Shown here in pieces: positions 1 through 64,000 of a stretch of 64,000 nucleotides of DNA. The position numbers and the translations under genes were made by a program. Source of the DNA: Escherichia phage a20; the sequence record OQ067374.1; one strand, given 5' to 3'. The notes under the pieces were generated by a model. That model did not search any database, was not told where the DNA came from, and worked only from the letters and a program-made list of their open reading frames with translations. Numbering within the stretch: position 1 is the first letter of the stretch; the number at the start of each line of letters is the position of its first letter.

Positions 1-2178
1 TTTAAGCTTAGGTTCAGCGTATCTGGTTCCTTCCATATCCCACACGTTTAATGCATAACGTTTCTTACCAGTCCAGAATCCACCAATACCTTTAGAACCG
101 AGCGGAGGACCAGCGATAGCTTCTCGGTCCATGAACATCAAATGTTGCTTATTATTCATGTATTCGCACATTTCACGGAAACCTCTATCAATAGCAGGTT
201 CCATACGTTCACGAGCGAACTTATCTAAGAAGTCTACCCAATGGTTGGTATCACGGAATTTAGATTCACCAACCTTATCGATAATTTTATCAGCAGATAC
301 GTAAATAGAGTCTGTATCACCATATAGAACGAAAGCTTCACCTTCTGTACCACAAACTTCATTCAGATATTCATTAACTTTACGTTCAATCCACTGTAAA
401 GCCATTTGACCAAATGTTGTGATTGCAGTAGCATTACGCAAATCATAATAACGGAACCAAACGTTGCCAAGTGCACCATAAAGTGAGTTGATAAGCAATT
501 TACGGTTAATCTGTGCAGTCATACCTGCAACTTCAGTACGTTGAGCTCTAAACAACATTTCATTAAGAGATTTAGCAGACAACTTTTTAATCTTTTCTTT
601 AATCTCATCACTGAAGTCGAAACGATAATCAACATCTAATGGTTCGTCAACAGAAAGATTAGGATTATGCAATGCCTCTTTAATTATTTCACCATTACGT
701 TGAGCTGCAAGCATGTAACCTTTATGTTCTTTACGTTGATTAAAGACCTTAGTGATTTCAGTTGGAACTACACCATCACGGTCTTTATAATACATCATGC
801 CGTTAGGAGAGCAACTGTACACATCTGAAGGACGTTCAGCGATTGCGTTAATATAATCATGCAGTGGAGCTACTTTAAACGTTCCTGCTATTGTTTCCGG
901 GCTAATATTCACTTGGCGAATAATACTTGGATACAGAGATGTAAGGTCGAAACTCATTACATATTTGTATCGATTTGGAATAGGTTCCTTAACAAAAGCG
1001 CCAGGATAAGGTTGAACCGGGTGAGAACGACCTTGTGGAATCACCTTGTTCTGCTCTTTAAGGCTATTAAAAATAATAGCATCCCATGTTTTAATTGGAC
1101 TGAACACAGATTGAATCTGAATTTTAGCATAATAACCCATGTCCAAGCTCAAGTTAATGAACTGGCGTTTAGCATCAATTTGCAATACACGATATACGTC
1201 GATGATGTTATAGCTTATATATCGTTGATGATTACTTTCGCGAAGTTTAGAAATAGGACCGTCATATTTCAGTTTACCAACGTTCAATTCAAATTCTGAA
1301 ATGTAATCCAGAGAATACGACGGTTGATTGGTAAAAGAGAATTTTTTGTAAAGGTCAATGTAATCAAGAACAGAGATACCGAACAATGTAATGATTTCAC
1401 GAGAACCATACATGTTTTCGATAACTTTAACACGAGTTTTACGATGCGGTGATAAACGTTTCGCAGTAGATTCGCCAAAAATATTCTTGATTCGGTTATA
1501 CACATATGGAATATCAAATGACTCAACGTTCCATCCAGTCAAAATGACAGGAGTTTTCTGTTGCCAGAAGTTGAGATATTCCATCAACAATTCTTTTTCG
1601 TTATCGAACGGCATATAAATGATTTTATCGATAATTTCAGATGGAACTTCATCACCGCCTTGTTCTTGAAGCTTAGCAGCGATTTCAATAGACCATTCTT
1701 CTACATTACCATACGGAGAATTCAATAGATCAAATACGTAGAACCTGTCGTCAATTGAGTCATAATGGGTGATAGCATCAATCGGATGTTTTGCTTGTGA
1801 CGGCTCAGGGAACCCATCCGGAGATGTTACTTCGATGTCGAAGTTAGCCACACGAATTTTTGTATGGTCGTATTTGATTTCATAGTTATAAGTGTCAGAC
1901 AAATACGCCAATTTGAAATCGTCCATGCCAAGTGCTTCAAGTCCGATATCTTCCATGCGTTTAATCCATTGGGAGGCATCACGCATATTAGCGAACAACT
2001 TACGAGTACACGGTTTACCGTAGATATCGAAATATTTCGTAGCCTGACTTTCTGGACAATGAGCAAACAGTGATGGTTTATATTCTACTTCACGAGTACG
2101 TTCACGGCCATTAGAATCGATGTAACGTTCAAAAATTGAATCACCAATCTGTTCAACCGTTAAGTAAAATTCTTTCAT
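1..2178 (-). CDS. 43: DNA polymerase gp43, N-terminal part (gene continues beyond window start)
   Basis: Reverse-strand translation from ATG at 2178 reads MKEFYLTVEQIGDSIFERYIDSNGRE, matching T4/RB69 gp43 N-terminus; SD AAGGAAA upstream; partial ORF not in ORF track. Confidence 0.9.
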   Translation of the reverse strand, partial: MKEFYLTVEQIGDSIFERYIDSNGRERTREVEYKPSLFAHCPESQATKYFDIYGKPCTRKLFANMRDASQWIKRMEDIGLEALGMDDFKLAYLSDTYNYEIKYDHTKIRVANFDIEVTSPDGFPEPSQAKHPIDAITHYDSIDDRFYVFDLLNSPYGNVEEWSIEIAAKLQEQGGDEVPSEIIDKIIYMPFDNEKELLMEYLNFWQQKTPVILTGWNVESFDIPYVYNRIKNIFGESTAKRLSPHRKTRVKVIENMYGSREIITLFGISVLDYIDLYKKFSFTNQPSYSLDYISEFELNVGKLKYDGPISKLRESNHQRYISYNIIDVYRVLQIDAKRQFINLSLDMGYYAKIQIQSVFSPIKTWDAIIFNSLKEQNKVIPQGRSHPVQPYPGAFVKEPIPNRYKYVMSFDLTSLYPSIIRQVNISPETIAGTFKVAPLHDYINAIAERPSDVYSCSPNGMMYYKDRDGVVPTEITKVFNQRKEHKGYMLAAQRNGEIIKEALHNPNLSVDEPLDVDYRFDFSDEIKEKIKKLSAKSLNEMLFRAQRTEVAGMTAQINRKLLINSLYGALGNVWFRYYDLRNATAITTFGQMALQWIERKVNEYLNEVCGTEGEAFVLYGDTDSIYVSADKIIDKVGESKFRDTNHWVDFLDKFARERMEPAIDRGFREMCEYMNNKQHLMFMDREAIAGPPLGSKGIGGFWTGKKRYALNVWDMEGTRYAEPKLK

Positions 2179-2206
2179 TTAATTTCCTTTAGACGAGTTA
2201 TTGTCT
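2179..2206 (-). promoter_or_regulatory. Candidate gp43 translational operator: AGAC/GUCU stem with AAUAACUC loop next to SD
   Basis: Minus-strand RNA AGAC-AAUAACUC-GUCU then AAAGGAAAUUAA-AUG; loop resembles remembered T4 gene 43 operator. Confidence 0.4.
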
Positions 2207-2236
2207 TTTGTTTGTTGATGAACTTATTATACTCCA

Positions 2237-2256
2237 AATGGGACCGAAGTCCCATT
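2237..2256 (-). other. RNA hairpin AAUGGGAC-UUCG-GUCCCAUU immediately 3' of regA stop
   Basis: Perfect 8-bp inverted repeat with UUCG tetraloop on minus strand; no U-tract follows. Confidence 0.5.
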
Positions 2257-2259
2257 GCT

Positions 2260-2628
2260 TTAATTACCAATTGTATATTTTGCTTTCAAAGTCCAGTCAT
2301 CTTTCTGTTTAAAAGAGATAACACGAAAGTTATTAGTCAGGCCAAACAGATCTTCACGAGCAGAGTCTTCAATAACAATCAAGCCCCAGTCTTCAAGCAA
2401 CTGGGCAATCGAATCACGTCGCTGATAGTCTTCACCGTCAATATCAACCTGACGTCCATCCATACGCAACATTTCTTTAAAGTGGACGATGTAATATTTA
2501 CCTTGCTTTTGGAGTATATGACAGGACTGATAAAGGACTTTATCCTTGTTATTAGCGATGCCCATACGGGTCAAAGTCTCTTTGACTTTCAGAAAATCTT
2601 CAGGGTTCTTCAATTTAATTTCGATCAT
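2260..2628 (-). CDS. regA: Translational repressor RegA
   Basis: MIEIKLKNPEDFLKVKETLTRMGIANNKDKVLYQSCHILQ matches T4 RegA; start taken at internal ATG 2628. Confidence 0.9.
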   Translation of the reverse strand: MIEIKLKNPEDFLKVKETLTRMGIANNKDKVLYQSCHILQKQGKYYIVHFKEMLRMDGRQVDIDGEDYQRRDSIAQLLEDWGLIVIEDSAREDLFGLTNNFRVISFKQKDDWTLKAKYTIGN

Positions 2629-2630
2629 TT

Positions 2631-3194
2631 TTACCATTCCAATGCTAATTTTTTAAATTGTTTTTGTTCTTTCACATTTTTTGTAACTTCTTTGAGAAAC
2701 TCATCAGTGACCATGGCCTTCAGTTCTTTAAGGACTATTGGCAACTTGTTATTTTTTTCAAGGAGCCGCTTATACTCGGTAGCATCATTCATGTTGATTG
2801 TGTAATGTTTCATCAACAGTTTGATAACTAGTAACTCTGAAGTGTCTTCAACTAGTTTAGCCCATTTAGAGAATCGACGACCACGCGGAATTGCCGCCAT
2901 CATATAGTTGAAGTGTGCTTCATCACTTAATTCAGAACCGACTAAGTTCATCATGTAAACAGCTGGCATACATTCCGGGAACTGGGATAATGAGTTCTCA
3001 ACCATAAATTTTGAGTAGTCGACCTGAGCAATTGACATAGATTTCTTTTCATTAATAGCATTAATGATTTTAAAGAATTCATTCTCAGGTTTTTCTTTAA
3101 ACATATCAGCACATTTTTGAATCGCATCAGCGTCATTAGACTTCCATGCAATTTGGTGCTCGTTAAGCCGGACGTCATCATCGAATAAGTTCAT
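2631..3194 (-). CDS. 62: Clamp loader small subunit gp62
   Basis: 187 aa, [17 protein letters not shown]...[16 protein letters not shown] matches T4 gp62. Confidence 0.9.
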
Positions 3195-3195
3195 A

Positions 3196-4158
3196 TTATT
3201 TCCAAGTCAGTTCACAAGTCAATTGAAGAAGCATATACATAACATGTAATTCAATATTACTAGCTAGTCCATGAAACTTATTATTTTCGCCTGCAATTTC
3301 GTAAAGCGAAATAATACTTTTACCAGGTGCAACTTGGTCATAACATTCTGAAACTAATTTATCGATGAACCATGAATAATCTGCAGCATATTTTGGAGCT
3401 AATGCACGAAGTTGTTTGATATCTTTGTTCTTCATTGCTTCGATAACATCAGAGACTGTGCCACGGTCATTAGTTACGATAGACAGAATACCTGCATCGA
3501 GAACACCTTTAGACGAGTACTGGTCTAATTGTCCAATTGTACGACGAAAGTCCGGGAAGTTCTTTTTAACCAGAGCTGCAACAACTTTCATATCAGCGAT
3601 TTCGATATTTTCGTTCTTACAGATTTCAACCATACGATGAATCATTTTCTTCATCATCGAGATTTTATCTTCTTCGGTTGGACGTCCGAATTCGATAACT
3701 CGACAACGACTACGTAATGGTTCAATAATTCCATCGATGTTGTTAGCAGTAATAATAATAGAACAGTTACTAGAGAATTCTTCCATGAATGTACGAAGGT
3801 GCCGTTGTGATTCAGCAAGGCCACTACGGTCAAATTCATCGATAACGATAACTTTCGGCTTGCCTTCCATTGAGACTGAACGAGCGAATGCAGTTAACGG
3901 ACCACGCACAAAATCAATCTTACAATCAGAACCGTTGACGAACATCATTTCAGCGTTGATATCGTTACATAATGCTTTTGCTACGGTTGTTTTACCTGTA
4001 CCAGGAGAAGGAGAGTGCAAAATAATATGAGGAAGTTTTCCTTTAGATACTAAAGACTTGAATGTTTCATGGTCATACGCAGGCAGAATACATTCGTCAA
4101 TGGAAGAAGGACGATATTTCTGTTCTAGAATGTGTTCTTTGGAATTGATAGTAATCAT
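3196..4158 (-). CDS. 44: Clamp loader large subunit gp44 (AAA+ ATPase)
   Basis: 320 aa, Walker [11 protein letters not shown], Walker [10 protein letters not shown]4 gp44-like. Confidence 0.92.
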
Positions 4159-4183
4159 GTAATTTTCCTCATTATCATTAAAC

Positions 4184-4201
4184 TGGAGGATTTCTCCTCC
4201 A
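4184..4201 (-). other. RNA hairpin UGGAGGA-GAAA-UCCUCCA in 45/44 intergenic region
   Basis: Perfect 7-bp inverted repeat with GNRA-type loop upstream of gene 44 SD. Confidence 0.45.
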
Positions 4202-4233
4202 TAATCGTACTACATTAAACGTAAAGCTTTGAC

Positions 4234-4920
4234 TTAGAAGTCGTGAGTAGAATCGGCTTCCATCGCAATAACATAACTTACTTGAGAGCTTTCAAACTTG
4301 GCTGCAACTTTATCACCAGCTCCCCACAACATTACTTTATAGTTACCTGGCTGGATTTTCATATTAGCCATATTGATTACGAAGTTAAAGTTGTTAGAAC
4401 CATCATAATCGGTAAGAGTCAAAGAATACTTAGGACGAGTTAGTCCAGAATCTTCAACTTTATTATAGCCGTTGATAACAATTTTACCATCTTTATTTGT
4501 AATAGCAATTGTATCAATCTGAAGACCACGTGAAACTCGAAGCAATTGTTGAAGGTCTTCGGCTTTAATTTCAGTAATCACAGAAGCCACTGGGAATTGA
4601 ATTGGCTTATTAGGAAAAACAATGGTGCTCTTGTCAGCGGCAGGCCAATAAACTGTGGAACGTGTGTCTGCAATTTTAATATTGCCATCAGTGTGCATTG
4701 AAATTTCAGCATCATCAGACACTAGACTCAAAATGCTTAAGAAGCTATTCAAATCATAAAGTGCTACGTCAAAATCAATTTCATCGGAGATATTTGCTTC
4801 CGCATAAGTGGTGCCATTAACTGCACGAGTCATAATAAATTTACCTTGACTCAGCAGAATGCCGGAGTTAATAGAGGCAAAGTTTTTCAGAATAGCGATA
4901 GTATCTTTAGACAGTTTCAT
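4234..4920 (-). CDS. 45: Sliding clamp gp45
   Basis: MKLSKDTIAILKNFASINSGILL...EADSTHDF matches T4 gp45; start at internal ATG 4920 (228 aa). Confidence 0.92.
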   Translation of the reverse strand: MKLSKDTIAILKNFASINSGILLSQGKFIMTRAVNGTTYAEANISDEIDFDVALYDLNSFLSILSLVSDDAEISMHTDGNIKIADTRSTVYWPAADKSTIVFPNKPIQFPVASVITEIKAEDLQQLLRVSRGLQIDTIAITNKDGKIVINGYNKVEDSGLTRPKYSLTLTDYDGSNNFNFVINMANMKIQPGNYKVMLWGAGDKVAAKFESSQVSYVIAMEADSTHDF

Positions 4921-4962
4921 TTTATTTCCTTTCAAGACAATTCAAAGTTTATAACAAATTTA

Positions 4963-5379
4963 TTATGCAGCAACCATCTGCTTTTTAATAGCTTCAGGCA
5001 GTGATTCAATATATTCTGGAATTTTAGAAGCAACAATTTCGCCAGCTGCAATTAGTTGTTCGTCGGCATCAACACAATAGAAATCTTCCAGACGCTCAGA
5101 ACCGTCTTTATCAAGAACGATTTTTCCGCCAGCTTCAATAGAATCTTTATAGTGCTTACGCATCAGATGAATCCACATATCAGATACATCGTTATCAATA
5201 AAACCATAAATCATAAAACGAGTTTCTTGTGGCAAAGATTGGAGTTTTTTAGCACTTGCGTCATCACAATGCAGGACCCATGCTTTACGAACACGATTAT
5301 GGTTATGTGGGTTAGCGTCAGTACGGATAGAAGTAACTTTCAGATCAGCAGCAGTGAAACCTTTAGCAGTAGTAAACAT
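4963..5379 (-). CDS. rpbA: RNA polymerase binding protein RpbA-like (by position and size)
   Basis: 138-aa ORF directly downstream of gene 45 as in T4; sequence not independently recognised. Confidence 0.5.
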   Translation of the reverse strand: MFTTAKGFTAADLKVTSIRTDANPHNHNRVRKAWVLHCDDASAKKLQSLPQETRFMIYGFIDNDVSDMWIHLMRKHYKDSIEAGGKIVLDKDGSERLEDFYCVDADEQLIAAGEIVASKIPEYIESLPEAIKKQMVAA

Positions 5380-5391
5380 ATTATTTCTCTC

Positions 5392-5583
5392 TTATTCGTA
5401 GAAGTCGGTAACTGTCCATGCGGAATTGCGATTAGACATTATTTTATTATACTCATCTTTAAAAGCAGATTTGAGCATTTGTTCAGTAACAATATGTTCT
5501 TCACCTGAAAACGTATTGGTCAAAACATATCTTTTAATTTCAGGGACAACGAGAAGATGTTGTCCGGTTGAATACTCCGCCAT
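5392..5583 (-). CDS. Hypothetical protein (45.2-like)
   Basis: 63-aa ORF in T4 45.2 position. Confidence 0.55.
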   Translation of the reverse strand: MAEYSTGQHLLVVPEIKRYVLTNTFSGEEHIVTEQMLKSAFKDEYNKIMSNRNSAWTVTDFYE

Positions 5584-5607
5584 TATAAATCTCCGTGATT
5601 AAAGCAA

Positions 5608-5615
5608 TATAAATA
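5608..5615 (+). promoter_or_regulatory. T4 late-promoter-like TATAAATA box upstream of HNH gene
   Basis: Exact TATAAATA 45 nt upstream of ATG 5661; SD AAGGA precedes the ATG. Confidence 0.4.
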
Positions 5616-5660
5616 GGTTTATCAATTTATCTGTTGCTGTATCAAATAAGGATTTAGTAA

Positions 5661-6377
5661 ATGAATTATAACTCAATATACGAAAAGCTTATCACCAATG
5701 CTAAATCAAGAAGTTTAGATGGTTATACAGAACGTCATCACATTATACCACAATGTTTAGGTGGAAGTGATGATGCTTTAAACTTAGTAGACTTAACACC
5801 GGAAGAACATTATTTGGCACATCAACTGTTGGTAAAAATCCATCCAGATAATGCCTCTTTAATATATGCCGCTCGTATGATGACCATATCATCTCCTAAA
5901 GCAGATAGAAGCAAAAACAAATTATTTGGATGGCTTCGACGTAAGAATCAAGAAGTTCAAAAGAATAAAGAATTCACTGCTGAAACCCGTAAGAAAATGT
6001 CCGAGTCTGCAAAAAATAAACCAAAGATTACCTGTCCACATTGTGGTTTAACTGGAACTGAAGGAAACATGCGACGTTGGCATTTTGATAATTGTAAACA
6101 AGGTCCAACGCCTAAAATAGTAAAACTTGATCAAGAAACAAAAGATAAAATAATTAAAACCATGGCCACGAAAATTTGGAAAGAAGATTCTTGCCCGTTT
6201 TGTGGCTTAACTACTAAGTTATCGGCGTTAAAGCCACATATAAAATTCTGTAAATCAAATCCTAACAGAAAGAAAAAAGAGGACAAGAAAATTAAATGTC
6301 CTCATTGCGATAAAATAGGGATCCCTGCTAATATGCATCGTTGGCATTTCGATAATTGTAAATATAAGCCTCATTAA
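5661..6377 (+). CDS. HNH homing endonuclease with three C-terminal zinc-finger-like repeats
   Basis: N-terminal HHIIPQCLGGSDDALNLVDLTPEEHYLAH (HNH motif); repeats CPHCG..RRWHFDNCK, CPFCG..HIKFCK, CPHCD..HRWHFDNCK. Confidence 0.85.
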   Translation: MNYNSIYEKLITNAKSRSLDGYTERHHIIPQCLGGSDDALNLVDLTPEEHYLAHQLLVKIHPDNASLIYAARMMTISSPKADRSKNKLFGWLRRKNQEVQKNKEFTAETRKKMSESAKNKPKITCPHCGLTGTEGNMRRWHFDNCKQGPTPKIVKLDQETKDKIIKTMATKIWKEDSCPFCGLTTKLSALKPHIKFCKSNPNRKKKEDKKIKCPHCDKIGIPANMHRWHFDNCKYKPH

Positions 6378-8062
6378 GAGGCTTTCATTACAGTAAATCG
6401 TCCAACTTTGCTCATTTGAAGATGTTGTCCATAAGCTTGTGGGTCATGGTCTCTGTGACTAATTATAAACACGTTTGCATCGGTTAGAGAGTTAAGAATT
6501 GTTGAAATAGCTTTAATACCTTCAGAATCAGTCGCGGAATCCATGACTTCGTCCATAATTAATGTATTGATTCTAACGCCAGAGACCTTTTCAGCGATAT
6601 CTCGCCATGTAAACAACAATGCGATATCGATACGTGCCTTTTCACCTTGACTAAACGAAGCATAACTGAATTCTTCACGTCCACGTGATTTTATAGATTC
6701 ATTGAATTCTTCGTCAATAGAAAACACATAATCAGCTTCCATGATTTTAAGATAATGGTTAATCTGCTTGTTGAACAGAGGCACATATTTTTTAATGATA
6801 GCACCTTTAATACCAGAATCTTTTAACATATCTGTGATAATACCGCGATGGTATTTTTCAAGAACGATATCCGATTTTGTTTTAATGATTTTATCAAGTT
6901 CTTTTTGAAGCAAAGCTATCTCATCGGCATGGTCGATAAATTCCGCCGAGGCTTGTTCTATTGCAGCTTTAACTTTCTTAGCTTTATCAATAGTGGCAAT
7001 CATTGCTTGTTTCTTGGTACGAATATCAGATGCAAGGTCCTGTTTAGTCTTAACATTAGCTCTATATTCGTCCACTAGGACACTCAGATTATCTCTGTGA
7101 CATGTAAGTTGCTCGAATGAGTGATTACATTCGTGAAGCTTATCGGTAATCTTAGAGACAATAGGATCACCCTGGTGCAACTGTGATGCACAAGTAGGAC
7201 ATGTACCGCCATCATGATACATCTTAATAACTTTGTTATATGAGTCAATTTTAGATTTAATCAAGAATGCTTCTTGTCCTATCTTGTTGAATGCCTCAGT
7301 AGGGTCTTCGTCAAGAACGATATTAAGTAGACGCTCGTTAGCTTCTTCGATTTCTGCTTTTAATGAACGAGCTTCTTTGGCTAGGTCGTCATACATATTC
7401 TGTAGACGCGCTACATTATCACCAGATAATTTCTTTTGGCGTTCGATATTCTCGTTATAAATCTTAATTTGTTGGATAACACCATCTTTCTTGGCATCGA
7501 GAACTTGTCCCTGGGAATTAAGTTCTCGAACTTGAGACTTATTGATTTTATCCATTTCAGCGAGTGTGCCGACTTCTAAAAGGTCTTCGACAAGTTTTCT
7601 ACGAGCAGGGGTGCTAAGAGCCATGAAAGGGGTATACCCTGCCGTCCCAAGCACAACGATTTGTTTAAAAGACGCGTATGACATTCCGATGCTACGTTCA
7701 AATTCTTCTTGGAAGTCACGACTGCTGGCAGATTCATCAAGACGAACACCGTCAACGGAGATTTCGAAAATATTGGGCTTTTGGCCACGTCTAATGAAGT
7801 ATTTTTTATCATCGAATTCCATCCAAAGCTCAACTAAGAGCTCTTTCTTGTTCGTGCTATTAATGATTTGTCCTTTCTTAACATCACGAAATGGTTTACC
7901 GAAAAGTCCGAAAGTAATGGCTTCTAACATCGTAGATTTACCACCGCCATTTTTACCAGTGATTAATGTCTTTTGGACTTTATCTAATTGGATATCAATA
8001 GGATTCCCACCTACCGACATGATGTTTTGATAACGAACACGATTTAATTTAAATGATTTCAT
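6374..8062 (-). CDS. 46: Recombination endonuclease subunit gp46 (Rad50/SbcC-like)
   Basis: 562 aa, Walker A GKNGGGKSTMLEAI, coiled-coil middle, zinc hook CPTC, T4 gp46-like. Confidence 0.92.
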   Translation of the reverse strand: MKSFKLNRVRYQNIMSVGGNPIDIQLDKVQKTLITGKNGGGKSTMLEAITFGLFGKPFRDVKKGQIINSTNKKELLVELWMEFDDKKYFIRRGQKPNIFEISVDGVRLDESASSRDFQEEFERSIGMSYASFKQIVVLGTAGYTPFMALSTPARRKLVEDLLEVGTLAEMDKINKSQVRELNSQGQVLDAKKDGVIQQIKIYNENIERQKKLSGDNVARLQNMYDDLAKEARSLKAEIEEANERLLNIVLDEDPTEAFNKIGQEAFLIKSKIDSYNKVIKMYHDGGTCPTCASQLHQGDPIVSKITDKLHECNHSFEQLTCHRDNLSVLVDEYRANVKTKQDLASDIRTKKQAMIATIDKAKKVKAAIEQASAEFIDHADEIALLQKELDKIIKTKSDIVLEKYHRGIITDMLKDSGIKGAIIKKYVPLFNKQINHYLKIMEADYVFSIDEEFNESIKSRGREEFSYASFSQGEKARIDIALLFTWRDIAEKVSGVRINTLIMDEVMDSATDSEGIKAISTILNSLTDANVFIISHRDHDPQAYGQHLQMSKVGRFTVMKAS

Positions 8063-8313
8063 ATGTATTCTCTTCGAATGAAGTCCTCTACATATTTTAA
8101 CATGTCATCCCTATCAGCAAAATATTCATCTAGTTCTGCATACATAACAACACCTGGTGCGTACTCACAGGTAACATACATTGTTCCAAAGAAACGAGGA
8201 GTTGATTCCTCGTAATTCTCAGTCCATTCAACGATACCAATATAACCGTCACCAATACTAAATTCATGACGATGGATTTCATAATCAGTCTTCGTCATTA
8301 TACGCATCCTCAA
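8059..8313 (-). CDS. Hypothetical protein (46.1 position)
   Basis: 84-aa ORF overlapping gene 46 start by 4 nt. Confidence 0.6.
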   Translation of the reverse strand: MRMRIMTKTDYEIHRHEFSIGDGYIGIVEWTENYEESTPRFFGTMYVTCEYAPGVVMYAELDEYFADRDDMLKYVEDFIRREYI

Positions 8314-8542
8314 TACACGCTTCAGCCATTTTAAGAATAGAGCCAGGAGTATCGTTGTCCATTATATTAAAGCTAAATTCAATAGCCCAGTCGGTGCAGA
8401 CATGAACTGCTTTAACTTCATTGCCTTCAACGCGTAATGGCTCAATCCAATACTTGATAGTGTTCTCGAATCCATCATCATCTTTAACGTCCATTTCAAC
8501 TTCAAGCCTGAGTCCAGCATTGTTAAATTCATCTAAAGTCAT
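8285..8542 (-). CDS. Hypothetical protein (46.2 position)
   Basis: 85-aa acidic ORF between 47 and 46. Confidence 0.6.
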   Translation of the reverse strand: MTLDEFNNAGLRLEVEMDVKDDDGFENTIKYWIEPLRVEGNEVKAVHVCTDWAIEFSFNIMDNDTPGSILKMAEACIEDAYNDED

Positions 8543-9558
8543 TGTGTTGCCTCAATATAAAGTTCGTTGGAATATTTGACCAGCGCTTCTCTGTCTTCGT
8601 CTGAGATATCTGGAATCGCGTCAATATATTCTTTAATGATATCTTGAAGTGATTTAATCTCGATTTCCTGGTCGTCATCAGATTCAACACTGTTATCAAC
8701 TTTAGAAACCATACGAAGAGAGTGAACTACTTTTTCAAGTTCAGATTCAAACTTAGTCAACTCTGAATCAATTTCTGATACTATAACACGTACAGCTAGA
8801 TTAGTATAATCAGAATAATTGATTTTGCCTTTAAACGGATAAGTGATTCGTCGATGCCATGTTGTTTCATTAGGAATAAATTCCATACGTTCAACATCAG
8901 TGTCAAATACCCAGAATCCGCGCGGGTCGTTCTCATCACCTGCAGTAAGGGTCCATGGTGTCCCAATATATTTGACGTTAGCAGCTTCAGAGATTGTGTG
9001 GAAGTGGCCAGACCAGACTTGTTTATAAGTCTTTAAGAAATCAGGTTCAAGCCCATGAGACTTCATCCCTTTATAGAAATAAAAGCCATTCAGTTCCCAG
9101 TGCCCAACACAATACGCTGCAGAAGAAGTCTTGATGTGCTCTAAGATTTCACCTGTATTTTCTTCACACATCCATGGAACGATATCAATCAGACATCCGT
9201 CAAAATCTACAGTAGTTGGATGCTCGTAAATAGTAAAGTTTTCAAATTGAGTTAACAATTCAGAAACAGTGTTAGGTGTTATTGTATTCTTAAACGCCAT
9301 GTCATGGTTTCCTATCGTGACATGAACGTGAATGCCTGCTTTAGAAATCATATCAACGATTTCACGATTGAATTCCATTGTACGATGTGTTATTGCTTTA
9401 CGGACGTCGAACCAATCACCGTACTGAATCCAAGTTTTAATCCCGTGTTTCTTAGAGTATTCAATTGCTTGACGAATACCATCACGTTGAATATCTTGAA
9501 CCCATGGGTCGTCTTGTTTGACTCCGATATGGAAGTCGCCTAAGTGCAAAATTTTCAT
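8539..9558 (-). CDS. 47: Recombination endonuclease subunit gp47 (Mre11/SbcD-like)
   Basis: 339 aa, MKILHLGDFHIG phosphoesterase motif I, GNHD motif, T4 gp47-like. Confidence 0.92.
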   Translation of the reverse strand: MKILHLGDFHIGVKQDDPWVQDIQRDGIRQAIEYSKKHGIKTWIQYGDWFDVRKAITHRTMEFNREIVDMISKAGIHVHVTIGNHDMAFKNTITPNTVSELLTQFENFTIYEHPTTVDFDGCLIDIVPWMCEENTGEILEHIKTSSAAYCVGHWELNGFYFYKGMKSHGLEPDFLKTYKQVWSGHFHTISEAANVKYIGTPWTLTAGDENDPRGFWVFDTDVERMEFIPNETTWHRRITYPFKGKINYSDYTNLAVRVIVSEIDSELTKFESELEKVVHSLRMVSKVDNSVESDDDQEIEIKSLQDIIKEYIDAIPDISDEDREALVKYSNELYIEATQ

Positions 9559-9581
9559 ATTATTTCCTCATTAGTTAATTC

Positions 9582-9605
9582 ATTTTATCATCCGTTTATA
9601 AAGCA
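9582..9605 (-). promoter_or_regulatory. Middle-promoter-like element (MotA-box TGCTTTA, 11 nt, TAAAAT)
   Basis: Minus-strand TTTTGCTTTAtaaacggatgaTAAAAT upstream of gene 47. Confidence 0.3.
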
Positions 9606-9628
9606 AAAAAGGAACTCCGAAGAGTTCC
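9603..9628 (-). terminator. Rho-independent terminator (GGAACUC-UUCG-GAGUUCC, then U6)
   Basis: Perfect 7-bp stem, UUCG loop, followed by UUUUUU on minus strand. Confidence 0.6.
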
Positions 9629-9801
9629 TATCCACATAGTACACCGTACAGAGGCTCATTTGAACTTTTAAATCGAATGGGCTTGTACGTAATAGTTCCT
9701 TCGGCTTTAGCTTTATCATAAGACTCTTTAAAACGTCTCGTTCTTTCTGCTTTGCCTTTACGGATTTTATCGAAATTTTCAGAAGTCGGGATGTTCGTCA
9801 T
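9628..9801 (-). CDS. Hypothetical small basic protein (57 aa)
   Basis: ORF MTNIPTSENFDKIRKGKAERTRRFKESYDKAK... with SD GAGAGGTG; below ORF-track size cutoff. Confidence 0.45.
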   Translation of the reverse strand: MTNIPTSENFDKIRKGKAERTRRFKESYDKAKAEGTITYKPIRFKSSNEPLYGVLCG

Positions 9802-9840
9802 GCATAAGCACCTCTCAGAAAATGCCTAAATCAATTTCTC

Positions 9841-10062
9841 TCATCGTTTCCACCATTTCTTAACTTGAAATGAATCGACCCACACGAGTTGTTTTGGGTC
9901 TGCCTTTACAATAGGCGGACAAATTTCTGTAATAGAACCGTCGTGATATTCCTTTTCAGAAATTTTAACACAAAGAGGACCTCCCAATTTAAGGGTGAAC
10001 CCTGCGTTCAGCTTCAGACGTTTAAACTTTGTTTGAACTAGCGCCATTAATGATGTCCTCAA
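9841..10062 (-). CDS. Hypothetical protein
   Basis: 73-aa ORF; start uncertain, overlaps upstream ORF. Confidence 0.4.
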   Translation of the reverse strand: MRTSLMALVQTKFKRLKLNAGFTLKLGGPLCVKISEKEYHDGSITEICPPIVKADPKQLVWVDSFQVKKWWKR

Positions 10063-10345
10063 TAGCCTGACGAGTAGTAACCCACTGGATTTTAATTAAC
10101 TTGTCATTATATGGTTGTCGTAGAATATCCCGAGATTTCTTAATAGCATATTCGTAAGCTTCGAAGTTGTTTTGAATTGCTGCTTCTTGAGCATGAGCAT
10201 AAAGACGGTTTAGTTCAAAACGATTCTTTTTAAGAATCTTTTCGGATTTTTTACGTGCTTCAGCTTCATTTTTCTTTTGGATTTCTTGTAGCATTTTAGC
10301 TACTGCATCTTCTGCTTCTTTATTTTCAATAATCTCGGTAGTCAT
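10022..10345 (-). CDS. Hypothetical helical protein
   Basis: 107-aa ORF MTTEIIENKEAEDAVAKMLQEIQKK... Confidence 0.55.
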   Translation of the reverse strand: MTTEIIENKEAEDAVAKMLQEIQKKNEAEARKKSEKILKKNRFELNRLYAHAQEAAIQNNFEAYEYAIKKSRDILRQPYNDKLIKIQWVTTRQAIEDIINGASSNKV

Positions 10346-10346
10346 A

Positions 10347-10562
10347 TTATCTCATTAAATTAAAATAAAAACGTCCATCCTCTTCAATACAGAACTCATA
10401 CTCAACCGGAGTCCCATTTATCGAAAATGACACGTCATGTGGGTTCAAAGGGTCGATGTCAAAATTAATTTTAAATTCACGACCCAACAGTTTTACCAAA
10501 TAAGGGATTGCTTCGTCAAAAGGTTCTTCTAAGTAGTTAGAGATGTCAATTGTCATCCTCAT
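10347..10562 (-). CDS. Hypothetical protein
   Basis: ORF track start 10640 overlaps gene 55 by 95 nt; internal ATG 10562 ([13 protein letters not shown]) preferred. Confidence 0.5.
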
Positions 10563-11103
10563 ATAAAAAATCCAAACTAGGCGAATCGCTAACAACTTCC
10601 TTCTTTTCAGCCCCAGGAGCTTTATAAGCGGATTCTTCATAATGCGTCATTTTATCGTAGATGTCTTGAATAAACGTTTCATCTACCAACGCTACCATAT
10701 CATCGTCATGACTGTCGTAGACATTATGAACGAAGTAACTATATTTCTTTGCAACTTCCTTACGTTCTTTTTTGATACGTTGGACAAAAGCATTAAAACA
10801 AGCTCGAGTTATGTATGCATGTGGGTTATTGTACTTAGTTTCGTCGAAATTATGAAGTCCCTTAATAGAGGCTTCAATCCCATCTGCAATCATCTCCTGC
10901 TTCCAAGACTGGGTATATCCTGAAAAGTTGAAACGTTTGGACAGGCCTTCGGCGATAAGCATAATTGCTAAACCGATGGTATCATTCTGACGAATAATTT
11001 TGTTTGGGTCTTTATTATTTAAGAGCTCCTTTTTCCACTCGATTATAGCGGCGAGAAGCTCTTTATTATTCACATAGTTATTTTTAGGTTTTTGTTCAGT
11101 CAT
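10546..11103 (-). CDS. 55: Late sigma factor gp55
   Basis: 185 aa, [20 protein letters not shown]...[48 protein letters not shown] matches T4 gp55. Confidence 0.92.
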
Positions 11104-11175
11104 AAGTACCTCTTAGCTCAATTCATAGGTCTATTATATCATAATATTTAGAGACCTATCTTAAAGCACGAGATA

Positions 11176-11445
11176 CTATCGGAGCAAACAATAAGCCTGA
11201 AACACTTTTTCCATTAAACGTTTGAACTCATGGATATCGATATAAAGCTCAGTAAGACCGGCATTATAAAGAAAATCTAAAAAGTTCTCATGTGTTTCGT
11301 TATAGTCGCCTTCGTTTAATTGAGATACATGAGTTTCCCAAAAACCAACACCTTTAACGAATGGAAAATACGTGACTTTCATGTATTCGTCAACATAAAA
11401 TTCGCCCAGCTTTTCTTCAGTTATACTGATTCGAGTTAATTTCAT
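11176..11445 (-). CDS. Hypothetical protein
   Basis: 89-aa ORF, 4-nt overlap coupling with the next ORF. Confidence 0.6.
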   Translation of the reverse strand: MKLTRISITEEKLGEFYVDEYMKVTYFPFVKGVGFWETHVSQLNEGDYNETHENFLDFLYNAGLTELYIDIHEFKRLMEKVFQAYCLLR

Positions 11446-11669
11446 TCTAGTTCCTTTGCTGCTTCAAGAGCAGCATCCAGCGAATCAAATTGGTCAACGA
11501 AATCAATATTCAACGCATCGTCAACCGTAGCATATAACCACCATTGTTTGAATTCATATTCTAGGATAAATCCAGGCCCTTCAATCTGAGGAAGACCTAG
11601 GCTATTTGTACCAACTTCGTAACCAGCTAGACGCAGGTCATTAATCAAAGTTTCTGTTAATACGCTCAT
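11442..11669 (-). CDS. Hypothetical acidic protein
   Basis: 75-aa ORF. Confidence 0.6.
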   Translation of the reverse strand: MSVLTETLINDLRLAGYEVGTNSLGLPQIEGPGFILEYEFKQWWLYATVDDALNIDFVDQFDSLDAALEAAKELE

Positions 11670-11998
11670 TTTACCGCCTTAACAATTTTCAGGTCAACGA
11701 ATTTTTTCTTACGTTGATTTTTCATACGACGGATAGTCTTTTCAGAGATTTCATGTTTCTGATAAGCTTTAGATTCAACACCAAATGCAGTAACGTCAAA
11801 TTCAGAAAGAATATATTGTACTAGAATTTCACGAATAGAATTACGTCCAATTTTCTGGTCGTGTTTTTGCATGATTTCATAAAGACGGAATTCCCACGCG
11901 TCAAGAACTTGAGGAGTAACAATATTGCCGGATTCCAGAAGAGCAACAACTTTATCGAAAGCGAAAGAATTAACTACGTTTTTGATTTTAGTAGACAT
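11666..11998 (-). CDS. Hypothetical protein
   Basis: Start moved to ATG 11998 (MSTKIKN) with SD GAGGAAAA; longer ORF-track start lies inside promoter hairpin. Confidence 0.55.
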   Translation of the reverse strand: MSTKIKNVVNSFAFDKVVALLESGNIVTPQVLDAWEFRLYEIMQKHDQKIGRNSIREILVQYILSEFDVTAFGVESKAYQKHEISEKTIRRMKNQRKKKFVDLKIVKAVK

Positions 11999-12064
11999 AT
12001 TATTTTCCTCGGTTATTTTATTATCCAACGAGAGAATTATACTCATCTCTCAAGAGTTTGTATA

Positions 12065-12304
12065 CTATTTTTTAAGCATGAAAAGTAAGTAATTTGTATC
12101 ACGTGGAGTAATATCAACACCCATATCAAAGATGCCTTTATAGATTGGGTATTTGTTTTCGGTTGTATCGAAGCTGAAACTATTTCCATCACAACTAACA
12201 GTAATAGCATCTGTTAAAATGTCATACTCAATCCTAACAATTGAATCCCCAATTTTAACGTCGAGGTGTTTTTTGAATTTGATAAAATCTAATTCTTGGG
12301 CCAT
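12065..12304 (-). CDS. Hypothetical protein
   Basis: 79-aa ORF. Confidence 0.6.
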   Translation of the reverse strand: MAQELDFIKFKKHLDVKIGDSIVRIEYDILTDAITVSCDGNSFSFDTTENKYPIYKGIFDMGVDITPRDTNYLLFMLKK

Positions 12305-12367
12305 GATATTTTCCTCATTTTAAGACGATAGGAAGATAATAACATGACTTCCTATCGTTGTACATTA

Positions 12368-12568
12368 TTAACCGAACTTTTTAGCGCCTTTCCAGCCTTC
12401 GTACATAACTGCACAAGTCAGTAGTACAGCGTGCTGGCATTCTTTGTATTTGTAAATCCAGAACCAGCGTAAGAAGTCTTCATCCTCAACGCCGTTGAGT
12501 TTCATATTGGCAAAGAATTCGGCACGTTCTTCACGAAGTTTTTGAGATAACATAGATTCAGGATTCAT
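12368..12568 (-). CDS. Hypothetical protein
   Basis: 66-aa ORF. Confidence 0.55.
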   Translation of the reverse strand: MNPESMLSQKLREERAEFFANMKLNGVEDEDFLRWFWIYKYKECQHAVLLTCAVMYEGWKGAKKFG

Positions 12569-12792
12569 TTTATATTCCAGACCCCATTTTCATCGATGAA
12601 CTTAATCCAGTCATTTACAGACCATTTAGTTGTATCACCCTTTGGATTAACATTTAAAGTGTAGAACCCTTGCTTAAAAAGCCAGCGTTTGATATTCATA
12701 ATTTCCTCAACTGTAACGATAACATTCGTTAGCTTTACGTTTGGCTTCAGTATGAGAAGTATTATAATCATAATCTTCTTTACTGTAAACAT
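12565..12792 (-). CDS. Hypothetical protein (start probably internal, MNIKRW)
   Basis: 75-aa ORF; overlaps next ORF if full length. Confidence 0.4.
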   Translation of the reverse strand: MFTVKKIMIIILLILKPNVKLTNVIVTVEEIMNIKRWLFKQGFYTLNVNPKGDTTKWSVNDWIKFIDENGVWNIK

Positions 12793-13000
12793 CTTTTTTC
12801 AACTTACGAACTTCTTTGCGGAGTTGTCGATTCATTTCATTCTTGACTTCAGAATCAACGCCTTTCATACGTTTCCATTTATCTGAGCGGAAAATGTTTT
12901 CAACCATGTCTTTGTGGCTAACACCGTCAGGAGCTTTACGCTTACCAAAATAGTCGTAATCGCGAACTTTCAAATCTTTACGACGATATGTTTTACCCAT
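12707..13000 (-). CDS. Hypothetical basic protein
   Basis: Start at ATG 13000 (MGKTYRRKD) with SD GAGGTACTT. Confidence 0.55.
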   Translation of the reverse strand: MGKTYRRKDLKVRDYDYFGKRKAPDGVSHKDMVENIFRSDKWKRMKGVDSEVKNEMNRQLRKEVRKLKKDVYSKEDYDYNTSHTEAKRKANECYRYS

Positions 13001-13007
13001 AAGTACC

Positions 13008-13256
13008 TCAGAGGTTGATTGATACAATGCGTTTGATAAAATTCACTTCACTTACTGAAAGGTCTTTAAGGCCAATTGCTTCTAAACGCTGAGTAAGCGT
13101 CAACATCGGGATATAATCCCATTGAGTTTTATTTGCTTGATAAGTACGAACGCCATTAGCAATTTCAACATGCAAATCGGAAATGGTAACGAATACCGGT
13201 CGCTCGTCATTAACTTTAAGGGTTAGAACAACTTTCTTTGAATCTAAACTAATCAT
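13008..13256 (-). CDS. Hypothetical protein
   Basis: 82-aa ORF. Confidence 0.55.
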   Translation of the reverse strand: MISLDSKKVVLTLKVNDERPVFVTISDLHVEIANGVRTYQANKTQWDYIPMLTLTQRLEAIGLKDLSVSEVNFIKRIVSINL

Positions 13257-13555
13257 GGCTTAATTTCCTTCGCAATTGAACAGAAGATACCACGGTCACA
13301 AAGCATTTCGCCAATTTCTGGATATTTGATTGAACGGTACCAAACATCCAGGCTTGAAACTCTGGTTATCTGTACTGCATTACCGTTGACGGAATAGTAC
13401 TGGTCAACCTTAATTTCTTTATCTTCAATTGTCATTTTATTTTCCTCTATAGTAGATGGTTTAATCTTAACACGTCTATTGAGGATGTAAACTGTTTTAT
13501 GAAAATATTTTCGATTTGAGAGGGGCACAAGGAGATAGTGAAGTGAAGATTCCAA
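13253..13555 (-). CDS. Hypothetical protein (true start may be internal, MTIEDKEIK)
   Basis: 100-aa ORF. Confidence 0.45.
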   Translation of the reverse strand: MESSLHYLLVPLSNRKYFHKTVYILNRRVKIKPSTIEENKMTIEDKEIKVDQYYSVNGNAVQITRVSSLDVWYRSIKYPEIGEMLCDRGIFCSIAKEIKP

Positions 13556-13600
13556 TGGATTATATTAGAAATGAGATAAAGAAGACCAGGCGGCACCTGG

Positions 13601-13909
13601 TCAATCTTCTATGATATCAGAGTCATATCCTAATGAAATCAAGGACTTTTTAAACTCTGCAATATTCTTTTGTTTCTTATCATTTAAAAATATGACAGGA
13701 TAACGAATATTAAGTGAAGTGAATCCTGCACGTTTAGCAAGAGATACGATTAAAGGACGGTCATATTCAATCTTACCATTATTAGTGAGGACTTTATAAA
13801 ATGTATAAGGAGCATTGAGCTCCTTTAAAAGTTTTGTAACAGTATAACATCCTGGACAACGTCCTACTTCTTCAGGGATGCCATAAATTTCAATCTTGTT
13901 GTGTTCCAC
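13601..13909 (-). CDS. nrdH: Glutaredoxin-like NrdH
   Basis: 102 aa, CPGC redox motif, YGIPEEVGRCPGCYTVTKLL, T4 nrdH-like, next to nrdG/nrdD. Confidence 0.8.
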   Translation of the reverse strand: MEHNKIEIYGIPEEVGRCPGCYTVTKLLKELNAPYTFYKVLTNNGKIEYDRPLIVSLAKRAGFTSLNIRYPVIFLNDKKQKNIAEFKKSLISLGYDSDIIED

Positions 13910-13911
13910 AA

Positions 13912-14124
13912 TTATTCCTTGCCAAGAACAGAATTCAGTTTATTAGTAATTTTGTCCAAACGTTCATTGAATTCGCTGGAGGATAAACCCTTTTCCGGAG
14001 AAATTAAACTAATCACGAAAAATACAACAGTAAAAGGAATAAGAAAAATAGCTCCAACTGCCATAAACAAAAAGAATGTTACAGTTGTAAGAAAATCAGC
14101 TAAACCTTTACGAAATTTATACAT
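13912..14124 (-). CDS. Hypothetical membrane protein
   Basis: 70 aa with hydrophobic segment FLFMAVGAIFLIPFTVVFFVISLI. Confidence 0.55.
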   Translation of the reverse strand: MYKFRKGLADFLTTVTFFLFMAVGAIFLIPFTVVFFVISLISPEKGLSSSEFNERLDKITNKLNSVLGKE

Positions 14125-14234
14125 ATTTACCCTTAATTAACTAAGCATTGATAAGCACTAAACTATATTGGGAATAAAATTCTGGACCAAAATGAAAAAT
14201 CATATCATTTATAGTATCCATAATATAATTCAAT

Positions 14235-14705
14235 TTAATCATGTTTCCACACCCCATCGGTATTTGTCCAAAGTCGCTGATTATCTGATCCTCGCCACAG
14301 CTTTTTAGTCGGAAGATTTTTCTCATACTTCCCATCAATAATAACATCAACATATTTAAGCATTTCTAGCTGTTTAATATCTTCAAACTTATATCCTGTC
14401 CACAACCAAATGCTTTTATTTGGATAAAGATTTTTTACTGTTTGAGCAATGCAATGAATAACATCTCGATTGTCAGGATAGAGAGGGTCTCCTCCAGTTA
14501 TAGTCAATCCTTCTATATAATCATTATTCAAACATTCAATTAATTGTTCTAGTGTTTCACCGGTGAATGGAATACCATTTCTAGCATTCCATGTTGATTT
14601 ATTATAACACCCTTCGCATTTATGCAAACAACCTGTAACGAAAAGAACGACCCTGCAACCAGGGCCATTCACAAAATCGCAAGGATAAAATCTATCATAA
14701 TTCAT
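14235..14705 (-). CDS. nrdG: Anaerobic ribonucleotide reductase activating protein NrdG (radical SAM)
   Basis: 156 aa, CLHKCEGC cluster motif, T4 NrdG-like. Confidence 0.9.
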   Translation of the reverse strand: MNYDRFYPCDFVNGPGCRVVLFVTGCLHKCEGCYNKSTWNARNGIPFTGETLEQLIECLNNDYIEGLTITGGDPLYPDNRDVIHCIAQTVKNLYPNKSIWLWTGYKFEDIKQLEMLKYVDVIIDGKYEKNLPTKKLWRGSDNQRLWTNTDGVWKHD

Positions 14706-16519
14706 TGGTGTTTAACCCTATGCATGATTTCTTTATTTTTGCCTAGATTAAATCCGCGTTCGTTCGGATTTCCAAGATAACCGCATGTTCTTCTTATGGT
14801 GTTCATCTTTTTAGGATCAGTTTCTCCACAAACTGAACAAACAAATCCGTTTTCAGTAGGAGTCATTTCATGGGTACTTCCGCATGTAAAACATTTATCT
14901 ACTGGCATATTAACACCAAAATAATCTAAATGTTGTGCAGCATAATCCCATACAGCCTCAAGTCCTTTTAAGTTATTTTTCATATCAGGAAGTTCAACAT
15001 AAGAAATATGACCGCCGGTCGCTATGAAATGATATGGCGCTTCACGAGAAATCTTTTCAAACGGAGTAATATTTTCTTCTACTGAAACATGGAAACTATT
15101 AGTGTACCAGCCTTTATCAGTGACATCCTTTACACTTCCATATTTTTCTGTGTCGAGTTTACAGAAACGATAACACAAGTTTTCGGCAGGAGTAGAATAT
15201 AAACTAAAAGCAAAACCGGTTCTTTCGGTCCACTGCTTAAGACGAGCATTCATTTTAGTTAAAATTTCCTGTCCAATATCACGACCGACAAGAATATTCA
15301 ATTCGTGAATACCAATGTATCCTAGGGACACTGAACTTCTACCGTTTTTAAATAACTCAATTATATCGTCATCAGGTTTAAGACGAACCCCGAATGCACC
15401 TTCTTGGTAAAGAATAGGAGCAACAGTCGCTTTAACTCCTTTTAAGGAACTAATTCTACACATCAAGGCTTCAAAACACAGGTCCATTCGTTCGTTAAAT
15501 AGCTCAACAAATTTCTGTTCATTGAACTGTGTTCCAATATAAGAATCTAATGCTATACGAGGAAGATTCAGTGTTACAACGCCAAGATTATTACGACCGT
15601 CAAGAATTTCATTTCCAGTTGAATCTTTCCATACACTCAAGAAACTACGGCAGCCCATTGGAGAAACAGGAACAGATGAACCGGTAATAGCTTTATTATT
15701 CTTAACCGAAATAACGTCAGGATACATTCTTTTGCTTGCACATTCTAACGCAAGTTGTTTAATATCATAGTTTGGATCGTCTTTATAAAGATTAACACCT
15801 TCTTCAATGAACATAACAAGCTTAGGGAAAATAGGAGTTATCCCATCACGACCAAGACCTTTAATACGATTTTTCAGAATTGCTTTCTGAATCATTCGTT
15901 CAGTCCAGTCAGTTCCCGTACCAAATGTAATTGTTACAAAAGGCGTTTGTCCGTTTGAACTAAAGAGAGTGTTTACTTCATATTCATAAGCTTGGAATGC
16001 GTCATAGACATCTTTTTCTGTTTTGGATTGAGCATAATTCAACGCATCAGCGATTTGCCATTTTTCTGCATCTTCAATATGTTTTGCATAGGTGCGTTTA
16101 ACATAAGGAGAAAGTACTTTATCTACATTAGCAAAAGTCGTTCCGCCGTATTGGTGAGAAGCAACCTGTGCAGTAATTTGTGCCATAATTGCAGTAGCAA
16201 CGCCAATTGATTTAGGAGTTTCAATCTGCGCATTACCTAGCTTAAATCCGTTTTCAAGCATTCCTTTTAAATCTACTAAACAACAATTAGTAAATGGAAG
16301 AGCAGGGGAATAATCAATATCATGGAAATGGATAATTCCGCTTTCATGTGCTTTCATAATAAAAGACGGGACCATATTTTTGGCAATGTGTTTAGACACA
16401 ATACCAGCCATAAGGTCCCGTTGAGTTGGAAAAACACGAGAATCTTTATTAGCATTCTCGTTTAAAAGGTCTTTATTAGTTTTATGAATCAATCCTTCAA
16501 TTTCTTTTTCAATTGTCAT
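14702..16519 (-). CDS. nrdD: Anaerobic ribonucleoside-triphosphate reductase NrdD
   Basis: 605 aa, C-terminal glycyl radical motif RRTCGYLG, zinc ribbon CFTCGS...CSVCG; uninterrupted ORF. Confidence 0.95.
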   Translation of the reverse strand: MTIEKEIEGLIHKTNKDLLNENANKDSRVFPTQRDLMAGIVSKHIAKNMVPSFIMKAHESGIIHFHDIDYSPALPFTNCCLVDLKGMLENGFKLGNAQIETPKSIGVATAIMAQITAQVASHQYGGTTFANVDKVLSPYVKRTYAKHIEDAEKWQIADALNYAQSKTEKDVYDAFQAYEYEVNTLFSSNGQTPFVTITFGTGTDWTERMIQKAILKNRIKGLGRDGITPIFPKLVMFIEEGVNLYKDDPNYDIKQLALECASKRMYPDVISVKNNKAITGSSVPVSPMGCRSFLSVWKDSTGNEILDGRNNLGVVTLNLPRIALDSYIGTQFNEQKFVELFNERMDLCFEALMCRISSLKGVKATVAPILYQEGAFGVRLKPDDDIIELFKNGRSSVSLGYIGIHELNILVGRDIGQEILTKMNARLKQWTERTGFAFSLYSTPAENLCYRFCKLDTEKYGSVKDVTDKGWYTNSFHVSVEENITPFEKISREAPYHFIATGGHISYVELPDMKNNLKGLEAVWDYAAQHLDYFGVNMPVDKCFTCGSTHEMTPTENGFVCSVCGETDPKKMNTIRRTCGYLGNPNERGFNLGKNKEIMHRVKHQ

Positions 16520-16989
16520 TTTAAACTCTTTCTAAGTTGCTTCTTAAATGAAGCTATTAACTGTGTTTTGGTGTCAGATTCATTATATTCAAATCCTCTT
16601 TGAAGCATCTCAGCCATCATTTCCTCTTTACCTAGTCTTGAGAACTCTTTAGTTTTGTCTGGAACAAAATTAGGATGGATATTATTATAAGAATAATCTT
16701 GTTTCAAATAAGCAAGAAGAGCTTCAAGCCATTCGAGGTAGTCAACATCACGTCCTTTAAGACCGGAACGGTTGAACTTATGCTTCATTTGACCTTCTGC
16801 TGCGTTGCACAGATTACAGAGTAATCCACGAACTCTACCGGCTTTTGGCCCGTTTAATTCGTGGTCGTGGTCAAGATGGTTACCTTGAACATCAGGGTCT
16901 AATTCACGGTGGCAAATAGGACACTTACCATTCTGTGCATCATAAAATTTTTGTTTTTCTTCTTTATATTTTGCGCCTGATAATAACAT
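16516..16989 (-). CDS. 49: Endonuclease VII (Holliday junction resolvase) gp49
   Basis: 157 aa, KYKEEKQKFYDAQNGKCPICHREL...HLDHDHELNGPKAG...LLCNLCNAAEGQ matches T4 endo VII. Confidence 0.92.
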   Translation of the reverse strand: MLLSGAKYKEEKQKFYDAQNGKCPICHRELDPDVQGNHLDHDHELNGPKAGRVRGLLCNLCNAAEGQMKHKFNRSGLKGRDVDYLEWLEALLAYLKQDYSYNNIHPNFVPDKTKEFSRLGKEEMMAEMLQRGFEYNESDTKTQLIASFKKQLRKSLK

Positions 16990-17028
16990 GATAAACCCTT
17001 ACCTTAAATAGATAAGGGTATTTATAAT

Positions 17029-17199
17029 TTAGTAAACGTTATAAAAGTTACGATGAGAACGTTTAGCTTTGCGAAGCTGACGTTTAGTAGGACGAACTGT
17101 AAATGGTTGTCCGGAGAAAAAATTCGGATCGGTTTTAATAAGCAAATACCAATCATGCTTGCCATTTTTTAATAAACGGTACAATAATTTAACTTGCAT
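17029..17199 (-). CDS. Hypothetical small basic protein (56 aa)
   Basis: ORF MQVKLLYRLLKNGKHDWYLL...; below ORF-track cutoff. Confidence 0.4.
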   Translation of the reverse strand: MQVKLLYRLLKNGKHDWYLLIKTDPNFFSGQPFTVRPTKRQLRKAKRSHRNFYNVY

Positions 17200-17327
17200 A
17201 ATAATCTCTTCCCATTTCCATATTAATTAATTCATTTATTGAAGGTTCATCATAACACGTTTCTTCGTCGTTGTAAACTGTTTCGACGTCTGGCTCGACT
17301 GTCTCCCATCGAGCCGAATACCACGGT

Positions 17328-17663
17328 TTAACCGCGGAGCTTATCGAGCTCTTCATAATCAATCCAGGATTCTAGTCCGGACGGCAAATCAGATTCAACA
17401 TTCCACAGAAGCTCTTCGATGGCTTGTAGGCGATTATATTCTTCAACAGTAATAGTAACCATTGTTTCAGGCTTTTTAACCATCATGTCATTCATCAGAA
17501 TGTACAGGTCTTCACAAACAGCTGGGTCGTCCCATGTCCATATTTCAGCATCTCGAACCAATGAAGCCGGAATCAAATTTAAAACTTCAAGCTTAGTAGG
17601 AGCGTCAGGGCCGAGAAGAGTTGCTACAAATTTATATGCTTTGGCGAAATCAATATTGTTCAT
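17328..17663 (-). CDS. Hypothetical acidic protein
   Basis: 111-aa ORF coupled to nrdC by 4-nt overlap. Confidence 0.6.
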   Translation of the reverse strand: MNNIDFAKAYKFVATLLGPDAPTKLEVLNLIPASLVRDAEIWTWDDPAVCEDLYILMNDMMVKKPETMVTITVEEYNRLQAIEELLWNVESDLPSGLESWIDYEELDKLRG

Positions 17664-17923
17664 TTAAAATATTCTCGCAGTTGGTCAAATCCACCAATGT
17701 GACTTCCGTCAGGAGCAAACACTTGAGGCATAGTCAATCCGACTTGTGATTCACGACCAAGCTTAACCAGAAGCTCAGCAATTTTCTCATCATCGAACAC
17801 ACCTTTTTCTGGCATAACATTAATGAATTCGAATGGCTGTTTCTTAACAGTCAGCAATCTTTTCGCATTATCACAGAAAACACAACGGTGAATAGTAGAG
17901 TCATACCCGTACACTTTAAACAT
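17660..17923 (-). CDS. nrdC: Thioredoxin/glutaredoxin NrdC
   Basis: MFKVYGYDSTIHRCVFCDNAKRLL...GGFDQLREYFK matches T4 NrdC; start at internal ATG 17923. Confidence 0.9.
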   Translation of the reverse strand: MFKVYGYDSTIHRCVFCDNAKRLLTVKKQPFEFINVMPEKGVFDDEKIAELLVKLGRESQVGLTMPQVFAPDGSHIGGFDQLREYFK

Positions 17924-18329
17924 TATTTTTCCTTTCATCGATTAAATATGCAACACCAAATACAATACATGTAATAAAACCTGTGATACCGATAGAGAAC
18001 ATCAACACTGTACCAAAGAACCAAATCAGGTTATCTTTAGTAGTTTGTTTGATATCCATCTCACGAATTTCTATAGCTATCGTATCACCTTTATTCAGAA
18101 GCGTATAAAACGACGGTGATACACGCCTGTCAAAAACTCGTCCTTGCTCATCTTTATAGACGGCAATAAATTCTAATTTAGAATATTTTCCTGTAGATTG
18201 ACCTGAAATTAATTCCACTACCTCCACAGGAATTACTTTAGTTTCCATGTAAGTATTCTGGCTGTTCCAAATGAATGGAATGATGGCAAAAACTAAAGCT
18301 GCAATAAAACAACGAAGGCTATATCTCAT
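17916..18329 (-). CDS. Hypothetical membrane protein
   Basis: 137 aa with N- and C-terminal hydrophobic helices. Confidence 0.6.
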   Translation of the reverse strand: MRYSLRCFIAALVFAIIPFIWNSQNTYMETKVIPVEVVELISGQSTGKYSKLEFIAVYKDEQGRVFDRRVSPSFYTLLNKGDTIAIEIREMDIKQTTKDNLIWFFGTVLMFSIGITGFITCIVFGVAYLIDERKNNV

Positions 18330-18634
18330 TATAATGTTCTCTCAAATTTGTGGAAGCATTTACGGCATTTCAATTTCAAGTTATCAGTGGTCCAGTTAAC
18401 CAGTTGGACTTGGATAGTTCCACATTCTGGGCATGGATGTTTTGCTGCCGATTTGGCAGCATTTTCACGTCGTTCAACCATTTTCATGATTTCGTTCCAT
18501 GCCGGAGGAACGAACTCTTCTTCACCGTGGATTTTATCTCGCTGAACAAATTCAATCTTTGAACTATCATCAATAAACTTAACCAAGTCATGATTAGTGC
18601 TCATATCAATATCCTCTAAAAGACGTAGTTTCAT
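18329..18634 (-). CDS. Hypothetical zinc-ribbon protein
   Basis: 101 aa, CPECG...CRKC motif. Confidence 0.6.
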   Translation of the reverse strand: MKLRLLEDIDMSTNHDLVKFIDDSSKIEFVQRDKIHGEEEFVPPAWNEIMKMVERRENAAKSAAKHPCPECGTIQVQLVNWTTDNLKLKCRKCFHKFERTL

Positions 18635-19584
18635 TATAAAACCTCAATGGCATTTCGTAAACCATCCGCTTTCGCATTCAGAGCTTTTAACGATTTAGTT
18701 TGTTCTGCAATCTGGGCTTCGACTTCTTTCAGACGAGATTTGAGATATTCGCGTTCTTCTCTTAAGTTATCAACTTTTTCTGCTTTAGGCTCTTTAATAG
18801 GCTTAGGTTTATACGTATTAGGGTTCTTCAGTTTAATTTGAATTCGAGAACTGAATAACATTGAACCGTTATCTTCGGTTTCACTGTGTATTTCTACCAC
18901 GTCCATGATTCTTAACATCATGCGAAGTTTATAAGACAGCGAACGAACGGTTTTATTGTGCTTCTTAATTTCTTCAGCTTTCATGGTGCCGAGATTACGT
19001 GAGTAGTAATAAGGAACCTGAATATCAATTGATAATGATGCGGTACCATTACCGGTTGGTTTGAACACTGCAGTAACCCAATCTTTAGCATGAACTGTAT
19101 TTGTACGATCATCGCCGCCTGTGAATAATTTACGAGAATGTTTAAAAAGCATATTCACTTGGTTATTGAATTCACAAGCAAATTTATCAGCAAATTTAGT
19201 TTCAGGAATGGTAGTTAACCAATCAGCCAAATGAGTCTTTTTAACATCATTAACAATAGTGAATTCAACCAAATCGGTTTTAGATGTCACAGATTTAATA
19301 AAGCTCGGCTTCATAAAGTTTTTAATGTTATCGCGAGCTACAGTAGAAGATAATAAACGAGAACGTTTGAACCATTGAAGCAACGTCCCTAACGAATGAG
19401 AATACGCATTTTGAGTATCTTTACAGATATGATTTTCTTGGCCTATGTATGTACCAAAATCGCGAAGAATACCACTTACTACATCTCGGTGTGGAACATC
19501 AAATCCTAGTGCACCAGAAGCACGTTGGGCATGAACGTTAGCGATAAGACCTGCAAAGTATTCAATGTAATGTGAACGTGTCAT
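18634..19584 (-). CDS. Hypothetical protein, paralog family member A with C-terminal coiled coil
   Basis: 316 aa; shares motifs such as RDNIKNF with the next two genes; heptad-like C-terminus. Confidence 0.7.
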   Translation of the reverse strand: MTRSHYIEYFAGLIANVHAQRASGALGFDVPHRDVVSGILRDFGTYIGQENHICKDTQNAYSHSLGTLLQWFKRSRLLSSTVARDNIKNFMKPSFIKSVTSKTDLVEFTIVNDVKKTHLADWLTTIPETKFADKFACEFNNQVNMLFKHSRKLFTGGDDRTNTVHAKDWVTAVFKPTGNGTASLSIDIQVPYYYSRNLGTMKAEEIKKHNKTVRSLSYKLRMMLRIMDVVEIHSETEDNGSMLFSSRIQIKLKNPNTYKPKPIKEPKAEKVDNLREEREYLKSRLKEVEAQIAEQTKSLKALNAKADGLRNAIEVL

Positions 19585-19612
19585 AATATTTTCCTCTCGT
19601 TAAGATAGATTC

Positions 19613-19642
19613 ATTATACTCCAACCATCCTTGGTTGTAAAC
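19613..19642 (-). promoter_or_regulatory. T4-early-type promoter (GTTTAC-N18-TATAAT) with CAACCA/TGGTTG palindrome in spacer
   Basis: Minus-strand GTTTACaaccaaggatggttggagTATAAT, then SD GAGAGGAAA and ATG 19584. Confidence 0.45.
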
Positions 19643-19646
19643 TATT

Positions 19647-20606
19647 TTATGATTTTAACGCATTCATTGCGTTAAAAAGTTTAGAATACTGCAACTGGAG
19701 ATTCGTTACAACACTTTGAGCATCACGAAGCTTAGCTTGTGCTTTGTCAAGTTCAACAGACAGTTGGTCCATAGTGGCCTTGATTTGATTGTAACGGTAA
19801 TCTTCGGCCGGAAGAAGGTCATTAGAAACATTTAGTTTTACTGCAGACAGTTTGCACACATTTGGCAAACCTTTAAACATTGATTTACCCGAAGTAGAAT
19901 AAGCACTTAGGACTTCGGCCTGTTCAATTGGGGTCCCAGTAAGCGATGCTTCAAACAATGCATTTTCCTTTTTAAGATTTTGATAATATTCGGAGTCTTT
20001 GTGCCACCATGGCGCAGGAACCTTTTTACCAATAGATACACGAGCCTGGATAGCGATATGGCCCTTATTCTTGATAGGGTCGATAATATTAAGCTCACGA
20101 GAATAAATTGCTTTAATCTGGTGGATATTATCACCTAAAACTTCCAACGCTTGGTGGAATACACGAGCAACGTTATCATTCTTAGGTTTATACGTAAGAG
20201 TGAACTCGTTCTCACTGATAACCATGATTTCTAACTTATCGTAAGTATATTTCAAATGTTTCATGTTAATTGCTTGAGGACGAATACGAGAAGCAATGGC
20301 CATCAGATTGTTAAGGTTATTCCGGAACTGCTTAGCGAAATATTGTCCTTCACCACCAATACAAAAATTACGAAGTTTCTGTTTGGCTAATAAACGGCTG
20401 AACTCACCATTTTTAATGAACTCTTTAACGGGTGTGTTAGTAACGCATTCAAATTGAGTAAACTTACGAGAAGTAATCCCATAATATGAACAGATTTCCT
20501 CAATCTCTTCAGGAGTCTTTACAGGCATACGGATAGGATTAGGTCCTGGAGTATATGCGTTCGAGGTAAATTCTTTGATAAGTTCTCTACGTGTAATAAA
20601 AGCCAT
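19647..20606 (-). CDS. Hypothetical protein, paralog family member B with C-terminal coiled coil
   Basis: 319 aa; motif FRNNLNNL; near-identical upstream promoter element to member A. Confidence 0.7.
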   Translation of the reverse strand: MAFITRRELIKEFTSNAYTPGPNPIRMPVKTPEEIEEICSYYGITSRKFTQFECVTNTPVKEFIKNGEFSRLLAKQKLRNFCIGGEGQYFAKQFRNNLNNLMAIASRIRPQAINMKHLKYTYDKLEIMVISENEFTLTYKPKNDNVARVFHQALEVLGDNIHQIKAIYSRELNIIDPIKNKGHIAIQARVSIGKKVPAPWWHKDSEYYQNLKKENALFEASLTGTPIEQAEVLSAYSTSGKSMFKGLPNVCKLSAVKLNVSNDLLPAEDYRYNQIKATMDQLSVELDKAQAKLRDAQSVVTNLQLQYSKLFNAMNALKS

Positions 20607-20661
20607 TTTATATTCCTCATGTTGAAAAATTTATTATACTCCAACCATCCTTGGTTGTACA

Positions 20662-21657
20662 TCATTCCTTAAGAAGTTTTACTACTTGAATAAGATTAGC
20701 TCGTTCTGTTTTATTTTTACCGTTTAAGCCTGCTAATCGTGAGATTTCATCGTCAGTCTGTTGAATAGTTACATTAAGTTCGTTAATCAAAGCTTCAAAG
20801 TATTTGATTTGCTCAGCATGTTTTGATTCAAATTTCTGAACCGGAATAACGTCTTGATTCAGTTCATCAATAAGGTCTTTAAGAGCATCTTCTTGGTTGA
20901 TATCATATTCAACTTCTTTTATTTCTTCAACGAGCTCGTCTTTATATCTAACGTCTTTTAGTCCTGGAGCTGGTCCTAAAATCTCTTCTTTAAGAGTACA
21001 AACATATCCAATACGATATCCAGTGCCGTCTCGCTTGATATCAACTTCGTCGATAAATCCACAATGTTTAAGACCAGAGCCGATTAGGTTAAAATATCCT
21101 TGACGTCGTCCTTCAAACGTTACACGAACTACTAAGACGGTTTTGCCACTGACCTTTTGAAGCTCACATTTATAAAAGTCTGTTGAACCTGAATAACATG
21201 GATGAGTTTTAAAGTTCATCTGACGATCTAGACCCATTTGTAAGCGTGCTGATACGGCCATAAAACGTGTTTGGTTCTCGTTAAGATGAGCAACAATCCA
21301 TTTCAAAGGCATTTTACACTGTTCACGACCGAACAAATCAGTACGTCCTAGATTACGCAGGATGTTGTTAGAGTTAATCATCGACAGAACGTTAAGTTTA
21401 TTCAGCGCGCTGAAGATTCCATCAGCCATTGATTTTCCGTAACCTTTACACGCTTTAATAAGCGCTCGCGGCAGATTAGTATAGATTTCAGACGGCATAT
21501 GAAAATCAAATTTACTAGTCAGTAATTGATGAACTTGGATAGCAATTTGCTCATAATTAAGTGCTCTGCGATCATTATGGTCTTTAAACCACACTTTAAT
21601 CTGTGAAGCACATAAACCGTTAATTTCATGTTTTACCGCATCAGATGTAATGCTCAT
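20662..21657 (-). CDS. Hypothetical protein, paralog family member C with C-terminal coiled coil
   Basis: 331 aa; motif NNILRNLGRTD; same promoter element upstream. Confidence 0.7.
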   Translation of the reverse strand: MSITSDAVKHEINGLCASQIKVWFKDHNDRRALNYEQIAIQVHQLLTSKFDFHMPSEIYTNLPRALIKACKGYGKSMADGIFSALNKLNVLSMINSNNILRNLGRTDLFGREQCKMPLKWIVAHLNENQTRFMAVSARLQMGLDRQMNFKTHPCYSGSTDFYKCELQKVSGKTVLVVRVTFEGRRQGYFNLIGSGLKHCGFIDEVDIKRDGTGYRIGYVCTLKEEILGPAPGLKDVRYKDELVEEIKEVEYDINQEDALKDLIDELNQDVIPVQKFESKHAEQIKYFEALINELNVTIQQTDDEISRLAGLNGKNKTERANLIQVVKLLKE

Positions 21658-21719
21658 AACTATTTCCTCAGATTGAATTGGAACTCAAAACCATTATAAC
21701 CCGTCCTTGGGTAAAGCGT

Positions 21720-22247
21720 TTATGCGTGAACCGTCTTTAAACGTTCTTCAAATTTCCGAAGAGTACTAATACGTTCTGCTTTCTGTTTTGTATAGTTTGC
21801 AATACGTTCTGAAGTGAGAGCGTATCGTTCGTTTACTGTTTCTTTCATGAAGTCAGGGATTTCACGAGAAGCTTTAATTTCATCAAACTTATCGAGTACT
21901 GCCTGGTCTTCAGCGATTAAATTTTCGTACATCTCGATATCTTTCTTGATAAACTCGATATCTTCCTGGGTTACTTTGGATAAACGAGACGCTTTATCCT
22001 TTTTGTACTGCTCGTTAGTTTCACGAGACCAGAATAATGTACGTTTTTTGTTAGTGTTTTTGTAGACTTCCACAATTCCAACTGAATCGATGATAGCAAT
22101 CCAATTCCAGCGAGATTTGAAAATCTGACCTCCATCCACGGTAATCTCGTTACCATAAGCAACGTCATTAAAGAACTTGCTTTGTGCTTCAGATTTAAAT
22201 TTACCGTCGTTATAATTTACCAGGTTGAAAATATCTTTAGCGTTCAT
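21720..22247 (-). CDS. Hypothetical protein with C-terminal coiled coil
   Basis: 175-aa ORF, SD TGGAGGT. Confidence 0.65.
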   Translation of the reverse strand: MNAKDIFNLVNYNDGKFKSEAQSKFFNDVAYGNEITVDGGQIFKSRWNWIAIIDSVGIVEVYKNTNKKRTLFWSRETNEQYKKDKASRLSKVTQEDIEFIKKDIEMYENLIAEDQAVLDKFDEIKASREIPDFMKETVNERYALTSERIANYTKQKAERISTLRKFEERLKTVHA

Positions 22248-22274
22248 GTTTTACCTCCAGTAGTTGATAGGTCT

Positions 22275-22303
22275 ATAATAACATAACCATAGACCTTGTA
22301 AAC
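22275..22303 (-). promoter_or_regulatory. T4-early-type promoter (GTTTAC-N17-TATTAT with TG extension) inside GGTCTAT/ATAGACC inverted repeat
   Basis: Minus-strand GTTTACaaggtctatggttatgtTATTATagacctatcaactac. Confidence 0.4.
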
Positions 22304-22305
22304 AA

Positions 22306-22593
22306 CTAAAAGAAACTTTTTTCGGTATTTTTTCCACTGAACCAAACAGACTTCGGTATTTTTTGTAATTTTTCAGATTTAAGTTTCTCTTCCTGTTCTT
22401 TCTTATATGCATCCTTGTCGTACTGGAACAACTCTAGGGCATTCTTTTGTAGACGGTCTAAGGTAATTAAGGCTTTAGTTTTTCCTTTCAAGGAAGAGTC
22501 CTGGCGAACCTCCTCGCTATATTGCATCGTAGAACTAACCATACGATGAGCATACAGTTCGACTGCGGCTTTAATTTTTTGCATAAAATCCAT
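22306..22593 (-). CDS. Hypothetical protein
   Basis: 95-aa ORF with SD AAGAGGA. Confidence 0.55.
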   Translation of the reverse strand: MDFMQKIKAAVELYAHRMVSSTMQYSEEVRQDSSLKGKTKALITLDRLQKNALELFQYDKDAYKKEQEEKLKSEKLQKIPKSVWFSGKNTEKSFF

Positions 22594-22731
22594 AACATAT
22601 CCTCTTTGATTTGTACACCATTATTTTTAAATATTTCTATGCCCTCAGTAAGTTCCTGGTGTCCTTCTTTGAGGTAAGCCATATGATTATTCATCTTTAT
22701 GGCTTTTGTTACCTCAGAACTTCCTATAAGC

Positions 22732-23712
22732 TTATTTCAGTAAAGTTACTTCAGAGATTTCCTCCCAACCATCTTTATCAGTTGAAATAAAATCCGCTAC
22801 ATAAAGAGCCGTACGTAATGATACATTGCGAAGACGAGATACGTTAGCCTTCATCCAGGACAATGCTTTATACGTTTCTGCATCCGTCAGGCCACGTTTC
22901 TGCATCATGTCAGTAGATAATATTACATCTTCAACTCGAACCATAATCTCTTCATTAGAGTGTACTCCAAGGTCCAAATACACTGAACGAGATACTAAAG
23001 CTTGAAGGTGCGGAGCAAGTTTCGAACCGCGTTCTAACTCTTTATCGATATCAACGTTTGTAATGAAAACGATAGTACCTTCAAACTCAAATTCTTTATC
23101 AATACCCTTATCATCGAGATAAGATGACGCAGTGCTCCAACAAACTTTGCGTTTATCTCCGGTATCTAATGCTGCTTTAAGAAGGTTCAAGATGTCCATA
23201 TCTGAGAATACATCAACGTCGTCGATTAAGAGAACGCTGTATGCATCACGGTTGAGCCAAAGTTGTTCGTAAAGGCCAATACCAGAGATTTTACCATTAA
23301 TGCTTTTGTATTTGATGAAACCATTATCATTAGCATTATTAAGTGCTTTATCCAGAGAATACGTCTTACCAATACCAGCTGCACCTGAAATAATGAGTGA
23401 ACGAATTTTGCCATCGATAATGCCGTTCGTCATCATGTTCATTACTTTAAAGCGTTTGTTGATACGAGTTTTCATATCTTCAGTGCTTTCAACAACTGCA
23501 ACTGGTGATGTCTCAACTCCTTCCATTACGATGTCTGATTTGAAGACCCATACTCCACGTTCAGAACCATCAATCATAACGAAAATTTTACCATCACCTA
23601 AGTGGGAACATTCAGGATTAAGCTTTGCCGGGAACCAGGTCTTTGTGGCAACATAAGAACCAGAGATTTCGTTATTACGATAGATACCTTTTTTGATTTG
23701 AACGTTGAACAT
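22732..23712 (-). CDS. P-loop NTPase (AAA-like) of unknown function
   Basis: Walker A ISGAAGIGKTYS, Walker B VLLIDDVD, TIVFITN; start at ATG 23712 (MFNV) with SD GGAG. Confidence 0.65.
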   Translation of the reverse strand: MFNVQIKKGIYRNNEISGSYVATKTWFPAKLNPECSHLGDGKIFVMIDGSERGVWVFKSDIVMEGVETSPVAVVESTEDMKTRINKRFKVMNMMTNGIIDGKIRSLIISGAAGIGKTYSLDKALNNANDNGFIKYKSINGKISGIGLYEQLWLNRDAYSVLLIDDVDVFSDMDILNLLKAALDTGDKRKVCWSTASSYLDDKGIDKEFEFEGTIVFITNVDIDKELERGSKLAPHLQALVSRSVYLDLGVHSNEEIMVRVEDVILSTDMMQKRGLTDAETYKALSWMKANVSRLRNVSLRTALYVADFISTDKDGWEEISEVTLLK

Positions 23713-23829
23713 TTTATTCTCCAATTTACTCATTTCGTTTCGATAGGTCTATAATAACATATCCTAAAAGCATGTACACTACTTTTTTAAATATTTTAAC
23801 CCCCTAAAGGGACCCGAAGGTCCCCACAT

Positions 23830-24096
23830 TTACTTATCGCACTTAGCAACATAATTAGGCATATCACAGAATACAGAGCGAGTAACTACTCGGCCCTTTG
23901 ACCATGCTTCAGTTGCTTGTCCGGCCGTGCTATTAATATAGCTTGATTTAATGTTCTCAATACCCTGAGAATGTGATGCATTTACCGAACCGTTGGAAGG
24001 CCCAGAAGACTGGTTACCACCAGCTCCTGCACCTGTGGTAGCACCAACAGAGAATGCCATCATTACTGCGAATAAACCAATTACTAATTTTTTCAT
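23830..24096 (-). CDS. Small secreted protein (signal peptide)
   Basis: 88 aa, MKKLVIGLFAVMMAFSVGA signal, Gly/Ser/Asn-rich mature part. Confidence 0.6.
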   Translation of the reverse strand: MKKLVIGLFAVMMAFSVGATTGAGAGGNQSSGPSNGSVNASHSQGIENIKSSYINSTAGQATEAWSKGRVVTRSVFCDMPNYVAKCDK

Positions 24097-24127
24097 ATTT
24101 ACCTCAAGTTAAGGGTTATTTATCTAT

Positions 24128-25114
24128 TTATTTATAGTAAGAATTATGATTTTCGAGATAGACTTGCTCAAGGAAATCATCCCAGAAACTCATATCTACT
24201 TTTTGTTGCATACCGTTCTTAGCGGCTTGTTCCGATGCTTGTTCAACTTGGTCAACGATATCTTCTAGGAATTCTTGTACAGTTTTAAACGTATGTTTAC
24301 CAAGCTTAACATCGAGAATAAATGGAGCATCCTGAAGTGGGTAAACTAAGTCGCCGGTTTTGTAAATTTCCAATAGTTGAAGTCCACCACGACATGCATG
24401 ACTCAATGCTTTCCAGTCAATACCTTCGTTGGCTTCCGCCTTACGAGCACGTTCACCGTAGTTCTCTTCCAGTTTAACCAGGATGGCATTGAACTCTTTA
24501 TTGGTTAACGTATCTTGGAATTTACGGTCTAACAGATTATAGAATGTTTGCTTACCTGTTTTCTCGTTTTCGGTTTCAACCCACGAAGCAAATTCACCTA
24601 TAGGCAGAACATTCTTCATATGTGATAAACGAATTACTGCACCATTATCAAAGTATTGTCCCCATTCATTAGAACGTTTAAGGGCTTGACGAAGAACAGC
24701 CAGTCGAGAACCCTTGACACCGTATTTAGAAGCTTGCTTACGGACATACCCTAAATAAGATTTCATGTTAGTGGTATAGAAACGAGACCTGTTATCTTGA
24801 ATATACTTCCATACATCAGGCAAATCAGATTTAACTACTAGACTTTGTGGAGTGTGAAGCATATCTAATGCGACGGTTTCACCATCTGCAGCTAGTTTAA
24901 AGAAATATTTGAGACTATATAACTCATGGTCTACGTCGTCTTTTGTGTTCTTAGAAGATGTGTTATTCGTGTTCTTGCTCATGTGTTCTTTAACGTTACC
25001 GGTCAAGATATCACGAGCATGAGGGACATAAATTTCTTTAAAATCAACGTCAGATTCAGGGGTAGACGTTCCATAAAGGTGGCTACCAAAGTAAGCCTTA
25101 ACAATCGTTTTCAT
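24128..25114 (-). CDS. Pol-beta-superfamily nucleotidyltransferase-like protein
   Basis: N-terminal FGSHLYGTSTPESDVDF fits the hG[GS]...D.[DE] NTase motif; 328 aa. Confidence 0.6.
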   Translation of the reverse strand: MKTIVKAYFGSHLYGTSTPESDVDFKEIYVPHARDILTGNVKEHMSKNTNNTSSKNTKDDVDHELYSLKYFFKLAADGETVALDMLHTPQSLVVKSDLPDVWKYIQDNRSRFYTTNMKSYLGYVRKQASKYGVKGSRLAVLRQALKRSNEWGQYFDNGAVIRLSHMKNVLPIGEFASWVETENEKTGKQTFYNLLDRKFQDTLTNKEFNAILVKLEENYGERARKAEANEGIDWKALSHACRGGLQLLEIYKTGDLVYPLQDAPFILDVKLGKHTFKTVQEFLEDIVDQVEQASEQAAKNGMQQKVDMSFWDDFLEQVYLENHNSYYK

Positions 25115-25880
25115 TATTCACTTTCCTTTCATAATCTTCAATGAACTGTAATATTAAGCGTTGGTAATTTGATTTAGGATAACCCATTTTACTAATATGG
25201 GTTCCGAAAGCCCCACGCTTAGGTCGATTCAATTTAATCCAAAGTTCGTAAAGCATATCATAATCTTCCCAGTGTTTACCAGTTCGTTGTCTAGCTTTAG
25301 ACGCTTCAGACTGTCTCTTTTTAGTTTCTGGATTATCTAGGGCCTTTTTAACAGCTCTTGAATGCCGTTCTTTAACATCATCTCTCTTAAAGGCCTCTTT
25401 GATAGCAGTAGATATTTTTGCTTTAACTTCAGGTCTATTCTGTGCCTCTATTTGAGAATCTGACATTTTAGCCTTTATCTCAGGGAGGCTCATGGTCGCT
25501 GAACGCTTATCACGATATTCTTGTGATTCCCATATATCTTTCATTCTATTAGAGTGAATTTCTGAAAACTTTTCCCTTACGTCTTTATAGCCTCTTGAGG
25601 TTAATTTAAGATTTCGTCCTAAAGCATCTTCGCCTAAATTATAGAACGCCCAGTAAGCGTAAATCAATCCTTCAGAGTTTGGGTGAATTTTTGATAATAA
25701 CCAATGAGCGATAAAATGTTCCCTGGCAGTCAATAAAACTTTATTACTCGGGTCATCACTCCCTCCAATACATGAAGGGATTATGTGATGGGATTCAGTA
25801 TAATAATTCAACTCAGACTTATCACTGCCTCTAAGTTTTCCTCGTTGAATTATTGCATCATAACATTTGATATAATTCAT
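25098..25880 (-). CDS. HNH homing endonuclease (MobD-like by position)
   Basis: SHHIIPSCIGGSDDPSNKVLLTAREHFIAH HNH motif; paralog of ORF 5661-6377; Lys/Arg-rich C-terminus. Confidence 0.8.
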   Translation of the reverse strand: MNYIKCYDAIIQRGKLRGSDKSELNYYTESHHIIPSCIGGSDDPSNKVLLTAREHFIAHWLLSKIHPNSEGLIYAYWAFYNLGEDALGRNLKLTSRGYKDVREKFSEIHSNRMKDIWESQEYRDKRSATMSLPEIKAKMSDSQIEAQNRPEVKAKISTAIKEAFKRDDVKERHSRAVKKALDNPETKKRQSEASKARQRTGKHWEDYDMLYELWIKLNRPKRGAFGTHISKMGYPKSNYQRLILQFIEDYERKVNNENDC

Positions 25881-26353
25881 TTGCCTGGCTTGTATTCAAG
25901 AGTAGGACACACTTTAGCTTTACGAGCTTTTAAAAATTCAACGATAATCGATTTCTTACGTTCAATAGGCTCAAGTCCATTTTTAATTCGTTCTTGGTTT
26001 TGTGCAATGAGCTCAATTTCTTTATAATATTTTCTGTCGTTATATTTGTCTAACAACCAAGACGGACCAATTACCAACCCGGTAGCAATAAAAGCCATGA
26101 CTGCTACCATTAAAATGCCTACACCAATTGAAGCCAGAACTAATGTCCATAGACTGCTAAAAACAAAGAATTTAGTTAAAATTTCCTGGCCAATGATTGT
26201 GACTGCTGCTAAAATCGCAAATCCAATAATTGAAGCAGCCAATACCGGGAGAAACGTTTTCCAAAAATAAGCACACAACGTTTTCGGACGATTCCATGTA
26301 CTATTGAACGCGGCATAAATTTTAAAATGCCAAGAGTTTTCATTGATAATCAT
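25877..26353 (-). CDS. Hypothetical integral membrane protein
   Basis: 158 aa with 3-4 hydrophobic helices. Confidence 0.6.
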   Translation of the reverse strand: MIINENSWHFKIYAAFNSTWNRPKTLCAYFWKTFLPVLAASIIGFAILAAVTIIGQEILTKFFVFSSLWTLVLASIGVGILMVAVMAFIATGLVIGPSWLLDKYNDRKYYKEIELIAQNQERIKNGLEPIERKKSIIVEFLKARKAKVCPTLEYKPGK

Positions 26354-26362
26354 AATAATTCC

Positions 26363-26893
26363 TTATTTCAAAGTTGGGATAATAGAATCGAGATAAGCTT
26401 TAAGAGCAACTGCTTCATCTTTGTCTAATGTAATGATATGTTGACGAAGGTCATCAATTTGGCGAATAACTACGACATCACCGTCTTCATAAGAAGGATT
26501 AACTCCCAGGACTGTTGTATAGTCAGGGCGATCCTGATTTGTAATAAAAGCATTACGGCATTTAGCCCATTGAAGTTTGGCCTTTTTGGCTGTTTCAGAT
26601 TCCATGAATTCTTTCACCTTAGTGACAAATGTTTTCCAATTATTAATAGAAAAACATTCATCTTCGGTTTCGATATTAACCCCACTATAAAGTCCGTGAT
26701 AAAAACGAACTTGAAGGTCTTCGTCAATGTTAATTACAGATGCATGACCTGGTGGATTGAGTTTCAAAATCTTGTCTAGTTCCATAGGAAGAATAGTAAC
26801 AACATCATCTTCTTGCGTCAGAACGTACGCATAACCACGTTTTTCGATACATAAATCACCAAACAACTCAGTCGTTTCAATTACAGTTTTCAT
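26363..26893 (-). CDS. Hypothetical protein
   Basis: ATG 26893 (MKTVIETTELF) preferred over TTG 26905. Confidence 0.55.
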   Translation of the reverse strand: MKTVIETTELFGDLCIEKRGYAYVLTQEDDVVTILPMELDKILKLNPPGHASVINIDEDLQVRFYHGLYSGVNIETEDECFSINNWKTFVTKVKEFMESETAKKAKLQWAKCRNAFITNQDRPDYTTVLGVNPSYEDGDVVVIRQIDDLRQHIITLDKDEAVALKAYLDSIIPTLK

Positions 26894-27158
26894 ATTATTC
26901 ACCAATTAAAGTTTCAACAAAATTCACCAAATCATTCTGACGAGCATCAACCTGATTTCTATAAAAATTAAATAAGATCCATTTCACAGGTCATTTTACC
27001 ATACTCGCTTCAATAAGATTCATTACACCATTTACCATGTTATACGTAAACATCGGATAATTGTATTGTACTACAACATAAGCGATAAGCAAAAGTTTCA
27101 TTTTGTTCTCCATTTGTTTTGGTAGGACTACTATAACATAGTCCTACCAAGTTGTAAA

Positions 27159-27365
27159 CTACCGATTGTGTTTTAAATGTTGATAAAGTTCTTCAACTTG
27201 TTTAGGGTCCAAAACAATTAAGTCATTTTCTTGACGAAGATAAATCCATCCCTTATCCCCAGGGCCATTTTTACAAAACATCGCCACCATATCATCATCT
27301 TCAGCGCTTTCAGGTAAAAGTTCAAGTACACCGTCTTCAGATTTTCCAGTATAATCGTAAAGCAT
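27159..27365 (-). CDS. Hypothetical protein
   Basis: Start at ATG 27365 (MLYDYTGK) with SD GTGAGGAT, 8 nt after upstream stop. Confidence 0.5.
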   Translation of the reverse strand: MLYDYTGKSEDGVLELLPESAEDDDMVAMFCKNGPGDKGWIYLRQENDLIVLDPKQVEELYQHLKHNR

Positions 27366-27372
27366 AATATCC

Positions 27373-27552
27373 TCACATAATCTCGTTAACATACATTTGC
27401 AATTCGGTGTGGGCATCAGCCATCTTTTTCATAGCTCTGTTAATGTCGATGTCTCCATCTTCGCAACCATGAGCATTTTCCCAATCAGATACCGCATTAG
27501 CGTACTCTTCAATCAAAAACATTAACTTAGAAATTTTTTCTTTACGTGTCAT
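27373..27552 (-). CDS. Hypothetical small protein (59 aa)
   Basis: ATG 27552 (MTRKEKISKLMFLIEEY) with SD GAGGAGAA; ORF-track TTG start lies inside the duplication. Confidence 0.5.
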   Translation of the reverse strand: MTRKEKISKLMFLIEEYANAVSDWENAHGCEDGDIDINRAMKKMADAHTELQMYVNEIM

Positions 27553-27756
27553 AACGTTCTCCTCTAGTAAGTAAGGTTTACTATAACACAACCTGAGGAG
27601 AAGTAAACTGATAGATGCCAAAAAGCCCCTACTCTTCAATCAAAAACATTAACTTAGAAATTTTTTCTTTACGTGTCATAACGTTCTCCTCTAGTAAGTA
27701 AGGTTTACTATAACACAACCTGAGGAGAAGTAAACTGATAGATGCCAAAAAGCCCC
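27503..27756. repeat. Perfect 127-bp tandem duplication (2 copies) of promoter/SD/5' gene-end/terminator-stub cassette
   Basis: 27503-27629 and 27630-27756 identical base for base on my reading; no flanking microhomology. Confidence 0.9.
27580..27608 (-). promoter_or_regulatory. T4-early-type promoter (GTTTAC-N17-TATAGT); second copy at 27707-27735
   Basis: Minus-strand GTTTACttctcctcaggttgtgtTATAGT; upstream arm TTCTCCTC complementary to downstream SD GAGGAGAA. Confidence 0.45.
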
Positions 27757-27774
27757 AACCTTTCGGAAGGGGCT
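27745..27774 (-). terminator. Rho-independent terminator downstream of rI
   Basis: Minus-strand AGCCCCUUCCGAAAGGUUGGGGCU followed by UUUUU. Confidence 0.6.
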
Positions 27775-27780
27775 AGTAAA

Positions 27781-28083
27781 TTAGATAGATGTAGGCTCTA
27801 ATTTTATTTTCATGAACTCGGCAAATTGTCTGGCAGTTTTTATGCCTTGTTCGTGACATTCAAATGCATCATCACAGGGGCTATTTTTGTAATGCTTTGC
27901 CATATACTTATAGAATTTTTCAGAATTCTCGACATTTTGAATTTCAAACAAAGTATATACGTTTTTAATCCCTGATTCCATAAAGTTATCAAAATATGGG
28001 TCGATATATGCAGTACCAACGATAGGAGTTGTTGCTGCAAAAAACCCCAGCATCGCCATGACAGCTATCGCTCTTAAGGCCAT
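27781..28083 (-). CDS. rI: Lysis inhibition regulator RI-like membrane-anchored protein
   Basis: 100 aa, MALRAIAVMAMLGFFA anchor, DPYFDNFMESGIKNVYTLFE...YKNSPCDDAFEC resembles T4 RI; position upstream of tk. Confidence 0.7.
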   Translation of the reverse strand: MALRAIAVMAMLGFFAATTPIVGTAYIDPYFDNFMESGIKNVYTLFEIQNVENSEKFYKYMAKHYKNSPCDDAFECHEQGIKTARQFAEFMKIKLEPTSI

Positions 28084-28095
28084 ATAGGCCTCCTG

Positions 28096-28308
28096 TTAAT
28101 TTTGGCCAGTATTTATTTTTCGCCTTTGGACGGCCTTAACATCTGTGAGGTATTTTTCCAGCTTGCGCTTGCGTGTATAATCAGCTTTAGAACCAGTTTG
28201 ACGGATATCCTCGTTTAAATGAGAAATAGAATGTCCTAATTCTCTTCGGATTTCATCCAATTGGGTTACAGTAAGATTACGAAGTTGTCTTTCGTTTAAT
28301 TGCTGCAT
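28096..28308 (-). CDS. Hypothetical protein
   Basis: 70-aa ORF. Confidence 0.55.
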
Positions 28309-28335
28309 ATATACCTCTTGGTTAGATATTAGTAT

Positions 28336-28917
28336 TTATAACAATCCTGTCAAATCATTCCAATGCTTCCGGCATAATGACACATATCTATCAGTATCAC
28401 CAATTTCAATTTGACTGCCATCTGTAATTGGAAGTCCGTCTTCCGTGACTCTAGCTACCATTGTGGCCTTTTTACCACAATGACAGACACCTTTAAGTTC
28501 AACAAGCTTATCGGCAATAGCCATTAATGCTTGAGAACCTTCAAATAGATTACCTTTAAAATCTGTTCGTAGTCCATATGCCATTACCGGCACATTGTAT
28601 ACGTCAACAATACGACTAAGTTGATACACCTTTTCAGTAGTTAAGAACTGAGCTTCGTCAACAAATACGCAGTGAATATCCTTTTGTGCTGCAGCCCATT
28701 TATAGAATTCAAAGATATCCATGTCTTTTGTAATTATATTGGCATCTTGACGAATACCAATACGGGAGACTATTTCACCCTTTGAATCACGAGTATCAAT
28801 AGCCGGTTTAAGAACTAATACACCCATGCCACGTTCTTTATAGTTATGTGCGGCAGTAAGTAATGAAGCAGACTTACCAGCGTTCATAGCGGCATAGGTA
28901 AAAATTAAACTAGCCAT
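28336..28917 (-). CDS. tk: Thymidine kinase
   Basis: 193 aa, P-loop AAMNAGKSASLL, FVDEAQF, zinc ribbon CHCGKKA...CRKH. Confidence 0.92.
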   Translation of the reverse strand: MASLIFTYAAMNAGKSASLLTAAHNYKERGMGVLVLKPAIDTRDSKGEIVSRIGIRQDANIITKDMDIFEFYKWAAAQKDIHCVFVDEAQFLTTEKVYQLSRIVDVYNVPVMAYGLRTDFKGNLFEGSQALMAIADKLVELKGVCHCGKKATMVARVTEDGLPITDGSQIEIGDTDRYVSLCRKHWNDLTGLL

Positions 28918-28926
28918 AAGAGTCCT

Positions 28927-29109
28927 TTATAGTGAATTCACGTAGTCAATGAGTTCTTGTTCTTTCCTGTCAAATGATTCCATCAATGCGTGATATTCTT
29001 CATCTGTTAAAGGAGCATATTCATCGTACGCATTGGTGGCTGCTTGCTCATCCAATAGGTCATGGATAAGTTCGAACAGTTTAGCTTTCTCTTCTTTAGT
29101 TAATTTCAT
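28927..29109 (-). CDS. Hypothetical acidic protein
   Basis: 60-aa ORF. Confidence 0.5.
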   Translation of the reverse strand: MKLTKEEKAKLFELIHDLLDEQAATNAYDEYAPLTDEEYHALMESFDRKEQELIDYVNSL

Positions 29110-29333
29110 TTAGGTTCACCTTCTTTAACGAAATCTGGGTAAGGGTAAAATCCTGAGTAAAACCCTTCACCTTTATGATTGCTACAACCTTTGTTTGAAC
29201 AGTAACACCAATAATCAAAATCACAGGCCATTTCGTCATTGCATAGAGCAAATACTACAGGCCATTCACACTTTTCGCATTTAGCGCCTTTAATAATTTT
29301 TGTTTGACTCATAACCATTTGACCTGCATGCAA
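29106..29333 (-). CDS. Hypothetical Cys-rich protein
   Basis: 75 aa with multiple Cys pairs. Confidence 0.5.
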   Translation of the reverse strand: MHAGQMVMSQTKIIKGAKCEKCEWPVVFALCNDEMACDFDYWCYCSNKGCSNHKGEGFYSGFYPYPDFVKEGEPK

Positions 29334-29521
29334 TATTCTTCGACATGCTTTTTACGACCTTTCTTATCAATAAAGGTATATTCCATAAAGCGTCCATGAT
29401 AACGACGTTCAACATCGTGAGGGGTGTTAATAGGACACTTAGTCTGACGAATTTCTTCCCATTCACGAATAATAACTGCTTTATTCTTTGGGTCATACGG
29501 GTGAGGATAATGCACATTCAT
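29309..29521 (-). CDS. Hypothetical protein
   Basis: Start probably at MNVHYPHPYD; preferred over overlapping frame 29290-29517. Confidence 0.45.
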   Translation of the reverse strand: MNVHYPHPYDPKNKAVIIREWEEIRQTKCPINTPHDVERRYHGRFMEYTFIDKKGRKKHVEEYCMQVKWL

Positions 29522-30015
29522 AACAATGGTTCCCAATCAACAATCACAATTTCTAGTTTAGTGGAATATGTATCAAGAATTTCTTCAATGATATCCCAGT
29601 TTCCACCACCTATACCTGCTCCAATTCTTGGCATGTAAATCACAGGCTTTGCTATCTTATTCTTTCCGAATTTATTTAATTCTATTATACAATTCATTAA
29701 AGCAGAGTACTCAAAATTAGGTCCGGGCTCAAACTGTGTATAAAGATTAAAGCAATAAGCTTTATGGGTCTTAAAATATTTTTCATAAACCGAATAGGAA
29801 CCGAGTTTAGACTCGTCTCCGAATTCGGTTTGAAGTTTATCGGCTTCTAAAATTTTTGGATAAGCCTTTGCTAATTGGCCTGCTACACCGGCGCCCATTG
29901 TATGAAAACAATTACACCCATGAGCAATATTATTACCTTTAGAAAACAGGGCGACAATATCGCCCTTGATATAGTTTTTAATCACTTGCTGCAAGTCCTC
30001 TATTATAAGAGTCAA
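29518..30015 (-). CDS. Macro-domain-like protein (putative ADP-ribose binding/hydrolase)
   Basis: NIAHGCNCFHTMGAGVAGQLAKA resembles the macrodomain NAAN...GGGVAGAL signature; 165 aa. Confidence 0.6.
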   Translation of the reverse strand: MTLIIEDLQQVIKNYIKGDIVALFSKGNNIAHGCNCFHTMGAGVAGQLAKAYPKILEADKLQTEFGDESKLGSYSVYEKYFKTHKAYCFNLYTQFEPGPNFEYSALMNCIIELNKFGKNKIAKPVIYMPRIGAGIGGGNWDIIEEILDTYSTKLEIVIVDWEPLL

Positions 30016-30325
30016 CTAGACGGTCCACCATAGAATTGCATGCTGCCTTATCTTTAGGTTCCGCCACCGAGCATTCTAATATTTGCCATTTTTTATAGTA
30101 TCTTTTAATTAAGGTAGACGCCTTGAACCTACTAGACGCCCCATCTTTTTCTCCGTCTTTATACGCATATAACAATTTTTGTGAAAAATCTACTTTACAC
30201 TCTTGACTTTTACCACAATAATCAGACGCCGTTCTGTTTGTATACTCCGTTACATCAGTATATGTAGTATTAGCAAGAGCGTTAAATGAAACCAAGCCAA
30301 CTATTAAAGCCAACATTTTGGTCAT
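29978..30325 (-). CDS. Hypothetical secreted protein
   Basis: 115 aa, signal peptide MTKMLALIVGLVSFNALA. Confidence 0.55.
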   Translation of the reverse strand: MTKMLALIVGLVSFNALANTTYTDVTEYTNRTASDYCGKSQECKVDFSQKLLYAYKDGEKDGASSRFKASTLIKRYYKKWQILECSVAEPKDKAACNSMVDRLVDSYNRGLAASD

Positions 30326-30864
30326 TCTTTTATTTCCAGTAGTTTATTTGATTTAAGGTAATTAGCCTTTTCTAGGACTTCAGAAGCATATTTACTTCCA
30401 GCACTTGTCTTCCATCCCGCATTATATGAGGATATAGCTTTTCTTATATCCCCGTTATGTATATTTAACCAGTAAGAAAATTCGATATAAGCCCATCTGG
30501 TTGAATTAGACCGCTTAGATAGCATTTTCTTAATTTGGGCATCAGTCATATTATAACCAAGCTGGTTAATTCTTGCCCTCATTGTTGGTAGATAATTTTG
30601 GAACATTCCATACGCATGGTGACCTTTCTTATCTTTAAGATTAATGCCGGCAGATGATTCTTGCCATAGTATTGCGGCCATTATGTATCCAAGTCCTTTC
30701 TTATGCATATTTTCATGCGTTTTAAATTTTCCGTCCTTAGAAAACTGTTCCCCAAACTGATAAGCATAATTCAAGTTATCGAGTTGGACATTACTAAAAG
30801 TATGCTCGGAGCTATGTGCTGATAATGAAAGAGCAAATAGACCAGCGAGTAGTGCTTTTCTCAT
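30322..30864 (-). CDS. Secreted lytic-transglycosylase-like protein
   Basis: Signal peptide MRKALLAGLFALSLSA; AAILWQESS...YGMFQ resembles SLT catalytic ES...GLMQ motif. Confidence 0.6.
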   Translation of the reverse strand: MRKALLAGLFALSLSAHSSEHTFSNVQLDNLNYAYQFGEQFSKDGKFKTHENMHKKGLGYIMAAILWQESSAGINLKDKKGHHAYGMFQNYLPTMRARINQLGYNMTDAQIKKMLSKRSNSTRWAYIEFSYWLNIHNGDIRKAISSYNAGWKTSAGSKYASEVLEKANYLKSNKLLEIKE

Positions 30865-30872
30865 GTTTACCT

Positions 30873-31331
30873 CTAGATTTTAATCACTGCTTTAGAAGCT
30901 TTTCCTGGTAGTCGTTTACTGTTAATAATAGCCATTCTGCATTGAAGAGTCTTCATTTTGAATGCCGGATTTTCGCGACAAACTGTAAGTCCCAACCAAA
31001 GATTTCCATCAGTTATTTCTAAACGGCCTGGACGGTATTCGACACCTTCGACAAAATCTTCATCAACATCTGGACGTGCCGGCATTGATAAAAATTCTGC
31101 AACTTCTTTAACATGATTTTTTACTTTACGAAATAATTCAAAAACGTAATTCTCATCTATTTCTCTCTGGATGGCACGATCTAAGAGATGTTGAGAATAC
31201 TTGATATGAAAGCCTGGTAGTCCAAGAGACTTTGCAGCATCTTTTATACTGGCATTTATTTTGCGGAACTCCGTTTCAAAGATTCGACGGAGTTTATTAC
31301 GGCGGATAAAAACGTCTGAATTGATAGTCAT
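30873..31331 (-). CDS. regB: Endoribonuclease RegB
   Basis: 152 aa, MTINSDVFIRRNKLRR...LQCRMAIINSKRLPGKASKAVIK matches T4 RegB. Confidence 0.9.
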   Translation of the reverse strand: MTINSDVFIRRNKLRRIFETEFRKINASIKDAAKSLGLPGFHIKYSQHLLDRAIQREIDENYVFELFRKVKNHVKEVAEFLSMPARPDVDEDFVEGVEYRPGRLEITDGNLWLGLTVCRENPAFKMKTLQCRMAIINSKRLPGKASKAVIKI

Positions 31332-31359
31332 TTTGATTTCTCCTCTAGTTGACAGGTCT

Positions 31360-31388
31360 ATAGTAACACAACTAGAGGAGAAGTAAAC
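31360..31388 (-). promoter_or_regulatory. T4-early-type promoter (GTTTAC-N17-TACTAT) nested in 12-bp inverted repeat that includes the regB SD
   Basis: Arms TCTCCTCTAGTT / AACTAGAGGAGA at 31339-31381 flank the -10. Confidence 0.45.
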
Positions 31389-31392
31389 TACT

Positions 31393-31608
31393 TTATTGAT
31401 AAAATGGAGTTAAAGCCCAAGATTCTTTAGATACCATATTGGCGAAATGCCTCATCTCTTCGATTTGGCGACGACGCTGGTCAGCATAGTCTTCTTCGCC
31501 TTCTTCCTTACAATCTTCAAGGTCTTCTTCAAGATACTTTAAGTATTCACTACAAATTTTGTTGACTTTTTCTTGGAAGTCCAATAACCCAGTAATAGTA
31601 GAAGCCAT
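31393..31608 (-). CDS. Hypothetical acidic protein
   Basis: 71-aa ORF. Confidence 0.55.
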   Translation of the reverse strand: MASTITGLLDFQEKVNKICSEYLKYLEEDLEDCKEEGEEDYADQRRRQIEEMRHFANMVSKESWALTPFYQ

Positions 31609-31853
31609 TAGTATTTTTCCTCAGGCTGAAATACTGCGCGGCAAGCCCACATACTAGCTTCCTTTAGACGCTCTTTAGCACAGTTAAGTTGGGACAAAGC
31701 CGTCAGAGCTTCAGGAGTATTTGCTGATAATGCTTCTTCTGCCAGGGCGTCCAGAATAAGTCCTAAACGAACTTCAGCATCTTTGATAGCATTCACTTTA
31801 CCGATTTTATCATCGGTATGCGGCTTGTAGCCTTTGATGTCTTCAATCGACAT
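31608..31853 (-). CDS. Hypothetical protein
   Basis: Start at ATG 31853 (MSIEDIKGY) with SD GAGGAAAT. Confidence 0.5.
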   Translation of the reverse strand: MSIEDIKGYKPHTDDKIGKVNAIKDAEVRLGLILDALAEEALSANTPEALTALSQLNCAKERLKEASMWACRAVFQPEEKY

Positions 31854-32067
31854 AAGGAATTTCCTCATCGGTGGCAAGGTCATATTCGACCAATTGGATA
31901 GGCTCATTAATACCATATCCACGTACAGTGATATCAGTTGTCGGATAGTTTCCAGTAATATCACCCGTTCTAAATGCTTCAATGAATGATTGCTCGCCTG
32001 AGCAACTAAACCAGGCGGCAAAACATTTTAAAACATCTTCAGACCCTTCTATAATCAATTTAGCCAT
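31843..32067 (-). CDS. Hypothetical protein
   Basis: 74-aa ORF. Confidence 0.5.
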   Translation of the reverse strand: MAKLIIEGSEDVLKCFAAWFSCSGEQSFIEAFRTGDITGNYPTTDITVRGYGINEPIQLVEYDLATDEEIPYVD

Positions 32068-32429
32068 TATAGACTCTCAGTAAAGGTACGAGCGATAACG
32101 TCGCGCTGCTGTTCCGGAGTCAGAGAGTTAAAGCGAACTGCATATCCGGATACACGGATGGTCAGCTGCGGATATTTTTCCGGATGCTTAACTGCATCTT
32201 CCAGAGTTTCACGACGCAGAACGTTAACGTTCAGGTGTTGACCACCTTCAATTTTAACTTTAGGTTGATGTTCAATTTCAATTTCACGAGCATGCAAACC
32301 GTAGAAAATTTCCGGGTCTACAATAGCGTCTTCTTTAAAAGTCTTAGAGACAATAATCCGGGCTTGAGTACTGTCTTCAAAATAAATAGTGCCTTTATGT
32401 GCACCTTCAAGAATTTGATATGCTTTCAT
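32067..32429 (-). CDS. Autonomous glycyl radical cofactor (GrcA/YfiD-like)
   Basis: [28 protein letters not shown] is the glycyl-radical signature of PFL C-terminus/YfiD; T4 is known to encode such a protein. Confidence 0.8.
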
Positions 32430-32435
32430 ATAACC

Positions 32436-32744
32436 TCAATTAGAAAATAAATTTATCCAAGATTTTTCTTTAATCAAAAATGGGTCGGAATTAAACGCCA
32501 TTAAACTTTGAGTGATTAATCCCTTAAATGGCCCATCAATAAATTCCATTTTGAAATGCGGAATACTAGTCATCAACCGTGCATTAGGAGCAGTACAAAG
32601 AACCTGCTGCCCTGCGAACGGACCTTTAGTCAAACGATATCGTTTAGGTTTAAAATGGTAAATCTCATAATTTTCTACAAGAGCCCTTTTATTGCATACT
32701 GGGCTGTTATAACAATACTCAAAAACTTCAATAGTGGTCATCAT
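32436..32744 (-). CDS. Hypothetical protein
   Basis: 102-aa ORF. Confidence 0.55.
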   Translation of the reverse strand: MMTTIEVFEYCYNSPVCNKRALVENYEIYHFKPKRYRLTKGPFAGQQVLCTAPNARLMTSIPHFKMEFIDGPFKGLITQSLMAFNSDPFLIKEKSWINLFSN

Positions 32745-33280
32745 TGCATTCCAATCACAAAAAATTGAGGACGAGCATTACCGCCGATGCAATATTTGCT
32801 TTTGCAGCAGTGCTGTACTGTTTTAATGTGGACATTGTAAATCTTATCCATATCAGGAGCTTTAATAGGCTCGTCAATTATATACAGAATACGAGAAAGC
32901 GTTAATCCACGAAATTTAGAACCTTCATTGCCAATAAAACTACGAACAGAATCAGTAAATAAACGGAATCGAATATCATCGCTAGAATAACGAGAAAATT
33001 CTTTTTCAATGTTGCCAGCAGAAATTTTAGCGTAAGCTGAAGTATTAGAAAGAACAATAACTGTTCCACCATCATACAGCCAATTAACAGCAAAATTAGT
33101 TACTGCGGTCGATTTACCTGATTGTCTGCCGCCGTCTAAACGAAGTGTACAGTACTGCTTGAGTACGTCTTCAAATGGTGGGGCATAACCGTTCTTACAA
33201 ATTTCTTCTACTCTAGCATCAGAATGGTGTGTAAAAGCATTCATCAGGGATAGATAAGGACCAGTTAAAAATGTTCTCAT
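32741..33280 (-). CDS. Hypothetical P-loop protein
   Basis: GGRQSGKSTA Walker A-like motif; 179 aa. Confidence 0.55.
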   Translation of the reverse strand: MRTFLTGPYLSLMNAFTHHSDARVEEICKNGYAPPFEDVLKQYCTLRLDGGRQSGKSTAVTNFAVNWLYDGGTVIVLSNTSAYAKISAGNIEKEFSRYSSDDIRFRLFTDSVRSFIGNEGSKFRGLTLSRILYIIDEPIKAPDMDKIYNVHIKTVQHCCKSKYCIGGNARPQFFVIGMQ

Positions 33281-33452
33281 TTAGTTTCTCTTTTAGGTTG
33301 GGCCATTCCGTGGCACATGTTAGGTCCTTCGACTCGCTATGTAAACCCATTACCGCATTGCGCTCGACCTTATTACAGGTTGGAAAAGGTACATCACTCA
33401 GAGGACTCGACGTTCATGAGGAGAGGTTGCGTTTCCCTTTATTAGGCAAGAA

Positions 33453-33782
33453 TTATACTCTAGGCTTTTGAGCTTGTTTGGTATTGGATTCCCATGCGGC
33501 TTTGGTAATTTTGTTAGCGGCATAACCAAAGGCATTAGATAGAACACCTTTAGAGTTGAATACATCCAATCCAATAAGTACACCGGCTGTGTTAAATTTA
33601 GGAGCAAAGTACGCATTAGTTTTAGAAAGAGCTTTTTTCAATTCAGGGTCTTGAACCAAGCCATCAAAAACGCCTTTACTATTTACTTTGTATGTTACTT
33701 TGGGATTTTTACCTTCTTCGATAGCAGCTTTCTGTTCCGCAGATAATGTAACTTCAGTGATAAACTCCTGATATGTTTTCAT
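33453..33782 (-). CDS. Internal-protein-like (capsid-targeting N-terminus MKTYQEFITE)
   Basis: N-terminus matches T4 IP capsid targeting sequence MKTYQEFIAE; variable C-terminus. Confidence 0.7.
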   Translation of the reverse strand: MKTYQEFITEVTLSAEQKAAIEEGKNPKVTYKVNSKGVFDGLVQDPELKKALSKTNAYFAPKFNTAGVLIGLDVFNSKGVLSNAFGYAANKITKAAWESNTKQAQKPRV

Positions 33783-33807
33783 TTTGTTCCTATTGTTTTA
33801 ATTTATG

Positions 33808-34122
33808 TTATTCTTTAGGGAAGTTTTTAGAGTATGCATCATAAAGTTTATTACCAATACGACGGAAGACTTTAGCTGCAAAACGGTTTTCAGGGTTTTT
33901 AATCATGATTTGCATCATGTAAGTTCCTGCATCCGAAAGAGCTTCTTCATAGTACCCATTAATTTCTTTAAGAGTCCTACGTTTACCACCAGGACCGTCA
34001 ACAGTAATTTTCCATTTACCTGTAGAAGTGCGGCTCGGTGGCTCAACTTGTTCAATCCAAATATAACCACCTTCAACGCGTTGGTTGGCGGATTCTGCAA
34101 TAAATTCTTTATACGTTTTCAT
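33808..34122 (-). CDS. Internal-protein-like (MKTYKEFIAE N-terminus)
   Basis: CTS-like N-terminus; early promoter GTTTAC-N18-TATAAT upstream. Confidence 0.7.
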   Translation of the reverse strand: MKTYKEFIAESANQRVEGGYIWIEQVEPPSRTSTGKWKITVDGPGGKRRTLKEINGYYEEALSDAGTYMMQIMIKNPENRFAAKVFRRIGNKLYDAYSKNFPKE

Positions 34123-34185
34123 TTTTGTTTCCTTGTTTGTTTTGATAGAGTAATTATACCATATTAATACTTAAGCGTAAACAAT

Positions 34186-34446
34186 TTAAGCTTTACCGCC
34201 AGAAATAATTCCGAAGTTGTTAAAATCATATCCAATATCGTCAACATCTACTTTAGGACTTGCTACAACATAAGCAATTTCACTACGTTTTGCATAGGTG
34301 TTGATTTCTTTACCATCGCCACCTAAGAAAGAATACCCATTACGTTTTAATGAGCCAAAGTCTTCCGCATCACCAATGAAAGCTTTAACTTTAAATTTAG
34401 GACCTTTGGCATCTGCTTCAATGATAAATTCTTGATACATTTTCAT
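34186..34446 (-). CDS. Internal-protein-like (MKMYQEFIIE N-terminus)
   Basis: CTS-like N-terminus, 86 aa. Confidence 0.65.
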   Translation of the reverse strand: MKMYQEFIIEADAKGPKFKVKAFIGDAEDFGSLKRNGYSFLGGDGKEINTYAKRSEIAYVVASPKVDVDDIGYDFNNFGIISGGKA

Positions 34447-34452
34447 TTTTCC

Positions 34453-34866
34453 TTAGTAAATTGATTTACCATAGTATTTGTACCAAGTCGGACGTTGAGC
34501 AATTTTTTCATCTAAGCGTGCTTGACTTATCGCAATGGACGCTTCGGACGGGACATAATTATTACGAAATTCGGCAGGGATGTCGGAAATATCCTGGACT
34601 GTCGTGTCCTTGATTTTGAAACCACGTTTCAAACATTCAGCGATTAGCTCGATTTGACGTAAACGTAAAAATTCGAGTTTGTCGTAAAAGAATGTTACGT
34701 GACCTGTGCCTAAGATAAATGTTGGAGAGATTTTAAAATCCTTTACACGTTTACCGTTTTGAACATGTTTACGGACTGCACCAAATACGCGTGGTAATTC
34801 ACGATACTCAGCCATAAGATGTTGGTCGGACAGTTCAGAAACAAGTGTTAAATTGATACGAGTCAT
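34453..34866 (-). CDS. denV: Endonuclease V (pyrimidine dimer DNA glycosylase) DenV
   Basis: [34 protein letters not shown]... matches T4 endo V; ATG 34866 with SD GGAGGAAA. Confidence 0.92.
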
Positions 34867-34893
34867 AATTTCCTCCAAGTAGTTGATGAATGT

Positions 34894-34922
34894 ATAGTAT
34901 CAAAGTCCTTGGAGGAAGTAAA
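34894..34922 (-). promoter_or_regulatory. T4-early-type promoter (GTTTAC-N17-TACTAT) nested in 10-bp inverted repeat that includes the denV SD
   Basis: Arms TTCCTCCAAG (34870-34879) / CTTGGAGGAA (34908-34917). Confidence 0.45.
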
Positions 34923-34924
34923 CA

Positions 34925-35206
34925 CTATTTTTCTGAAGCGCCTGAAATATATTTTTCAAGACGTTGTTTCATTAGCGAGCCGTTCTTAGCGATTTCTTCC
35001 GGTTTATCGCACATACGCAACAATGCTTCAAGCTTAACGATATCGCTGGTGCGCTCAAATTTGCGAGTGTCTATCTTACTAGCAAGTTCAGAAATACGTG
35101 CTAATAGACTTTCAGCTTCAACCAAAGCTGCACCTAGCTTAGTTGCAAATGTGTCAGTAGCTTCATTAAGAATAGATTCTGATAAAAATTCACTATATGT
35201 TTTCAT
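34925..35206 (-). CDS. Internal-protein-like ([11 protein letters not shown]-terminus)
   Basis: CTS-like start at ATG 35206; helical C-terminal region. Confidence 0.6.
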
Positions 35207-35691
35207 ATATACGCTTTCCAAGTTCCTGTTTTAAATGTTGAGATTACGCGTTTCGCGCGATTAGGTGTCTGACGATACCATTTAGATTGGGCGAGATTTA
35301 CTGCCGCCTCGTCCCAACGTTTCTGTTGAAGCATACGAAGAGAATTAGTAAAACCAGCGACGCCTGCTACACCCATTTGGAAGACCATATTGACCAATGC
35401 ACATCGACGAACCGCATCTAAAGAATCATATACCGGTTTAAGTTTAGCATTACCCAAGATTCCGCGAACGGCTTTATCAACGTCTTCATTAAATAGCTTT
35501 TCAGCCTCATCAAGGGTAATTGTACCGTTGCATTTACGACCGATCATTCTGTCAAGTTCAGCTTTAGCTACGGCTAAAGACGGATTCTTTGTTACTAAAT
35601 GGCCTATGCCAATCGTCCAAAAGCCTTCAGTGTCTTTGTATAAAGTCAGTCTAAGACCTTCGTCATTACGAAGCATTTCAAATATATTCAT
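35203..35691 (-). CDS. e: Endolysin (T4 lysozyme)
   Basis: [32 protein letters not shown]...; catalytic E11/D20/T26 context conserved. Confidence 0.95.
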
Positions 35692-35694
35692 AAT

Positions 35695-35730
35695 ACCTCC
35701 CACGTTTATAGGAGGTATTTATTACTTATA
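35695..35730 (-). promoter_or_regulatory. SD-sequestering hairpin with embedded late-promoter-like box upstream of e
   Basis: Minus-strand AATAAATA then ACCUCC-UAUAAACGUG-GGAGGU-AUUAUG; same arrangement as described for T4 gene e. Confidence 0.5.
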
Positions 35731-36184
35731 GGAGGGTAGTGAGCACCTTATATAATGATTTGCCCATTACATATTCCCATTGAGAAGGTTTAATTAAAGC
35801 GAATGCATCAAATTCAGGAATCTGACGTCCGTCTGGGAATGTATGATAGGAATTACAAACACTATTTCTGAATTGCTCGTGCTCTACAGGGATGGTATAT
35901 AAGAACAGATGAATATTCTTATTGTCTGAGTAATGATGTTCACCTAGGTCTTTCAGGAAGGCAGGGTCATATTGTGTAAACCCAGTTTCTTCTTCGCATT
36001 CACGAATAGCGGCTTCAATAGGAGATTCGCCAGGTTCGACACGGCCTTTAGGAATATCCCACCGATGAGCTAAAGAACCTTTAGGACGAGAACCAGTTAC
36101 ACGCCCCATGAATAATTCTTTATCTTCGGTAAGGAAAATAATACCGGCTGATAGTTCTTTCACTTTATTTTTCTTACTCATCAT
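35726..36184 (-). CDS. nudE: Nudix hydrolase NudE
   Basis: Nudix box GRVEPGESPIEAAIRECEEETG; 152 aa. Confidence 0.85.
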   Translation of the reverse strand: MMSKKNKVKELSAGIIFLTEDKELFMGRVTGSRPKGSLAHRWDIPKGRVEPGESPIEAAIRECEEETGFTQYDPAFLKDLGEHHYSDNKNIHLFLYTIPVEHEQFRNSVCNSYHTFPDGRQIPEFDAFALIKPSQWEYVMGKSLYKVLTTLL

Positions 36185-36425
36185 CTCGGTCCCATGATTT
36201 GGCCATTAATTCGGACATAAATTCTTCAATGCGCGTTTCTTTAGATGGACTTTCACTATTAGAGACCGCAAGTTTGTAATCTGCAATAGGACAGAACATA
36301 TCAAGGTCCATATTAAGATCGTCTTTGATTTTTTCTTCTGACACATCTTTATCGTATGTGTACAGATAACTATCACATGATTCTGATTTAATGTAAATTG
36401 CTATACTCATCTCAAATTCCTGCAT
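36174..36425 (-). CDS. Hypothetical acidic protein
   Basis: 83-aa ORF. Confidence 0.55.
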   Translation of the reverse strand: MQEFEMSIAIYIKSESCDSYLYTYDKDVSEEKIKDDLNMDLDMFCPIADYKLAVSNSESPSKETRIEEFMSELMAKSWDRDDE

Positions 36426-36886
36426 TCGGTAATAAAACGTTCAACTTCATTATTCTTGGCCTTTATCTTGTCTTTACGTTCTTGTAAACTACTTTTAACA
36501 AGATTAATAATGATGCCTACAGTACCTCCACCAATAATACCACCAATAATACTTACAATAGTAGATGCTAATAAGATAGCGATAATATCTAGTACAGCAA
36601 AGGCACTTACTTTAGTACTAAAAAACCATACCGACGGTACAAATATAATCCATCCTGTTATCCATTGGCACTTATTGAAAAACTTTTCAAGCTCAGCTTG
36701 GGTTGTTCGTATTACTTCATCGATAGGTTGATATCCATTAATGTATCTGTTCACGATAATACCTGCTGGCTGGTTGATTTTAAATTCTTGGCAAATATGT
36801 TTCACTAAGTAGGATGGACATCCTGTCCAATCTACTGAATAGTATGAAATACCTTCGTCGCCATCGTCTATATTATTGTTAATCAT
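36407..36886 (-). CDS. Hypothetical membrane protein
   Basis: 159 aa, hydrophobic helices with GG-rich segment IIGGIIGGGTVGII. Confidence 0.6.
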   Translation of the reverse strand: MINNNIDDGDEGISYYSVDWTGCPSYLVKHICQEFKINQPAGIIVNRYINGYQPIDEVIRTTQAELEKFFNKCQWITGWIIFVPSVWFFSTKVSAFAVLDIIAILLASTIVSIIGGIIGGGTVGIIINLVKSSLQERKDKIKAKNNEVERFITECRNLR

Positions 36887-37368
36887 TACCAGCCTTCCAT
36901 AGGGAATTCCAGATAAACTTGGGCATTGACACGAATTTCATTGGTAATCTTTTTAACTCGGTCTGTATTACGAGATACACGTCCGAACCAACGCCATCCG
37001 TTACTAATTGCACGAGAACCAGTGTGCCATGTTTGCCAATCAAACTGAAGAAGAGTACGATCTGGAGCTTCCCATTCAGTGTTTAAACAACAAACAGACC
37101 ATGTAGGAGCAACGAAATCGGTGAATCTAATATCATGGTCTGCAACTAGTTTAGCAATAGCTCCGATATCATGAATCATAATACCTGGGGCTAATAAAGA
37201 TTTTCTGCTATGGCTAGCCGTTTTCTCGGTGGTCTCATAAGAAGACGACCAGTACCATTTACGTCCAGTTGCAACATATCGTAATGAATCAACTAAAGAC
37301 GTAGGTGGATTTACCTTATCTCGGAACTCTTCGAACATTGAGTCAATATCATTATTTTGGTTTCGCAT
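36886..37368 (-). CDS. Hypothetical protein
   Basis: Start at ATG 37368 (MRNQNN) with SD AAGGAG; Trp-rich. Confidence 0.55.
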   Translation of the reverse strand: MRNQNNDIDSMFEEFRDKVNPPTSLVDSLRYVATGRKWYWSSSYETTEKTASHSRKSLLAPGIMIHDIGAIAKLVADHDIRFTDFVAPTWSVCCLNTEWEAPDRTLLQFDWQTWHTGSRAISNGWRWFGRVSRNTDRVKKITNEIRVNAQVYLEFPMEGW

Positions 37369-37417
37369 GTTAACTCCTTTATTATCCAAAAGGAGGACCG
37401 GAGTCCTCCGTATTATT

Positions 37418-38010
37418 TTATTTCAAAGAGTTAATATATTCTTGTACATCAGCAGAAGTGGTTTCGACGCCGGCTGGAGTGCCATTGAACGTTTCAACAC
37501 GAGTCAGAGTGTCTTCGATATCAACCTTAGTCAGTGCAGCTATTTCAATTACATCATCGGCCGTAGAGATACCAAGGGCATTGGCTGCTCGAGTTTCACG
37601 AATGTATTCGAGTTTGATTGCCAGGTTCTGACGAGCATCGTCAAGTTCAACCACCTTACGAGCAATTTCAATTCGCATAGCGGCATACCCGTCAGCCTTT
37701 GTATTAAGTTGTTCGGCAGTTCGACGATACAGAAGACCAAGCTTAGCATGCATGGTAACATCTTGTCCTTCAGCCAGGAGCTTACGAATTTCACGTTCCT
37801 TAGAAGCGGCTTGCTTGTTCTTTTCATTAACAAGTTCGCGAATACGTTTTTCTTCATTAATAGATTTAACAGAAGCCGTTTTTAGTTCTTTGATTTGGGT
37901 AATCAACTTATCTGCAGCTGCGTTATACTGTTCTTCGACAGTCAGATTTTTAGCCATAGCAGTACCCAGTTTAGTGCGGATGAATTCGACAAGTTTCTTC
38001 AGTGTGTTCA
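37418..38010 (-). CDS. Hypothetical coiled-coil protein (possibly PspA/IM30-like)
   Basis: 197 aa, long helical heptad-like sequence; ATG 38010 (MNTLKK) with SD AAGGT. Confidence 0.5.
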
Positions 38011-38081
38011 TATTATTACCTTTCAATTGGTGGTTTATTATCCAACGAGAGCATTATACTCTGCTCTCAAGAGTTTGTAAA

Positions 38082-38309
38082 TTATTTTTTAATCAAATTG
38101 ACATAAAACTTGGCGTCTTCGGGGTGCATGCCTTCGCAGTATTCTTCAACCATGAACTTCTTAACAGCTTCATAAGGACCACTCAGATTAAGCTCAGTTG
38201 TCCAGAACTTGGAATCTTGGACTGAATCGATACGAACTTCAGGGTGTCGGTTGCGAATAACTTCTTCGGTGTATTCATAATCAACGACATCAATACTAAC
38301 TTTAGCCAT
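38082..38309 (-). CDS. Hypothetical acidic protein
   Basis: 75-aa ORF. Confidence 0.55.
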   Translation of the reverse strand: MAKVSIDVVDYEYTEEVIRNRHPEVRIDSVQDSKFWTTELNLSGPYEAVKKFMVEEYCEGMHPEDAKFYVNLIKK

Positions 38310-38355
38310 TTTGTTTTCCTCTTGATTTGATAGGACTACTATAACATAAACTTAC

Positions 38356-38520
38356 TTAGATGTAAATTATTTCAACGTCACCTTTAGCTGCTTTATAACC
38401 TTCAGCCCAAGATACAACAGAGTTTTTATCTGAGGATTCAAATTCAGGCATTGGACTTTCACCAATATTCACACAGTATGTTTCTTCATTTTCATCGAAC
38501 CAAATAATTAAAGTAGTCAT
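38356..38520 (-). CDS. Hypothetical small protein (54 aa)
   Basis: ORF MTTLIIWFDENEETYCVNIG... with SD GAGGAG; below ORF-track cutoff. Confidence 0.45.
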   Translation of the reverse strand: MTTLIIWFDENEETYCVNIGESPMPEFESSDKNSVVSWAEGYKAAKGDVEIIYI

Positions 38521-38588
38521 TTTGTTTACTCCTCTGTAGTTGATAAGTCTATAGTATCACCATCCTTGGTGCTTGTACATCATTATTT

Positions 38589-38894
38589 TTAATTTTTCCA
38601 ACTTAACAACTTGTAGTGTCCTTCATTCATACGTGGTTTATCCCAAGAAATACTAATATATGATTCACTGTCAATAGAAATCGCCGGGTTTTTCTCTACC
38701 GTAAGACCTTCACTTTCCAGCCATTCAATAGTATTTGCGCATAAATCGGAAGAACACCTCATCGGGAACCGGCAAGATTTTTCACCTTTAGCTGCAGTGT
38801 TATACATCTTTTCTAAAATACGCTTTTGCACGTTTTTAAAAATAGTTTCAGCAGATTCTTCAGATTTTTTATTCAGTTCAGTGTAAAGACTCAT
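38589..38894 (-). CDS. Hypothetical protein
   Basis: 101-aa ORF. Confidence 0.55.
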   Translation of the reverse strand: MSLYTELNKKSEESAETIFKNVQKRILEKMYNTAAKGEKSCRFPMRCSSDLCANTIEWLESEGLTVEKNPAISIDSESYISISWDKPRMNEGHYKLLSWKN

Positions 38895-38982
38895 AATATT
38901 CTCCTCTGTGGTTGATAAGTCTATAGTATCATGTCCTTAGAAGAAGTAAACATCTTTATGAAATATTTTTATGCCCTAGATG

Positions 38983-39011
38983 CCAAAAAGCCCCAACCAT
39001 AAGGAAGGGGC
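38983..39011 (-). terminator. Rho-independent terminator (repeat family)
   Basis: Minus-strand GCCCCUUCCUUAUGGUUGGGGC followed by UUUUU. Confidence 0.55.
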
Positions 39012-39017
39012 ATTCTA

Positions 39018-39482
39018 TTATTTAATTTGTTTAGCAGACCAGATACGGTCTTTAATAAGTTTTTGGATATCTTCAACATACTCAAGGCTATGAGCGTGAG
39101 GATTATCTTTGAAGCTATGTGCTCGTGCCAGTTTCTGTCCTTCTGTTTTGATTACTAAAAGCTCTTTAAGAATTGCTTCATACTTAGAAATAATTCCTTT
39201 GGCGATATTTTTTTCTTGAGCTGCTTTAGGGTCCGCTTTTGGCGCAGGTGCTTTACCTGTAGCTTTCTGGAACAATTCACCTGATGCAGCTAGGCTTTTA
39301 AAAACTCGGCTAACAGTATTAGCATTAGTAAAACCTTCGGCTTTAAAATCTCTAATAAAACGGAAACGTTCTTCATCAGAGGCGTCTTTGTAAGAATATT
39401 TACCTGCTTGAATTGCTGCAATCGCAGCGGCTTTTACATCTGAACTAGATTGTTCAGTCAAAAATTCAGCGTATGATTTCAT
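39018..39482 (-). CDS. Internal-protein-like (MKSYAEFLTE N-terminus)
   Basis: CTS-like N-terminus; 154 aa, Lys/Ala-rich. Confidence 0.6.
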   Translation of the reverse strand: MKSYAEFLTEQSSSDVKAAAIAAIQAGKYSYKDASDEERFRFIRDFKAEGFTNANTVSRVFKSLAASGELFQKATGKAPAPKADPKAAQEKNIAKGIISKYEAILKELLVIKTEGQKLARAHSFKDNPHAHSLEYVEDIQKLIKDRIWSAKQIK

Positions 39483-39526
39483 GTTGCTTTTCCTAAGTTA
39501 ATTAACTTATCTATTTATTATTATGC

Positions 39527-39555
39527 CAAAAAGCCCCAACCTTTCGGAAGGGGCT
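39527..39555 (-). terminator. Rho-independent terminator (repeat family)
   Basis: Minus-strand AGCCCCUUCCGAAAGUUGGGGCU followed by UUUUU. Confidence 0.55.
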
Positions 39556-39599
39556 AAGCCTTGCGGCAACCTTGTCGGGGTTTCCACCTGCTAAGGCAA

Positions 39600-39860
39600 G
39601 TGTTTGTACGAAACGCCGGGATTCGAACCCGGTTATTAAGCAGTTGACGCTACTCAATATTTTTAAAAGGCCATATCTCGACCATATCCGAACGTTCCGT
39701 CAAAAACGCTACTCGGCTTACGGCAAAGATATTTCCTCGAATCGATAATTCTGTGCGCCGTTTCTGCTGTGATGTAAGGGGATATTAACAAATCGTAAAG
39801 ATTTATTAAGACCAGTCCTTACTCAGGGAACATCAGTCCGACGACTTACCGGTAGCGACC
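39600..39860 (-). ncRNA. Candidate stable small RNA / tRNA-like locus
   Basis: 385-bp ORF-free gap next to tRNA cluster; CCGGGUUCGAAUCCCGG T-arm motif at 39616-39632; no full cloverleaf found. Confidence 0.3.
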
Positions 39861-39867
39861 CGGCTTC

Positions 39868-40212
39868 TTATTTTGGCATATCATCAATTTGCTCTCGACG
39901 CCGACGCCATAGATTAATCGCTTCATTAACACATTCGGCGTTTGGTATATGACGGCAATAATATAATGATTCGCGTTTCTGGAATCGATGTTGCAATGGG
40001 ATTTCGTTTAAAAGGTCTTTACGGTCAAAGTATTCAAAACTAGTTAACCCGTAACGATTTTTAATGAACTTCCAATGTCCAAATTCATTTTGAACATAAA
40101 TGTAATCGGCATGCTGATACAGCGAATTAATCAATCGATGAGAAATAACTGTATCATATTCGTTAAAATAAAACGTTAAATCATGAACTACCAGATAAAT
40201 ATTGCCTTTCAT
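39868..40212 (-). CDS. Hypothetical protein
   Basis: Start at ATG 40212 (MKGNIYLVVHD) with SD GAGGAAAAT; ORF-track start would overlap tRNA-Arg. Confidence 0.55.
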   Translation of the reverse strand: MKGNIYLVVHDLTFYFNEYDTVISHRLINSLYQHADYIYVQNEFGHWKFIKNRYGLTSFEYFDRKDLLNEIPLQHRFQKRESLYYCRHIPNAECVNEAINLWRRRREQIDDMPK

Positions 40213-40230
40213 ATTTTCCTCACTTAAAGT

Positions 40231-40306
40231 TGGTCGAGACAGAAGGATTCTAACCTTCAACCTACGGATTAGAAGTCCGTTGCTCCATACAATTGAGCTA
40301 TGCCTC
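40231..40306 (-). tRNA. tRNA-Arg (anticodon UCU), CCA encoded
   Basis: Hand-folded cloverleaf: acceptor CGAGGCA/TGTCTCG, anticodon stem ACGGA/TCCGT, loop CTTCTAA, T-arm GAAGG-TTAGAAT-CCTTC. Confidence 0.8.
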
Positions 40307-40312
40307 GAATAT

Positions 40313-40386
40313 ATGACCCAGACCAGATTCGAACTGGTAACCTTTCCCTTATGAGGGGACTGCTGCTAACCATTGAGCTACAGGGC
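40313..40386 (-). tRNA. tRNA with anticodon CAU (Met or Ile2), CCA not encoded
   Basis: Hand-folded: T-arm ACCAG-TTCGAAT-CTGGT, anticodon loop CTCATAA, acceptor with one U-U mismatch and one G-U. Confidence 0.65.
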
Positions 40387-40448
40387 CTAAATAACTTTCT
40401 ATTATGAAAGGCACTTTAGAGCACCTTTGGTAATAGAGGGTACGAATT

Positions 40449-40474
40449 AATAATAACACATAATTCTTAAAGCA
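40449..40474 (-). promoter_or_regulatory. Middle-promoter-like element upstream of tRNA genes
   Basis: Minus-strand TGCTTTA, 12 nt, TATTAT. Confidence 0.3.
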
Positions 40475-40982
40475 AATCAATCATTTTAACAGTCGGCAAA
40501 ACAATTTCTTCTTCAATATAAGCGAATTCAACACGTTCAACTACACGCAAGAAATCATAGTCGTAGTATTCAGAAGCATAGCCAAGAATATCAATAAGTC
40601 CTTGAGATATCTCATCGCCTTTCACAAAGAACAGGTCGAATACACGCGATTCGTCTTCTTCAGATTTATTACCAAGGTCGACTTCAATATCAAAGACCTT
40701 TTTAATGAATTCTGGATAAAGCTGGTCTGAGAACAGCCCTTCAACCAAGTATTCATAGATTAAAAGCGAGCAATCACTGAATGGTGTATTACCACAGTAA
40801 CGTTCAGCTTTAGTGCTGGAATGACGACTCTTAAATTTCTTCAAGAGATATTTAAACTGTTGGAGCTCATGCTCTTCCACACCAAATAATGTTTTGGTTT
40901 TATAGTTGTCGCCGTCATTTTCCCAAGTAGTGACATCAATTACGTAACCCTTAGGAATTGTACTGCCTAAACAAATATTCAT
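40467..40982 (-). CDS. Hypothetical acidic protein
   Basis: 171-aa ORF with SD GGTGAG. Confidence 0.6.
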   Translation of the reverse strand: MNICLGSTIPKGYVIDVTTWENDGDNYKTKTLFGVEEHELQQFKYLLKKFKSRHSSTKAERYCGNTPFSDCSLLIYEYLVEGLFSDQLYPEFIKKVFDIEVDLGNKSEEDESRVFDLFFVKGDEISQGLIDILGYASEYYDYDFLRVVERVEFAYIEEEIVLPTVKMIDLL

Positions 40983-40986
40983 TTAC

Positions 40987-41277
40987 TCACCGTACCATAT
41001 TAATGTAATTATATTCAATGCAACGTAATTTCAAAGGATTCTTGAAAATATCATATTCAAGAGGGCCTTTTTCTGTTTCAATAAAGAAATCAAAGTTAAC
41101 TGTGTTAAATTTATCATCTTCACAGAGTAATTTAACCTGTGAAGATGAACGGTCGATATAAACCTTTTCAACCTCAAAGTTAGTCAGAATACCGTAGTCA
41201 TCGACTAGTGCTTTAGCTGCACGTTGATCGCTTTCATATCCATTCTCAATGGACGATACTTTAGCATAAAGAATCAT
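40987..41277 (-). CDS. Hypothetical protein
   Basis: 96-aa ORF. Confidence 0.55.
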   Translation of the reverse strand: MILYAKVSSIENGYESDQRAAKALVDDYGILTNFEVEKVYIDRSSSQVKLLCEDDKFNTVNFDFFIETEKGPLEYDIFKNPLKLRCIEYNYINMVR

Positions 41278-41636
41278 GAATGTTCCACCACTTCAAAAGT
41301 ATGTGCACTGACAATCTGGTACCAGTCAAAATTTTCTTCAGCATTTTTGTAGATTTCACGAAGAGCTTCAACAGTTTTTCCTGTAGCAACAAGATCGTCA
41401 ATACCGCCAAGAGGATAACAGTCGTAACCAGCAAACAGAAGGAAATTAATAGTTTCTGTAGGTTCTGGATGCAGAATACCGTTATCATCTACCACTTCAA
41501 AGAAAGTGTAAGAAGGAGTACAAGTTTTAATCCAAGCCCATGCTTGAGCCGCTGAATCAAATGGTCTGCGTATCAAACGACAATCATGGTCTTTAGAAGG
41601 ATTTGCTTCAAAATCCGCATATACATGATATTTCAT
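41274..41636 (-). CDS. Hypothetical protein
   Basis: Start at ATG 41636 (MKYHVYADFE) with SD AAGGTGGG. Confidence 0.55.
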   Translation of the reverse strand: MKYHVYADFEANPSKDHDCRLIRRPFDSAAQAWAWIKTCTPSYTFFEVVDDNGILHPEPTETINFLLFAGYDCYPLGGIDDLVATGKTVEALREIYKNAEENFDWYQIVSAHTFEVVEHS

Positions 41637-41637
41637 T

Positions 41638-41844
41638 TTACCCACCTTTTGCAATTTTATCCATAACGATAGCGATTAAGCCGATTAGAAATGCTACTAC
41701 CAATGAGATAGAATTTTCTGTTGTTGTCAGTAGTCCACAAATGAATCCTACAAACATCGAAAAACTAAAAGCCATTGAAGCAATTACTACAGCAACATTA
41801 CGAATCAGTTCAGCGCGTTTCATTTTATTTCTCCATTTACTCAT
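41638..41844 (-). CDS. Hypothetical small membrane protein
   Basis: 68 aa with two hydrophobic helices. Confidence 0.55.
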   Translation of the reverse strand: MSKWRNKMKRAELIRNVAVVIASMAFSFSMFVGFICGLLTTTENSISLVVAFLIGLIAIVMDKIAKGG

Positions 41845-41860
41845 TTGTTTTGATAGGACT

Positions 41861-41890
41861 ACTATAACATAGTCCTATCAGCATGTAAAC
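41861..41890 (-). promoter_or_regulatory. T4-early-type promoter (GTTTAC-N18-TATAGT) inside perfect 10-bp inverted repeat
   Basis: Arms GATAGGACTA (41852-41861) / TAGTCCTATC (41870-41879) flank the -10. Confidence 0.45.
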
Positions 41891-41893
41891 TAC

Positions 41894-42181
41894 TTACAGA
41901 AGAGTTTTTGCAATAATTTTAAGCTGAGCTACAGAAATATGCTTAGCTTTAAACAGTGCAGTCTCTTCAGCCGGAGAGATAACAATAGTAGCGCCATCTT
42001 TCTTAGCAGACCATCCATCCCCTAAGTAAACAGTACCTTTTACTTCTTCGCCGTCAACCAGGCCGATCATTGGTTTACCCTCACGTCCTTTATTTGCTTT
42101 AATAACTTCGGAAGTAAGGGTTGCTTCGGTTAGAGTAGAAACGTTAGCATCAGGTGATATAAATTCTTTATAGGTTTTCAT
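41894..42181 (-). CDS. Internal-protein-like (MKTYKEFISP N-terminus; ipI-locus position)
   Basis: CTS-like N-terminus; directly upstream of 57B as ipI is in T4. Confidence 0.65.
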   Translation of the reverse strand: MKTYKEFISPDANVSTLTEATLTSEVIKANKGREGKPMIGLVDGEEVKGTVYLGDGWSAKKDGATIVISPAEETALFKAKHISVAQLKIIAKTLL

Positions 42182-42215
42182 TTTATTTCCTTGAGGTCGT
42201 TTATTTGATAGGATG

Positions 42216-42245
42216 ATAGTAACACGCCATCATCCTTATGTAAAC
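42216..42245 (-). promoter_or_regulatory. T4-early-type promoter (GTTTAC-N18-TACTAT) inside 8-bp inverted repeat
   Basis: Arms AGGATGAT (42210-42217) / ATCATCCT (42229-42236). Confidence 0.45.
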
Positions 42246-42257
42246 TGTTTTGTGAAA

Positions 42258-42943
<686 letters not shown>

Positions 42944-42947
42944 TTTA

Positions 42948-43682
42948 TTACCTTAAGATTGTTTCAATTTTAGAATAAAGCTCTTCTAAAGAGCCGTCGT
43001 TTGTAATAACTAAATCGCCTTCTTCAATAGGCAACCCAGCTTCTGTAATATGTTTATCTGTGGATTCCGTACCAGAGCGAACCACATGAATAACTGTAGC
43101 ACCCATCGCTCTAGCGGTTTCCATTTCATGGACTTGGCGTGTATCGGTTACAACATAGTAATCGAAATCACTTCCAATATAATCCATATAGTTTAATGCA
43201 AAAAGTTTAACCCAATACATACGGTCAAATAAATTAACGACAACATCCGTACCGAGGGCTTGCATAAGACGGCGGATTGACCATGTGTCGTTGATATTAT
43301 TTATAGCTTCACGCAGGGCTTCATATGGTTTAATATCTAGATATGAATACCCACCTTCTAATGATGATAATACTTTAACATTATTAATTGGTAAATATTG
43401 ACTTTGTAAATAAATTAGCGCTTCTTCCATTAATTCAATAACATCCAACTTATTGAGATTTAATGGTGTTTCACGGTCGTATCCAATGCCTTCAAAGTAT
43501 TCGTATTTCAACTCTGTGAATACATCAGGATCTTCAGCATGTTTACGTCCCCAGGCTATTGCTAGAGCGTCTTTAATCGGATATGCCAATTGGTATTTTA
43601 CGGATTTAAAGTTTGAATTGATGTAATCAGCAGTAGTGTCTTTACCACTACGTTTGATGCCACTTAAAAAGATTAGCTCCAT
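42948..43682 (-). CDS. 1: Deoxynucleoside monophosphate kinase gp1
   Basis: MELIFLSGIKRSGKDTTADYI P-loop; RRLMQALGTD, MYWVKLFAL, T4 gp1-like. Confidence 0.9.
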   Translation of the reverse strand: MELIFLSGIKRSGKDTTADYINSNFKSVKYQLAYPIKDALAIAWGRKHAEDPDVFTELKYEYFEGIGYDRETPLNLNKLDVIELMEEALIYLQSQYLPINNVKVLSSLEGGYSYLDIKPYEALREAINNINDTWSIRRLMQALGTDVVVNLFDRMYWVKLFALNYMDYIGSDFDYYVVTDTRQVHEMETARAMGATVIHVVRSGTESTDKHITEAGLPIEEGDLVITNDGSLEELYSKIETILR

Positions 43683-43735
43683 AGGTTTTCCTCATATAAT
43701 TTATGAGTGATTATAACATACGGAGCTAGAAGCGA

Positions 43736-44320
43736 TTAACGCAAAGAAGGGTGTCTAGAAATGGATTTAGATTCGACCGCTTGTCGTGGTTGTTGAGATA
43801 CAATGACTTCGCCATCTTTTTCTATCGTCATATACGCATAGTGAATAGTTGCTACGCACGTAACGGCAGGGTCAGAGTCTTCAGTGTAACTAAATTCAAT
43901 TTCACTCAAATCAGAAATCCATGGTTTATAGAAATTTGCCGTCAAAACGACTTCAGTCTTATTGTTGTTTAAAATGTGCAAAGTAACAAACTCAGGACCA
44001 TCGGAGTGGGCCGTATTATGTCCGGTTATATAGTTATTAGTGCTGAGCATCCATTTATACATGTTCATCCAGGACGTCATGTCTTCATCAACTATAAATC
44101 GTACAATAAAAGGGTCATATTCAAATGTGGTGCCTGCACGCATTGCACGTCCTAACCCCATTGTGCCTGTCACAGTTTCAACAACAGGAATTCTCACACC
44201 TGGCAGTGGAGCCGTTTGGGCATTGAGCACAAAACCTGAAGTTCGTGTACTATCCGGGATATCCACAACAAAGTTTGTTATATTTGTTTGGTTAAAAATC
44301 TGTCTCGTTGGACGAGTCAT
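43736..44320 (-). CDS. 3: Tail completion/sheath stabilizer protein gp3
   Basis: 194-aa ORF between genes 1 and 2 as in T4; start at ATG 44320 with SD GAGGTG. Confidence 0.7.
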   Translation of the reverse strand: MTRPTRQIFNQTNITNFVVDIPDSTRTSGFVLNAQTAPLPGVRIPVVETVTGTMGLGRAMRAGTTFEYDPFIVRFIVDEDMTSWMNMYKWMLSTNNYITGHNTAHSDGPEFVTLHILNNNKTEVVLTANFYKPWISDLSEIEFSYTEDSDPAVTCVATIHYAYMTIEKDGEVIVSQQPRQAVESKSISRHPSLR

Positions 44321-44422
44321 AAGCACCTCAAAAACGCTTTAATAAAAATGCAGTATAATGGTTTTAGGTCTCTTCCATTAATCTGGTTCAACAGAATATC
44401 AGAAGAACGGAAGAGAATAGAA

Positions 44423-45244
44423 TTAAGATTTCCAAACAGTATTCGCAGAGAAACGTTTTCCTTTTGACATAAACTGCTGAGTAGGTAACATGATTATGTT
44501 GGCCCAGTCTTTAGGAGCTATTTCTGTTATTGTTCCTCTAATGTGGCCTGGCAGGTATGCTTTAATCATTTTGTCCGCACCTTGAAATCCTTTCACCTTG
44601 CTCCAGTCTATCTTCAACTTTGTGTTATTAGTAATAGTAGTTGTGCTAGCATATTGCTTCAGCAATTCTTCAAGAAACTGTTGTCGTGCTTTAGGTGGGA
44701 TATAGTGCAAGTTTAACCCATACATCAAATTATGTTTACCTAATCCTAAATAAATAATCAAAGGATATCTGTCCCAATACGGCAGAGTATCTTTATGTTT
44801 AGCATCATACACGTAAGTATAAATTTTGCCTGGCGTAGGCTTGACTACTTTATGACCTTTTACACTTTTCTTAATTGTTTCAACAAACCACTTAGATGAT
44901 TTGTTGTTTACTGCTGCGCCTTCATTTCTAATCTTTTCTCGTATTGAACTGCGAAACGAGTTTATCATCAGAAGTTGACGTTCTTGCTTATTGAGTTTAT
45001 TTTTAGGTTTAGATTCAAGCGTTTCAATTTTCTGTGCAGTCTTAATAGATGATGCATATCTAGACATTGCAGATGTAAACGACGAGTATTTTATTCCTTT
45101 TGATTCTGCAAATGCTTTTGCAGTGATTCCTTTCTCTTTAGCTTTCTTGTATTCTAATCCTATCTCAATCCATTTTCTTTCATTCATAGACTGAGCAATC
45201 TTAGGGGCTTGTACGCCTTCAGATATAATTTGGAATATGCTCAT
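44423..45244 (-). CDS. 2: DNA end protector protein gp2
   Basis: 273-aa basic protein in T4 gene 2 position. Confidence 0.8.
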
Positions 45245-45246
45245 AA

Positions 45247-45696
45247 TTACCCCTTGTATCCGAGTTTTCTAAGTCCGTCTTCGGTTAGAACTCGAAATTT
45301 TATATTTCTCTTTTCAGCAACAGCTGAGGCAGCTTTCCATTTATCACAGTTCACAGACCACACGTAGATCTCGTTCATATAACGTTTCTTTGCTGCAGTC
45401 GTAAGATTTGCAGGCTTAATAGGTGGTTGAGTTTCTTTCTTTGGTTTTATTTCTACAAAGAACTCTTGACCTGATGCATCTTTCATCCATATGTCCATAT
45501 AGTATCGACGTTTCTTACCTTCAGCATTACAAAAATATGGAATTACTGCTGTTTCACTACCCCATGCAATAATTTCTGGATTTTTATCCAACCATTCGAA
45601 AAAGAATTTTTCCCAGTTTGAACGATACGTTATTTTGGTATGGTCTCCACGGTATTTTTTTAAATTTTTTGGGACCCATTTACCAGAGTAGGCCAT
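45247..45696 (-). CDS. 4: Head completion protein gp4
   Basis: Start at ATG 45696 ([17 protein letters not shown]) with SD AGGAGG, 150 aa as T4 gp4; longer ORF-track start rejected. Confidence 0.8.
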
Positions 45697-45757
45697 GTTG
45701 TCCTCCTTATAAATAGTATTATTATTTATACCAATTTCATATTGGAAGGAGACTATC

Positions 45758-46333
45758 TTGTTATTTACATTCTTCGACCCAATAGGATATAGTGCTAAAA
45801 CAGTTAATAAGAATGCACCTACTATTCCTATGACAGACATATTTCGTAACTATAAAGAGTACTTTAAGCGTGTTGCTGCCAATTATAGATTACGTTCTTA
45901 TTATATTAAAGGCTCTCCGCGTCCTGAAGAACTAGCAAACATAATTTATGGCAACCCTCAATTATACTGGGTCCTTTTGATGTGTAATGATAACTATGAT
46001 CCGTATTATGGTTGGATTACATCTCAGGAAGCAGCGTATCAAGCTTCTATTCAGAAATATGCTAATGCAGGCGGAGACCAAATTCTTTATCATATTAACG
46101 AGAACCGTGAGAAATTTTACAATTTGGTTTCATATCCAGACGAGCCTTTAGTGTGGTACGATAAAGGTGATGAAGCTCGTAAGTATCCGCAATATAAAGG
46201 ACCTTTAGCTGCAGTAGATACTTATGAAGCGGCAGTATTAGATAATGAAAAACTTCGTAAAATAAAAATTGTTGCAAAAGAAGATATAAACTCGTTTATT
46301 ACTGATTTGATTCGTGAGATGGAGATTGCATAA
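45758..46333 (+). CDS. 53: Baseplate wedge protein gp53
   Basis: MLFTFFDPIGYSAKTVNKNAPTIPMTDIFRNYK matches T4 gp53; apparent TTG start with SD GGAAGGAG. Confidence 0.9.
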   Translation: MLFTFFDPIGYSAKTVNKNAPTIPMTDIFRNYKEYFKRVAANYRLRSYYIKGSPRPEELANIIYGNPQLYWVLLMCNDNYDPYYGWITSQEAAYQASIQKYANAGGDQILYHINENREKFYNLVSYPDEPLVWYDKGDEARKYPQYKGPLAAVDTYEAAVLDNEKLRKIKIVAKEDINSFITDLIREMEIA

Positions 46334-48066
46334 TGGAAATGATTAGCAGTAGCCTTAATTGGTTCGTGGGTGTTGTCGAGGACAGAATGGACCCATTAAA
46401 ACAAGGGCGAGTTCGAGTGCGAGTAGTTGGGCTTCATACCGCACAGAGAGTACAAGGCGATGTGCAGGGTATTCCTACAGAAAAACTTCCATGGATGACT
46501 GTTATTCAACCTATTACGTCTGCATCAATGTCAGGTATTGGTGGTTCTGTTACAGGTCCTGTTGAAGGAACTCGAGTATATGGTCATTTCTTAGACAAAT
46601 GGAAAACAAACGGTATTGTACTTGGTACATATGGCGGAATCGTACGTGAAAAGCCTAATAGACTTGAAGGTTTTTCAGACCCGACGGGCCAGTATCCACG
46701 ACGTTTAGGTAATGATACGAACGTATTAAACCAAGGTGGTGAAGCTGGTTATTATTCGAACTCTAACGTAATTCAAGATAACAACTTAGATTATGGTATA
46801 AACCCAGACGATACAGATTTAGCAAATATTCCAGAAGATGACGACCCTAATTTTACAATAACAGAAATGTTACGTCGTGACGAAGGTCTTCGTGATAAAG
46901 TGTATTGGGACCATCTCGGGTATCCTACAGTAGGTATTGGACACCTTATCGTAATGGAAAAGACCCGAGATATGTCTCGAATTAATAAATTGTTATCTGA
47001 TCAAGTAGGGCGTGAAGTAACAGGAAATCCGGGAACTATTACATTAGAAGAAGCAACAGCGTTATTTGAGAAGGACCTTGCTAAGATGCAGAAAGACATT
47101 CGTTCTAATTCTAAAGTAGGTCCTGTTTATGCTAAAATGAACAGATCTCGCCAAATGGCATTAGAAAACATGTGCTTCCAAATGGGCGTTGGTGGTGTAG
47201 CAAAATTCAATACTATGCTTAAAGCAATGGCCGAAGGTGATTGGAAAACTGCATACAAATCCGGGCGCGATTCATTATGGTTCCAACAGACTAAAGGACG
47301 CGCTTCACGTGTAACAACAATTATTTTAACCGGTAACATGGAATCATACGGTGTTCCTGTTAAAACACCGCCTTCACCAGGAGTTGGTGCCGATTTAGTT
47401 ACTAGAAATACCGATTCAGAAGACCCGGCTGGTCCTCCTGTTCCATTAGATTCACGCATCCTTTTTAAAGAACCGGAATCAAGTTATCGTGGTGAGTATC
47501 CATATGTTCATGCTATGGAAACAGAAAGCGGTCATATCCAAGAATTTGACGATACTCCAGGTAATGAACGTTATCGTTTAGTTCATCCAACAGGGTCATA
47601 TGAGGAAGTTTCTCCGTCTGGGCGTCGTACTCGTAAAACTGTAGAAGACCTTTTTGACATCACTAATGGTGATGGGAACTTCTTGATTTCTGGCGATAAG
47701 CTTGTTAACGTTGGTGCTAATGAAATATATTATAACATGGCAGACCGCCTCCATCAAATAGACGGCAATGACACAATCTTTATTCGTGGTAACCAATCTA
47801 AAACTGTTGAAGGCGATGGAACTCTTTACGTTAAGGGTAATATCAAAATAGTTGTTGACGGAAATGCAGATATTCTTGTTAAAGGTGATGCTAAAACTCA
47901 GGTCGAAGGGAATCATGATTACACCGTCAACGGAAACGTTAAATGGACTGTTAATGGTAATGTTGATATGACTGTTGCCGGGGATTGGGCAGAAACAATG
48001 TCTACAATGAGCTCAGTAGCTTCAGGACAATACACTGTTGACGGATCTCGTATTGATATTGGGTAA
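46333..48066 (+). CDS. 5: Baseplate hub / tail lysozyme gp5
   Basis: MEMISSSLNWFVGVVEDRMDP...; lysozyme domain DEGLRDKVYWDHLGYPTVGIGH; C-terminal VxG beta-helix repeats. Confidence 0.95.
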   Translation: MEMISSSLNWFVGVVEDRMDPLKQGRVRVRVVGLHTAQRVQGDVQGIPTEKLPWMTVIQPITSASMSGIGGSVTGPVEGTRVYGHFLDKWKTNGIVLGTYGGIVREKPNRLEGFSDPTGQYPRRLGNDTNVLNQGGEAGYYSNSNVIQDNNLDYGINPDDTDLANIPEDDDPNFTITEMLRRDEGLRDKVYWDHLGYPTVGIGHLIVMEKTRDMSRINKLLSDQVGREVTGNPGTITLEEATALFEKDLAKMQKDIRSNSKVGPVYAKMNRSRQMALENMCFQMGVGGVAKFNTMLKAMAEGDWKTAYKSGRDSLWFQQTKGRASRVTTIILTGNMESYGVPVKTPPSPGVGADLVTRNTDSEDPAGPPVPLDSRILFKEPESSYRGEYPYVHAMETESGHIQEFDDTPGNERYRLVHPTGSYEEVSPSGRRTRKTVEDLFDITNGDGNFLISGDKLVNVGANEIYYNMADRLHQIDGNDTIFIRGNQSKTVEGDGTLYVKGNIKIVVDGNADILVKGDAKTQVEGNHDYTVNGNVKWTVNGNVDMTVAGDWAETMSTMSSVASGQYTVDGSRIDIG

Positions 48067-48069
48067 TAT

Positions 48070-48585
48070 ATGGCACAAATACTTCCTTTAAATACCGACT
48101 TAGGAGAAGACATGGAAGGGGCGTCTATTGACGTCCTTTTTACTCCACAGTTAGAAACAACCGAAACTTTAGTGTCAATAAATATAACAGATTATGAACC
48201 GACACAAGGCATTACGGTAGATGGTAATCGTTTATATGGAACATATGAAAGTGTGTTTAGCTTTTCTTCGGACGCATTGAAATACCGATTAAATGACGAT
48301 TTTGAAACCGCATCTTCATGGGATGATTTACCAAAAGATGAGTCCACACAGTTATATTTGTGGAGAGCTCCTCAGAATCTTCGTAAAGTGTTTAGTTATA
48401 CGGTTGAAATGATTTATAACTACCAAGAAGAAAGTTCATCAGGCGGTTCTAGAAGTGACTCTGGTACAGAACCTCCACCGGCTCCAGTACAAAAAACTCT
48501 TACTAAGGTTTATACAAAAACTATAGTAGGAAATTGGAGCAAATGGGCTCATCAATTACGAAACTATGTTTATGTGAGGCCGTGA
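48070..48585 (+). CDS. 5.1: Hypothetical baseplate-associated protein (5.1 position)
   Basis: 171-aa ORF directly after gene 5. Confidence 0.6.
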
Positions 48586-48587
48586 AA

Positions 48588-48881
48588 ATGTCTGGCTTAA
48601 GTTACGACAAGTGCGTTACAACAGGTCATGAAGCATGGCCTCCTACTGTAATAAATGCTTCCCAATCTAAAGTGTTCACCGGCGGTATTCCTGTTCTTGT
48701 AGCAGGAGACCAAATAACACCTCATACAGAAATTAAAAAACCATACGAGACTCATGGAGGTGTTACTGAACCTCGTACATCTAAAGTATACGTCACCGGT
48801 AAAAAGGCCGTTCAAATGGCTGACCCAATTTCATGCGGGGATACTGTTTCTCAGGCCTCGTCAAAAGTCTTTATCAAATAG
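48588..48881 (+). CDS. 5.4: PAAR-like spike tip protein (gp5.4-like)
   Basis: 97-aa ORF from ATG 48588; PAAR-like motifs ([15 protein letters not shown]); position before gene 6. Confidence 0.6.
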
Positions 48882-48889
48882 GAATTAAA

Positions 48890-50863
48890 ATGGCAAACAC
48901 TCCTGTAAATTATCAATTAACCCGAACAGCGAATGCTATTCCCGAGATTTTTATCGGGGGCACATTTGCCGAAATCAAACAGAACATTATCGAATGGCTT
49001 AATGGGCAGAATGAATTTCTTGATTATGATTTTGAAGGTTCACGCTTAAACGTATTGTGCGACCTTTTAGCATATAACACTCTTTACATCCAACAGTTCA
49101 GTAATAGTGCAGTGTATGAAAGTTTTATGCGTACTGCAAACTTGCGTAGTTCTGTTGTACAAGCGGCTCAAGATAACGGATATCTGCCTTCATCTAAATC
49201 AGCAGCACAAACAGAAATTATGCTCACATGTACGGATGCATTAAATAGAAACTATATCACCATTCCACGTGGCACTCGTTTCTTAGCATACGCTAAAGAT
49301 ACTTCTGTTAACCCGTATAACTTTGTTTCTACTGAAGATGTCATTGTAGTTAAAGACAAAAATAACCAATATTTTCCACGTCTTCGATTAGCTCAAGGAC
49401 GTATTGTTCGCACTGAATTAACATTTGATAAATTAAAACCTATCATTATTCGTGATAAGAATATTGACCGTAATTTGGTTAAGTTGTATGTTGACGGAGC
49501 AGAATGGATTAACTGGACTCGTAAGTCGATGGTTCACGCTGGTTCTACGTCAACAATCTATTATATGCGTGAAACAGTTGACGGGAACACCGAATTTTAT
49601 TTTGGTGAAGGCGAAATCTCTATTAACACGTCAGAAGGTGCGTTAACGTCTAACTATATTGGTGGCCTTAAACCTGTTCAGGGTTCTAAAATCGTAATTG
49701 AGTATATTTCTACTAATGGCGCAGATGCTAACGGTGCTGTAGGATTTTCTTATGCTGATACATTAGCTAATATCACTGTAATCGGTATTAACGAGAACCC
49801 TAGCAATAACCCAGACTTTGTTGGGGCCGATGGTGGTGGTGACCCTGAAGATATTGAACGTATCCGCGAATTAGGCACAATTAAACGCGAAACTCAACAA
49901 CGTTGTGTAACCGCTTCCGACTATGACACATTCGTCTCTGAGCGGTTTGGTTCTATTATTCAAGCGGTTCAAACATTCACAGATTCATCTAAACCAGGGT
50001 ACGCATATATTGCTGCTAAGCCTAAATCTGGATTGTATTTGACTTCTGTCCAACGCGATGATATCAAAAACTATTTGAATGATTATAACTTAGGGACTAT
50101 TACACCTGTTGTTATTTCGCCTGATTATTTGTTTATCAAAATGAATATCAAAGTTACATACGCGTTGAATAAACTCCAAGAATCAGAACAATATCTTGAA
50201 GGGCAGATTATTAATAAAATAGACCGATATTATATTGAAGATGTAGAAATTTTTAACTCATCGTTTGCAAAATCTAAAATGCTAACTTATGTCGATGATG
50301 CAGATATTTCTATTATTGGTTCTTCAGCTACCATTCAAATGGTTCGCGAAGTACAAAACTTCTATAAAACGCCTGAGGCCGGTATTAAATACAATAATCA
50401 GATTAAAGATAGATCGATGGAATCTAATATATTCTCGTTTGATTCGCACAGACCTAATCCAGAAAATGCAAACGAAACTATTAAATACGGTGTTCGCATA
50501 GTATCTTCCGACCGTAATGACCGTGGCATAGGTCAAGTTATTATTGGTCCATTTGCAGACGGTGATGTTGTTGAAAACGAAAATATACAACCTTATACAG
50601 GTAATGATTTTAATAAACTTACTGTTACTGACGGACGAAACAAATACTATTCAATTGGTGAAGTGAATTATCCTGCCGATTCGATTTATTGGAACATTGC
50701 TAAAATTGACCTCACTTCAGACCGTTTTGAAGTTCAAACAATTGAACTTTATTCCGACCCTGCAGATGATATTATTTTTACAAAGGATGGTTCTTTAATC
50801 GTATTCGAAAATGACTTACGTCCTCAGTACTTAACTATAGATTTGGAGCCTATTTCACAATGA
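48890..50863 (+). CDS. 6: Baseplate wedge protein gp6
   Basis: MANTPVNYQLTRTANAIPEIFIGGTFAEIKQNIIEWLNGQ matches T4 gp6; start at ATG 48890. Confidence 0.95.
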   Translation: MANTPVNYQLTRTANAIPEIFIGGTFAEIKQNIIEWLNGQNEFLDYDFEGSRLNVLCDLLAYNTLYIQQFSNSAVYESFMRTANLRSSVVQAAQDNGYLPSSKSAAQTEIMLTCTDALNRNYITIPRGTRFLAYAKDTSVNPYNFVSTEDVIVVKDKNNQYFPRLRLAQGRIVRTELTFDKLKPIIIRDKNIDRNLVKLYVDGAEWINWTRKSMVHAGSTSTIYYMRETVDGNTEFYFGEGEISINTSEGALTSNYIGGLKPVQGSKIVIEYISTNGADANGAVGFSYADTLANITVIGINENPSNNPDFVGADGGGDPEDIERIRELGTIKRETQQRCVTASDYDTFVSERFGSIIQAVQTFTDSSKPGYAYIAAKPKSGLYLTSVQRDDIKNYLNDYNLGTITPVVISPDYLFIKMNIKVTYALNKLQESEQYLEGQIINKIDRYYIEDVEIFNSSFAKSKMLTYVDDADISIIGSSATIQMVREVQNFYKTPEAGIKYNNQIKDRSMESNIFSFDSHRPNPENANETIKYGVRIVSSDRNDRGIGQVIIGPFADGDVVENENIQPYTGNDFNKLTVTDGRNKYYSIGEVNYPADSIYWNIAKIDLTSDRFEVQTIELYSDPADDIIFTKDGSLIVFENDLRPQYLTIDLEPISQ

Positions 50864-53800
50864 CAGTAAAAGCGCCAGCAGTCACAAGTCTCAGAATATC
50901 CAAGTTGTCCGCTAACCAAGTTCAAATACGCTGGGATGACGTTGGTGCTAATTTCTACTATTTCGTAGAAATCGCTGAGACTAAAACGGCAGACGGGGAG
51001 ATAATTCCACCTGCCAGCTACAGATGGATAAATTTAGGATATACTCCTAATAGCAACTGGTTCGAAAGTAGCTTAGACCCATTAACTTCTTATATTATTC
51101 GTGTATCAACTGCCGCCGAAGGCTTCGAGAGATCTGATTGGGTATATACCGAAATATTTGAATCATTTCAGACTAACGCGTATACATTTCAACATATGAT
51201 TGAAATGCAATTGGCTAACACTTTTATTAGAGAAAAATTTACAAATAACAACATGGCTTATGTCGATTTTAATAACGACACTATAATGGCAGCTCTAATG
51301 AATGAATCGTTCCAATTTAGCCCTGCTTATGCAGATATTTCATCTATTAAAAATTTCATTATTGGCGAAAATGAGTATCATGAAATTCAAGGTTCGATTC
51401 AACAGGTGTGTCATGATATAAACCGTGTTTATTTGATGGAATCCGAAGGAATTCTTTATTTGTTTGAACGGTATCAGCCTGTGGTTAAAGTCTCTAATGA
51501 TAAGGGACAAACCTGGAAATCGGTTAAATTGTTTAATGACCGTGTAGGGTACCCTGTATCAAGAACAGTGTATTACCAGACAGATTACACCACGTATGTT
51601 CTTGGGTATGATAAATTATTTTACGGCCGTAAATCAACTGACGTTCGTTGGTCTGCTGATGATGTGAGATTTAGTTCTCAAGATATAACATTTGCTAAAG
51701 TTGGTGACCAGTTAAATTTAGGATTTGATGTAGAAATATTTGGTAACTATGCATCATTACCTGCTAACGTATCACGTATTGCAGAAGCTATCGTTTGCAA
51801 TGACGATTATGTATACGTTGCTGCTCGAGATAAAGTTCGTTTTATTAAAACTAGTAATGCCCCTATTGATTCAGACCCGTTATCTCCGACATATTCCGAA
51901 CGTTTGTTTGAACAAGAAACATTTAACATCACAGGTAACCCTAAGGCAGTTTGCTATAAAATGGATTCTGTCGGTGGTAAAATATTTGCACTGATTATCG
52001 GTGAAGTTGTTAATCTTAATGACGACCCGAGGACTACTCCTATTGTTGATTCTGCTGATAAGGGTGTTTACGTTCTAGACCATGATGCTGGCACATTTAA
52101 ACGTGTGTTTGGTAATACTGAAGAAGAACGCCGTCGTATTGAACCTGGGTACACCAGTATGTCTACTGATGGTGTTGAGTTATCTATTTCATCTAGTAAT
52201 TTTAAATTTTTAGAATCAGATATTGTTAATGACCCAAAAACACAAATCAAGTACGGTTTAATCGGTGCTGTTAAATATGAGTATCCTCGCGAATGGTTGG
52301 CTGATAAACATTATCATATGATGGCATTTATTTCAACTGAAGACTCTCAATGGGAATCGTTCACTCCTCAACCGATGGAATACTATGCCGAGCCATTCTT
52401 TAGTTATTCTAGAAAGTCTGGTACTCGATGTTGGATTAATAACTCAGACAAGGCCGTTGTAATTTATTCTGATTTACTTTACACTAAGGTTATTGAGAAT
52501 CATCCACTTAGTTCTTCAGACCGTGAAGTTCATGAATATTGGAAGGACGGTGACTGTACAATAGTGATGCCTAACGTAGATTTCACCGGATTTAAAAAAT
52601 ATGCATCCGGCATGATTTTCTATAAATCATCAGGTGAGATTATTTCTTATTATGATTTTAGTTATCGTGTTAGAGATAATGTTTCTATAATTTGGAAGCC
52701 TACTAATATATTCTTAACAGCATCGTTACAAAACCAAGAAAAAGATACCACATGGACTCCTGTAGAAGAGAATGGTATTGCAGACCCAGATTTACGACCA
52801 TTGCTCACTACAATGATGCCAGAGTCTTATCTTTTAGATAATACAAACTTCGAAGCATTCTGCGAGGCTTATATTCAGTATCTTTCTGACGGTTATGGGA
52901 CCCATTATAACAACCTTTTGAATCTTATTAAAAATCAATATCCGCGCGAAGAACATGCGTGGGAATATTTATGGTCTGAGATTTATAAACGAAACATTTA
53001 CTTAAACGCCGAAAAACGCGACTTAGTGTCTCGTTTCTTTGAATCAAGAAGTTATGACTTCTATTCAACTAAAGGAACTGAAGCATCATATAAATTCTTG
53101 TTTAAAGTGCTTTATAACGAAGATGTTGAAATTGAAATTGAATCTAGTTCCGGGACCGAATATGATATCATCATTGAATCTGATTCGTTGACAGAAGATT
53201 TGGTCGGACAAACCATATACACCGCGACAGGACGTTGTAATGTGACGTATATCGAGAGAAGTTACTCTAAAGGTAAATTACAATGGACTGTAACAATTCA
53301 CAACCTCTTAGGACGTTTAATCCAAGGACAGGAAGTTAAAGCTGAAAGACTCCCTGGTTTTGAAGGTGAAATTGTTCGTGGTATTAAAGGTAAAGAGCTT
53401 TCTCAGAACAACATCGATTACATAAATCGTGGTAGAGCATACTACGTAATGAAGATTAAATCTAAACTTCCATCATCTCGTTGGAAATCAGACGTATTAC
53501 GTTTTGTTCATCCGGTTGGATTTGGATTTATCGCAATTACCCTTCTCACAATGTTTATTAACACCGGATTAACACTTAAACATGTTGAAACCATTATTAA
53601 TAAATACAAAAACTATAAGTGGGATTCTGGATTACCGACTAAATATGCAGACCGAGTGGCTAAATTAGACCCACAAGGAAATGTTGAGTTTGACCCTATT
53701 ACAGGTAAAGCGATATATGAAATAGGCCCTATGGCTGGTCAAGATTATCCATTACCTGAAGATTATAACGCTGAAAACAATAACTCCATATTTCAAGGTC

Positions 53801-53958
53801 AACTTCCATCGGAACGACGTAAACTGATGAGCCCATTATTTGATGCGTCCGGAACAACATTCTCTAGATTTAGAGATTTGGTTGAACAACGGTTAATCGA
53901 TAATGTAGGAAATCCAAGAGACCCCGTGAATCCACCACAGGTTAAATTAGATGAATGA
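50860..53958 (+). CDS. 7: Baseplate wedge protein gp7
   Basis: 1032-aa ORF in T4 gene 7 position, 4-nt overlap with gene 6. Confidence 0.9.
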   Translation: MTVKAPAVTSLRISKLSANQVQIRWDDVGANFYYFVEIAETKTADGEIIPPASYRWINLGYTPNSNWFESSLDPLTSYIIRVSTAAEGFERSDWVYTEIFESFQTNAYTFQHMIEMQLANTFIREKFTNNNMAYVDFNNDTIMAALMNESFQFSPAYADISSIKNFIIGENEYHEIQGSIQQVCHDINRVYLMESEGILYLFERYQPVVKVSNDKGQTWKSVKLFNDRVGYPVSRTVYYQTDYTTYVLGYDKLFYGRKSTDVRWSADDVRFSSQDITFAKVGDQLNLGFDVEIFGNYASLPANVSRIAEAIVCNDDYVYVAARDKVRFIKTSNAPIDSDPLSPTYSERLFEQETFNITGNPKAVCYKMDSVGGKIFALIIGEVVNLNDDPRTTPIVDSADKGVYVLDHDAGTFKRVFGNTEEERRRIEPGYTSMSTDGVELSISSSNFKFLESDIVNDPKTQIKYGLIGAVKYEYPREWLADKHYHMMAFISTEDSQWESFTPQPMEYYAEPFFSYSRKSGTRCWINNSDKAVVIYSDLLYTKVIENHPLSSSDREVHEYWKDGDCTIVMPNVDFTGFKKYASGMIFYKSSGEIISYYDFSYRVRDNVSIIWKPTNIFLTASLQNQEKDTTWTPVEENGIADPDLRPLLTTMMPESYLLDNTNFEAFCEAYIQYLSDGYGTHYNNLLNLIKNQYPREEHAWEYLWSEIYKRNIYLNAEKRDLVSRFFESRSYDFYSTKGTEASYKFLFKVLYNEDVEIEIESSSGTEYDIIIESDSLTEDLVGQTIYTATGRCNVTYIERSYSKGKLQWTVTIHNLLGRLIQGQEVKAERLPGFEGEIVRGIKGKELSQNNIDYINRGRAYYVMKIKSKLPSSRWKSDVLRFVHPVGFGFIAITLLTMFINTGLTLKHVETIINKYKNYKWDSGLPTKYADRVAKLDPQGNVEFDPITGKAIYEIGPMAGQDYPLPEDYNAENNNSIFQGQLPSERRKLMSPLFDASGTTFSRFRDLVEQRLIDNVGNPRDPVNPPQVKLDE

Positions 53959-54955
53959 TTCAAGTGTTATCTATCGTGCAATAGTTACATCAAAATTTAG
54001 AACAGAGAAAATGCTGAATTTTTATAATTCAGTTGGGGATGGAGATGATAAGAACTCCATTTATATTACGTTTGGACGTTCAGAGCCTTGGGCGTCAAAT
54101 GAAAATGAGGTGGGCTTCGCCCCACCTTATCCTACAGATTCTGTTCTTGGTGTTACTGATATGTGGACCCATATGATGGGTACCGTTAAAGTTTTACCTT
54201 CAATGTTAGATTCTGTTATTCCTAGACGTGATTGGGGAGATGTGCGATATCCAGACCCTTACACGTTTAGAATTAACGATATAGTCGCATGTAATACTGC
54301 TCCGTACAACGCGACAGAAGTTGGAGCCGGTTGGTTAATTTACCGTTGTTTAGATGTCCCTGACGTAGGGCTCTGTTCAATAGAATCTTTAGATAATAAA
54401 GATGAATGTCTTAAATTAGGTGGTAAATGGACTCCGTCTGTTCGTTCTATGTCTCCTCCTGAAGGCAGAGGCGATGCTAATGGGGTTATCGAAACCGGTG
54501 ATGGATATATTTGGGAATATCTTTATGAGATTCCTGCCGATGTGTCAATTAACCGTTGCACTAACGAATATCTTGTAGTTCCATGGCCCGAAGAAATTAA
54601 AGAAGACCCCACCCGTTGGGGATATGAAAATAACTTAACTTGGCAACAAGATGACTACGGTTTGATTTACCGTGTTAAAGCTAATACGATGCGGTTTAAA
54701 GCATATTTTGATTCTGTTTATTTCCCTGAGGCAGCTTTGCCTGGTAACAAGGGTTTTAGACAGATATCAATTATCGCAAACCCGTTAGAAGCTAAGAAAA
54801 ATCCAAATGACCCTAATGTTAAAGCAGAAAAGGATTATTACGACCCTAGAGACCTGCAACGTCATTCCGGTGAAATGATTTATATGGAAAACCGACCACC
54901 TGTTATTATGGCAATGGACCAAACAGAAGAAATTAACATTTTGTTTATGTTTTAA
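53951..54955 (+). CDS. 8: Baseplate wedge protein gp8
   Basis: 334 aa, T4 gp8 size and position. Confidence 0.9.
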   Translation: MNDSSVIYRAIVTSKFRTEKMLNFYNSVGDGDDKNSIYITFGRSEPWASNENEVGFAPPYPTDSVLGVTDMWTHMMGTVKVLPSMLDSVIPRRDWGDVRYPDPYTFRINDIVACNTAPYNATEVGAGWLIYRCLDVPDVGLCSIESLDNKDECLKLGGKWTPSVRSMSPPEGRGDANGVIETGDGYIWEYLYEIPADVSINRCTNEYLVVPWPEEIKEDPTRWGYENNLTWQQDDYGLIYRVKANTMRFKAYFDSVYFPEAALPGNKGFRQISIIANPLEAKKNPNDPNVKAEKDYYDPRDLQRHSGEMIYMENRPPVIMAMDQTEEINILFMF

Positions 54956-54958
54956 TTA

Positions 54959-54983
54959 GGGAGCCTTCGGGCTCCCATTTTTG
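54959..54983 (+). terminator. Rho-independent terminator (GGGAGCC-UUCG-GGCUCCC, AUUUUUG)
   Basis: Perfect 7-bp stem, UUCG loop, U-tract, 4 nt after gene 8 stop. Confidence 0.7.
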
Positions 54984-54987
54984 TATC

Positions 54988-54995
54988 TATAAATA
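54988..54995 (+). promoter_or_regulatory. T4 late promoter TATAAATA upstream of gene 9
   Basis: Exact TATAAATA 33 nt upstream of ATG 55028. Confidence 0.5.
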
Positions 54996-55027
54996 GAATA
55001 TAATATCGGACAACAAAAGGCAGAATT

Positions 55028-55900
55028 ATGGCATTTTTTAAGCAAACTCCTAAACAATTAATTGATACCGGCGAAATTGGTAATGCCTCAACAGGTGATA
55101 TCTTATTCGACGGTGGTAATAAAATAAATGACGATATCAACGCTATTTACAATGCATTTGGCGATCAACGTAAAATGGCCGTAGCAGATGGAACCGGACC
55201 TACAGGTCAAACTATTCATGCCACAGGTTATTATCAAAAAGGAAAGGCGGTCGATTATCAAACTCCTATTAAACCAGGCACTATGCATGATATTGATGCT
55301 TCTGATGGTGGTGTGATTGTTATTATTGACCGTCCTGAATTAGGTGACTCTGTAGAATTCATAAACTCTAATGGGTCTATTTCTGTTAACAATCCTTTAA
55401 GTATCCAAGTAACCGACGGTTCGATTAAAGGTGTTCTTAATAATCTTGTTATTTCAACCCCTTATACCCATGTTGTTCTTCGCTGTGTTGAAATTAATGG
55501 GCCAACTTCAGTATGGAATTATTCTACCGATAGCATGTTTGGGCAGAAAGAATCTCCTGTCGATGGGACTTGGAGTCTTACAGGAAACACAGTTTCTATT
55601 CCTCTGTTTTATCGCACAGATTATAACACGGCTAAATTGCTTGTTACATGCCAATCCGCTGACGGTAGAAAAATAAAAACATGCGAAATAAATATTCTAA
55701 TAGATACAATTAACTCAGAAGTTCTTTCTACCGAATTTGCAGTAATGCGAGTTGGTAATGTAGATGAAACCGACGAGATTGCTAATATTAGCTTTAGTAT
55801 TATTAACAACTTTGCTACTATGACGATTACATCCGATATTATTGGATTACGTTCAGCAGTTAAAATTATCTCAACTCAGAAAATTGGGGTCGCTCAATAA
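55028..55900 (+). CDS. 9: Baseplate wedge / long tail fiber connector gp9
   Basis: KQLIDTGEIGNASTGDILFDGGNKINDDINAIYNAFGDQRKMAV matches T4 gp9. Confidence 0.92.
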   Translation: MAFFKQTPKQLIDTGEIGNASTGDILFDGGNKINDDINAIYNAFGDQRKMAVADGTGPTGQTIHATGYYQKGKAVDYQTPIKPGTMHDIDASDGGVIVIIDRPELGDSVEFINSNGSISVNNPLSIQVTDGSIKGVLNNLVISTPYTHVVLRCVEINGPTSVWNYSTDSMFGQKESPVDGTWSLTGNTVSIPLFYRTDYNTAKLLVTCQSADGRKIKTCEINILIDTINSEVLSTEFAVMRVGNVDETDEIANISFSIINNFATMTITSDIIGLRSAVKIISTQKIGVAQ

Positions 55901-57705
55901 TGAAACAAAATATTAAAATTGGTAACGTCGTTGATGACGGACAAGGCGATTACCTTCGTCGAGGTGGTGAAAAAATAAATGAGAACTTTGACGAAATCTA
56001 TTATGAATTAGGTGACGGTGAAGTTCCTTATGCCGCTGGCGCATGGAAGACTTATGATGCGGCTGATGGTCTTAATCTTAAGGCTGCTTGGGGTAAATCT
56101 TATGCAATTAATACTACTTCTGGACGAGTTTCGGTAAATCTTCCTAAAGGGACAATTGCAGACTATAATAAAGTTATTCGTGCCCGTGACGTATTTGCAA
56201 CTTGGAACATTAACCCTGTTACTTTAATTCCGGCAAACGGAGACACGATTAAAGGTTCTTCATCTCCGGTGGAAATTAACGTTCAGTTCTCTGATTTAGA
56301 ATTAGTTTATTGTGCTCCTGGACGTTGGGAATACATCAAGAACAAACAAATTGACAAAATAGTTAGCTCTGACATTAGTAACGTTGCTCGTAGAGAATAT
56401 CTGGTTGAAACCCAAGGTCAGACCGATTTCATGGATGTTTTTAACGGGACCTCTTATAATGTTAACAACATTCGCGTAAAACATCGTGGCAACGAATTGT
56501 ACTATGGTGATGTATTCAGTGATAATAGTGATTTTGGTTCTCCAGGCGCTAATCCTGGTGAACTGGTTGCACTCGATGGATTTAATATTAGATTACGCCA
56601 ACCGTGTAATGTTGGGGACACTGTACAAATTGAGACATTCCTAGATGGTGTTTCTCAGTGGCGTAGTTCATATACTCGTCGCCAAGTTCGCATTTTAGAT
56701 AGTAAATTGACTGCTAAAAAGTCTATTGATGGAAGTATTTACGTCACTGATTTGAGTACGTTCCGGTCTATTCCATTTACAGCATTTGGTATTAATCCTA
56801 CGGAACCACCTAACCCGAATTCTTTAGAAGTTCGCTTCAATGGTATTCTCCAAGAATTAGCTGGTACTGTTGGAACTCCTATTTTCCGTTGTGAAGGCGT
56901 GGATGCTGATTCTGAAGAGTCATGCGCTAATCTCGGTGGGACATGGACTCAATCGTATACAGATTACGCGATTGAATATACTGATAATATCCCTAGCGCA
57001 ATTCTGTTTGACCGTCAATTTGAAGACCAAGACATTATTACCATCACATGGTTTAATAACGATTTAGGAACTCTTCTTGAAATGGAAGAAATCCTTGATG
57101 TCGCTGATGAGAAATATGTTTCTCAAGGGTCTAACATTGAAATTACTGGTGACGTTGCATTAACCGATTTCGATAAAATTGGATGGCCTAATGTAGAACC
57201 TGTTCCTAAGTATGAACGTGAATTCTCGACTATCTCAGCAATATTTGATACAATTTATCCTGTCGGGACTATTTACGAAAATGCGGTTAACCCTAATAAT
57301 CCGGCAACTTATTTAGGTTTTGGTTTGTGGAAAATTTGGGGACAAGGCAAAGTATTAGCAGGTTGGAATGACGACGCATCCGATCCTAATTTTGCATTAA
57401 ATAATAATGACCTTGACGTCAATGGTAACCCTACTCATACCGCAGGTGGTACCGTTGGTGTAACAACCATCACATTAGAAAATGCTGATTTACCAGCTAC
57501 ACAAACCGATGAAAAGGTTCTTATTTCTGATGATAATGGTACAGTAATTATAGGCGGTTGCCAATATGACCCGGATGAAGAAGGTCCTATTTACACTAAA
57601 TATCGTGAAGACCATGCAAAGACTAATGGATCTCATGTTCCAGCGCGTTCTATAACTAATATTCAGCCATCTATAACTGTATACCGTTGGGTAAGGATTG
57701 CATAA
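55900..57705 (+). CDS. 10: Baseplate wedge / tail pin protein gp10
   Basis: 601 aa, T4 gp10 size and position. Confidence 0.9.
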
Positions 57706-58364
57706 TGACTGTACTTAATACAAAGGCGGGAGTTATTTCCCGTCATGCTGATTTTTTGAATTACAGAAAAAATCCAGCTCAAATTGATGTTTTAAACAAC
57801 CAAGCTGTAGGTTCCGTGACTATTTCTCAGTTAGCTCGCGGTTTTTATGATGCTAACGTAGAATCTGCAATAAATGATGTCCATAATATGGCACGAGCTG
57901 ATATTGGTACTGTTGTCACAAACACTTCAGGCGTATCGCCTGAAGGTACAGCACAAGTTGATTATTGGACTTTTTCTGGTGATGTTCTCGACGATACTTT
58001 GACCACTGGAACGCCAGTCGTTATTAACGTATTTGGACTTGCTGTTAAAGCAACAATCGGTATGACTGATAACGAATTAACGGCACAAGTTCGTATAGCT
58101 TTACAAGAAGCCATTGCTAATCAAATCGCTATTTCTTCTTATAAAGACCATCCATCCGAAGGTAATAAACTTCAGGTGACATATTTAGATAACCAACGTC
58201 ATGTGTTGCCAACATATGCTTCGTTTGGTGTAACAATTTCGCAAGAAATTTTGTCTGAAGCAAAATCCGGATACGGAACATGGAATTTATTAGGTGCCCA
58301 AACGGTTACTCTTGATAACCATAGTACTCCTACCGTTTTCTACCACTTTGTGAGAGCCTCATGA
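57705..58364 (+). CDS. 11: Baseplate wedge / tail pin protein gp11
   Basis: ATG 57705 overlaps gene 10 stop; [17 protein letters not shown]...[14 protein letters not shown]...TPTVFYHF matches T4 gp11. Confidence 0.9.
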
Positions 58365-59944
58365 GTAATAACAATACATACCAACACGTTTCAAATGAAT
58401 CTATTTACGTTGAATTCGACCCTACTGGGTCGAATTTTCCAGATACAGTCACTAATGTCCAAGCCGCATTAGCTGCTATTTCTCCTTCAGGTGTTAATGG
58501 TGTACCGGAAGCAACAACTACTACACCTGGAATTATTCAAATAGCTACTCCACAAGAAGTTATTGATGGATTAGATAATAGTAAAGCTGTTACTCCGGCA
58601 ACACTGAATGCTCGTCTACAATATCCTAATGCAACCGAAACTCAATATGGCTTAACTCGTTATGCTACTGAAGATGAAGCAGTAACTGGAGCTATTGACG
58701 ATGCATCAATTACTCCGCTTAAATTGAATCAAAAAATAGACAATGTATTTCAGACAAAAGTGTCAACAGAAGCAACAAATGGTGTAATTAAAATTTCAAC
58801 TTCTGCTGCGGCATTAGCTGGTTCTGACGATACAACGGCAATGACCCCGTTAAAAACCCAGCAATTAGCAATTAAACTTATTTCACAAATTGCTCCAAAT
58901 AATAGTGACGCCAGCGAATCTATTACCGGTGTTGTTCGTTTGGCTACAGTTGCTCAAGCACAACAAGGCACCCTGCGTGAAGGCTATGCAATTTCACCTT
59001 ATACCTTTATGAATTCAGTAGCATCAGAAACTAATAAAGGTGTCGTTAAACTAGGGACACAGACTGAAGTAAATAGTAACAACTCTTCAGTTGTAGTGAC
59101 CGGCGCAACATTAAACGGGCGTGGGGCTACAACTTCTTTACGTGGAGTTGTTCGTTTAACTACACAAGCGGGTAGCCAATCAGGTGGTGATGGTTCTTCT
59201 GCCCTTGCTTGGAATGCTGATGTTATCCACCAACGAGGCGGTCAAACTATTAATGGCACGCTTCGCATTAATAATACGTTGACGGTTGGTTCTGGTGGTG
59301 CTAATATAACGGGTAATGTCAATATGACCGGTGGTTATATTCAAGGCAATCGTATTGTGACTCAAAATGAATTAGACCGAATTCTTCCAGTTGGCGCTAT
59401 TACAATGTGGGCTGCAGATAGTTTACCGAGTTCTGACTGGCGCTTCTGCCACGGTGGGACCGTTTCTGCTTCAGAATGTCCGGTATATGCTTCTAGAATT
59501 GGGACACGATATGGTGGTAGTTCTTCTAACCCAGGCTTGCCTGATATGCGTGGATTATTTGTTCGCGGCTCAGGTCGTGGTAACCATTTAACTAACCCTA
59601 ATGTTAATGGTAATGACCAATTCGGTAAGCCTCGTCTGGCGGTAGGTTGTACTGGTGGATATGTCGGTGAAGTGCAAAAACAACAGATGTCGTATCATAA
59701 GCATGCTGGTGGTTTTGGCGAACATGACGATTCCGGTGCATTTGGTAATACTCGTCGTTCAAACTTTGTTGGTACTCGTAAAGGACTTGACTGGGATAAC
59801 CGTTCATATTTTACTAACGAAGGATATGAAATTGATCCAGCGTCTCAGCGTAACTCTAAATATACCATGAATCGCCCAGAATTAATTGGAAATGAAACTC
59901 GTCCATGGAATATTTCTTTAAACTATATCATTAAGGTAAAATAA
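58361..59944 (+). CDS. 12: Short tail fiber protein gp12
   Basis: 527 aa, [23 protein letters not shown]..., C-terminal [24 protein letters not shown] matches T4 gp12. Confidence 0.95.
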
Positions 59945-61392
59945 TGGCTGATATAACTCTGGTAGATTTACCATATGTTGACGGCCCGCCAGACGCGGGT
60001 CAGAGTCGTATTGAATGGATTAAAAACGATGAAGAAATAACAGGTGCTGACACAAAATACGGTTCTGAAGGTGTAATGAACCGTCCTATTGTTGAAGTTC
60101 AACGTAACGTAGAAGCGTTAGATGTTAATATTAAAACTATAGCATCTTCTTTGAATACGGCCAATGAAGATATCAAAGTTATTCAAGGTATTTTAGATGT
60201 TTCTGGGGATGTTGATGCTCTTGCACAGATAGGCCAGAACACCCAAGATATCGATGTCATTAAAGTCACAGTTCAAACCCATGCCAGTGAATTGAATGAT
60301 TTGAATGAACATATTGATGCGAATACTGATGATATTGGTGTTTATAATCAGGAAACGGATTCAGTTTATAGAACGGTTCGTAATGACCTGCTTTGGATTA
60401 AAAATGAATTAGGACAATATACTGGTCAAGATATTAATGGGGTTCCTACTCCAGGAAATGATAGCACTGGTATGAAACGCCGTATTATGACTAATAGCTC
60501 CGTAATTGTTGACCACGGTGTTCGATTAACCGATTTAGAAACTAAATTTGCTGATTCTGACGTCGGCTCTTTAACTATTGAAGTCGAACACTTGCGCGAA
60601 GAAATGGGGCCTCGTACTTCTTTCACTACTCCAGTGTTTAGTCGTCTTTCCAGTATTGATTTAACTTTGTCGCGTCAAAATGCTGACTTGGATGGCATTA
60701 AACAGTCTATTGGGTATCCTAATACGACTTCTATTATTACTACAACTAATGCGAATAGTTCAGCAATAAACGACATTAATCTTGAGCTCAATCAATCCGG
60801 TGGTATTAAACCTCGTTTGACTACAGTAGAAACTGCCATTGGCGCTGATGATTTGCCTACTACAATCCAAGGACGTATTAAACTCAATACTGATGCTATC
60901 GGAGCATTGAACACTGTTGTCGGCTCTGATTCTTCGTCAGGATTGCGTTTTAATGTGTCATGGTTAAATAACGTAGTTGGTGTTGACGCTTCAGGTGGGA
61001 AACCGGAACCAGACGGCTCTTTGCTTTATCGTACTCGAGAGCTTGAAGGAACTATCAGTGGGATGAGTAATGACATTCAGAACATTCAAACTGATGTTGG
61101 GACTAATTCCACAGGAATTAAGGGTTCTGTAAACACATTAAATACTCTTATAAATGGCACCAACCCAAATGGTTCAACTGTTGAAGAACGCGGTATATTG
61201 CCTACAGTTAAAAGTCATGATACGACAATTAATGGTTTAACTTCTAGAATTGCTACTCTTGAAACTGATTTGGCCGCTGCAGAAGCTGAAATCCAAACTC
61301 TTAAGGACGCTGGATATATTGAAGATGCTCCTTCAGACGGTAAATTCTATGTTCGCAAAGATGGCGCATGGGTTGAACTTCCTACAGCTTAA
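59944..61392 (+). CDS. wac: Fibritin (whisker) Wac
   Basis: 482 aa coiled coil; C-terminal foldon-like GYIEDAPSDGKFYVRKDGAWVELPTA. Confidence 0.92.
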   Translation: MADITLVDLPYVDGPPDAGQSRIEWIKNDEEITGADTKYGSEGVMNRPIVEVQRNVEALDVNIKTIASSLNTANEDIKVIQGILDVSGDVDALAQIGQNTQDIDVIKVTVQTHASELNDLNEHIDANTDDIGVYNQETDSVYRTVRNDLLWIKNELGQYTGQDINGVPTPGNDSTGMKRRIMTNSSVIVDHGVRLTDLETKFADSDVGSLTIEVEHLREEMGPRTSFTTPVFSRLSSIDLTLSRQNADLDGIKQSIGYPNTTSIITTTNANSSAINDINLELNQSGGIKPRLTTVETAIGADDLPTTIQGRIKLNTDAIGALNTVVGSDSSSGLRFNVSWLNNVVGVDASGGKPEPDGSLLYRTRELEGTISGMSNDIQNIQTDVGTNSTGIKGSVNTLNTLINGTNPNGSTVEERGILPTVKSHDTTINGLTSRIATLETDLAAAEAEIQTLKDAGYIEDAPSDGKFYVRKDGAWVELPTA

Positions 61393-61397
61393 TGAAA

Positions 61398-61413
61398 AGG
61401 GCCTTCGGGCCCT
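61398..61413 (+). other. GC hairpin AGGGCC-UUCG-GGCCCU between wac and gene 13
   Basis: 6-bp stem with UUCG loop; no strong U-tract. Confidence 0.45.
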
Positions 61414-61424
61414 AAAGGATTTAT

Positions 61425-62351
61425 ATGTCAGGTTATAATGCACAAAACCCTAAAGAATTAAAGGACGTAATATTACGTCGTTTAGGCGCTCCTATTGTAA
61501 ATGTTGAATTAACTACAGACCAAATTTATGATTGTATTTCACGAGCGTTAGAACTTTATGGCGAATACCATTTTGACGGGTTGAATAAAGGGTTCCATGT
61601 ATTTTTTGTTGATGACGAAGAAAAATACCGTCACGGCGTATTTGATATGCGTGGTTCTAACGTATTTGCTGTAACAAGAATTATAAGAACAAATGTTGGC
61701 TCTATTACTTCAATGGATGGTAATGCAACTTATCCATGGTTCACTGATTTCCTTTTAGGAATGGCTGGTGTTTCAGGTGGTATGGGTAGTAATTGTGGTA
61801 AATTCTACGGCCCGAACGCTTTTGGCGCTGATCTTGGGTATTATTCTCAATTAGTATCTTATATGGGTATGCTTCAAGATATGATTGCTCCTCTTCCAGA
61901 TTTTTGGTTTAACTCTGCAAACGAGCAATTAAAAGTAATGGGTAACTTTAGACAGAAAGATGTCATTATCGTTGAATCGTACGTTCGCTCTTATATCGAG
62001 ACCCATAAGATGGTAGGAAATACAGTAGGGTACGGTCAGGTTGGTCCTCGTGATTCATGGACTATTTCTGAACGTTATGATAATCCAGACCATAATTTGG
62101 TCGGACGCCGAGTTGGTGAAGATCCTGCAACCAAACAAGGCGCATATAACAACCGCTGGGTTAAAGATTATGCAACTGCATTAGCTAAAGAGCTTAATGG
62201 ACAAATTCTTGCTAAACATCAAGGTATGATGTTACCAGGCGGCGTCACTGTTGATGGTGTTCGATTAATTGAAGAAGCTCGTTTAGAGAAAGAAGCTTTA
62301 CGAGAAGAGTTATATTTACTGGACCCTCCTGCAGGTATTTTGGTAGGTTAA
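61425..62351 (+). CDS. 13: Neck protein gp13
   Basis: 308 aa, T4 gp13 size and position. Confidence 0.9.
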
Positions 62352-62352
62352 T

Positions 62353-63117
62353 ATGGCAACTTATGATAAAAATCTTTTCGCCAAACTAGAAAATCGTGGT
62401 GGCTATTCTAAAACTAATGAAACCGAGATTTTAAACAAATACGTGAACTTCAACAAATACGAAAATAGTCAAACCCTAGCTGATGTGTTAGTAGCAGAAA
62501 GCATACAGATGCGCGGTATTGAATGTTTTTATGTTCCACGTGAATATGTTGCCGTGGACCTTATCTTTGGTGAGGACCTTAAAAATAAATTTACTAAAGC
62601 ATGGAAATTTGCTGCATATCTGAACTCTTTTGAAGGTTATGAAGGAGCGAAATCGTTCTTCAGCAACTTCGGAATGCAAGTTCAAGACGAAGTTACATTA
62701 TCTATTAACCCGGGTCTTTTCAAACACCAGGTCAACAATCAGGAGCCCAAGGAAGGTGATTTAATATACTTCCCAATGGATAACAGTTTGTTTGAGATTA
62801 ACTGGGTTGAACCATATGACCCATTCTATCAAGTAGGTAAAAATGCGATTCGTAAAATTACTGCAGGCAAGTTTATTTACTCTGGCGAAGAAATCAATCC
62901 GGTGCTTCAGAAAAATGAAGGTATCAATATACCTGAATTTAGTGACTTGGAACTTAACCCTGTTAGAAATCTTGACGGTATCCATGACATTAATATCGAT
63001 GAATATTCTGAAGTTGAGCAAATCAATTCAGAGGCAAGTGAATACGTTGAACCGTACGTAGTAGTTAACAACCGTGGTAGACAAAATTCACCATTTGACG
63101 ATGGGTTTATGAATTAA
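62353..63117 (+). CDS. 14: Neck protein gp14
   Basis: 254 aa, T4 gp14 size and position. Confidence 0.9.
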
Positions 63118-63169
63118 TAAATAGATAAGATAAAGCAAACACCGGTCGAAAGGCCGGTTAGGAGAAATG

Positions 63170-63991
63170 ATGTTTGGCTATTTTTACAACTCGTCGTTCA
63201 GGCGATATATCACAATGATGGGCGATTTGTTTTCAAATATCCAAGTTAACCGTCAATTGTCTACAGGCAATAAATTAATTAGAGTTCCTATTACGTATGC
63301 ATCTAAAGAGCACTTTATGATGAAACTTAATAAATGGACCTCTATAAACTCACAAGAAGATGTGGCTAAAGTCGAAACTATTCTACCACGTATAAATCTC
63401 CAAATGGTAGATTTCGTTTATAACCCAACGTTTAAAACGAATATATTGAATAACTCTCTTTTGAGTAAATCAACTAAGGATATTGTAGACCAATACAACC
63501 CATCACCAATTAAAATGATTTTTGAACTGAGCATCTTTACTCGTTATGAAGATGATATGTTCCAAATCGTTGAGCAAATTATTCCATATTTTCAGCCGCA
63601 TTTTAATACGACTATGATTGAGCAATATGGGCAGGATATTCCATTTGAAAGGGATATTAAAGTCGTATGGATGGCAGCAGCAATGGATGAACAAATAGAC
63701 GGTGATAATTTATCCCGTCGACGTTTAGAGTGGTCATTAACATTTGAAGTAAATGGATGGATGTATCCTCCGGTAGGCGCAGCTGAAGGCCTTATTAAAA
63801 CGACTTATCTTGATTTTCATGCTAATGAACGAGACCTTCAAACAGCCGCCAGTGTTTTTGAATCAGTTGATACAGAAATTAAACCGAGAGACGTTGAAGC
63901 ACAAGATTGGAATGGTGAAGTTGAACAAACTTATACTCATGATATTCCAATCCCGACTCCACCAACCCCTCCTGGTCCTAGAAAACAATAA
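63170..63991 (+). CDS. 15: Tail sheath stabilizer / tail terminator gp15
   Basis: MFGYFYNSSFRRYITMMGDLFSNIQVNRQL matches T4 gp15; start at second ATG 63170. Confidence 0.92.
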   Translation: MFGYFYNSSFRRYITMMGDLFSNIQVNRQLSTGNKLIRVPITYASKEHFMMKLNKWTSINSQEDVAKVETILPRINLQMVDFVYNPTFKTNILNNSLLSKSTKDIVDQYNPSPIKMIFELSIFTRYEDDMFQIVEQIIPYFQPHFNTTMIEQYGQDIPFERDIKVVWMAAAMDEQIDGDNLSRRRLEWSLTFEVNGWMYPPVGAAEGLIKTTYLDFHANERDLQTAASVFESVDTEIKPRDVEAQDWNGEVEQTYTHDIPIPTPPTPPGPRKQ

Positions 63992-64000
63992 GAGGTAAAT

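Follow-up and report, generated by a model that had tools for sequence, protein, structure and literature searches.

The gene that separates 45.2 from 46 in Escherichia phage a20 in all likelihood encodes a free-standing MobE-like homing endonuclease of the T4 Mob HNH family, carried on a cassette that a minority of Straboviridae genomes have at the 45.2-46 junction. The DNA analysed (the window) is a 64,000-nucleotide stretch of this RB69-like, T4-type phage of the genus Mosigvirus (OQ067374.1). Window positions 4900-7000 show a 100% match to phages BEU50 and NRG-P0074, and the flanks match RB69 at 98.6%. Genes 44, 45, rpbA, 45.2 and 46 surround the locus on the minus strand; the endonuclease ORF lies on the plus strand between 45.2 and gene 46, both of which are complete ORFs (Table 1). 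An earlier, sequence-only reading of the window had picked out this opposite-strand gene as an HNH homing endonuclease, an assignment now supported by a match to PHROG 655 'homing endonuclease' (E=6e-67) and by homology to T4 MobE (BLASTP 3e-33, 34% identity, full length). The same reading described a convergent 4-nt overlap with the gene 46 stop, and the coordinates agree: the endonuclease ORF ends with TAA at 6375-6377, and gene 46 has its stop on the complement of 6374-6376. It had also described the gene as the only one on the plus strand in the first 45 kb. This holds as well, as no other plus-strand ORF in that interval has a PHROG match, and the NRG-P0074 annotation of the equivalent 45 kb contains one other opposite-strand call, a 42-aa hypothetical. 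The identical gene of NRG-P0074 is already annotated 'homing endonuclease', as is the gene in F2. An intron-encoded endonuclease was rejected because no Rfam family is found in window positions 4900-8200 at E<=0.1 and the gene lies between two complete ORFs.

Table 1. Features of the 45.2-46 locus in the window.
Feature	Position	Strand	Basis or remark
Gene 45.2	5392..5583	-	Pfam Gp45_2, 9e-29
Allele-specific cassette, 806 bp	5579..6384		Alignment with RB69; replaces 67 bp of the empty allele
TATAAATA, resembling a T4-type late promoter	5608..5615	+	45 nt 5' of the ATG; putative function
Shine-Dalgarno-like AAGGA	5648..5652	+	8 nt before the ATG; read from the sequence
Homing endonuclease ORF, 238 aa plus stop, ATG start	5661..6377	+	ORF listing
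HNH (His-Me finger) nuclease domain, residues 1-100	5661..5960	+	H26, H27, N41, H50, H54
NUMOD3-like helix, residues 105-120 (FTAETRKKMSESAKNK)	5973..6020	+	Alignment to T4 MobE
Finger 1, C125-x2-C128-x12-H141-x3-C145	6033..6095	+	Model: beta-hairpin and helix at 122-144
Finger 2, C178-x2-C181-x11-H193-x3-C197, then KSNPNR linker	6192..6251	+	Homologous to I-TevIII finger 1
Finger 3, C213-x2-C216-x12-H229-x3-C233	6297..6359	+	Homologous to I-TevIII finger 2 and to the single T4 MobE finger
7-bp hairpin AAGCCTC-ATTAA-GAGGCTT across both convergent stop codons	6366..6384		RNA fold
Gene 46, Rad50/SbcC-like recombination nuclease subunit	6374..8062	-	Pfam AAA_23 and SMC_N

The N-terminal domain carries the HNH motif E24-R-H26-H27-I-I-P...N41...H50...H54, whose H26, H27, N41, H50 and H54 are invariant across 34 homologs. 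H26, H27, N41 and H50 correspond to H26, H27, N39 and H48 of I-TevIII, and alanine mutants of these I-TevIII residues lose cleavage (PMC1865063). In an AlphaFold2 model made from a 34-sequence alignment (mean pLDDT 88), strands 24-27 and 42-45 are followed by a helix at 47-60, the beta-beta-alpha-metal arrangement with conserved His and Asn of a His-Me finger nuclease core. The protein scores below threshold with the curated HNH profiles (best Pfam model HNH_5, 13.5 bits vs a cutoff of 27.5). An NCBIfam scan of the 238-aa protein gave nothing relevant, and the hits that Pfam and NCBIfam did return were sub-threshold, scattered zinc-ribbon noise. Its homolog T4 MobE passes PF01844 (24.6 vs 21.4 bits), and the link of the window protein to an HNH profile is therefore transitive only. 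Downstream of the nuclease domain, residues 105-117 align with T4 MobE 106-118, within the stretch of MobE (106-122) that Pfam scores as NUMOD3. Pfam NUMOD3 (PF07460) gave no match in the window protein at E<=1; it is present in many relatives.

The T4 Mob proteins combine an HNH domain with a lineage-specific C-terminal DNA-binding region and sit between conserved genes with presence/absence polymorphism. The gene product has an HNH domain homologous to those of MobA-E and a putative DNA-binding region of this kind, and its gene is intergenic and polymorphic. T4 MobE is a 232-aa protein encoded between nrdA and nrdB that passes the Pfam HNH and NUMOD3 models; it makes a strand-specific nick and homes in T4 x T2 crosses (PMC2790892). 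The two proteins share the N-terminal HHIIP...N...H motif, a NUMOD3 or NUMOD3-like element and a C-x2-C-x12-H-x3-C finger ending in ...RWH(F/Y)D(N/K)CK; in MobE a single finger of this type, CPHCGKKVNKGNALRWHYDKCK, forms the C-terminus. MobE too is intergenic and presence/absence polymorphic among T-even phages (PMC2790892). The composition of the C-terminal region differs, with about four NUMOD3 repeats and one finger in MobE, but one NUMOD3-like helix and three fingers in the window protein. Their settings differ as well: mobE is at nrdA-nrdB, on the same strand as its neighbours and with no promoter of its own, whereas the window gene is at 45.2-46, on the opposite strand and behind its own late-type box.

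The three C-terminal zinc-finger-like repeats seen by the sequence-only reading, and their modular character, find support in homology between fingers 2-3 and the fingers of I-TevIII. I-TevIII, encoded in the nrdB intron of phage RB3 and present as a truncated remnant in T4, has an N-terminal H26/H27/N/H catalytic motif and two CX2CX12-13HX3C fingers in tandem, connected by a C-K-x-N-P-N-R linker. Fingers 2-3 of the window protein (FCKSNPNR) align with the finger pair of the T4 I-TevIII remnant at a BLASTP E value of 2e-11, including its C-K-L-N-P-N-R linker. The spacer between the second Cys and the His is x12, x11 and x12 in fingers 1 to 3, as compared with x12/13 in the I-TevIII-type finger C-x2-C-x12/13-H-x3-C. 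Across 27 homologs, with identities as low as 46%, neither the 12 zinc ligands nor the HNH residues vary. The model of each finger has two short strands and then a helix; the hairpin contributes the first two Cys ligands, and the helix contributes the His and the last Cys. I-TevIII requires its fingers, which bind approximately two zinc ions, for both DNA binding and dimerisation (PMC1865063); by homology, those of the window protein are probably zinc-bound and part of a DNA-binding tail. The 71% identity, over 75 nt, between the DNA encoding fingers 1 and 3 suggests an internal duplication.

The likeness to I-TevIII bears on how the protein might cut. I-TevIII is intron-encoded, has two fingers, and acts as a dimer that makes a double-strand break; the window gene is free-standing, and its product has three fingers. 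It is possible, if less than probable, that this product is also a dimer that makes double-strand breaks, with the fingers as the dimer interface, as opposed to a MobE-like monomer with single-strand nicking activity: dimerisation of I-TevIII maps to its C-terminal ~75 residues (PMC1865063), the part homologous to fingers 2-3. Over its whole length, however, the protein falls nearest to the MobE group, and the activity detected for MobE was limited to a strand-specific nick (PMC2790892); many relatives have a single finger. I-HmuI likewise joins an HNH domain to an extended modular DNA-binding domain and nicks one strand (PMC2790892, PMC5714182), and it is the only HNH homing endonuclease among those considered with a DNA-complex structure. 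It belongs, however, to the HNH_3/zf-His_Me_endon group, whereas group 1 contains the T4 Mob proteins (PMC5714182); I-HmuI also lacks CCHC fingers and is absent among the sequence and fold matches listed.

The sequence-only reading had proposed comparing the 45.2-46 junction with relatives that lack the insert, and such relatives turned out to be common. Among 166 matching Mosigvirus records, 13 contain the gene and about 150, RB69 included, are empty, matching in two pieces that skip it. In Tequatrovirus, the gene is present in 60 of 591 matching records; T4 has the empty allele. The junctions are exact, being base-identical in the six occupied and four empty alleles compared. The 67 bp that the cassette replaces run from the start codon and RBS of 45.2 through the 45.2-46 spacer to the final three codons and stop of gene 46. 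Both ends are rebuilt by the cassette, which supplies a 45.2 start and RBS (MAEYS... vs MEYS... in the empty allele) and the last three codons of gene 46 (...VMKAS* vs ...VMTVS*); both neighbouring genes are intact in either allele type. Insertion is thus possible at almost no cost to the phage.

The Mosigvirus flanks were searched for SNPs that track the presence of the cassette, as possible marks of target immunity or co-conversion; none occur in 560 bp on the left and 1000 bp on the right, and the flanks of the window are nearer to the empty RB69 and PHB12 than to the occupied F2 and ST0. With flanks uncoupled from presence, either the cassette has spread through different backgrounds or recombination has freely shuffled the flanks. 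The cassette is bracketed by an exact 13-nt direct repeat, GAAGATGTTGTCC, at 5553-5565 in 45.2 and at 6418-6430 in gene 46; on the minus strand both copies encode G-Q-H-L. The repeat was rejected as a target-site duplication, since empty alleles have both copies too, as does T4 in variant form.

The cassette-borne ORF is intact in 7 of 7 alleles examined. Synonymous and non-synonymous codon differences number 13 and 2 with F2, 19 and 1 with ST0, and 20 and 2 with ESCO47. Synonymous changes are thus in far excess, and the protein is therefore under purifying selection. The ESCO47 allele (L009) carries H27Y within the HNH motif; because the equivalent H27A abolishes I-TevIII cleavage (PMC1865063), this copy may be inactive and at an early stage of decay. 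That substitution, and the truncated I-TevIII of T4 as a precedent, would fit a decaying, inactive remnant that hitch-hikes with its flanks, but for the window gene this is highly implausible given the intact ORFs, the preserved catalytic and zinc-ligand residues and the excess of synonymous changes. Another allele, that of mar005p1 (L003), is a mosaic. Its nt 1-450 are 95-100% identical to the window and its nt 480-660, covering fingers 2-3, 43-60% identical, with the same junctions. This mosaic suggests exchange of finger modules between alleles.

A promoter box and Shine-Dalgarno sequence of the gene's own, part of the sequence-only reading, are both present (Table 1), yet the box gains nothing from its frequency: the window contains 8 copies of TATAAATA where chance alone predicts 7.9, so there is no enrichment. 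It is also found 5' of the Tequatrovirus homologs, and CTAAATA stands at that place in Cronuts and L013. With a count equal to the chance expectation, the box is therefore significant only through its conserved position 5' of the gene in homologous cassettes. At the other end of the cassette, the hairpin across the two stop codons folds at -15.2 kcal/mol on the plus strand (z = -6.3) and at -14.1 kcal/mol on the minus strand (z = -4.6). A scan for consensus terminators did not call it. The teqhad homolog has a weaker hairpin of different sequence at the same position, and the empty alleles have their own hairpin 3' of gene 46, with an annotated terminator in SA20RB. Speculatively, the hairpin of the cassette may limit read-through between the convergent genes.

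Homologs with three fingers, at the same junction and convergent with gene 46, are found in six lineages at 44-68% identity: Dhakavirus IME281 (68%), Tequatrovirus teqhad (58%), Klebsiella phage Roth77 (57%), Slopekvirus phiKp_10 (48%), Pseudotevenvirus Cronuts (45%) and a metagenome contig (44%). The lineage has therefore long been tied to the 45.2-46 junction; judged from these sequences, it is locus-specific and old. The recent insertion that the sequence-only reading had envisaged is thus not demonstrated. The patchy occurrence of the gene inside individual genera is consistent with cyclic gain and loss. In Tequatrovirus, the last ~190 nt of gene 46 contain 22 fixed differences between four occupied alleles (L005, L017, L018, L022) and four empty alleles (L015, L019-L021), with no fixed differences deeper in gene 46, and the gp46 C-terminus is changed. 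Such a tract is the pattern expected from co-conversion with a foreign donor. The Mosigvirus alleles show no such co-inherited gene 46 tract. Site-specific cutting of empty alleles and super-Mendelian inheritance would be expected of a homing gene, and the Tequatrovirus tract and the shuffled Mosigvirus flanks support them indirectly.

Long persistence at one locus could also reflect domestication, in which the nuclease benefits the phage by excluding co-infecting relatives, or by regulating gene 46/45.2 through antisense transcription or operator binding. Strong purifying selection on the protein, a locus and convergent orientation kept across six lineages, and the hairpin across both stop codons are all compatible with this. 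So is the annotation of a terminator and a middle promoter in the replaced intergenic region of an empty Tequatrovirus allele, and I-TevI is known to combine homing endonuclease and repressor functions (PMC2988022). We nevertheless regard domestication as improbable: the gene is found in only ~8-12% of genomes in each of two genera, whereas a gene of benefit to the phage should have become fixed more widely; the neighbours are intact in both allele types and flank haplotypes are uncoupled from presence; and marker exclusion is an automatic by-product of homing that needs no separate function.

As a mobile homing endonuclease of the MobE type, the gene would operate as follows. The gene's own TATAAATA box would drive late transcription, antiparallel to the early and middle transcripts of the adjacent genes. 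The C-terminal tail would bind an extended DNA site through, in order, the NUMOD3-like helix, finger 1, a second helix, finger 2, the NPNR linker and finger 3. In a mixed infection, the HNH domain would nick or cut the empty allele of a co-infecting phage. The target most likely lies in or across the replaced 67-bp segment, because this is the sole consistent difference between occupied and empty Mosigvirus alleles. Through recombination-dependent repair the cut genome would then acquire the cassette, at times along with neighbouring gene 46 sequence; both adjacent genes stay intact, since the arriving cassette brings a new 45.2 start and RBS and a new gene 46 3' end, as read directly in the occupied alleles. 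The locus adjoins gene 46, a recombination gene on which homing itself depends. T4-like phages are known to carry many Mob-type homing endonucleases, of which the window gene is a further example, and identical records already carry that annotation. Base-exact occupied and empty alleles in two well-studied genera make it a clean natural system, usable to map the target of a Mob-type enzyme. Literature searches turned up no account of a homing endonuclease at 45.2-46 or of multi-finger arrays of the CCHC I-TevIII type.

The sequence-only reading had considered the finger array unusual for HNH endonucleases, which the family contradicts. A search at E<=1e-3 gave 17,402 representatives at 50% identity, and 244 relatives were retrieved for finger counts. 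At least one finger is present in 211 of the 244, with a range of 0 to 8 and a single finger in many; MobE has one and I-TevIII two. Only the count of three is specific to the clade of the window protein, of which it is the hallmark; 'unusual' describes the databases and not the biology. The spacing is 12/3 in 281 of 329 fingers from the retrieved relatives. Four metagenomic proteins (P0230, P0031, P0123 and P0092) have tandem arrays of five to eight CCHC fingers with NPNR-type linkers. The eight-finger P0230 reaches the cutoff of the Pfam GIY-YIG model; in P0031 and P0123 the N-terminus looks GIY-YIG-like, as judged by eye only, and P0092 is an HNH protein. The I-TevIII finger is thus a widespread, repeatable module of one to eight copies on both HNH and GIY-YIG nucleases, lacking a Pfam model or solved structure. 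No Pfam model covers the CCHC finger, the nearest being ZNF512_C2HC, at threshold for one relative. The profile search on the C-terminal repeat, also proposed by that reading, was carried out with a 50-finger profile against the PDB and found no solved structure, its best match being a TFIIIA finger at E 0.085; phmmer with the whole protein against PDB sequences gave nothing significant. The top Foldseek matches, all weak, were CTCF finger arrays, and a Rad18 UBZ finger matched at TM 0.80 over 31 residues; none of these was significant.

Membership of the classical C2H2 family (PF00096) was rejected, since the fourth ligand is Cys and Pfam zf-C2H2 gives E=0.3. The module nonetheless resembles classical TFIIIA-type C2H2 arrays and engineered zinc-finger nucleases in its C-x2-C-x12-H-x3- spacing and predicted beta-beta-alpha topology, and the latter also in the fusion of tandem fingers to a nuclease. 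It departs from the TFIIIA type in having Cys rather than His as the fourth ligand and linkers of 15-32 residues in place of TGEKP. The helix M-x-R-W-H-F-D-N-C-K is conserved in the CCHC finger, unlike in eukaryotic arrays. In the alignment of 50 fingers, variability peaks (entropy >3 bits) at the four positions that precede the conserved Met and at one that follows it. By register these correspond to canonical helix positions -2 to +2 and +4, at the beginning of the canonical recognition helix; the helices of the model start there too. That C-P-H-C-G-K-x-G-x4-M-x-R-W-H-F-D-N-C-K-x-N-P is a true TFIIIA-like finger, with which HNH and GIY-YIG nucleases of phages read DNA in repeated units, is a tentative idea that we hold to be less likely than not. 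If true, these proteins would be natural zinc-finger nucleases, with targets changeable through finger number or finger swaps, such as the apparent exchange of fingers 2-3 in mar005p1.

The window contains a second Mob-type HNH endonuclease gene at 25098..25880 on the minus strand (260 aa; PHROG 655, 1.2e-54). Its product shares 53% identity with the 5661 gene product across 70 aa, confined to the HNH domain; it has no CCHC finger, and the gene is on the strand of its neighbours. A further PHROG-655 gene is present in NRG-P0074 (L016:36091-36942), at the other end of gene 46, equivalent to window position ~8062. The window does not carry this gene and has only 46.1/46.2-like ORFs there (8059..8542). 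As the arrangement in NRG-P0074 shows, gene 46 can therefore have homing endonuclease genes on both sides.

Follow-up and report, generated by a model that had tools for sequence, protein, structure and literature searches.

Genomic Setting and Promoter Motif

The window, the whole 64 kb stretch of Escherichia phage a20 analyzed here, represents an RB69-like Mosigvirus of the T4 type. The shared promoter motif described in an earlier note on this DNA is real: shuffled sequence would yield 0.26 matches to GTTTAC-N17/18-TAYWRT, and the window has 13, every one of them on the minus strand. The conserved leader ascribed to these promoters stands in a loose form, 8 of 18 promoters having, by eye, an ATCAA that begins at the inferred +1 (set 7 nt past the -10), but not in its exact form, CCTATCAA occurring 5 times versus 2.5 expected, a count that alone is not significant. 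Many promoters also display TCTCC right after GTTTAC(A/T) and AGGA in mid-spacer. Each early promoter sits within a long, co-oriented early region that transcripts begun farther upstream would cross. Read-through RNA across the early promoters is inferred, and it is plausible because the sequence ahead of the regB and denV promoters gave no terminator-like call.

Inverted Repeats and Arm Anatomy

The 64 kb window contains 69 perfect inverted repeats with arms of 8 bp or more and loops no longer than 32, and 10 of them are in promoter-to-ATG segments, which account for 1.9% of its length (binomial P = 7.5e-7). The repeats lie at, or 1-3 nt off, the coordinates previously proposed, and those at 38068-38047 (7 bp) and 12358-12325 (11 bp) had not been listed before. 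Seven of 17 promoters have a stem of 8 bp or longer, where 0.51 were expected and no more than 4 turned up in any of 400 dinucleotide shuffles; four have one of 10 bp or longer, versus 0.03 expected. The earlier note's statement that every copy carries a perfect repeat survives for the repeats of 8-14 bp, which are real and enriched, but not for those of 5-6 bp, which are at chance level, nor for several promoters that have none.

The 5' arm lies within the -35/-10 spacer and the 3' arm belongs to one of two families: (i) in class A, the conserved discriminator/+1 motif (TAGNCCTATC; family TAG(A/T)CCTATC), and (ii) in class B, the Shine-Dalgarno region of the gene that follows (such as regB or denV), 17-30 nt farther downstream, with loops of 17-30 nt. 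The arms are thus not free to differ between copies, as had been supposed, and a central -10 box is not the defining trait: the constant is a 5' arm upstream of the inferred start site. Upstream of that site lies the 5' arm, in some cases together with the 3' arm, so that the helix can be folded by read-through RNA only; about half of the early promoters are predicted to sit inside conserved stem-loops formable only on RNA begun farther upstream. Certain denV lineages have the 5' arm shifted onto the -10 and discriminator, yet it stays upstream of the inferred +1 (GATGTCTTCC/GGAGGACATC, ATGTCCTCC/GGAGGACAT). The spacer creates the structure: the cognate spacer outdoes shuffled spacers (P <= 0.02) in 9 of 17 promoters, and masking of the translation initiation region (TIR) is set by the cognate spacer at 31388, 34923, 38951, and 13492 (0/150 shuffles each).

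Class B: Pairing with the Shine-Dalgarno Region

31331-31388, minus strand, regB early promoter (-35 GTTTAC at 31388-31383, -10 TACTAT); class B, perfect inverted repeat of 14 bp at 31382-31338
34866-34923, minus strand, denV early promoter; class B, perfect inverted repeat of 10 bp at 34917-34870
27503-27756, minus strand, perfect 127-bp tandem duplication in which one early promoter occurs twice (-35 at 27735 and 27608); class B, perfect inverted repeats of 8 bp each, plus extension, at 27729-27684 and 27602-27557
38894-38951, minus strand, early promoter upstream of an RB69ORF146c-like gene; weak class B
13435-13492, minus strand, early promoter upstream of a gp55.6-like gene; class B

The regB spacer arm TTCTCCTCTAGTTG (31382-31369) pairs with CAACTAGAGGAGAA (31351-31338) over the regB Shine-Dalgarno, with a predicted TIR opening energy of 18.4 kcal/mol on read-through RNA versus 2.9 on its own transcript, a masking matched by 0/150 shuffled and 0/16 non-cognate spacers. 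At denV, TTCCTCCAAG (34917-34908) pairs with CTTGGAGGAA (34879-34870) over the Shine-Dalgarno (predicted 10.6 versus 2.8 kcal/mol; 0/150 shuffles match); these arms are invariant in five close relatives, three of which differ in the bases immediately 3' of the left arm. In both the 27735 and 27608 copies, TTCTCCTC pairs with GAGGAGAA, the Shine-Dalgarno region (predicted 10.9 versus 2.8 kcal/mol at 27608); the spacer shuffle test at 27608 is not significant (P = 0.18) because pyrimidine richness by itself suffices for pairing with the Shine-Dalgarno. RB69, ST2, PTK, ESh15, and PhAPEC2 each have a single copy of this promoter.

The promoters at 38951 and 13492 belong to class B more weakly than these. 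At 38951, where perfect inverted repeats do not exceed 5 bp, the spacer UUCUUCU forms an imperfect duplex with AGGAGAA that includes one G.U pair (predicted 9.3 versus 2.7 kcal/mol; 0/150 shuffles match); at 13492, TCCTCaATAG pairs with CTATaGAGGA over the Shine-Dalgarno at 9 of 10 positions (predicted 8.6 versus 0.9 kcal/mol; 0/150), and the helix extension is not retained in RB69. The Shine-Dalgarno sequences so masked include the GGAG that RegB targets, an indirect link to RegB.

Class B repeats the known translational gate of gene e, soc, 49, and I-TevI, and differs from it by having an early promoter; no report combining such a Shine-Dalgarno gate with an early promoter was found in the literature. 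The gene e hairpin is experimentally established (PMC3014915), and on the same measure the predicted T4 opening energies are 20.1 for regB, 10.9 for denV, and 15.0 for the gene e hairpin. Masking of the ribosome site is gene-specific and no general property of early promoters; in RB69, read-through opening energies have a median of 5.3 for 17 early-promoter genes versus 5.5 for 68 others, and 3/17 versus 13/68 reach at least 8 kcal/mol.

Class A: Pairing with the Discriminator/+1 Motif

41823-41890, minus strand, early promoter of a trna.4-like gene; class A, perfect inverted repeat of 11 bp at 41880-41851
27101-27159, minus strand, early promoter of a mobD.2-like small ORF, paralogue of the 41890 promoter; class A, perfect inverted repeat of 12 bp at 27150-27119
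42181-42245, minus strand, early promoter of the internal protein I gene (ipI); class A, perfect inverted repeat of 8 bp at 42236-42210
22247-22303, minus strand, nrdC.8 early promoter; class A, perfect inverted repeat of 8 bp at 22296-22269
38011-38082, minus strand, e.6 early-type promoter (ATTTAC...TATAAT), newly listed; class A, 7 bp
12302-12365, minus strand, promoter with -35 ATGTAC and -10 TATTAT, newly listed; class A, 11 bp

At 41890, TGATAGGACTA (41880-41870) pairs with TAGTCCTATCA (41861-41851) around an 8-nt loop containing most of the -10; neither arm reaches past the inferred +1, the ribosome-binding site is predicted to be open (opening energy 0.8), and the structure needs the cognate spacer (0/150 shuffles). 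The paralogous helix at 27159, TTGGTAGGACTA (27150-27139) with TAGTCCTACCAA (27130-27119), is likewise matched by 0/150 shuffles and differs by one compensatory A-T to G-C change, for which the RB69 ortholog is a G.T intermediate. The ipI helix joins AGGATGAT (42236-42229) to ATCATCCT (42217-42210; spacer shuffle P = 0.013), and in phage ESh15 its loop-closing pair is broken to C.A. At nrdC.8, AGGTCTAT (22296-22289) pairs with ATAGACCT (22276-22269; 0/150 shuffles match), and T4-type phages and L105/L106 display an anti-Shine-Dalgarno spacer instead (GTTCCTCTG/CGGAGGAAC, TCTCCAGTAG/CTACTGGAGG). The remaining helices comprise GAGAGCA (38068-38062) with TGCTCTC (38053-38047) at e.6 (spacer shuffle P = 0.02) and ACGATAGGAAG (12358-12348) with CTTCCTATCGT (12335-12325) at 12365.

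Sites outside Both Classes

11103-11180, minus strand, composite hairpin upstream of gene 55 (MFE -32.2 kcal/mol, z = -3.8), including a perfect inverted repeat of 8 bp at 11159-11125
19584-19642, minus strand, nrdC.3 early promoter, with CAACCA-AGGA-TGGTTG wholly within the spacer
20606-20662, minus strand, early promoter upstream of nrdC.5, a paralogous copy with a spacer identical to that of nrdC.3
38520-38580, minus strand, promoter with -35 ATGTAC and CACCA-AGGA-TGGTG within the spacer
38309-38367, minus strand, early-type promoter, an internal negative case with the conserved TATAGTAGTCCTATCAAA downstream motif and no complementary spacer
34122-34182, 18604-18662, and 12699-12790, minus strand, promoters without a repeat in the inverted-repeat search

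The site at 11122-11158, previously counted as a copy of the early promoter, lacks the GTTTAC -35 and is the tip of a larger hairpin: ATAGGTCT/AGACCTAT (11159-11125) is capped onto an outer helix, GAUAGUAUCUC/GAGGUACUUAU, spanning the gene 55 Shine-Dalgarno up to the AUG, and the hairpin contains TGCTTTA and TATAAT. Of the RB69 genes that lack an early promoter, gene 55 has the ribosome-binding site that is predicted to cost most to open, 15.3 kcal/mol. CAACCA/TGGTTG (19637-19622, 20657-20642) and CACCA/TGGTG (38571-38558) had been read as repeats flanking the -10, which they do not flank, because both arms are inside the spacer; at 5-6 bp they are also of chance-level length (P = 0.3-0.65). 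The 6-bp stem at nrdC.3 gives P = 0.32-0.48 with no significant spacer stabilization, and the 5-bp stem at 38580 gives P = 0.65, its changes in ST2 not being cleanly compensatory. Inverted repeats are absent at 38367, 34182, 18662, and 12790.

Covariation across T4-like Phages

The arms change together at orthologous promoters. The regB orthologs carry TTCTCCTCTAGTTG/CAACTAGAGGAGAA, TTTTCCTCTTGACTG/CAGTTAAGAGGAGAA, TTTCTCCTCTTTATG/CATAAAGAGGAGAAA, and TCTCCTGTAAGT/ACTTACAGGAGA, and denV displays about a dozen different arm pairs. Class A arms covary as well, A-T, G.T, and G-C all being found at one pair: trna.4 has GATAGGACTA/TAGTCCTATC versus GATAGGGTA/TACCCTATC in the T4-type ortholog, with G.T intermediates in L123 and L125, and the e.6 pair GAGAGCA/TGCTCTC is replaced at the same place in other lineages by GTGTAGGAG/CTCCTACAC or ATTAGA/TCTAAT. 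In the regB alignment, whose counts are inflated because the register was chosen per sequence for maximal pairing, both sides changed in 11 of 15 pairs, the compensatory pattern that the earlier note had proposed to look for; 85.7% of cells are paired versus 65.5% in shuffles (0/500 reach this value) and 49-55% in slid registers, and the helix covariation score is 0.692 versus 0.288 shuffled (0/500). Among 23 lineage representatives of regB, denV, and nrdC.8, the duplex energy is -15.8 kcal/mol for cognate arms versus -10.3 +/- 0.6 for permuted ones (P < 5e-5), and the cognate partner is the best in 13. Because orthologous promoters in divergent T4-like phages keep the helix with different arm sequences, the data support selection for pairing and not for one set protein-binding sequence.

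That the complementarity has no function, arising incidentally from two motifs conserved independently of each other (a pyrimidine-rich or AGGA-containing spacer and the Shine-Dalgarno or discriminator) together with promoter-cassette copying, is very improbable. The recurrent TCTCC and AGGA, the chance-level 5-6 bp stems, the identity of the two paralogous CAACCA/TGGTTG sites, and the masking that persists at 27608 with shuffled spacers agree with it; however, perfect 10-14 bp stems are far above shuffle expectation, the cognate partner is the best in 13 of the 23 lineages, pairing is lost in slid registers, and the complementarity reaches past the Shine-Dalgarno core into lineage-specific flanks outside both motifs (CTAGTTG/CAACTAG, TTGACTG/CAGTTAA, TGTAG/CTACA, GTTTG/CAAAC).

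Pairing might instead operate in DNA, as cruciforms or single-stranded hairpins that silence the promoter under high negative supercoiling or mark recombination or nuclease sites. Single-sided changes do not tell the two levels apart, G.U and A.C standing at approximately 5:3 independent events by hand count (9:3 raw, p = 0.15). The -10-centered class A repeats, with 8-12 nt loops, have the geometry of the supercoil-sensitive palindromic promoter reportedly described by Horwitz and Loeb in 1988. PeSL stems, introduced below, also blocked sequencing of a single-stranded template (PMC2839356). Pairing in DNA is nevertheless very improbable, given that class B loops of 17-30 nt are unfavorable for cruciform extrusion, that the T4 regB and nrdC.8 helices need two G.T pairs each, and several other denV and trna.4 lineages one or two, which are mismatches in DNA and tolerated in RNA, and that a Shine-Dalgarno as 3' arm is meaningless at the DNA level.

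Relation to Promoter-Early Stem-Loops

These structures are not, as had been thought, an undescribed property of early promoters, since promoter-early stem-loops (PeSLs) are already published (Arbiol 2010, Comeau 2014). In RB49 and phi1 they overlap the spacer or -10 (PMC2839356), and in T4/PST the stem consensus is AGNA-loop-TCNT (PMC4122927), which the class A arms match here (AGGAtgat/atcaTCCT, tAGGActa/tagTCCTa).

The stem-loops could be PeSL cassettes in the original sense, terminating or attenuating upstream transcription, with the promoter/stem-loop/Shine-Dalgarno block serving mainly as a recombination site that shuffles small genes. The consensus fit accords with this account; a cloned RB49 stem-loop cut lacZ expression about as far as rrnB T1, and mini-circles arise by recombination between PeSLs (PMC2839356). 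In the window, the perfect 127-bp duplication is bounded by promoter copies and missing in five relatives, and by a rough hand count about 8 of roughly 20 separate mosaic breakpoints against relatives lie no more than 120 nt from a promoter listed here, but many others are away from promoters (13900, 17031, 23760, 25118, 29117, 37076). No promoter repeat is followed by a T-run, the tails being ATCAAAAC, ATCAACTAC, or Shine-Dalgarno-to-AUG sequence, none of them terminator-like, and recombination leaves the compensatory arm changes unexplained because it needs identity, not intramolecular pairing. This account is accordingly possible, though rather unlikely.

Proposed Function on Read-Through RNA

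The layout of the arms, their enrichment at promoters, the computed opening energies, and the covariation are results of the analysis; the functional consequences that follow are inferred. The stem-loops are probably promoter-embedded elements of the PeSL kind that act on RNA, with class B gating translation on read-through RNA. With the 5' arm in the -35/-10 spacer, or over the -10 and discriminator in some lineages, a promoter's own transcript could not fold the helix. In class B (regB, denV, 27735/27608, and the weaker 38951 and 13492), read-through RNA would bury the ribosome-binding site, so that the gene would be translated from its own early-promoter transcript and masked on read-through RNA.

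This gate leaves half of the cases unexplained, because class A helices do not touch the TIR. In class A (ipI, trna.4, mobD.2, nrdC.8, e.6, 12365), the helix is conserved, and neither arm would extend beyond the +1, leaving the ribosome-binding site open; our best guess is a role in the attenuation, processing, or stability of the read-through RNA, as proposed for PeSLs. Cleavage of the 8-14 bp stems by RNase III seems unlikely.

If class B masking is true, synthesis of the encoded proteins would be tied to the few minutes of early-promoter firing, and the GGAG on long RNAs would be shielded from RegB cleavage.

Early promoters and their setting

The stem-loop promoters of phage a20 are distributed along a long minus-strand early region with gene 55 at one end, the tRNA and internal-protein genes at the other, and nrdC, tk, regB, denV and e in between; the interval 30000-36000 within it shares 97.7% identity with Escherichia phage RB69 (Mosigvirus) and 98.2% with phage ST2. 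The motif GTTTAC-N17/18-TAYWRT has 13 exact matches in the window, all on the minus strand, against 0.26 expected, which bears out the recurrence of early-type promoters proposed in an earlier note on this DNA; a relaxed scan gained ATTTAC/ATGTAC variants at 38367, 38082, 38580, 20662 and 12365 (promoters are named by the start coordinate of the -35 element). The sites are intergenic, in a hyperplastic early region, with an A+T content of 64-88% in the 25 nt upstream of most of them, a Shine-Dalgarno sequence and ATG ca. 27-40 nt downstream of every one, and downstream genes that include RB69ORF-type novel ORFs and internal-protein genes. An earlier prediction of 57 RB69 early promoters makes no mention of hairpins or palindromes (PMC1524935). 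The transcription start (+1) was set at the seventh base after the -10, following standard sigma-70 geometry and the RB69 logos (C-rich at -3 to -1; PMC1524935).

The tetranucleotide AGGA (or AGGT) recurs in the spacer at about -22 to -19 (41890, 38951, 38580, 34923, 27159 and 27735), within the 5' arm of the repeat at some early promoters and within the loop at others. A search with Rfam 15 at gathering threshold across 10000-44000 returned two tRNAs and no family matching the stem-loops; the two tRNA genes (67.6 and 54 bits) lie inside the early region at 40234-40387, minus strand, as in RB69 relatives.

Size and enrichment of the inverted repeats

Perfect stems of 7-14 bp occur at 10 of the 19 listed promoter sites and, in addition, at the 12365 promoter.

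Stem-bearing promoters, all on the minus strand, with the longest perfect stem between -35 and ATG, the class (A, 3' arm starting where the -10 ends and reaching about +4; B, 3' arm in the Shine-Dalgarno region) and, where listed, the predicted cost in kcal/mol of opening -15 to +3 around the AUG in read-through RNA and in the promoter's own transcript
31388, regB: 14 bp; class B; 18.4 read-through, 2.9 own transcript
27159, mobD.2-like gene: 12 bp; class A
41890, trna.4-like gene: 11 bp; class A
12365: 11 bp; class A
34923, denV: 10 bp; class B; 10.6 read-through, 2.8 own transcript
42245, internal protein I gene: 8 bp; class A
22303, nrdC.8: 8 bp; class A
27735 and 27608, duplicated promoter: 8 bp each; class B; at 27608, 10.9 read-through, 2.8 own transcript
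Gene 55 site: 8 bp
38082, e.6: 7 bp; class A
38951, RB69ORF146c-like gene: class B, imperfect; 9.3 read-through, 2.7 own transcript
13492, gp55.6-like gene: class B, imperfect; 8.6 read-through, 0.9 own transcript

Stems of at least 8 bp are present at 7 of 17 promoters, compared with a mean of 0.51 (maximum 4) in dinucleotide shuffles of each segment, and stems of at least 10 bp at 4 of 17, compared with 0.03. A census of the whole window gives 69 perfect inverted repeats (at least 8 bp, loop up to 32 nt), ten of which fall in the promoter-to-ATG segments that make up 1.9% of the sequence (P=7.5e-7); among the ten perfect repeats of at least 10 bp, four lie in these segments. Between four and six promoters are without a repeat, and no stable stem-loop was found at 38367, 34182, 18662, 19642 (nrdC.3), 20662 (nrdC.5) and 38580. 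The earlier note had described perfect repeats at the promoters generally, to be refuted by equally frequent palindromes in shuffled sequence. Since the long stems exceed both the shuffle and the census expectation, this objection fails for them; it succeeds for the stems of 5-6 bp, which are of chance length and lie wholly in the spacer. The short spacer hairpins CAACCA/TGGTTG (two copies) and CACCA/TGGTG were accordingly dropped, the former being two identical paralogues, and an ST2 variant being not cleanly compensatory.

Two further repeats were recorded in the window. The first, at 41114-41148, is a 12-bp perfect repeat (TCATCTTCACAG/CTGTGAAGATGA, 11-nt loop) within the coding trna.2-like ORF 40987-41277; it has no promoter and is among the longest perfect repeats of the window. 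The second, at 19653-19677, is a 10-bp perfect repeat (TTTTAACGCA/TGCGTTAAAA, 5-nt loop) directly before the UP region of promoter 19642; bordered by a T-run and, on its opposite side, an A-run, it may be a bidirectional terminator-like element.

Two classes of promoter stem-loops

At all stem-bearing promoters of the window the 5' arm is located in the -35/-10 spacer. In class B this arm stops 16-21 nt before the inferred +1, and in those lineages where it overlaps the -10 it reaches -1. With +1 at the seventh base after the -10, at the A of a recurrent ATCAA(C/A), the promoter's own transcript would leave out the 5' arm. The 3' arms of class A are variants of one conserved motif, TAG(A/T)CCTATC; those of class B are the Shine-Dalgarno region itself. 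The arms are therefore not arbitrary: the free spacer became complementary to a functional downstream motif together with some lineage-specific flank. Seemingly variable, they follow a rule: on the 5' side, promoter DNA missing from the own transcript; on the 3' side, the discriminator/+1 motif (class A) or the ribosome-binding site (class B).

Three promoters (38327-38367, 41851-41890 and 27119-27159) have in common TATAGTAGTCCTA(T/C)CAAA downstream of the spacer, with a complementary spacer only at 41851-41890 and 27119-27159, providing a natural with/without pair for the class A hairpin. The duplicated promoter at 27735/27608 belongs to a perfect 127-bp tandem duplication (27503-27756; 2.0 copies, 100% identity), each unit of which comprises the early promoter, the hairpin with its anti-Shine-Dalgarno arm and the opening codons of the ORF that follows. 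In the first copy this ORF ends after about 16 codons, and the promoter is single-copy in RB69, ST2, PTK, ESh15 and PhAPEC2.

Covariation across T4-like relatives

The five close relatives RB69, ST2, PTK, ESh15 and PhAPEC2 display few changes at the promoters: the denV and regB arms are invariant, adjacent loop bases vary, and the 27159 helix shows G.T intermediates. The decisive comparison is with divergent relatives from IMG/VR. At regB the spacer arm co-varies with the Shine-Dalgarno arm through four arm types. In an anchored gapless alignment, with the caveat that the register was chosen per sequence, 11 of the 15 pairs of the helix have changed on both sides, and 85.7% of regB cells are paired, compared with 65.5 ± 3.1% when shuffled (0/500) and 49-55% in slid registers. 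At denV about a dozen different arm pairs are found, comprising (i) spacer arms such as TTCCTCCAAG/CTTGGAGGAA, TCTCCTGTAG/CTACAGGAGA, ATCTCCGTTTG/CAAACGGAGAT and TCTCCTGTG/CACAGGAGA, and (ii) arms over the -10 and discriminator such as GATGTCTTCC/GGAGGACATC, ATGTCCTCC/GGAGGACAT, AGTAGCCT/AGGCTACT and GTGTTCTC/GAGAACAC. The nrdC.8 promoter is of class A in the RB69 type; in the T4 type and in two of the IMG/VR relatives (L105 and L106) its spacer is anti-Shine-Dalgarno. For regB, denV and nrdC.8 together, across 23 lineage representatives, the cognate duplex has a mean energy of -15.8 kcal/mol compared with -10.3 ± 0.6 kcal/mol in 20,000 permutations, none of which reaches it (minimum -13.1), and the cognate partner ranks first among all 23 for 13 of the representatives.

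The class A arms covary between lineages as well. The trna.4 arms alternate between GATAGGACTA/TAGTCCTATC and GATAGGGTA/TACCCTATC, with one pair appearing as A-T, G.T and G-C, and the e.6 arms comprise GAGAGCA/TGCTCTC, GTGTAGGAG/CTCCTACAC and ATTAGA/TCTAAT; loci related to the internal protein I gene were not found in the IMG/VR scan.

The proposal of the earlier note that pairing itself is under selection is therefore supported, as the arms differ between orthologues with pairing kept, and the compensatory changes it looked for in related phages are present. At regB and denV the Shine-Dalgarno-type arm has been kept by compensatory change in several T4-like lineages, including T4. A palindromic operator for a dimeric protein was rejected on the same grounds, the arms differing between copies and between orthologues while still pairing. 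Counts of G.U against A.C stand at 9:3 raw (p=0.15) and at about 5:3 as independent events counted by hand, figures that do not separate RNA from DNA pairing.

Predicted masking of the ribosome-binding site

The opening energies were obtained by folding -40 to +20 of the read-through RNA, i.e., a transcript started upstream that crosses the promoter, and of the own transcript. Class A sites have predicted read-through opening energies of just 0.8-2.7 kcal/mol, and their stems do not pair with the translation initiation region (TIR). At the class B sites 31388, 34923, 38951 and 13492 the predicted masking is lost with shuffled or non-cognate spacers (0/150 shuffles each), and in 9 of 17 promoters the cognate spacer stabilises the overall fold at P<=0.02, an effect lost on spacer replacement. 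By the same measure phage T4 (AF158101) gives 20.1 kcal/mol for regB, 10.9 for denV, 2.1-8.2 for the other genes tested and 15.0 for gene e, where experiments have established an inhibitory hairpin (PMC3014915), so that the predicted masking of T4 regB exceeds that of a proven hairpin. Class A stems are likewise found in T4, at ipII (14 bp) and ipIII (8 bp).

TIR masking as a general property of early promoters was rejected: in RB69 the median opening energy is 5.3 kcal/mol for genes with an early promoter vs 5.5 for genes without, and values of at least 8 kcal/mol in read-through RNA are reached by 3 of 17 vs 13 of 68 genes, respectively. Of the RB69 genes lacking an early promoter, gene 55 (15.3) and gene 49 (13.6) score highest, and gene 49 is one of the known T4 TIR-hairpin cases (PMC3014915). 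In a20 the hairpin upstream of gene 55 (11080-11205, minus strand) is long and composite (MFE -32.2 kcal/mol, z=-3.8), with an outer helix that pairs the Shine-Dalgarno sequence together with the stretch reaching to the AUG, and with TGCTTTA and TATAAT elements inside; the repeat at 11122-11158 listed in the earlier note is its tip. This hairpin may be a similar gate with a middle-type promoter, the MotA-box spacing giving no clean fit. Upstream of gene e (35692-35719, minus strand), a 9-bp hairpin (AATACCTCC/GGAGGTATT) covers the Shine-Dalgarno sequence of the lysozyme gene beside the AUG, with a TATAA-type late-promoter-like sequence in and before the loop; it corresponds, in RB69-type form, to the translational gate known from T4 gene e.

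Relation to promoter-early stem-loops

Stem-loops at early promoters of T4-like phages had been described as promoter-early stem-loops (PeSLs), in RB49/phi1 by Arbiol et al. 2010 (PMC2839356) and then in T4/PST by Comeau et al. 2014 (PMC4122927), where elements of the T-even internal-protein locus are also cited (Repoila et al. 1994). PeSLs and the a20 sites have in common (i) a strong early promoter preceded by AT-rich sequence, (ii) a stem-loop between -35 and -10 or over the -10, (iii) a 3' end formed by the Shine-Dalgarno sequence and ATG of a small gene, and (iv) clustering in hyperplastic early regions, with a stem sequence that differs by copy. The T4/PST stem consensus AGNA-loop-TCNT (PMC4122927) fits the class A arms of a20. 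With an early promoter, an overlapping stem-loop and an intergenic hyperplastic position, the a20 stem-loops are PeSLs in an RB69-like genome. The earlier note's observation, which stands for the long stems, is an ordinary rediscovery of a known kind, and its suggestion that the feature was undescribed does not hold.

Some differences can nevertheless be drawn. The PST stems lie 'just upstream' of the promoter according to a figure legend (PMC4122927), whereas the a20 5' arm lies inside the spacer. A Shine-Dalgarno sequence as the 3' arm is absent from the accessible parts of both PeSL papers (PMC2839356, PMC4122927); the word 'translation' does not occur in the 2010 text (PMC2839356), and RB69 is not mentioned in the 2010 paper (PMC2839356) nor found in the accessible part of the 2014 one (PMC4122927).

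The PeSL authors gave the stem-loops two roles, transcription termination and recombination (PMC2839356, PMC4122927). The terminator role is not supported by the a20 sequence, because no U-tract follows the stems; their tails are A-rich, and none of the promoter repeats is among the 19 terminator-like sites called in 26000-43000, so that the reading as intrinsic (Rho-independent) terminators was rejected. Attenuation of a kind that needs no U-tract may still occur. The recombination role is loosely supported by the promoter-bounded 127-bp duplication and by some breakpoints near promoters: in a rough hand count, about 8 of some 20 distinct mosaic breakpoints, in comparison with relatives, lie near promoters, and many lie elsewhere. 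Overlap of a terminator with a promoter was observed in four jumbo phages (L044, L046, L050 and L052; 345-378 kb contigs from IMG/VR), where, some 70-35 nt before denV, the promoter -35 (TTGAC) lies in a canonical terminator stem (e.g., GGGTTGACTTCGGTCAGCCCTTTTT) followed by GCTATAAT; this is a true terminator, different from PeSL-type stems.

A possible early-promoter gate on translation

The T4 genes e, soc, 49 and I-TevI carry promoter-gated hairpins that sequester the TIR (review by Uzan and Miller 2010, PMC3014915). The class B sites resemble these gates in that (i) the Shine-Dalgarno sequence or AUG is paired in long upstream transcripts, by prediction in class B, (ii) the proximal promoter lies within the 5' arm and its own transcripts, from the predicted start sites in class B, do not contain that arm, and (iii) the arrangement is conserved in related phages. 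In the known gates the transcripts lacking the 5' arm are translated (PMC3014915), and the predicted energetics are comparable (T4 e 15.0, regB 20.1 and denV 10.9 kcal/mol). The known gates contain a late promoter (TATAAATA, gp55) and are 'silent early, expressed late', whereas class B embeds a sigma-70-type early promoter (GTTTAC-N17/18-TAnnnT), so that class B would work like the e-type gate and not be a member of that set. An early-promoter example of a TIR gate was not found in the accessible reviews or the accessible parts of the PeSL papers.

The masked Shine-Dalgarno sequences of regB, denV, 27608 and 38951 contain GGAG, the RegB target, which links them indirectly to the nuclease and its autoregulation in T4. 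Durand et al. 2006 (PMC1702504) reported 16 intergenic GGAG motifs of T4 that lie in stable structures and did not analyse them further; the RegB papers do not tie the protecting strand to a promoter spacer and attribute the resistance of denV RNA to sequence 3' of GGAG (PMC3014915, PMC1702504).

At regB and denV it is plausible, on inferred start sites, read-through RNA and functional effects, that the early promoter gates a mask over the ribosome-binding site. The wider proposal, that at certain T4-like early promoters (regB, denV, nrdC.8 and others) the -35/-10 spacer evolved as the anti-Shine-Dalgarno sequence of its own gene and gates translation, is put forward tentatively, as a possibility somewhat short of an even chance. 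Promoter choice would then decide whether an mRNA is translatable: transcripts from the own promoter would have an open ribosome-binding site, and early or middle read-through transcripts would be closed as well as RegB-resistant. A class B gene would be expressed only while early promoters fire, and the gate would restrict proteins like the RegB nuclease to the opening minutes of infection.

A mismatch between the timing of mRNA and that of protein has been reported in T4 (PMC9697503), part of which such a gate, if real, could explain, as an early-promoter counterpart of the gene e gate. If confirmed, it would provide a simple cis-acting cause for the shut-off of some early proteins despite ongoing transcription from upstream, and part of the purpose of PeSL stem-loops would be reinterpreted.

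Follow-up and report, generated by a model that had tools for sequence, protein, structure and literature searches.

What do the clustered early genes of the nrdC-tk region of T-even phages do, and are the larger proteins they encode related to one another? T-even phages serve as the main model and form a major group for phage therapy, and this region is among their least understood parts. The window analyzed here is a 64,000-nucleotide stretch from Escherichia phage a20 (record OQ067374.1), a Mosigvirus and hence an RB69-like T-even phage. An earlier note, made from the letters alone, had placed four ORFs at 18634-22247 within the hypervariable nrdC-tk region known from T4-like genomes, and had described the first three as paralogues. 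All four ORFs are present as it described, on the minus strand, and its placement of the locus is borne out, the ORFs being homologues of T4 nrdC.3, nrdC.5, nrdC.6 and nrdC.8:

18634..19584, minus strand, nrdC.3 homologue, 316 aa (phrog_1435, PF26897)
19647..20606, minus strand, nrdC.5 homologue, 319 aa (DUF7235/PF23882, phrog_2351)
20662..21657, minus strand, nrdC.6 homologue, 331 aa (phrog_2257, PF26899)
21720..22247, minus strand, nrdC.8 homologue, 175 aa (phrog_2274)

The array region is matched by 638 T-even phage records, and its gene order is common to the annotated loci of RB69, T4, RB14, moha, Bp7, VR25, EAWsc9 and DK-13. The conserved order is [nrdC.3 and/or nrdC.4]-nrdC.5-nrdC.6-(nrdC.7)-nrdC.8, and one member per family stands side by side in four genera of Tevenvirinae. 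The nrdC.4 gene, a remote paralogue of nrdC.3, is present in T4 and absent from the window, and the nrdC.7 homologue of the window is located away from the array, at 17916-18329, with nrdC and nrdC.2 on either side. The array is a set of RB69-type copies of long-known T4 early genes, and the remote paralogy to which profile comparison of its proteins points is a modest new point.

Family membership was clear for each protein. The nrdC.3 homologue matches phrog_1435 over residues 1-316 (E = 4e-105) and is 56% identical to T4 nrdC.3; PF26897 is precomputed for all its relatives, and nrdC.3 and nrdC.4 form one family (hhalign E = 1.4e-7; same PHROG). The nrdC.5 homologue matches PF23882 along its full length with 411.4 bits, for which the curated cut-off is 30 bits (E = 3.4e-123; residues 15-318 on model positions 1-307), and falls in phrog_2351 (E = 1.4e-98). 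T4 NrdC.5 belongs to the same two families (E = 5.3e-126 and 1e-168, respectively) and is 25% identical to the window protein over 308 aa (BLASTP, E = 5e-9). The nrdC.6 homologue matches phrog_2257 along its full length (E = 3.5e-127) and is 30-33% identical to Tequatrovirus nrdC.6 (33%, E = 1e-33, against the proteins of 295 aa). The nrdC.8 homologue is well conserved, with 83% identity to T4 nrdC.8, and no relation between it and the three larger proteins was detected.

Many GenBank records label array ORFs as thioredoxin, and nrdC, nrdD and nrdG adjoin the array, which would make the proteins redox or nucleotide-metabolism accessory factors. Such a role is hardly credible. None of the array ORFs has a thioredoxin/glutaredoxin Pfam match at E up to 1, and the same check at E up to 0.1, T4 NrdC.5 included, also gave none. 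The CxxC motif is absent from the three translations, no relative of known structure was found, the genes are deletable, and the label evidently stems from the positional gene names nrdC.N. Without Pfam match and CxxC, a thioredoxin/glutaredoxin identity is effectively refuted. The earlier note had recognised no catalytic motif and had held that homology to a housekeeping enzyme would count against its reading; no homology to an enzyme, housekeeping or other, was found.

The paralogy of the three ~320-aa proteins was less easily settled. Pairwise BLASTP among them gave nothing (best E 0.25-5), so that formal pairwise alignment, the test that the earlier note had named as able to refute paralogy, went against it, and shallow profile-profile comparison likewise detected no similarity among them. 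Deeper profiles were built by adding homologues from Tequatro-, Mosig-, Dhaka- and Gaprivervirus. With these, nrdC.3/4 and nrdC.5 align at hhalign E values of 4e-7 (93%) and 3.6e-5 (71%), with scores of 43-56 against 13 ± 2 for the column-shuffled null and also far above reversed controls. In reciprocal hmmsearch within a decoy set of 774 ORFs, each of the two families ranked the other first; with the nrdC.5 model, eight nrdC.3 proteins (E between 6e-4 and 4e-3) came up before any decoy. The aligned segments moreover fit the order of secondary-structure elements predicted independently in the AlphaFold2 models of nrdC.3 and nrdC.5. Links of nrdC.6 to the other two families are marginal (hhalign E 0.005-0.059; scores of 21-28, the null being 14 ± 2-3 with maxima of 17-21), and hmmsearch in the 774-ORF decoy set gave no significant match between nrdC.6 and either of them. 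The register nevertheless agrees across all three pairwise alignments, the weak nrdC.6 ones included. As judged by deep profiles, nrdC.3/4 and nrdC.5 are shown to be ancient, strongly diverged paralogues, and nrdC.6 is a probable further paralogue of both.

Alternatively, the three proteins could be unrelated ORFans that are alike in size, helical tail and N/K-rich composition, their genes having been inserted as separate promoter-gene cassettes without duplication. Modular shuffling in hyperplastic regions is known to proceed through promoter cassettes (PMC4122927), and the failure of BLASTP, the assignment to three separate Pfam and PHROG families, the lack of significance of the nrdC.6 links taken alone and a profile search with the nrdC.5 alignment against 1.84 billion proteins, which returned its own family only, all fit such an origin. 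We nevertheless consider it unlikely, since the similarity between nrdC.3/4 and nrdC.5 is reciprocal and exceeds its controls, the alignments follow the predicted secondary structure in a common register, and the gene order is maintained in four genera.

Where the similarity lies differs from what had been proposed. The picture of a shared tail with N-terminal domains that have diverged does not fit; the detectable similarity occupies the protein centre, comprising two helices and an alpha/beta core. Of the short motifs pointed out earlier, RDNIKNF (nrdC.3) and NNILRNL (nrdC.6) do correspond, but RNNLNNL was mis-registered: their aligned partner in nrdC.5 is KQKLRNF, and RNNLNNL is part of a second helix common to the proteins, FAKQFRNNLNNLMAIASRI, with FACEFNNQVNMLFKHSRKL and IVAHLNENQTRFMAVSARL as its counterparts. 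The three ~36-kDa proteins would share a layout that starts with a variable N-terminal helical part. Next would come a pair of conserved helices, the first with SRLL..LRNF and the second with F..F.N..N.L....SR[IL], and a small core of beta-beta-beta-alpha-beta-beta order; a linker of hypervariable sequence then leads to an amphipathic helix of some 45 residues at the C-terminus, which closes with L..A[ILMV]..LK. The AlphaFold2 models of nrdC.3 and nrdC.5 are of low confidence (pLDDT 52.5 and 41.5), and they agree only in the order of secondary-structure elements; a Foldseek search of BFVD with the nrdC.3 model returned its own orthologue only. Both models predict long C-terminal helices (residues 275-315 in nrdC.3 and 267-318 in nrdC.5), in keeping with part of the earlier proposal of coiled-coil tails. 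The motif L..A[ILMV]..LK stands at the extreme C-terminus in all families, and the nrdC.3/4 and nrdC.5 tails align nearly in register (E = 0.0014); the similarity of the nrdC.6 tail to the other families is not above the null. Because a crude heptad count was no higher in the tails than in shuffled sequences, they are described here as a predicted C-terminal amphipathic helix, a coiled coil being not proven.

Each gene of the array is preceded by a promoter. The element CCAACCATCCTTGGTTG occurs twice, with zero matches expected by chance, within an identical 25-nt stretch, CAACCAAGGATGGTTGGAGTATAAT, directly upstream of the first two ORFs. The duplicated element noticed earlier is thus real, but each copy makes a good sigma-70 promoter (TTTACA or TGTACA, 17 nt, TATAAT), an ordinary T4-type early promoter and not a private regulatory element:

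19613..19641, minus strand, nrdC.3 early promoter (TTTACA, 17 nt, TATAAT), with a palindrome, CAACCA-AGGA-TGGTTG, in the spacer at 19622-19637
20633..20661, minus strand, nrdC.5 early promoter (TGTACA, 17 nt, TATAAT), sharing its 25-nt core with the nrdC.3 promoter, beginning one base past the nrdC.6 stop codon
21693..21718, minus strand, probable nrdC.6 promoter (CGCTTTA, MotA-box-like, 13 nt, TATAAT), with an imperfect palindrome, ACCCA-AGGA-CGGGT, in the spacer
22275..22302, minus strand, nrdC.8 early promoter (TTTACA, 16 nt, TATTAT)

The T4 nrdC.7 promoter has a layout identical to that of the nrdC.6 promoter, which is probably a MotA-type middle promoter. The nrdC.3, nrdC.5 and nrdC.8 genes would each be driven by their own T4-type sigma-70 early promoter, directly past the stop codon of the upstream gene. 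With these promoters and the probable MotA-type one of nrdC.6, synthesis of all the proteins would start shortly after infection.

The nrdC.5 and nrdC.6 genes are by far the most diverged locally, with 25% and 30% identity to T4, compared with 78-91% for nrdC.8/10/11, gp49 and nrdC. Within Mosigvirus, they are 80-85% identical and their neighbours 94-99.7%. Their dN/dS is about 0.17-0.18 with raised dS: they are real genes under purifying selection, and their alleles are old or exchanged. With dN/dS well below 1 and dS elevated too, nrdC.5 and nrdC.6 give no direct signal of positive selection. The nrdC.3-nrdC.8 block is a set of non-essential early genes of T-even coliphages; phage ACG-C40, a natural deletion, keeps nrdC.6 without nrdC.3/4/5, and the tails of T4 nrdC.6 and RB69 nrdC.5 are frameshifted.

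A function has been published for one family. T4 nrdC.5 supplied in trans restores plating on Dsr1-carrying cells, and plasmid-borne T4 nrdC.5 alone rescues the deletion phage on dsr1+ cells, Dsr1 being a sirtuin (SIR2) defence that T4 NrdC.5 overcomes (Srikant, Guegler & Laub, eLife 2022, PMC9391042). Because of this published role, the most likely reading of the array is a group of anti-defence proteins that evolve fast and are distant relatives of one another. The earlier guess of an anti-defence function has published support for T4 NrdC.5 and reaches the middle ORF through its Pfam and PHROG family; for the other two large proteins, the functional inference is indirect.

The proteins might instead assemble through their similar C-terminal helices into one hetero-oligomeric complex with a single host-takeover task. 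The adjacency of one member of each family in four genera, the shared end motif and the nearly in-register nrdC.3/4 and nrdC.5 tails are what such a complex would leave behind. It is nonetheless quite improbable in view of the rescue by T4 nrdC.5 by itself, the solitary nrdC.6 of ACG-C40, the frameshifted tails, the separate promoter of each gene and an nrdC.6 tail similarity within the null.

The explanation that we favour, with somewhat more confidence than doubt, is an RB69-type non-essential early block of diverged paralogues acting as independent inhibitors of host defence. The array proteins would be stoichiometric inhibitors of host anti-phage systems, with oligomerisation supplied by the C-terminal helix (a putative coiled coil of putative oligomeric state). 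The NrdC.5 member would bind and block a Dsr1-type SIR2 NADase sensor-effector, in line with the genetics of T4 NrdC.5, direct binding being assumed, and its neighbours may aim at different defences or at different alleles of that defence. Host range could then be tuned by allele swapping between phages. A wider and more tentative possibility, to which we give well under even weight, is that nrdC.3, nrdC.4, nrdC.5 and nrdC.6 form one unrecognised modular counter-defence superfamily, built on an alpha/beta core common to all and a C-terminal helix for oligomerisation. Each paralogue, and every one of its strongly diverged alleles, would be specific for a different host immune sensor, and the array would serve as an exchangeable host-range cassette. 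Dsr1 would then be the sensor for T4 NrdC.5, and other sensors would correspond to other paralogues or alleles. Tying the nrdC.3-nrdC.6 block to its anti-Dsr1 member provides three candidates per phage for unexplained host-range differences, and the natural allelic series, spanning 25-80% identity, offers a way to map how a phage protein recognises a sirtuin-type NADase defence.

Among known systems, the closest is T4 NrdC.5 itself, which the window ORF at 19647-20606 resembles in array position, predicted early expression, length and C-terminal helix, whereas the N-terminal ~60 residues and the linker differ. Since the two are only 25% identical, their targets may differ, and what the window protein recognises may be a different Dsr1 allele or a different system. 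The phage protein DSAD1 inhibits DSR2, and further small proteins are inhibitors of NADase defences; the likeness here is one of proposed mode only, in which a phage protein would bind a SIR2-type sensor-effector and keep NAD+ from being depleted. The intergenic regions recall the promoter-early/stem-loop (PeSL) cassettes of T4-like hyperplastic regions (Arbiol 2010, PMC2839356; Comeau 2014, PMC4122927), where the T4-type early promoter consensus is TTTACW, N17, TAYWAT (PMC4122927). The published stem-loop is located upstream of the promoter, where it serves as a terminator (PMC2839356, PMC4122927), whereas the window palindrome lies within the -35/-10 spacer without a T-run, and no terminator-like site was found at the promoter palindrome positions. 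As in PeSL, T4-type early promoters accompanied by a small stem-loop are repeated between short accessory genes of a hyperplastic region, and this promoter repeat could support recombination.

The window array consists of known T-even accessory genes, and one of them is, on sequence grounds, a member of a family whose anti-defence phenotype has been published. The four open reading frames described in the earlier note were confirmed at exactly the same coordinates, on the minus strand. The 4.3-kb region shares 97-99% identity with many Mosigvirus genomes and matches 638 T-even phage records. The same genes are named nrdC.3, nrdC.5, nrdC.6 and nrdC.8 in the annotated RB69 record, and the same place in T4 holds nrdC.3, nrdC.4, nrdC.5, nrdC.6, nrdC.7 and nrdC.8. 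As judged by comparing the ORFs with the annotated RB69 and T4 loci, nrdC.4 and nrdC.1 are absent from the window.

Genes of the array and their T4 counterparts
18634-19584, minus strand: nrdC.3 homologue, 56% identity to T4 nrdC.3; phrog_1435, PF26897
19647-20606, minus strand: nrdC.5 homologue, 25% identity over 308 aa to T4 nrdC.5; phrog_2351, PF23882
20662-21657, minus strand: nrdC.6 homologue, 30-33% identity to T4 nrdC.6; phrog_2257, PF26899
21720-22247, minus strand: nrdC.8 homologue, 83% identity to T4 nrdC.8; phrog_2274

Around the array, a homologue of nrdC.7 (17916-18329; predicted membrane protein, 41% identity to T4 nrdC.7) lies between nrdC and nrdC.2 in the window phage and RB69, and between nrdC.6 and nrdC.8 in T4. 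By eye, a Walker-A-like GAAGIGKT was spotted in the nrdC.10 homologue (22732-23733), and an 88-aa ORF between nrdC.10 and nrdC.11 (23830-24096) has an N-terminus resembling a signal peptide (MKKLVIGLFAVMMAFSVGA). The T4 counterpart of nrdC.11 (24128-25114) is annotated as a nucleotidyltransferase. Many deposited genomes label the nrdC.2 to nrdC.11 homologues 'thioredoxin', and one record carries 'Mur ligase domain'. Both GenBank labels lack domain evidence and are annotation artefacts, the former having apparently spread from the positional gene names nrdC.N.

In work by Srikant, Guegler and Laub (eLife 2022, PMC9391042), Dsr1, a SIR2-domain defence, kept an evolved T4 deletion clone from growing on ECOR17, and expression of T4 nrdC.5 by itself was enough to rescue growth on MG1655 with dsr1. 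The middle ORF of the array scored 411 bits against PF23882 (DUF7235; cut-off 30). Since it falls in the T4 NrdC.5 family, counter-defence is the best-supported reading for the window nrdC.5 homologue. For its neighbours nrdC.3 and nrdC.6, such a role is the leading hypothesis, based on paralogy and context. The anti-defence guess of the earlier note, whose observation was mostly correct and whose interpretation was right in part, has a published phenotype behind it for one family and is extended to the neighbours by paralogy and context. No mechanism of T4 NrdC.5 is named in the later literature searched, and neither an enzyme domain in Pfam nor a relative of solved structure in sequence and profile searches of the PDB was found for the array proteins.

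What is new here is evidence that the genes beside nrdC.5 are its remote paralogues. The three larger proteins had been taken for paralogues from short shared motifs, a claim to which pairwise BLASTP among them lent no similarity. Profile comparison with shallow alignments from a large protein database revealed no link among the three, and Pfam and PHROGs place them in separate families. A first hint of a deeper relationship is the similarity of T4 nrdC.4 to nrdC.3 (BLASTP E 4e-6 to 6e-5; hhalign 94% probability, E 1.4e-7), which share a common PHROG. With profiles rebuilt to include arrays from Tequatrovirus, Mosigvirus, Dhakavirus and Gaprivervirus genomes, the joint nrdC.3 and nrdC.4 profile (nrdC.3+4) matched nrdC.5 in hhalign at 93% (E 4e-7) and 71% (E 3.6e-5) with scores of 43-56, against 13±2 (maximum 19) for a column-shuffled null and about 15 for reversed controls. 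In a decoy set of 774 ORFs, the first foreign matches of the nrdC.5 model were eight nrdC.3 proteins (E 6e-4 to 4e-3), and that of the nrdC.3/4 model was T4 NrdC.5. The aligned region (nrdC.3 residues 71-256, nrdC.5 residues 62-198) comprises two helices and a beta-beta-beta-alpha-beta-beta unit, in the element order that AlphaFold2 predicted independently, at low confidence, for both proteins. On this profile evidence, nrdC.3/4 is a remote paralogue of nrdC.5.

The link of nrdC.6 to the other two families is marginal. hhalign gave E 0.005-0.017 with nrdC.5 (score 25-28; column-shuffled null 14±2-3, maximum 17-20) and E 0.014-0.059 with nrdC.3+4 (score 21-25; null 14±2-3, maximum 17-21). In the decoy set nrdC.6 had no significant hmmsearch match to nrdC.3/4 or nrdC.5, and a merged nrdC.3/4/5 profile (hhalign -oa3m) showed no similarity to it. 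All three pairwise alignments bring the same segments together, namely SRLLSSTVARDNIKNF in nrdC.3, FSRLLAKQKLRNF in nrdC.5 and LSMINSNNILRNL in nrdC.6, and FACEFNNQVNMLFKHSRKL, FAKQFRNNLNNLMAIASRI and IVAHLNENQTRFMAVSARL, respectively; this common register indicates that the motifs noted earlier are real, one of them having been mis-registered. nrdC.6 is probably a remote paralogue of nrdC.3/4/5 too. By hhalign, nrdC.8 is unrelated to the three larger proteins.

AlphaFold2 models from shallow alignments were of low confidence (pLDDT 52.5 for nrdC.3 and 41.5 for nrdC.5), and a Foldseek search of BFVD with the nrdC.3 model returned its own orthologue as the sole match (TM 0.32). Of the coiled-coil tails proposed earlier, terminal helices were indeed predicted in nrdC.3 (275-315, pLDDT 73-84) and nrdC.5 (267-318, pLDDT 56-67), but by a crude count of hydrophobic a/d heptad positions the tails could not be told apart from shuffled sequences; a coiled coil in these putative helices is plausible. 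A C-terminal motif, L..A[ILMV]..LK, is similar across all families. The nrdC.3/4 and nrdC.5 tails align almost in register (E 0.0014), and similarity of the nrdC.6 tail to either was not above the null.

The window nrdC.5 and nrdC.6 proteins share 25% and 30% identity with T4 and 80% and 85% with Mosigvirus moha, respectively. For nrdC.8, nrdC.10, nrdC.11, gp49 and nrdC, identity is 78-91% to T4, and the other genes compared with moha, these five included, are at 94-99.7%. Between the two Mosigvirus alleles, nrdC.5 and nrdC.6 show dN/dS of 0.17-0.18 with strongly raised dS; they are genuine genes under purifying selection, and their alleles are either old or the product of exchange, not the result of recent diversification. 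nrdC.3 occurs in at least three allele classes. One Tequatrovirus class, the RB14 type, is closer to the Mosigvirus protein (75-77% identity) than to the T4-type allele of its own genus (just 60%), suggesting exchange between genera.

Moreover, in phage vB_EcoM_ACG-C40 a natural 2.6-kb deletion (locus L010, 7805-8213) fuses nrdC.5 at codon ~67 to nrdC.3 at codon ~237 with a 9-nt overlap, so that nrdC.4 is lost together with the greater part of both nrdC.3 and nrdC.5, and nrdC.6 is intact. Past ...QIEEL, reference T4 nrdC.6 (275 aa; T4 locus L002, 8067-8894) no longer follows the 295-aa protein of other Tequatroviruses, whose conserved tail it lacks, and reference RB69 nrdC.5 (300 aa; RB69 locus L001, 6001-6903) loses similarity after residue 237; both C-termini look like frameshifts in laboratory strains. 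Given this deletion and these tails, the nrdC.3-nrdC.6 array genes are dispensable. All tblastn matches fell within T-even coliphage relatives. A search with the nrdC.5 alignment against a representative library of 1.84 billion proteins matched its own family alone, adding no diversity and confirming a very narrow distribution.

The repeated promoter element noted earlier falls within an identical 25-nt stretch 5' of nrdC.3 and nrdC.5, for which chance expectation is none. Both copies read TTTACA or TGTACA, 17 nt and TATAAT, in keeping with a T4-type early promoter (PST/T4 consensus TTTACW, N17, TAYWAT; Comeau et al. 2014, PMC4122927). Similar promoters precede nrdC.8 and nrdC.10, and the window minus strand holds 13 T4-type early promoters, many with AAGGA or TAGGA in the spacer; so they are of the usual kind in this phage group and not the private regulatory elements first supposed. 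Upstream of nrdC.6, CGCTTTA, 13 nt and TATAAT form a putative MotA-type middle promoter, as read by the known MotA-box consensus. Several early promoters carry TATTAT or TACTAT followed by AGACCTATCAACTAC, so that conservation directly downstream of the -10 box reaches into the transcribed leader.

Early promoters with the AGACCTATCAACTAC stretch
~22275-22250, minus strand
~23751-23730, minus strand
~31360-31340, minus strand
~38550-38530, minus strand

Less ordinary than the promoters themselves is a small palindrome in the -35/-10 spacer of several promoters of the early or middle type.

Palindromes of the form stem-AGGA-stem
19622-19637, minus strand: nrdC.3 promoter
20642-20657, minus strand: nrdC.5 promoter
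38558-38571, minus strand: third promoter

The nrdC.3 and nrdC.5 spacers read CAACCA-AGGA-TGGTTG, and an imperfect copy lies at 21700-21713 in the nrdC.6 promoter. The apex CA-AGGA-TG recurs in the T4 promoters of nrdC.3, nrdC.4 and nrdC.7, where the stem bases are different but complementary (GCCA/TGGC, CCACA/TGTGG and TACCA/TGGTA); together with CAACCA/TGGTTG and CACCA/TGGTG, complementarity is kept across the window and T4 variants. An intrinsic terminator was ruled out because the palindrome lacks a T-run and was not picked by a terminator scan. Published promoter-early/stem-loop (PeSL) cassettes (PMC2839356, PMC4122927) have their stem-loop upstream of the promoter, whereas the palindrome of the window and T4 lies within the -35/-10 spacer.

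Follow-up and report, generated by a model that had tools for sequence, protein, structure and literature searches.

In the 64,000-nucleotide stretch of Escherichia phage a20 analysed here (OQ067374.1; hereafter the window), we found that the gene at 25098-25880 (minus strand, ATG start, 260 aa) is very probably mobD, known from T4, in its Mosigvirus allele. This gene encodes a free-standing HNH homing endonuclease, to which homing is attributed by analogy with its relatives. The gene occupies one conserved site, at which it is patchily present in every lineage examined. The mobD of the window is unexceptional; its family has long been known, and the gene is already annotated: a protein 100% identical to its product has already been deposited as 'homing endonuclease [Escherichia phage a20]', and the NRG-P0074 copy of the gene is annotated "homing endonuclease". 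The correct label for this open reading frame is mobD, which has little significance beyond annotation.

The 3-kb region 24000-27000 showed 99.2% identity to Escherichia phage BEU50 and 98.6% identity to NRG-P0074 (Mosigvirus), and the window is from a Mosigvirus, i.e. an RB69-like Tevenvirinae coliphage. Both neighbours of mobD lie on the minus strand. Upstream is a membrane-protein gene (25877-26353, 158 aa; PHROG 944, E 2e-52), whose TGA stop overlaps the mobD start in an ATGA at 25877-25880. Downstream is the candidate target gene, an nrdC.11-like nucleotidyltransferase of the RlaP/Pol-beta type (24128-25114, 328 aa; Pfam RlaP PF10127, E 7e-13; PHROG 388, E 2e-125), whose product has 80% amino acid identity to T4 NrdC.11. 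The 3' end of mobD overlaps the 5' end of nrdC.11 by 17 nt (25098-25114). The first-pass annotation had proposed this reading frame and its 17-nt overlap with the ATG region of the nucleotidyltransferase gene, and both the list of open reading frames and the sequence agree with it. The closest match to the window, BEU50 (OM632671.1), is an unannotated record of 193,190 bp, about 25 kb above the ~168 kb typical of Mosigvirus. It has six places that match the mobD HNH protein, and its extra length may come from terminal redundancy of the assembly or from additional homing endonuclease genes.

A tblastn search of 50,697 phage records aligned 258 of the 260 residues of the MobD product to T4 MobD (NP_049710; mobD, formerly nrdC.12) at 74% identity (E ~1e-128), and this alignment is conserved from end to end. 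In the same records, about 49 T4-type Tequatrovirus entries carry mobD at 74% identity. The closest proteins outside its own cluster were the MobD of VR26 (Gaprivervirus), E33 (filed under Dhakavirus) and TH40, with 78-81% identity. After these orthologs, the next-best matches dropped to 39% (MobE-like). Among 5.8 billion proteins clustered at 90%, only three clusters are of the MobD type (its own, one at 80% and one at 74%), and the next relative is at 41%. In T4, RB6, VR26 and E33, mobD directly precedes nrdC.11, and both are on the same strand. This position next to nrdC.11 and the 74% identity over 258 aa bear out the correspondence to T4 mobD that had been suggested earlier.

T4 MobD is full length, like the protein of the window (259 vs 260 aa), with the same HNH core and C-terminal region, and its gene likewise directly precedes nrdC.11 in the same orientation, with the same 17-nt overlap. 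However, the T4 gene sits in a Tequatrovirus background and that of the window in a Mosigvirus. In T4, moreover, a 75-nt spacer follows mobD.1 in place of the membrane-protein gene, whereas mobD of the window has the ATGA overlap with the membrane-protein gene. According to the annotations, the membrane-protein gene is present in T2, a48, VR26, VR7, E33 and the Mosigviruses and absent from T4 and RB6. When T4 (positions 2427-2500 of the locus L004) was compared with 25881-25955 of the window, part of the 75-nt T4 spacer (tgttataaatgcaaagc) was loosely similar to the 3' end of the membrane-protein gene; RB6, likewise without the gene, has the 75-nt spacer too. This similarity suggests that the membrane-protein gene was deleted in the T4 lineage.

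VR26 and E33/TH40 share with the window the gene order mobD.1, membrane protein, mobD, nrdC.11. As a difference, MobD of VR26 and E33 is 254 aa long and the TAA stop of its gene shares 1 nt with the nrdC.11 ATG, whereas the allele of the window and that of T4 read 17 nt into nrdC.11. In the E33 record (locus L006, 2501-3265), only the last 142 codons (2837-3265) are annotated as 'homing endonuclease', while the full 254-codon mobD frame is open; the short annotation is probably an annotation truncation.

The dN/dS of mobD was 0.08 against T4 MobD and 0.045 against E33 MobD, with dS > 2, indicating saturated synonymous sites. These ratios point to purifying selection on MobD, and the divergence among its three types shows that they are old. 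Given this saturation, the allele of the window is an old one, distinct from T4 mobD. With dS saturated in comparisons among all three types, no sampled genome can be the donor of the window's gene. A sequenced phage as recent donor was thus rejected; nothing closer was found among the 5.8 billion proteins. A long residence of mobD in a rare Mosigvirus sublineage is conceivable. In WL-3 (MT968995), Pu-Krd-SF3 (PQ249397) and Pu-Krd-SF4 (PQ759884), T4-type mobD was matched only in two or three tblastn pieces. Such fragments suggest that these copies are frameshifted and decaying, in keeping with the life cycle of a homing endonuclease.

To describe the protein, we combined an alignment of 40 MobD homologs with an AlphaFold2 model (mean pLDDT 93.6). 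The N-terminal domain (residues 1-94, encoded at 25599-25880 on the minus strand) is an HNH nuclease domain of the beta-beta-alpha-Me type with core residues 29-65. E29, H31, H32, G40, N46, H55 and H59 are invariant in the alignment. The model has strands at residues 29-32 and 47-50 and a helix at 52-65 (DSSP), all with pLDDT >94. The alignment and the model therefore place a catalytic His, a structural Asn and a metal-binding His on a beta-beta-alpha fold. The earlier identification of the product as an HNH endonuclease is upheld by the invariance of H32, N46, H55 and H59, by this fold and by the match to PHROG 655 'homing endonuclease' (E 7e-56).

Profile and fold searches gave weaker scores. 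The Pfam HNH profile (PF01844 group) scored MobD at 16.9 bits (E 0.007), under the gathering cutoff of 21.4, and matched 27 of the 40 homologs at E <= 0.01. The top Foldseek matches of the model were HNH domains, but with E >= 0.3. A PDB sequence search with MobD returned no significant relative. For the I-HmuI type (PF13392/PF05551), there was no I-HmuI match in the PDB sequence search and none among the fold-search matches listed. In the His-Me classification, MobA-E are placed in the PF01844-type group, apart from I-HmuI (PMC5714182).

The remainder of MobD is a Lys/Arg-rich helical region (residues 98-199, 25284-25589, minus strand) and a small helical C-terminal domain (residues 200-260, 25101-25283, minus strand), which is possibly HTH-like and DNA-binding. 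Residues 95-199 form long helices in the model (pLDDT ~96-98), followed by a compact helical part at 202-259. Over residues 95-200, which are all helical, Lys and Arg make up 26%. A pattern search found six NUMOD3-like repeats of ~17 aa with the core E/D-x-K-x-K-x-S, in register at residues 98, 119, 132, 149, 166 and 183. The NUMOD3 profile (PF07460) scored MobD at 7.5 bits (E 5.5) and matched 20 of the 40 aligned homologs, the best at 3e-20. DNA binding is presumed for both the basic helical arm and the C-terminal domain.

The mobD insert is present in 2 of the 639 phage records that match the locus (at least 80% of the locus covered). The remaining matches, including ~90 records at 95-99% identity, cover ~73% of the locus, i.e. 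they are without the ~763-nt insert. Among Gaprivervirus/Dhakavirus records, 4/79 carry it. We found the empty site in moha, 348Ecol098PP and O157 typing phage 3 (filed under Mosigvirus) and in JK45 (filed under Tequatrovirus, locus match 96.5%). In these phages the TGA of the membrane-protein gene and the ATG of nrdC.11 share one base (...AAATGATGAAAAC...). Tequatrovirus T2 and a48 are empty in the same way, as are VR7, TH22 and SP18 of Gaprivervirus.

These relatives, with nothing between the two genes, support the earlier suggestion that mobD was inserted into a pre-existing operon, but the 17-nt overlap on which that suggestion was based is itself no sign of recent insertion. The mobD stop TAA sits inside codons 5-6 of nrdC.11 (GTT AAG), and the overlap is also present in RB6, as it is in T4. 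The empty-site phages have GTG AAA or ATG AAA at these codons, with no TAA. Judged from these sequences, the overlap is a normal part of the T4-type mobD/nrdC.11 junction and is inherited with it.

We examined the flanks of the insert by aligning the window against four genomes with an empty site, moha, 348Ecol098PP, JK45 and O157 typing phage 3. Upstream, the stretch 25881-25955 (minus strand) is unlike the mobD-less Mosigviruses and is a putative co-conversion tract. About half of the differences in 1.1 kb lie within 75 nt of the mobD ATG (for moha, 15 of about 30 in 1116 nt), and the clustering seen with moha recurs against the three other empty genomes. The best identity of any mobD-less phage to the upstream flank is 94.3%. 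Within it, the empty site of Tequatrovirus a48 matches 52 nt (25904-25955) without a difference, with Mosigvirus-type sequence on both sides. Downstream, 5-6 of the 16-29 differences in 1115 nt fall within the first 25 nt of nrdC.11; the altered flank comprises the first 24 nt of the gene (25091-25114, minus strand), after which the sequence returns to the Mosigvirus type. The downstream substitutions create GTTAAG as in T4, which contains the TAA stop of mobD, so that the overlap moves together with the gene.

The altered flanks look like the co-conversion scar of a homing or recombination event. The finding that a48, which shares the 52-nt stretch, is itself without mobD counts against a homing reading. 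Filled and empty Gaprivervirus genomes show no consistent difference over the first 25 nt of nrdC.11, and the downstream substitutions of the window are therefore not a general immunity signature. We also rejected the idea that AAG instead of AAA at codon 6 of nrdC.11 marks all mobD+ genomes as immune, since TH22 and SP18, two Gapriverviruses with an empty site, likewise read AAG.

The occurrence of filled and empty alleles across four Tevenvirinae genera, taken with the sharply bounded flanks, may record homing from an unsampled phage lineage, with the recognition or nicking site of MobD within ~100 bp around the junction. We hold this reading tentatively, at slightly less than even confidence. 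The highly conserved nrdC.11 segment encoding YFGSHLYGT is a candidate for the MobD target. If the locus does record homing into a target region of ~100 bp, the MobD target is directly testable: natural mobD+ and mobD- Mosigvirus pairs, with ~98% identical flanks, provide a clean substrate pair and a predicted region of ~100 bp.

Alternatively, mobD may have been present in the common ancestor of these genera and inherited vertically, with precise loss in most descendants, so that the window would represent a rare retaining lineage without recent homing. The insertion point is identical in four genera, and the divergence of MobD between genera (74-80% amino acid identity, dS saturated) is of about the same order as that of nrdC.11 (70-80%), both as expected from such descent. 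However, the mobD flanks of the window are ~98% identical to the mobD-less moha, so the carrier lineage is not basal, and the losses would have to be many independent, base-perfect deletions, each restoring the stop/ATG overlap. The rankings of relatives are also incongruent: MobD places VR26 and E33 above T4, whereas nrdC.11 places T4 above VR26 and E33. Moreover, the differences are sharply local, within ~75 nt and ~25 nt of the insert, and include the foreign 52-nt stretch. Pure vertical inheritance with many precise losses is thus less likely than homing, and we regard it as improbable. It is less probable still that MobD is a domesticated or defunct endonuclease that does not home and is kept for another role, e.g. 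exclusion of competitor phages without self-copying or regulatory DNA binding: strong purifying selection over the full length including the DNA-binding part (dN/dS < 0.1), the lack of any reported activity for T4 MobD (PMC2988022) and the tolerated loss suggested by the apparently frameshifted copies in WL-3, Pu-Krd-SF3 and Pu-Krd-SF4 would fit it, but every catalytic residue is invariant, and patchy presence, precise empty sites and altered flanks are the classic marks of a homing element that is, or until recently was, active.

With respect to expression, no late motif TATAAATA was found directly upstream of mobD, and sigma-70-like sites near the gene were at chance level (20 found vs 16 +/- 4 expected). 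A promoter of its own was rejected on these grounds. Matches to T4-early-like promoters were located further upstream on the same strand, at 27130-27158, 27580-27607 and 27707-27734. mobD has been described as a promoter-less cassette (PMC2988022), which agrees with the arrangement here. Its translation is likely coupled through the ATGA overlap. A hairpin sequestering the ribosome binding site, as in I-TevI, segB and Aeh1 mobE, was also rejected as a general feature: the fold of the 111 nt round the mobD start was not significant in the window (z -1.35) nor in T4, VR26 and E33 (z -0.1 to +0.6). A perfect 10-bp inverted repeat (UCGUUGAAUU / AAUUCAACGA, at 25842-25851 and 25935-25944, minus strand) encloses the mobD start region. 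One arm of its stem lies in the foreign upstream flank and the other in mobD codons 10-13; T4, VR26 and E33 do not have this stem. The TATAAATA motif occurs at 24129-24136 (minus strand), at the very 3' end of nrdC.11 and upstream of an 88-aa signal-peptide ORF (23830-24096); its count across the whole window is at chance level.

The homing of MobE, MobA and the Seg enzymes (PMC2988022; PMC2790892) provides the analogy from which we infer the nuclease activity, target location and homing of MobD. mobD is read from the upstream early-operon transcript and probably translated by coupling to the membrane-protein gene through the ATGA. When a mobD+ and a mobD-less phage infect the same cell, MobD would nick or cut the mobD-less genome at or near the membrane-gene/nrdC.11 junction, and recombinational repair from the mobD+ genome would transfer mobD, along with short flanking stretches, to the recipient. 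The carrier genome would be protected from cutting by its altered flanks and by the insert. A 2010 review of T4 mobile elements gives the activity of MobD as 'ND' and its target as unknown (PMC2988022), and a full-text literature search found no later experimental work on MobD.

T4 MobE, which has been characterised experimentally, is the model for the probable mode of action of MobD. Like MobD, it has the architecture of the Mob family, an N-terminal HNH domain and a distinct C-terminal DNA-binding region, and its gene is a promoter-less cassette with a start/stop overlap with the upstream gene (PMC2988022). It differs in its locus (nrdA/nrdB) and target (nrdB), its similarity to MobD is at the family level alone, and its activity has been demonstrated (Wilson & Edgell 2009, PMC2790892). 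The MobE homolog of phage IME08 matched the MobD of the window at 39% over 95% of the length.

The window contains a second Mob-type HNH homing endonuclease gene at 5661-6377 (plus strand, 238 aa), which the first-pass annotation had described as a paralog with the same HNH core and a different C-terminus. BLASTP between the two proteins gave 40/75 identities (53%, E 3e-22), limited to residues 1-75 of MobD, and nothing aligned further. Both belong to PHROG 655, and these are the only two copies of the HNH module in the 64-kb window (tblastn with either protein). The shared core and the differing C-termini were thus confirmed: in place of the Lys/Arg-rich helices of MobD, the second protein has an unrelated C-terminus with three CxxC zinc-ribbon-like motifs. 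The term paralog holds in the broad sense of a family-wide Mob-type HNH module, but the two are not each other's closest relatives, since HNH residues 1-75 are equally similar in many other phage Mob-like proteins (43-57%). On this alignment, the two proteins are a common HNH module fused to different, putatively DNA-binding tails.

The second gene also differs from mobD in its locus and distribution and in lying on the strand opposite to its neighbours, which are a 45.2-like ORF (5392-5583) and gene 46 (6374-8062). A perfect T4 late-promoter motif TATAAATA was found at 5608-5615, 46 nt upstream of its ATG, and its stop overlaps that of the convergent gene 46 by 4 nt. It is present at >=99% identity in only 12 phage records, and homologs with 58-81% identity adjoin gene 46 in other genera.
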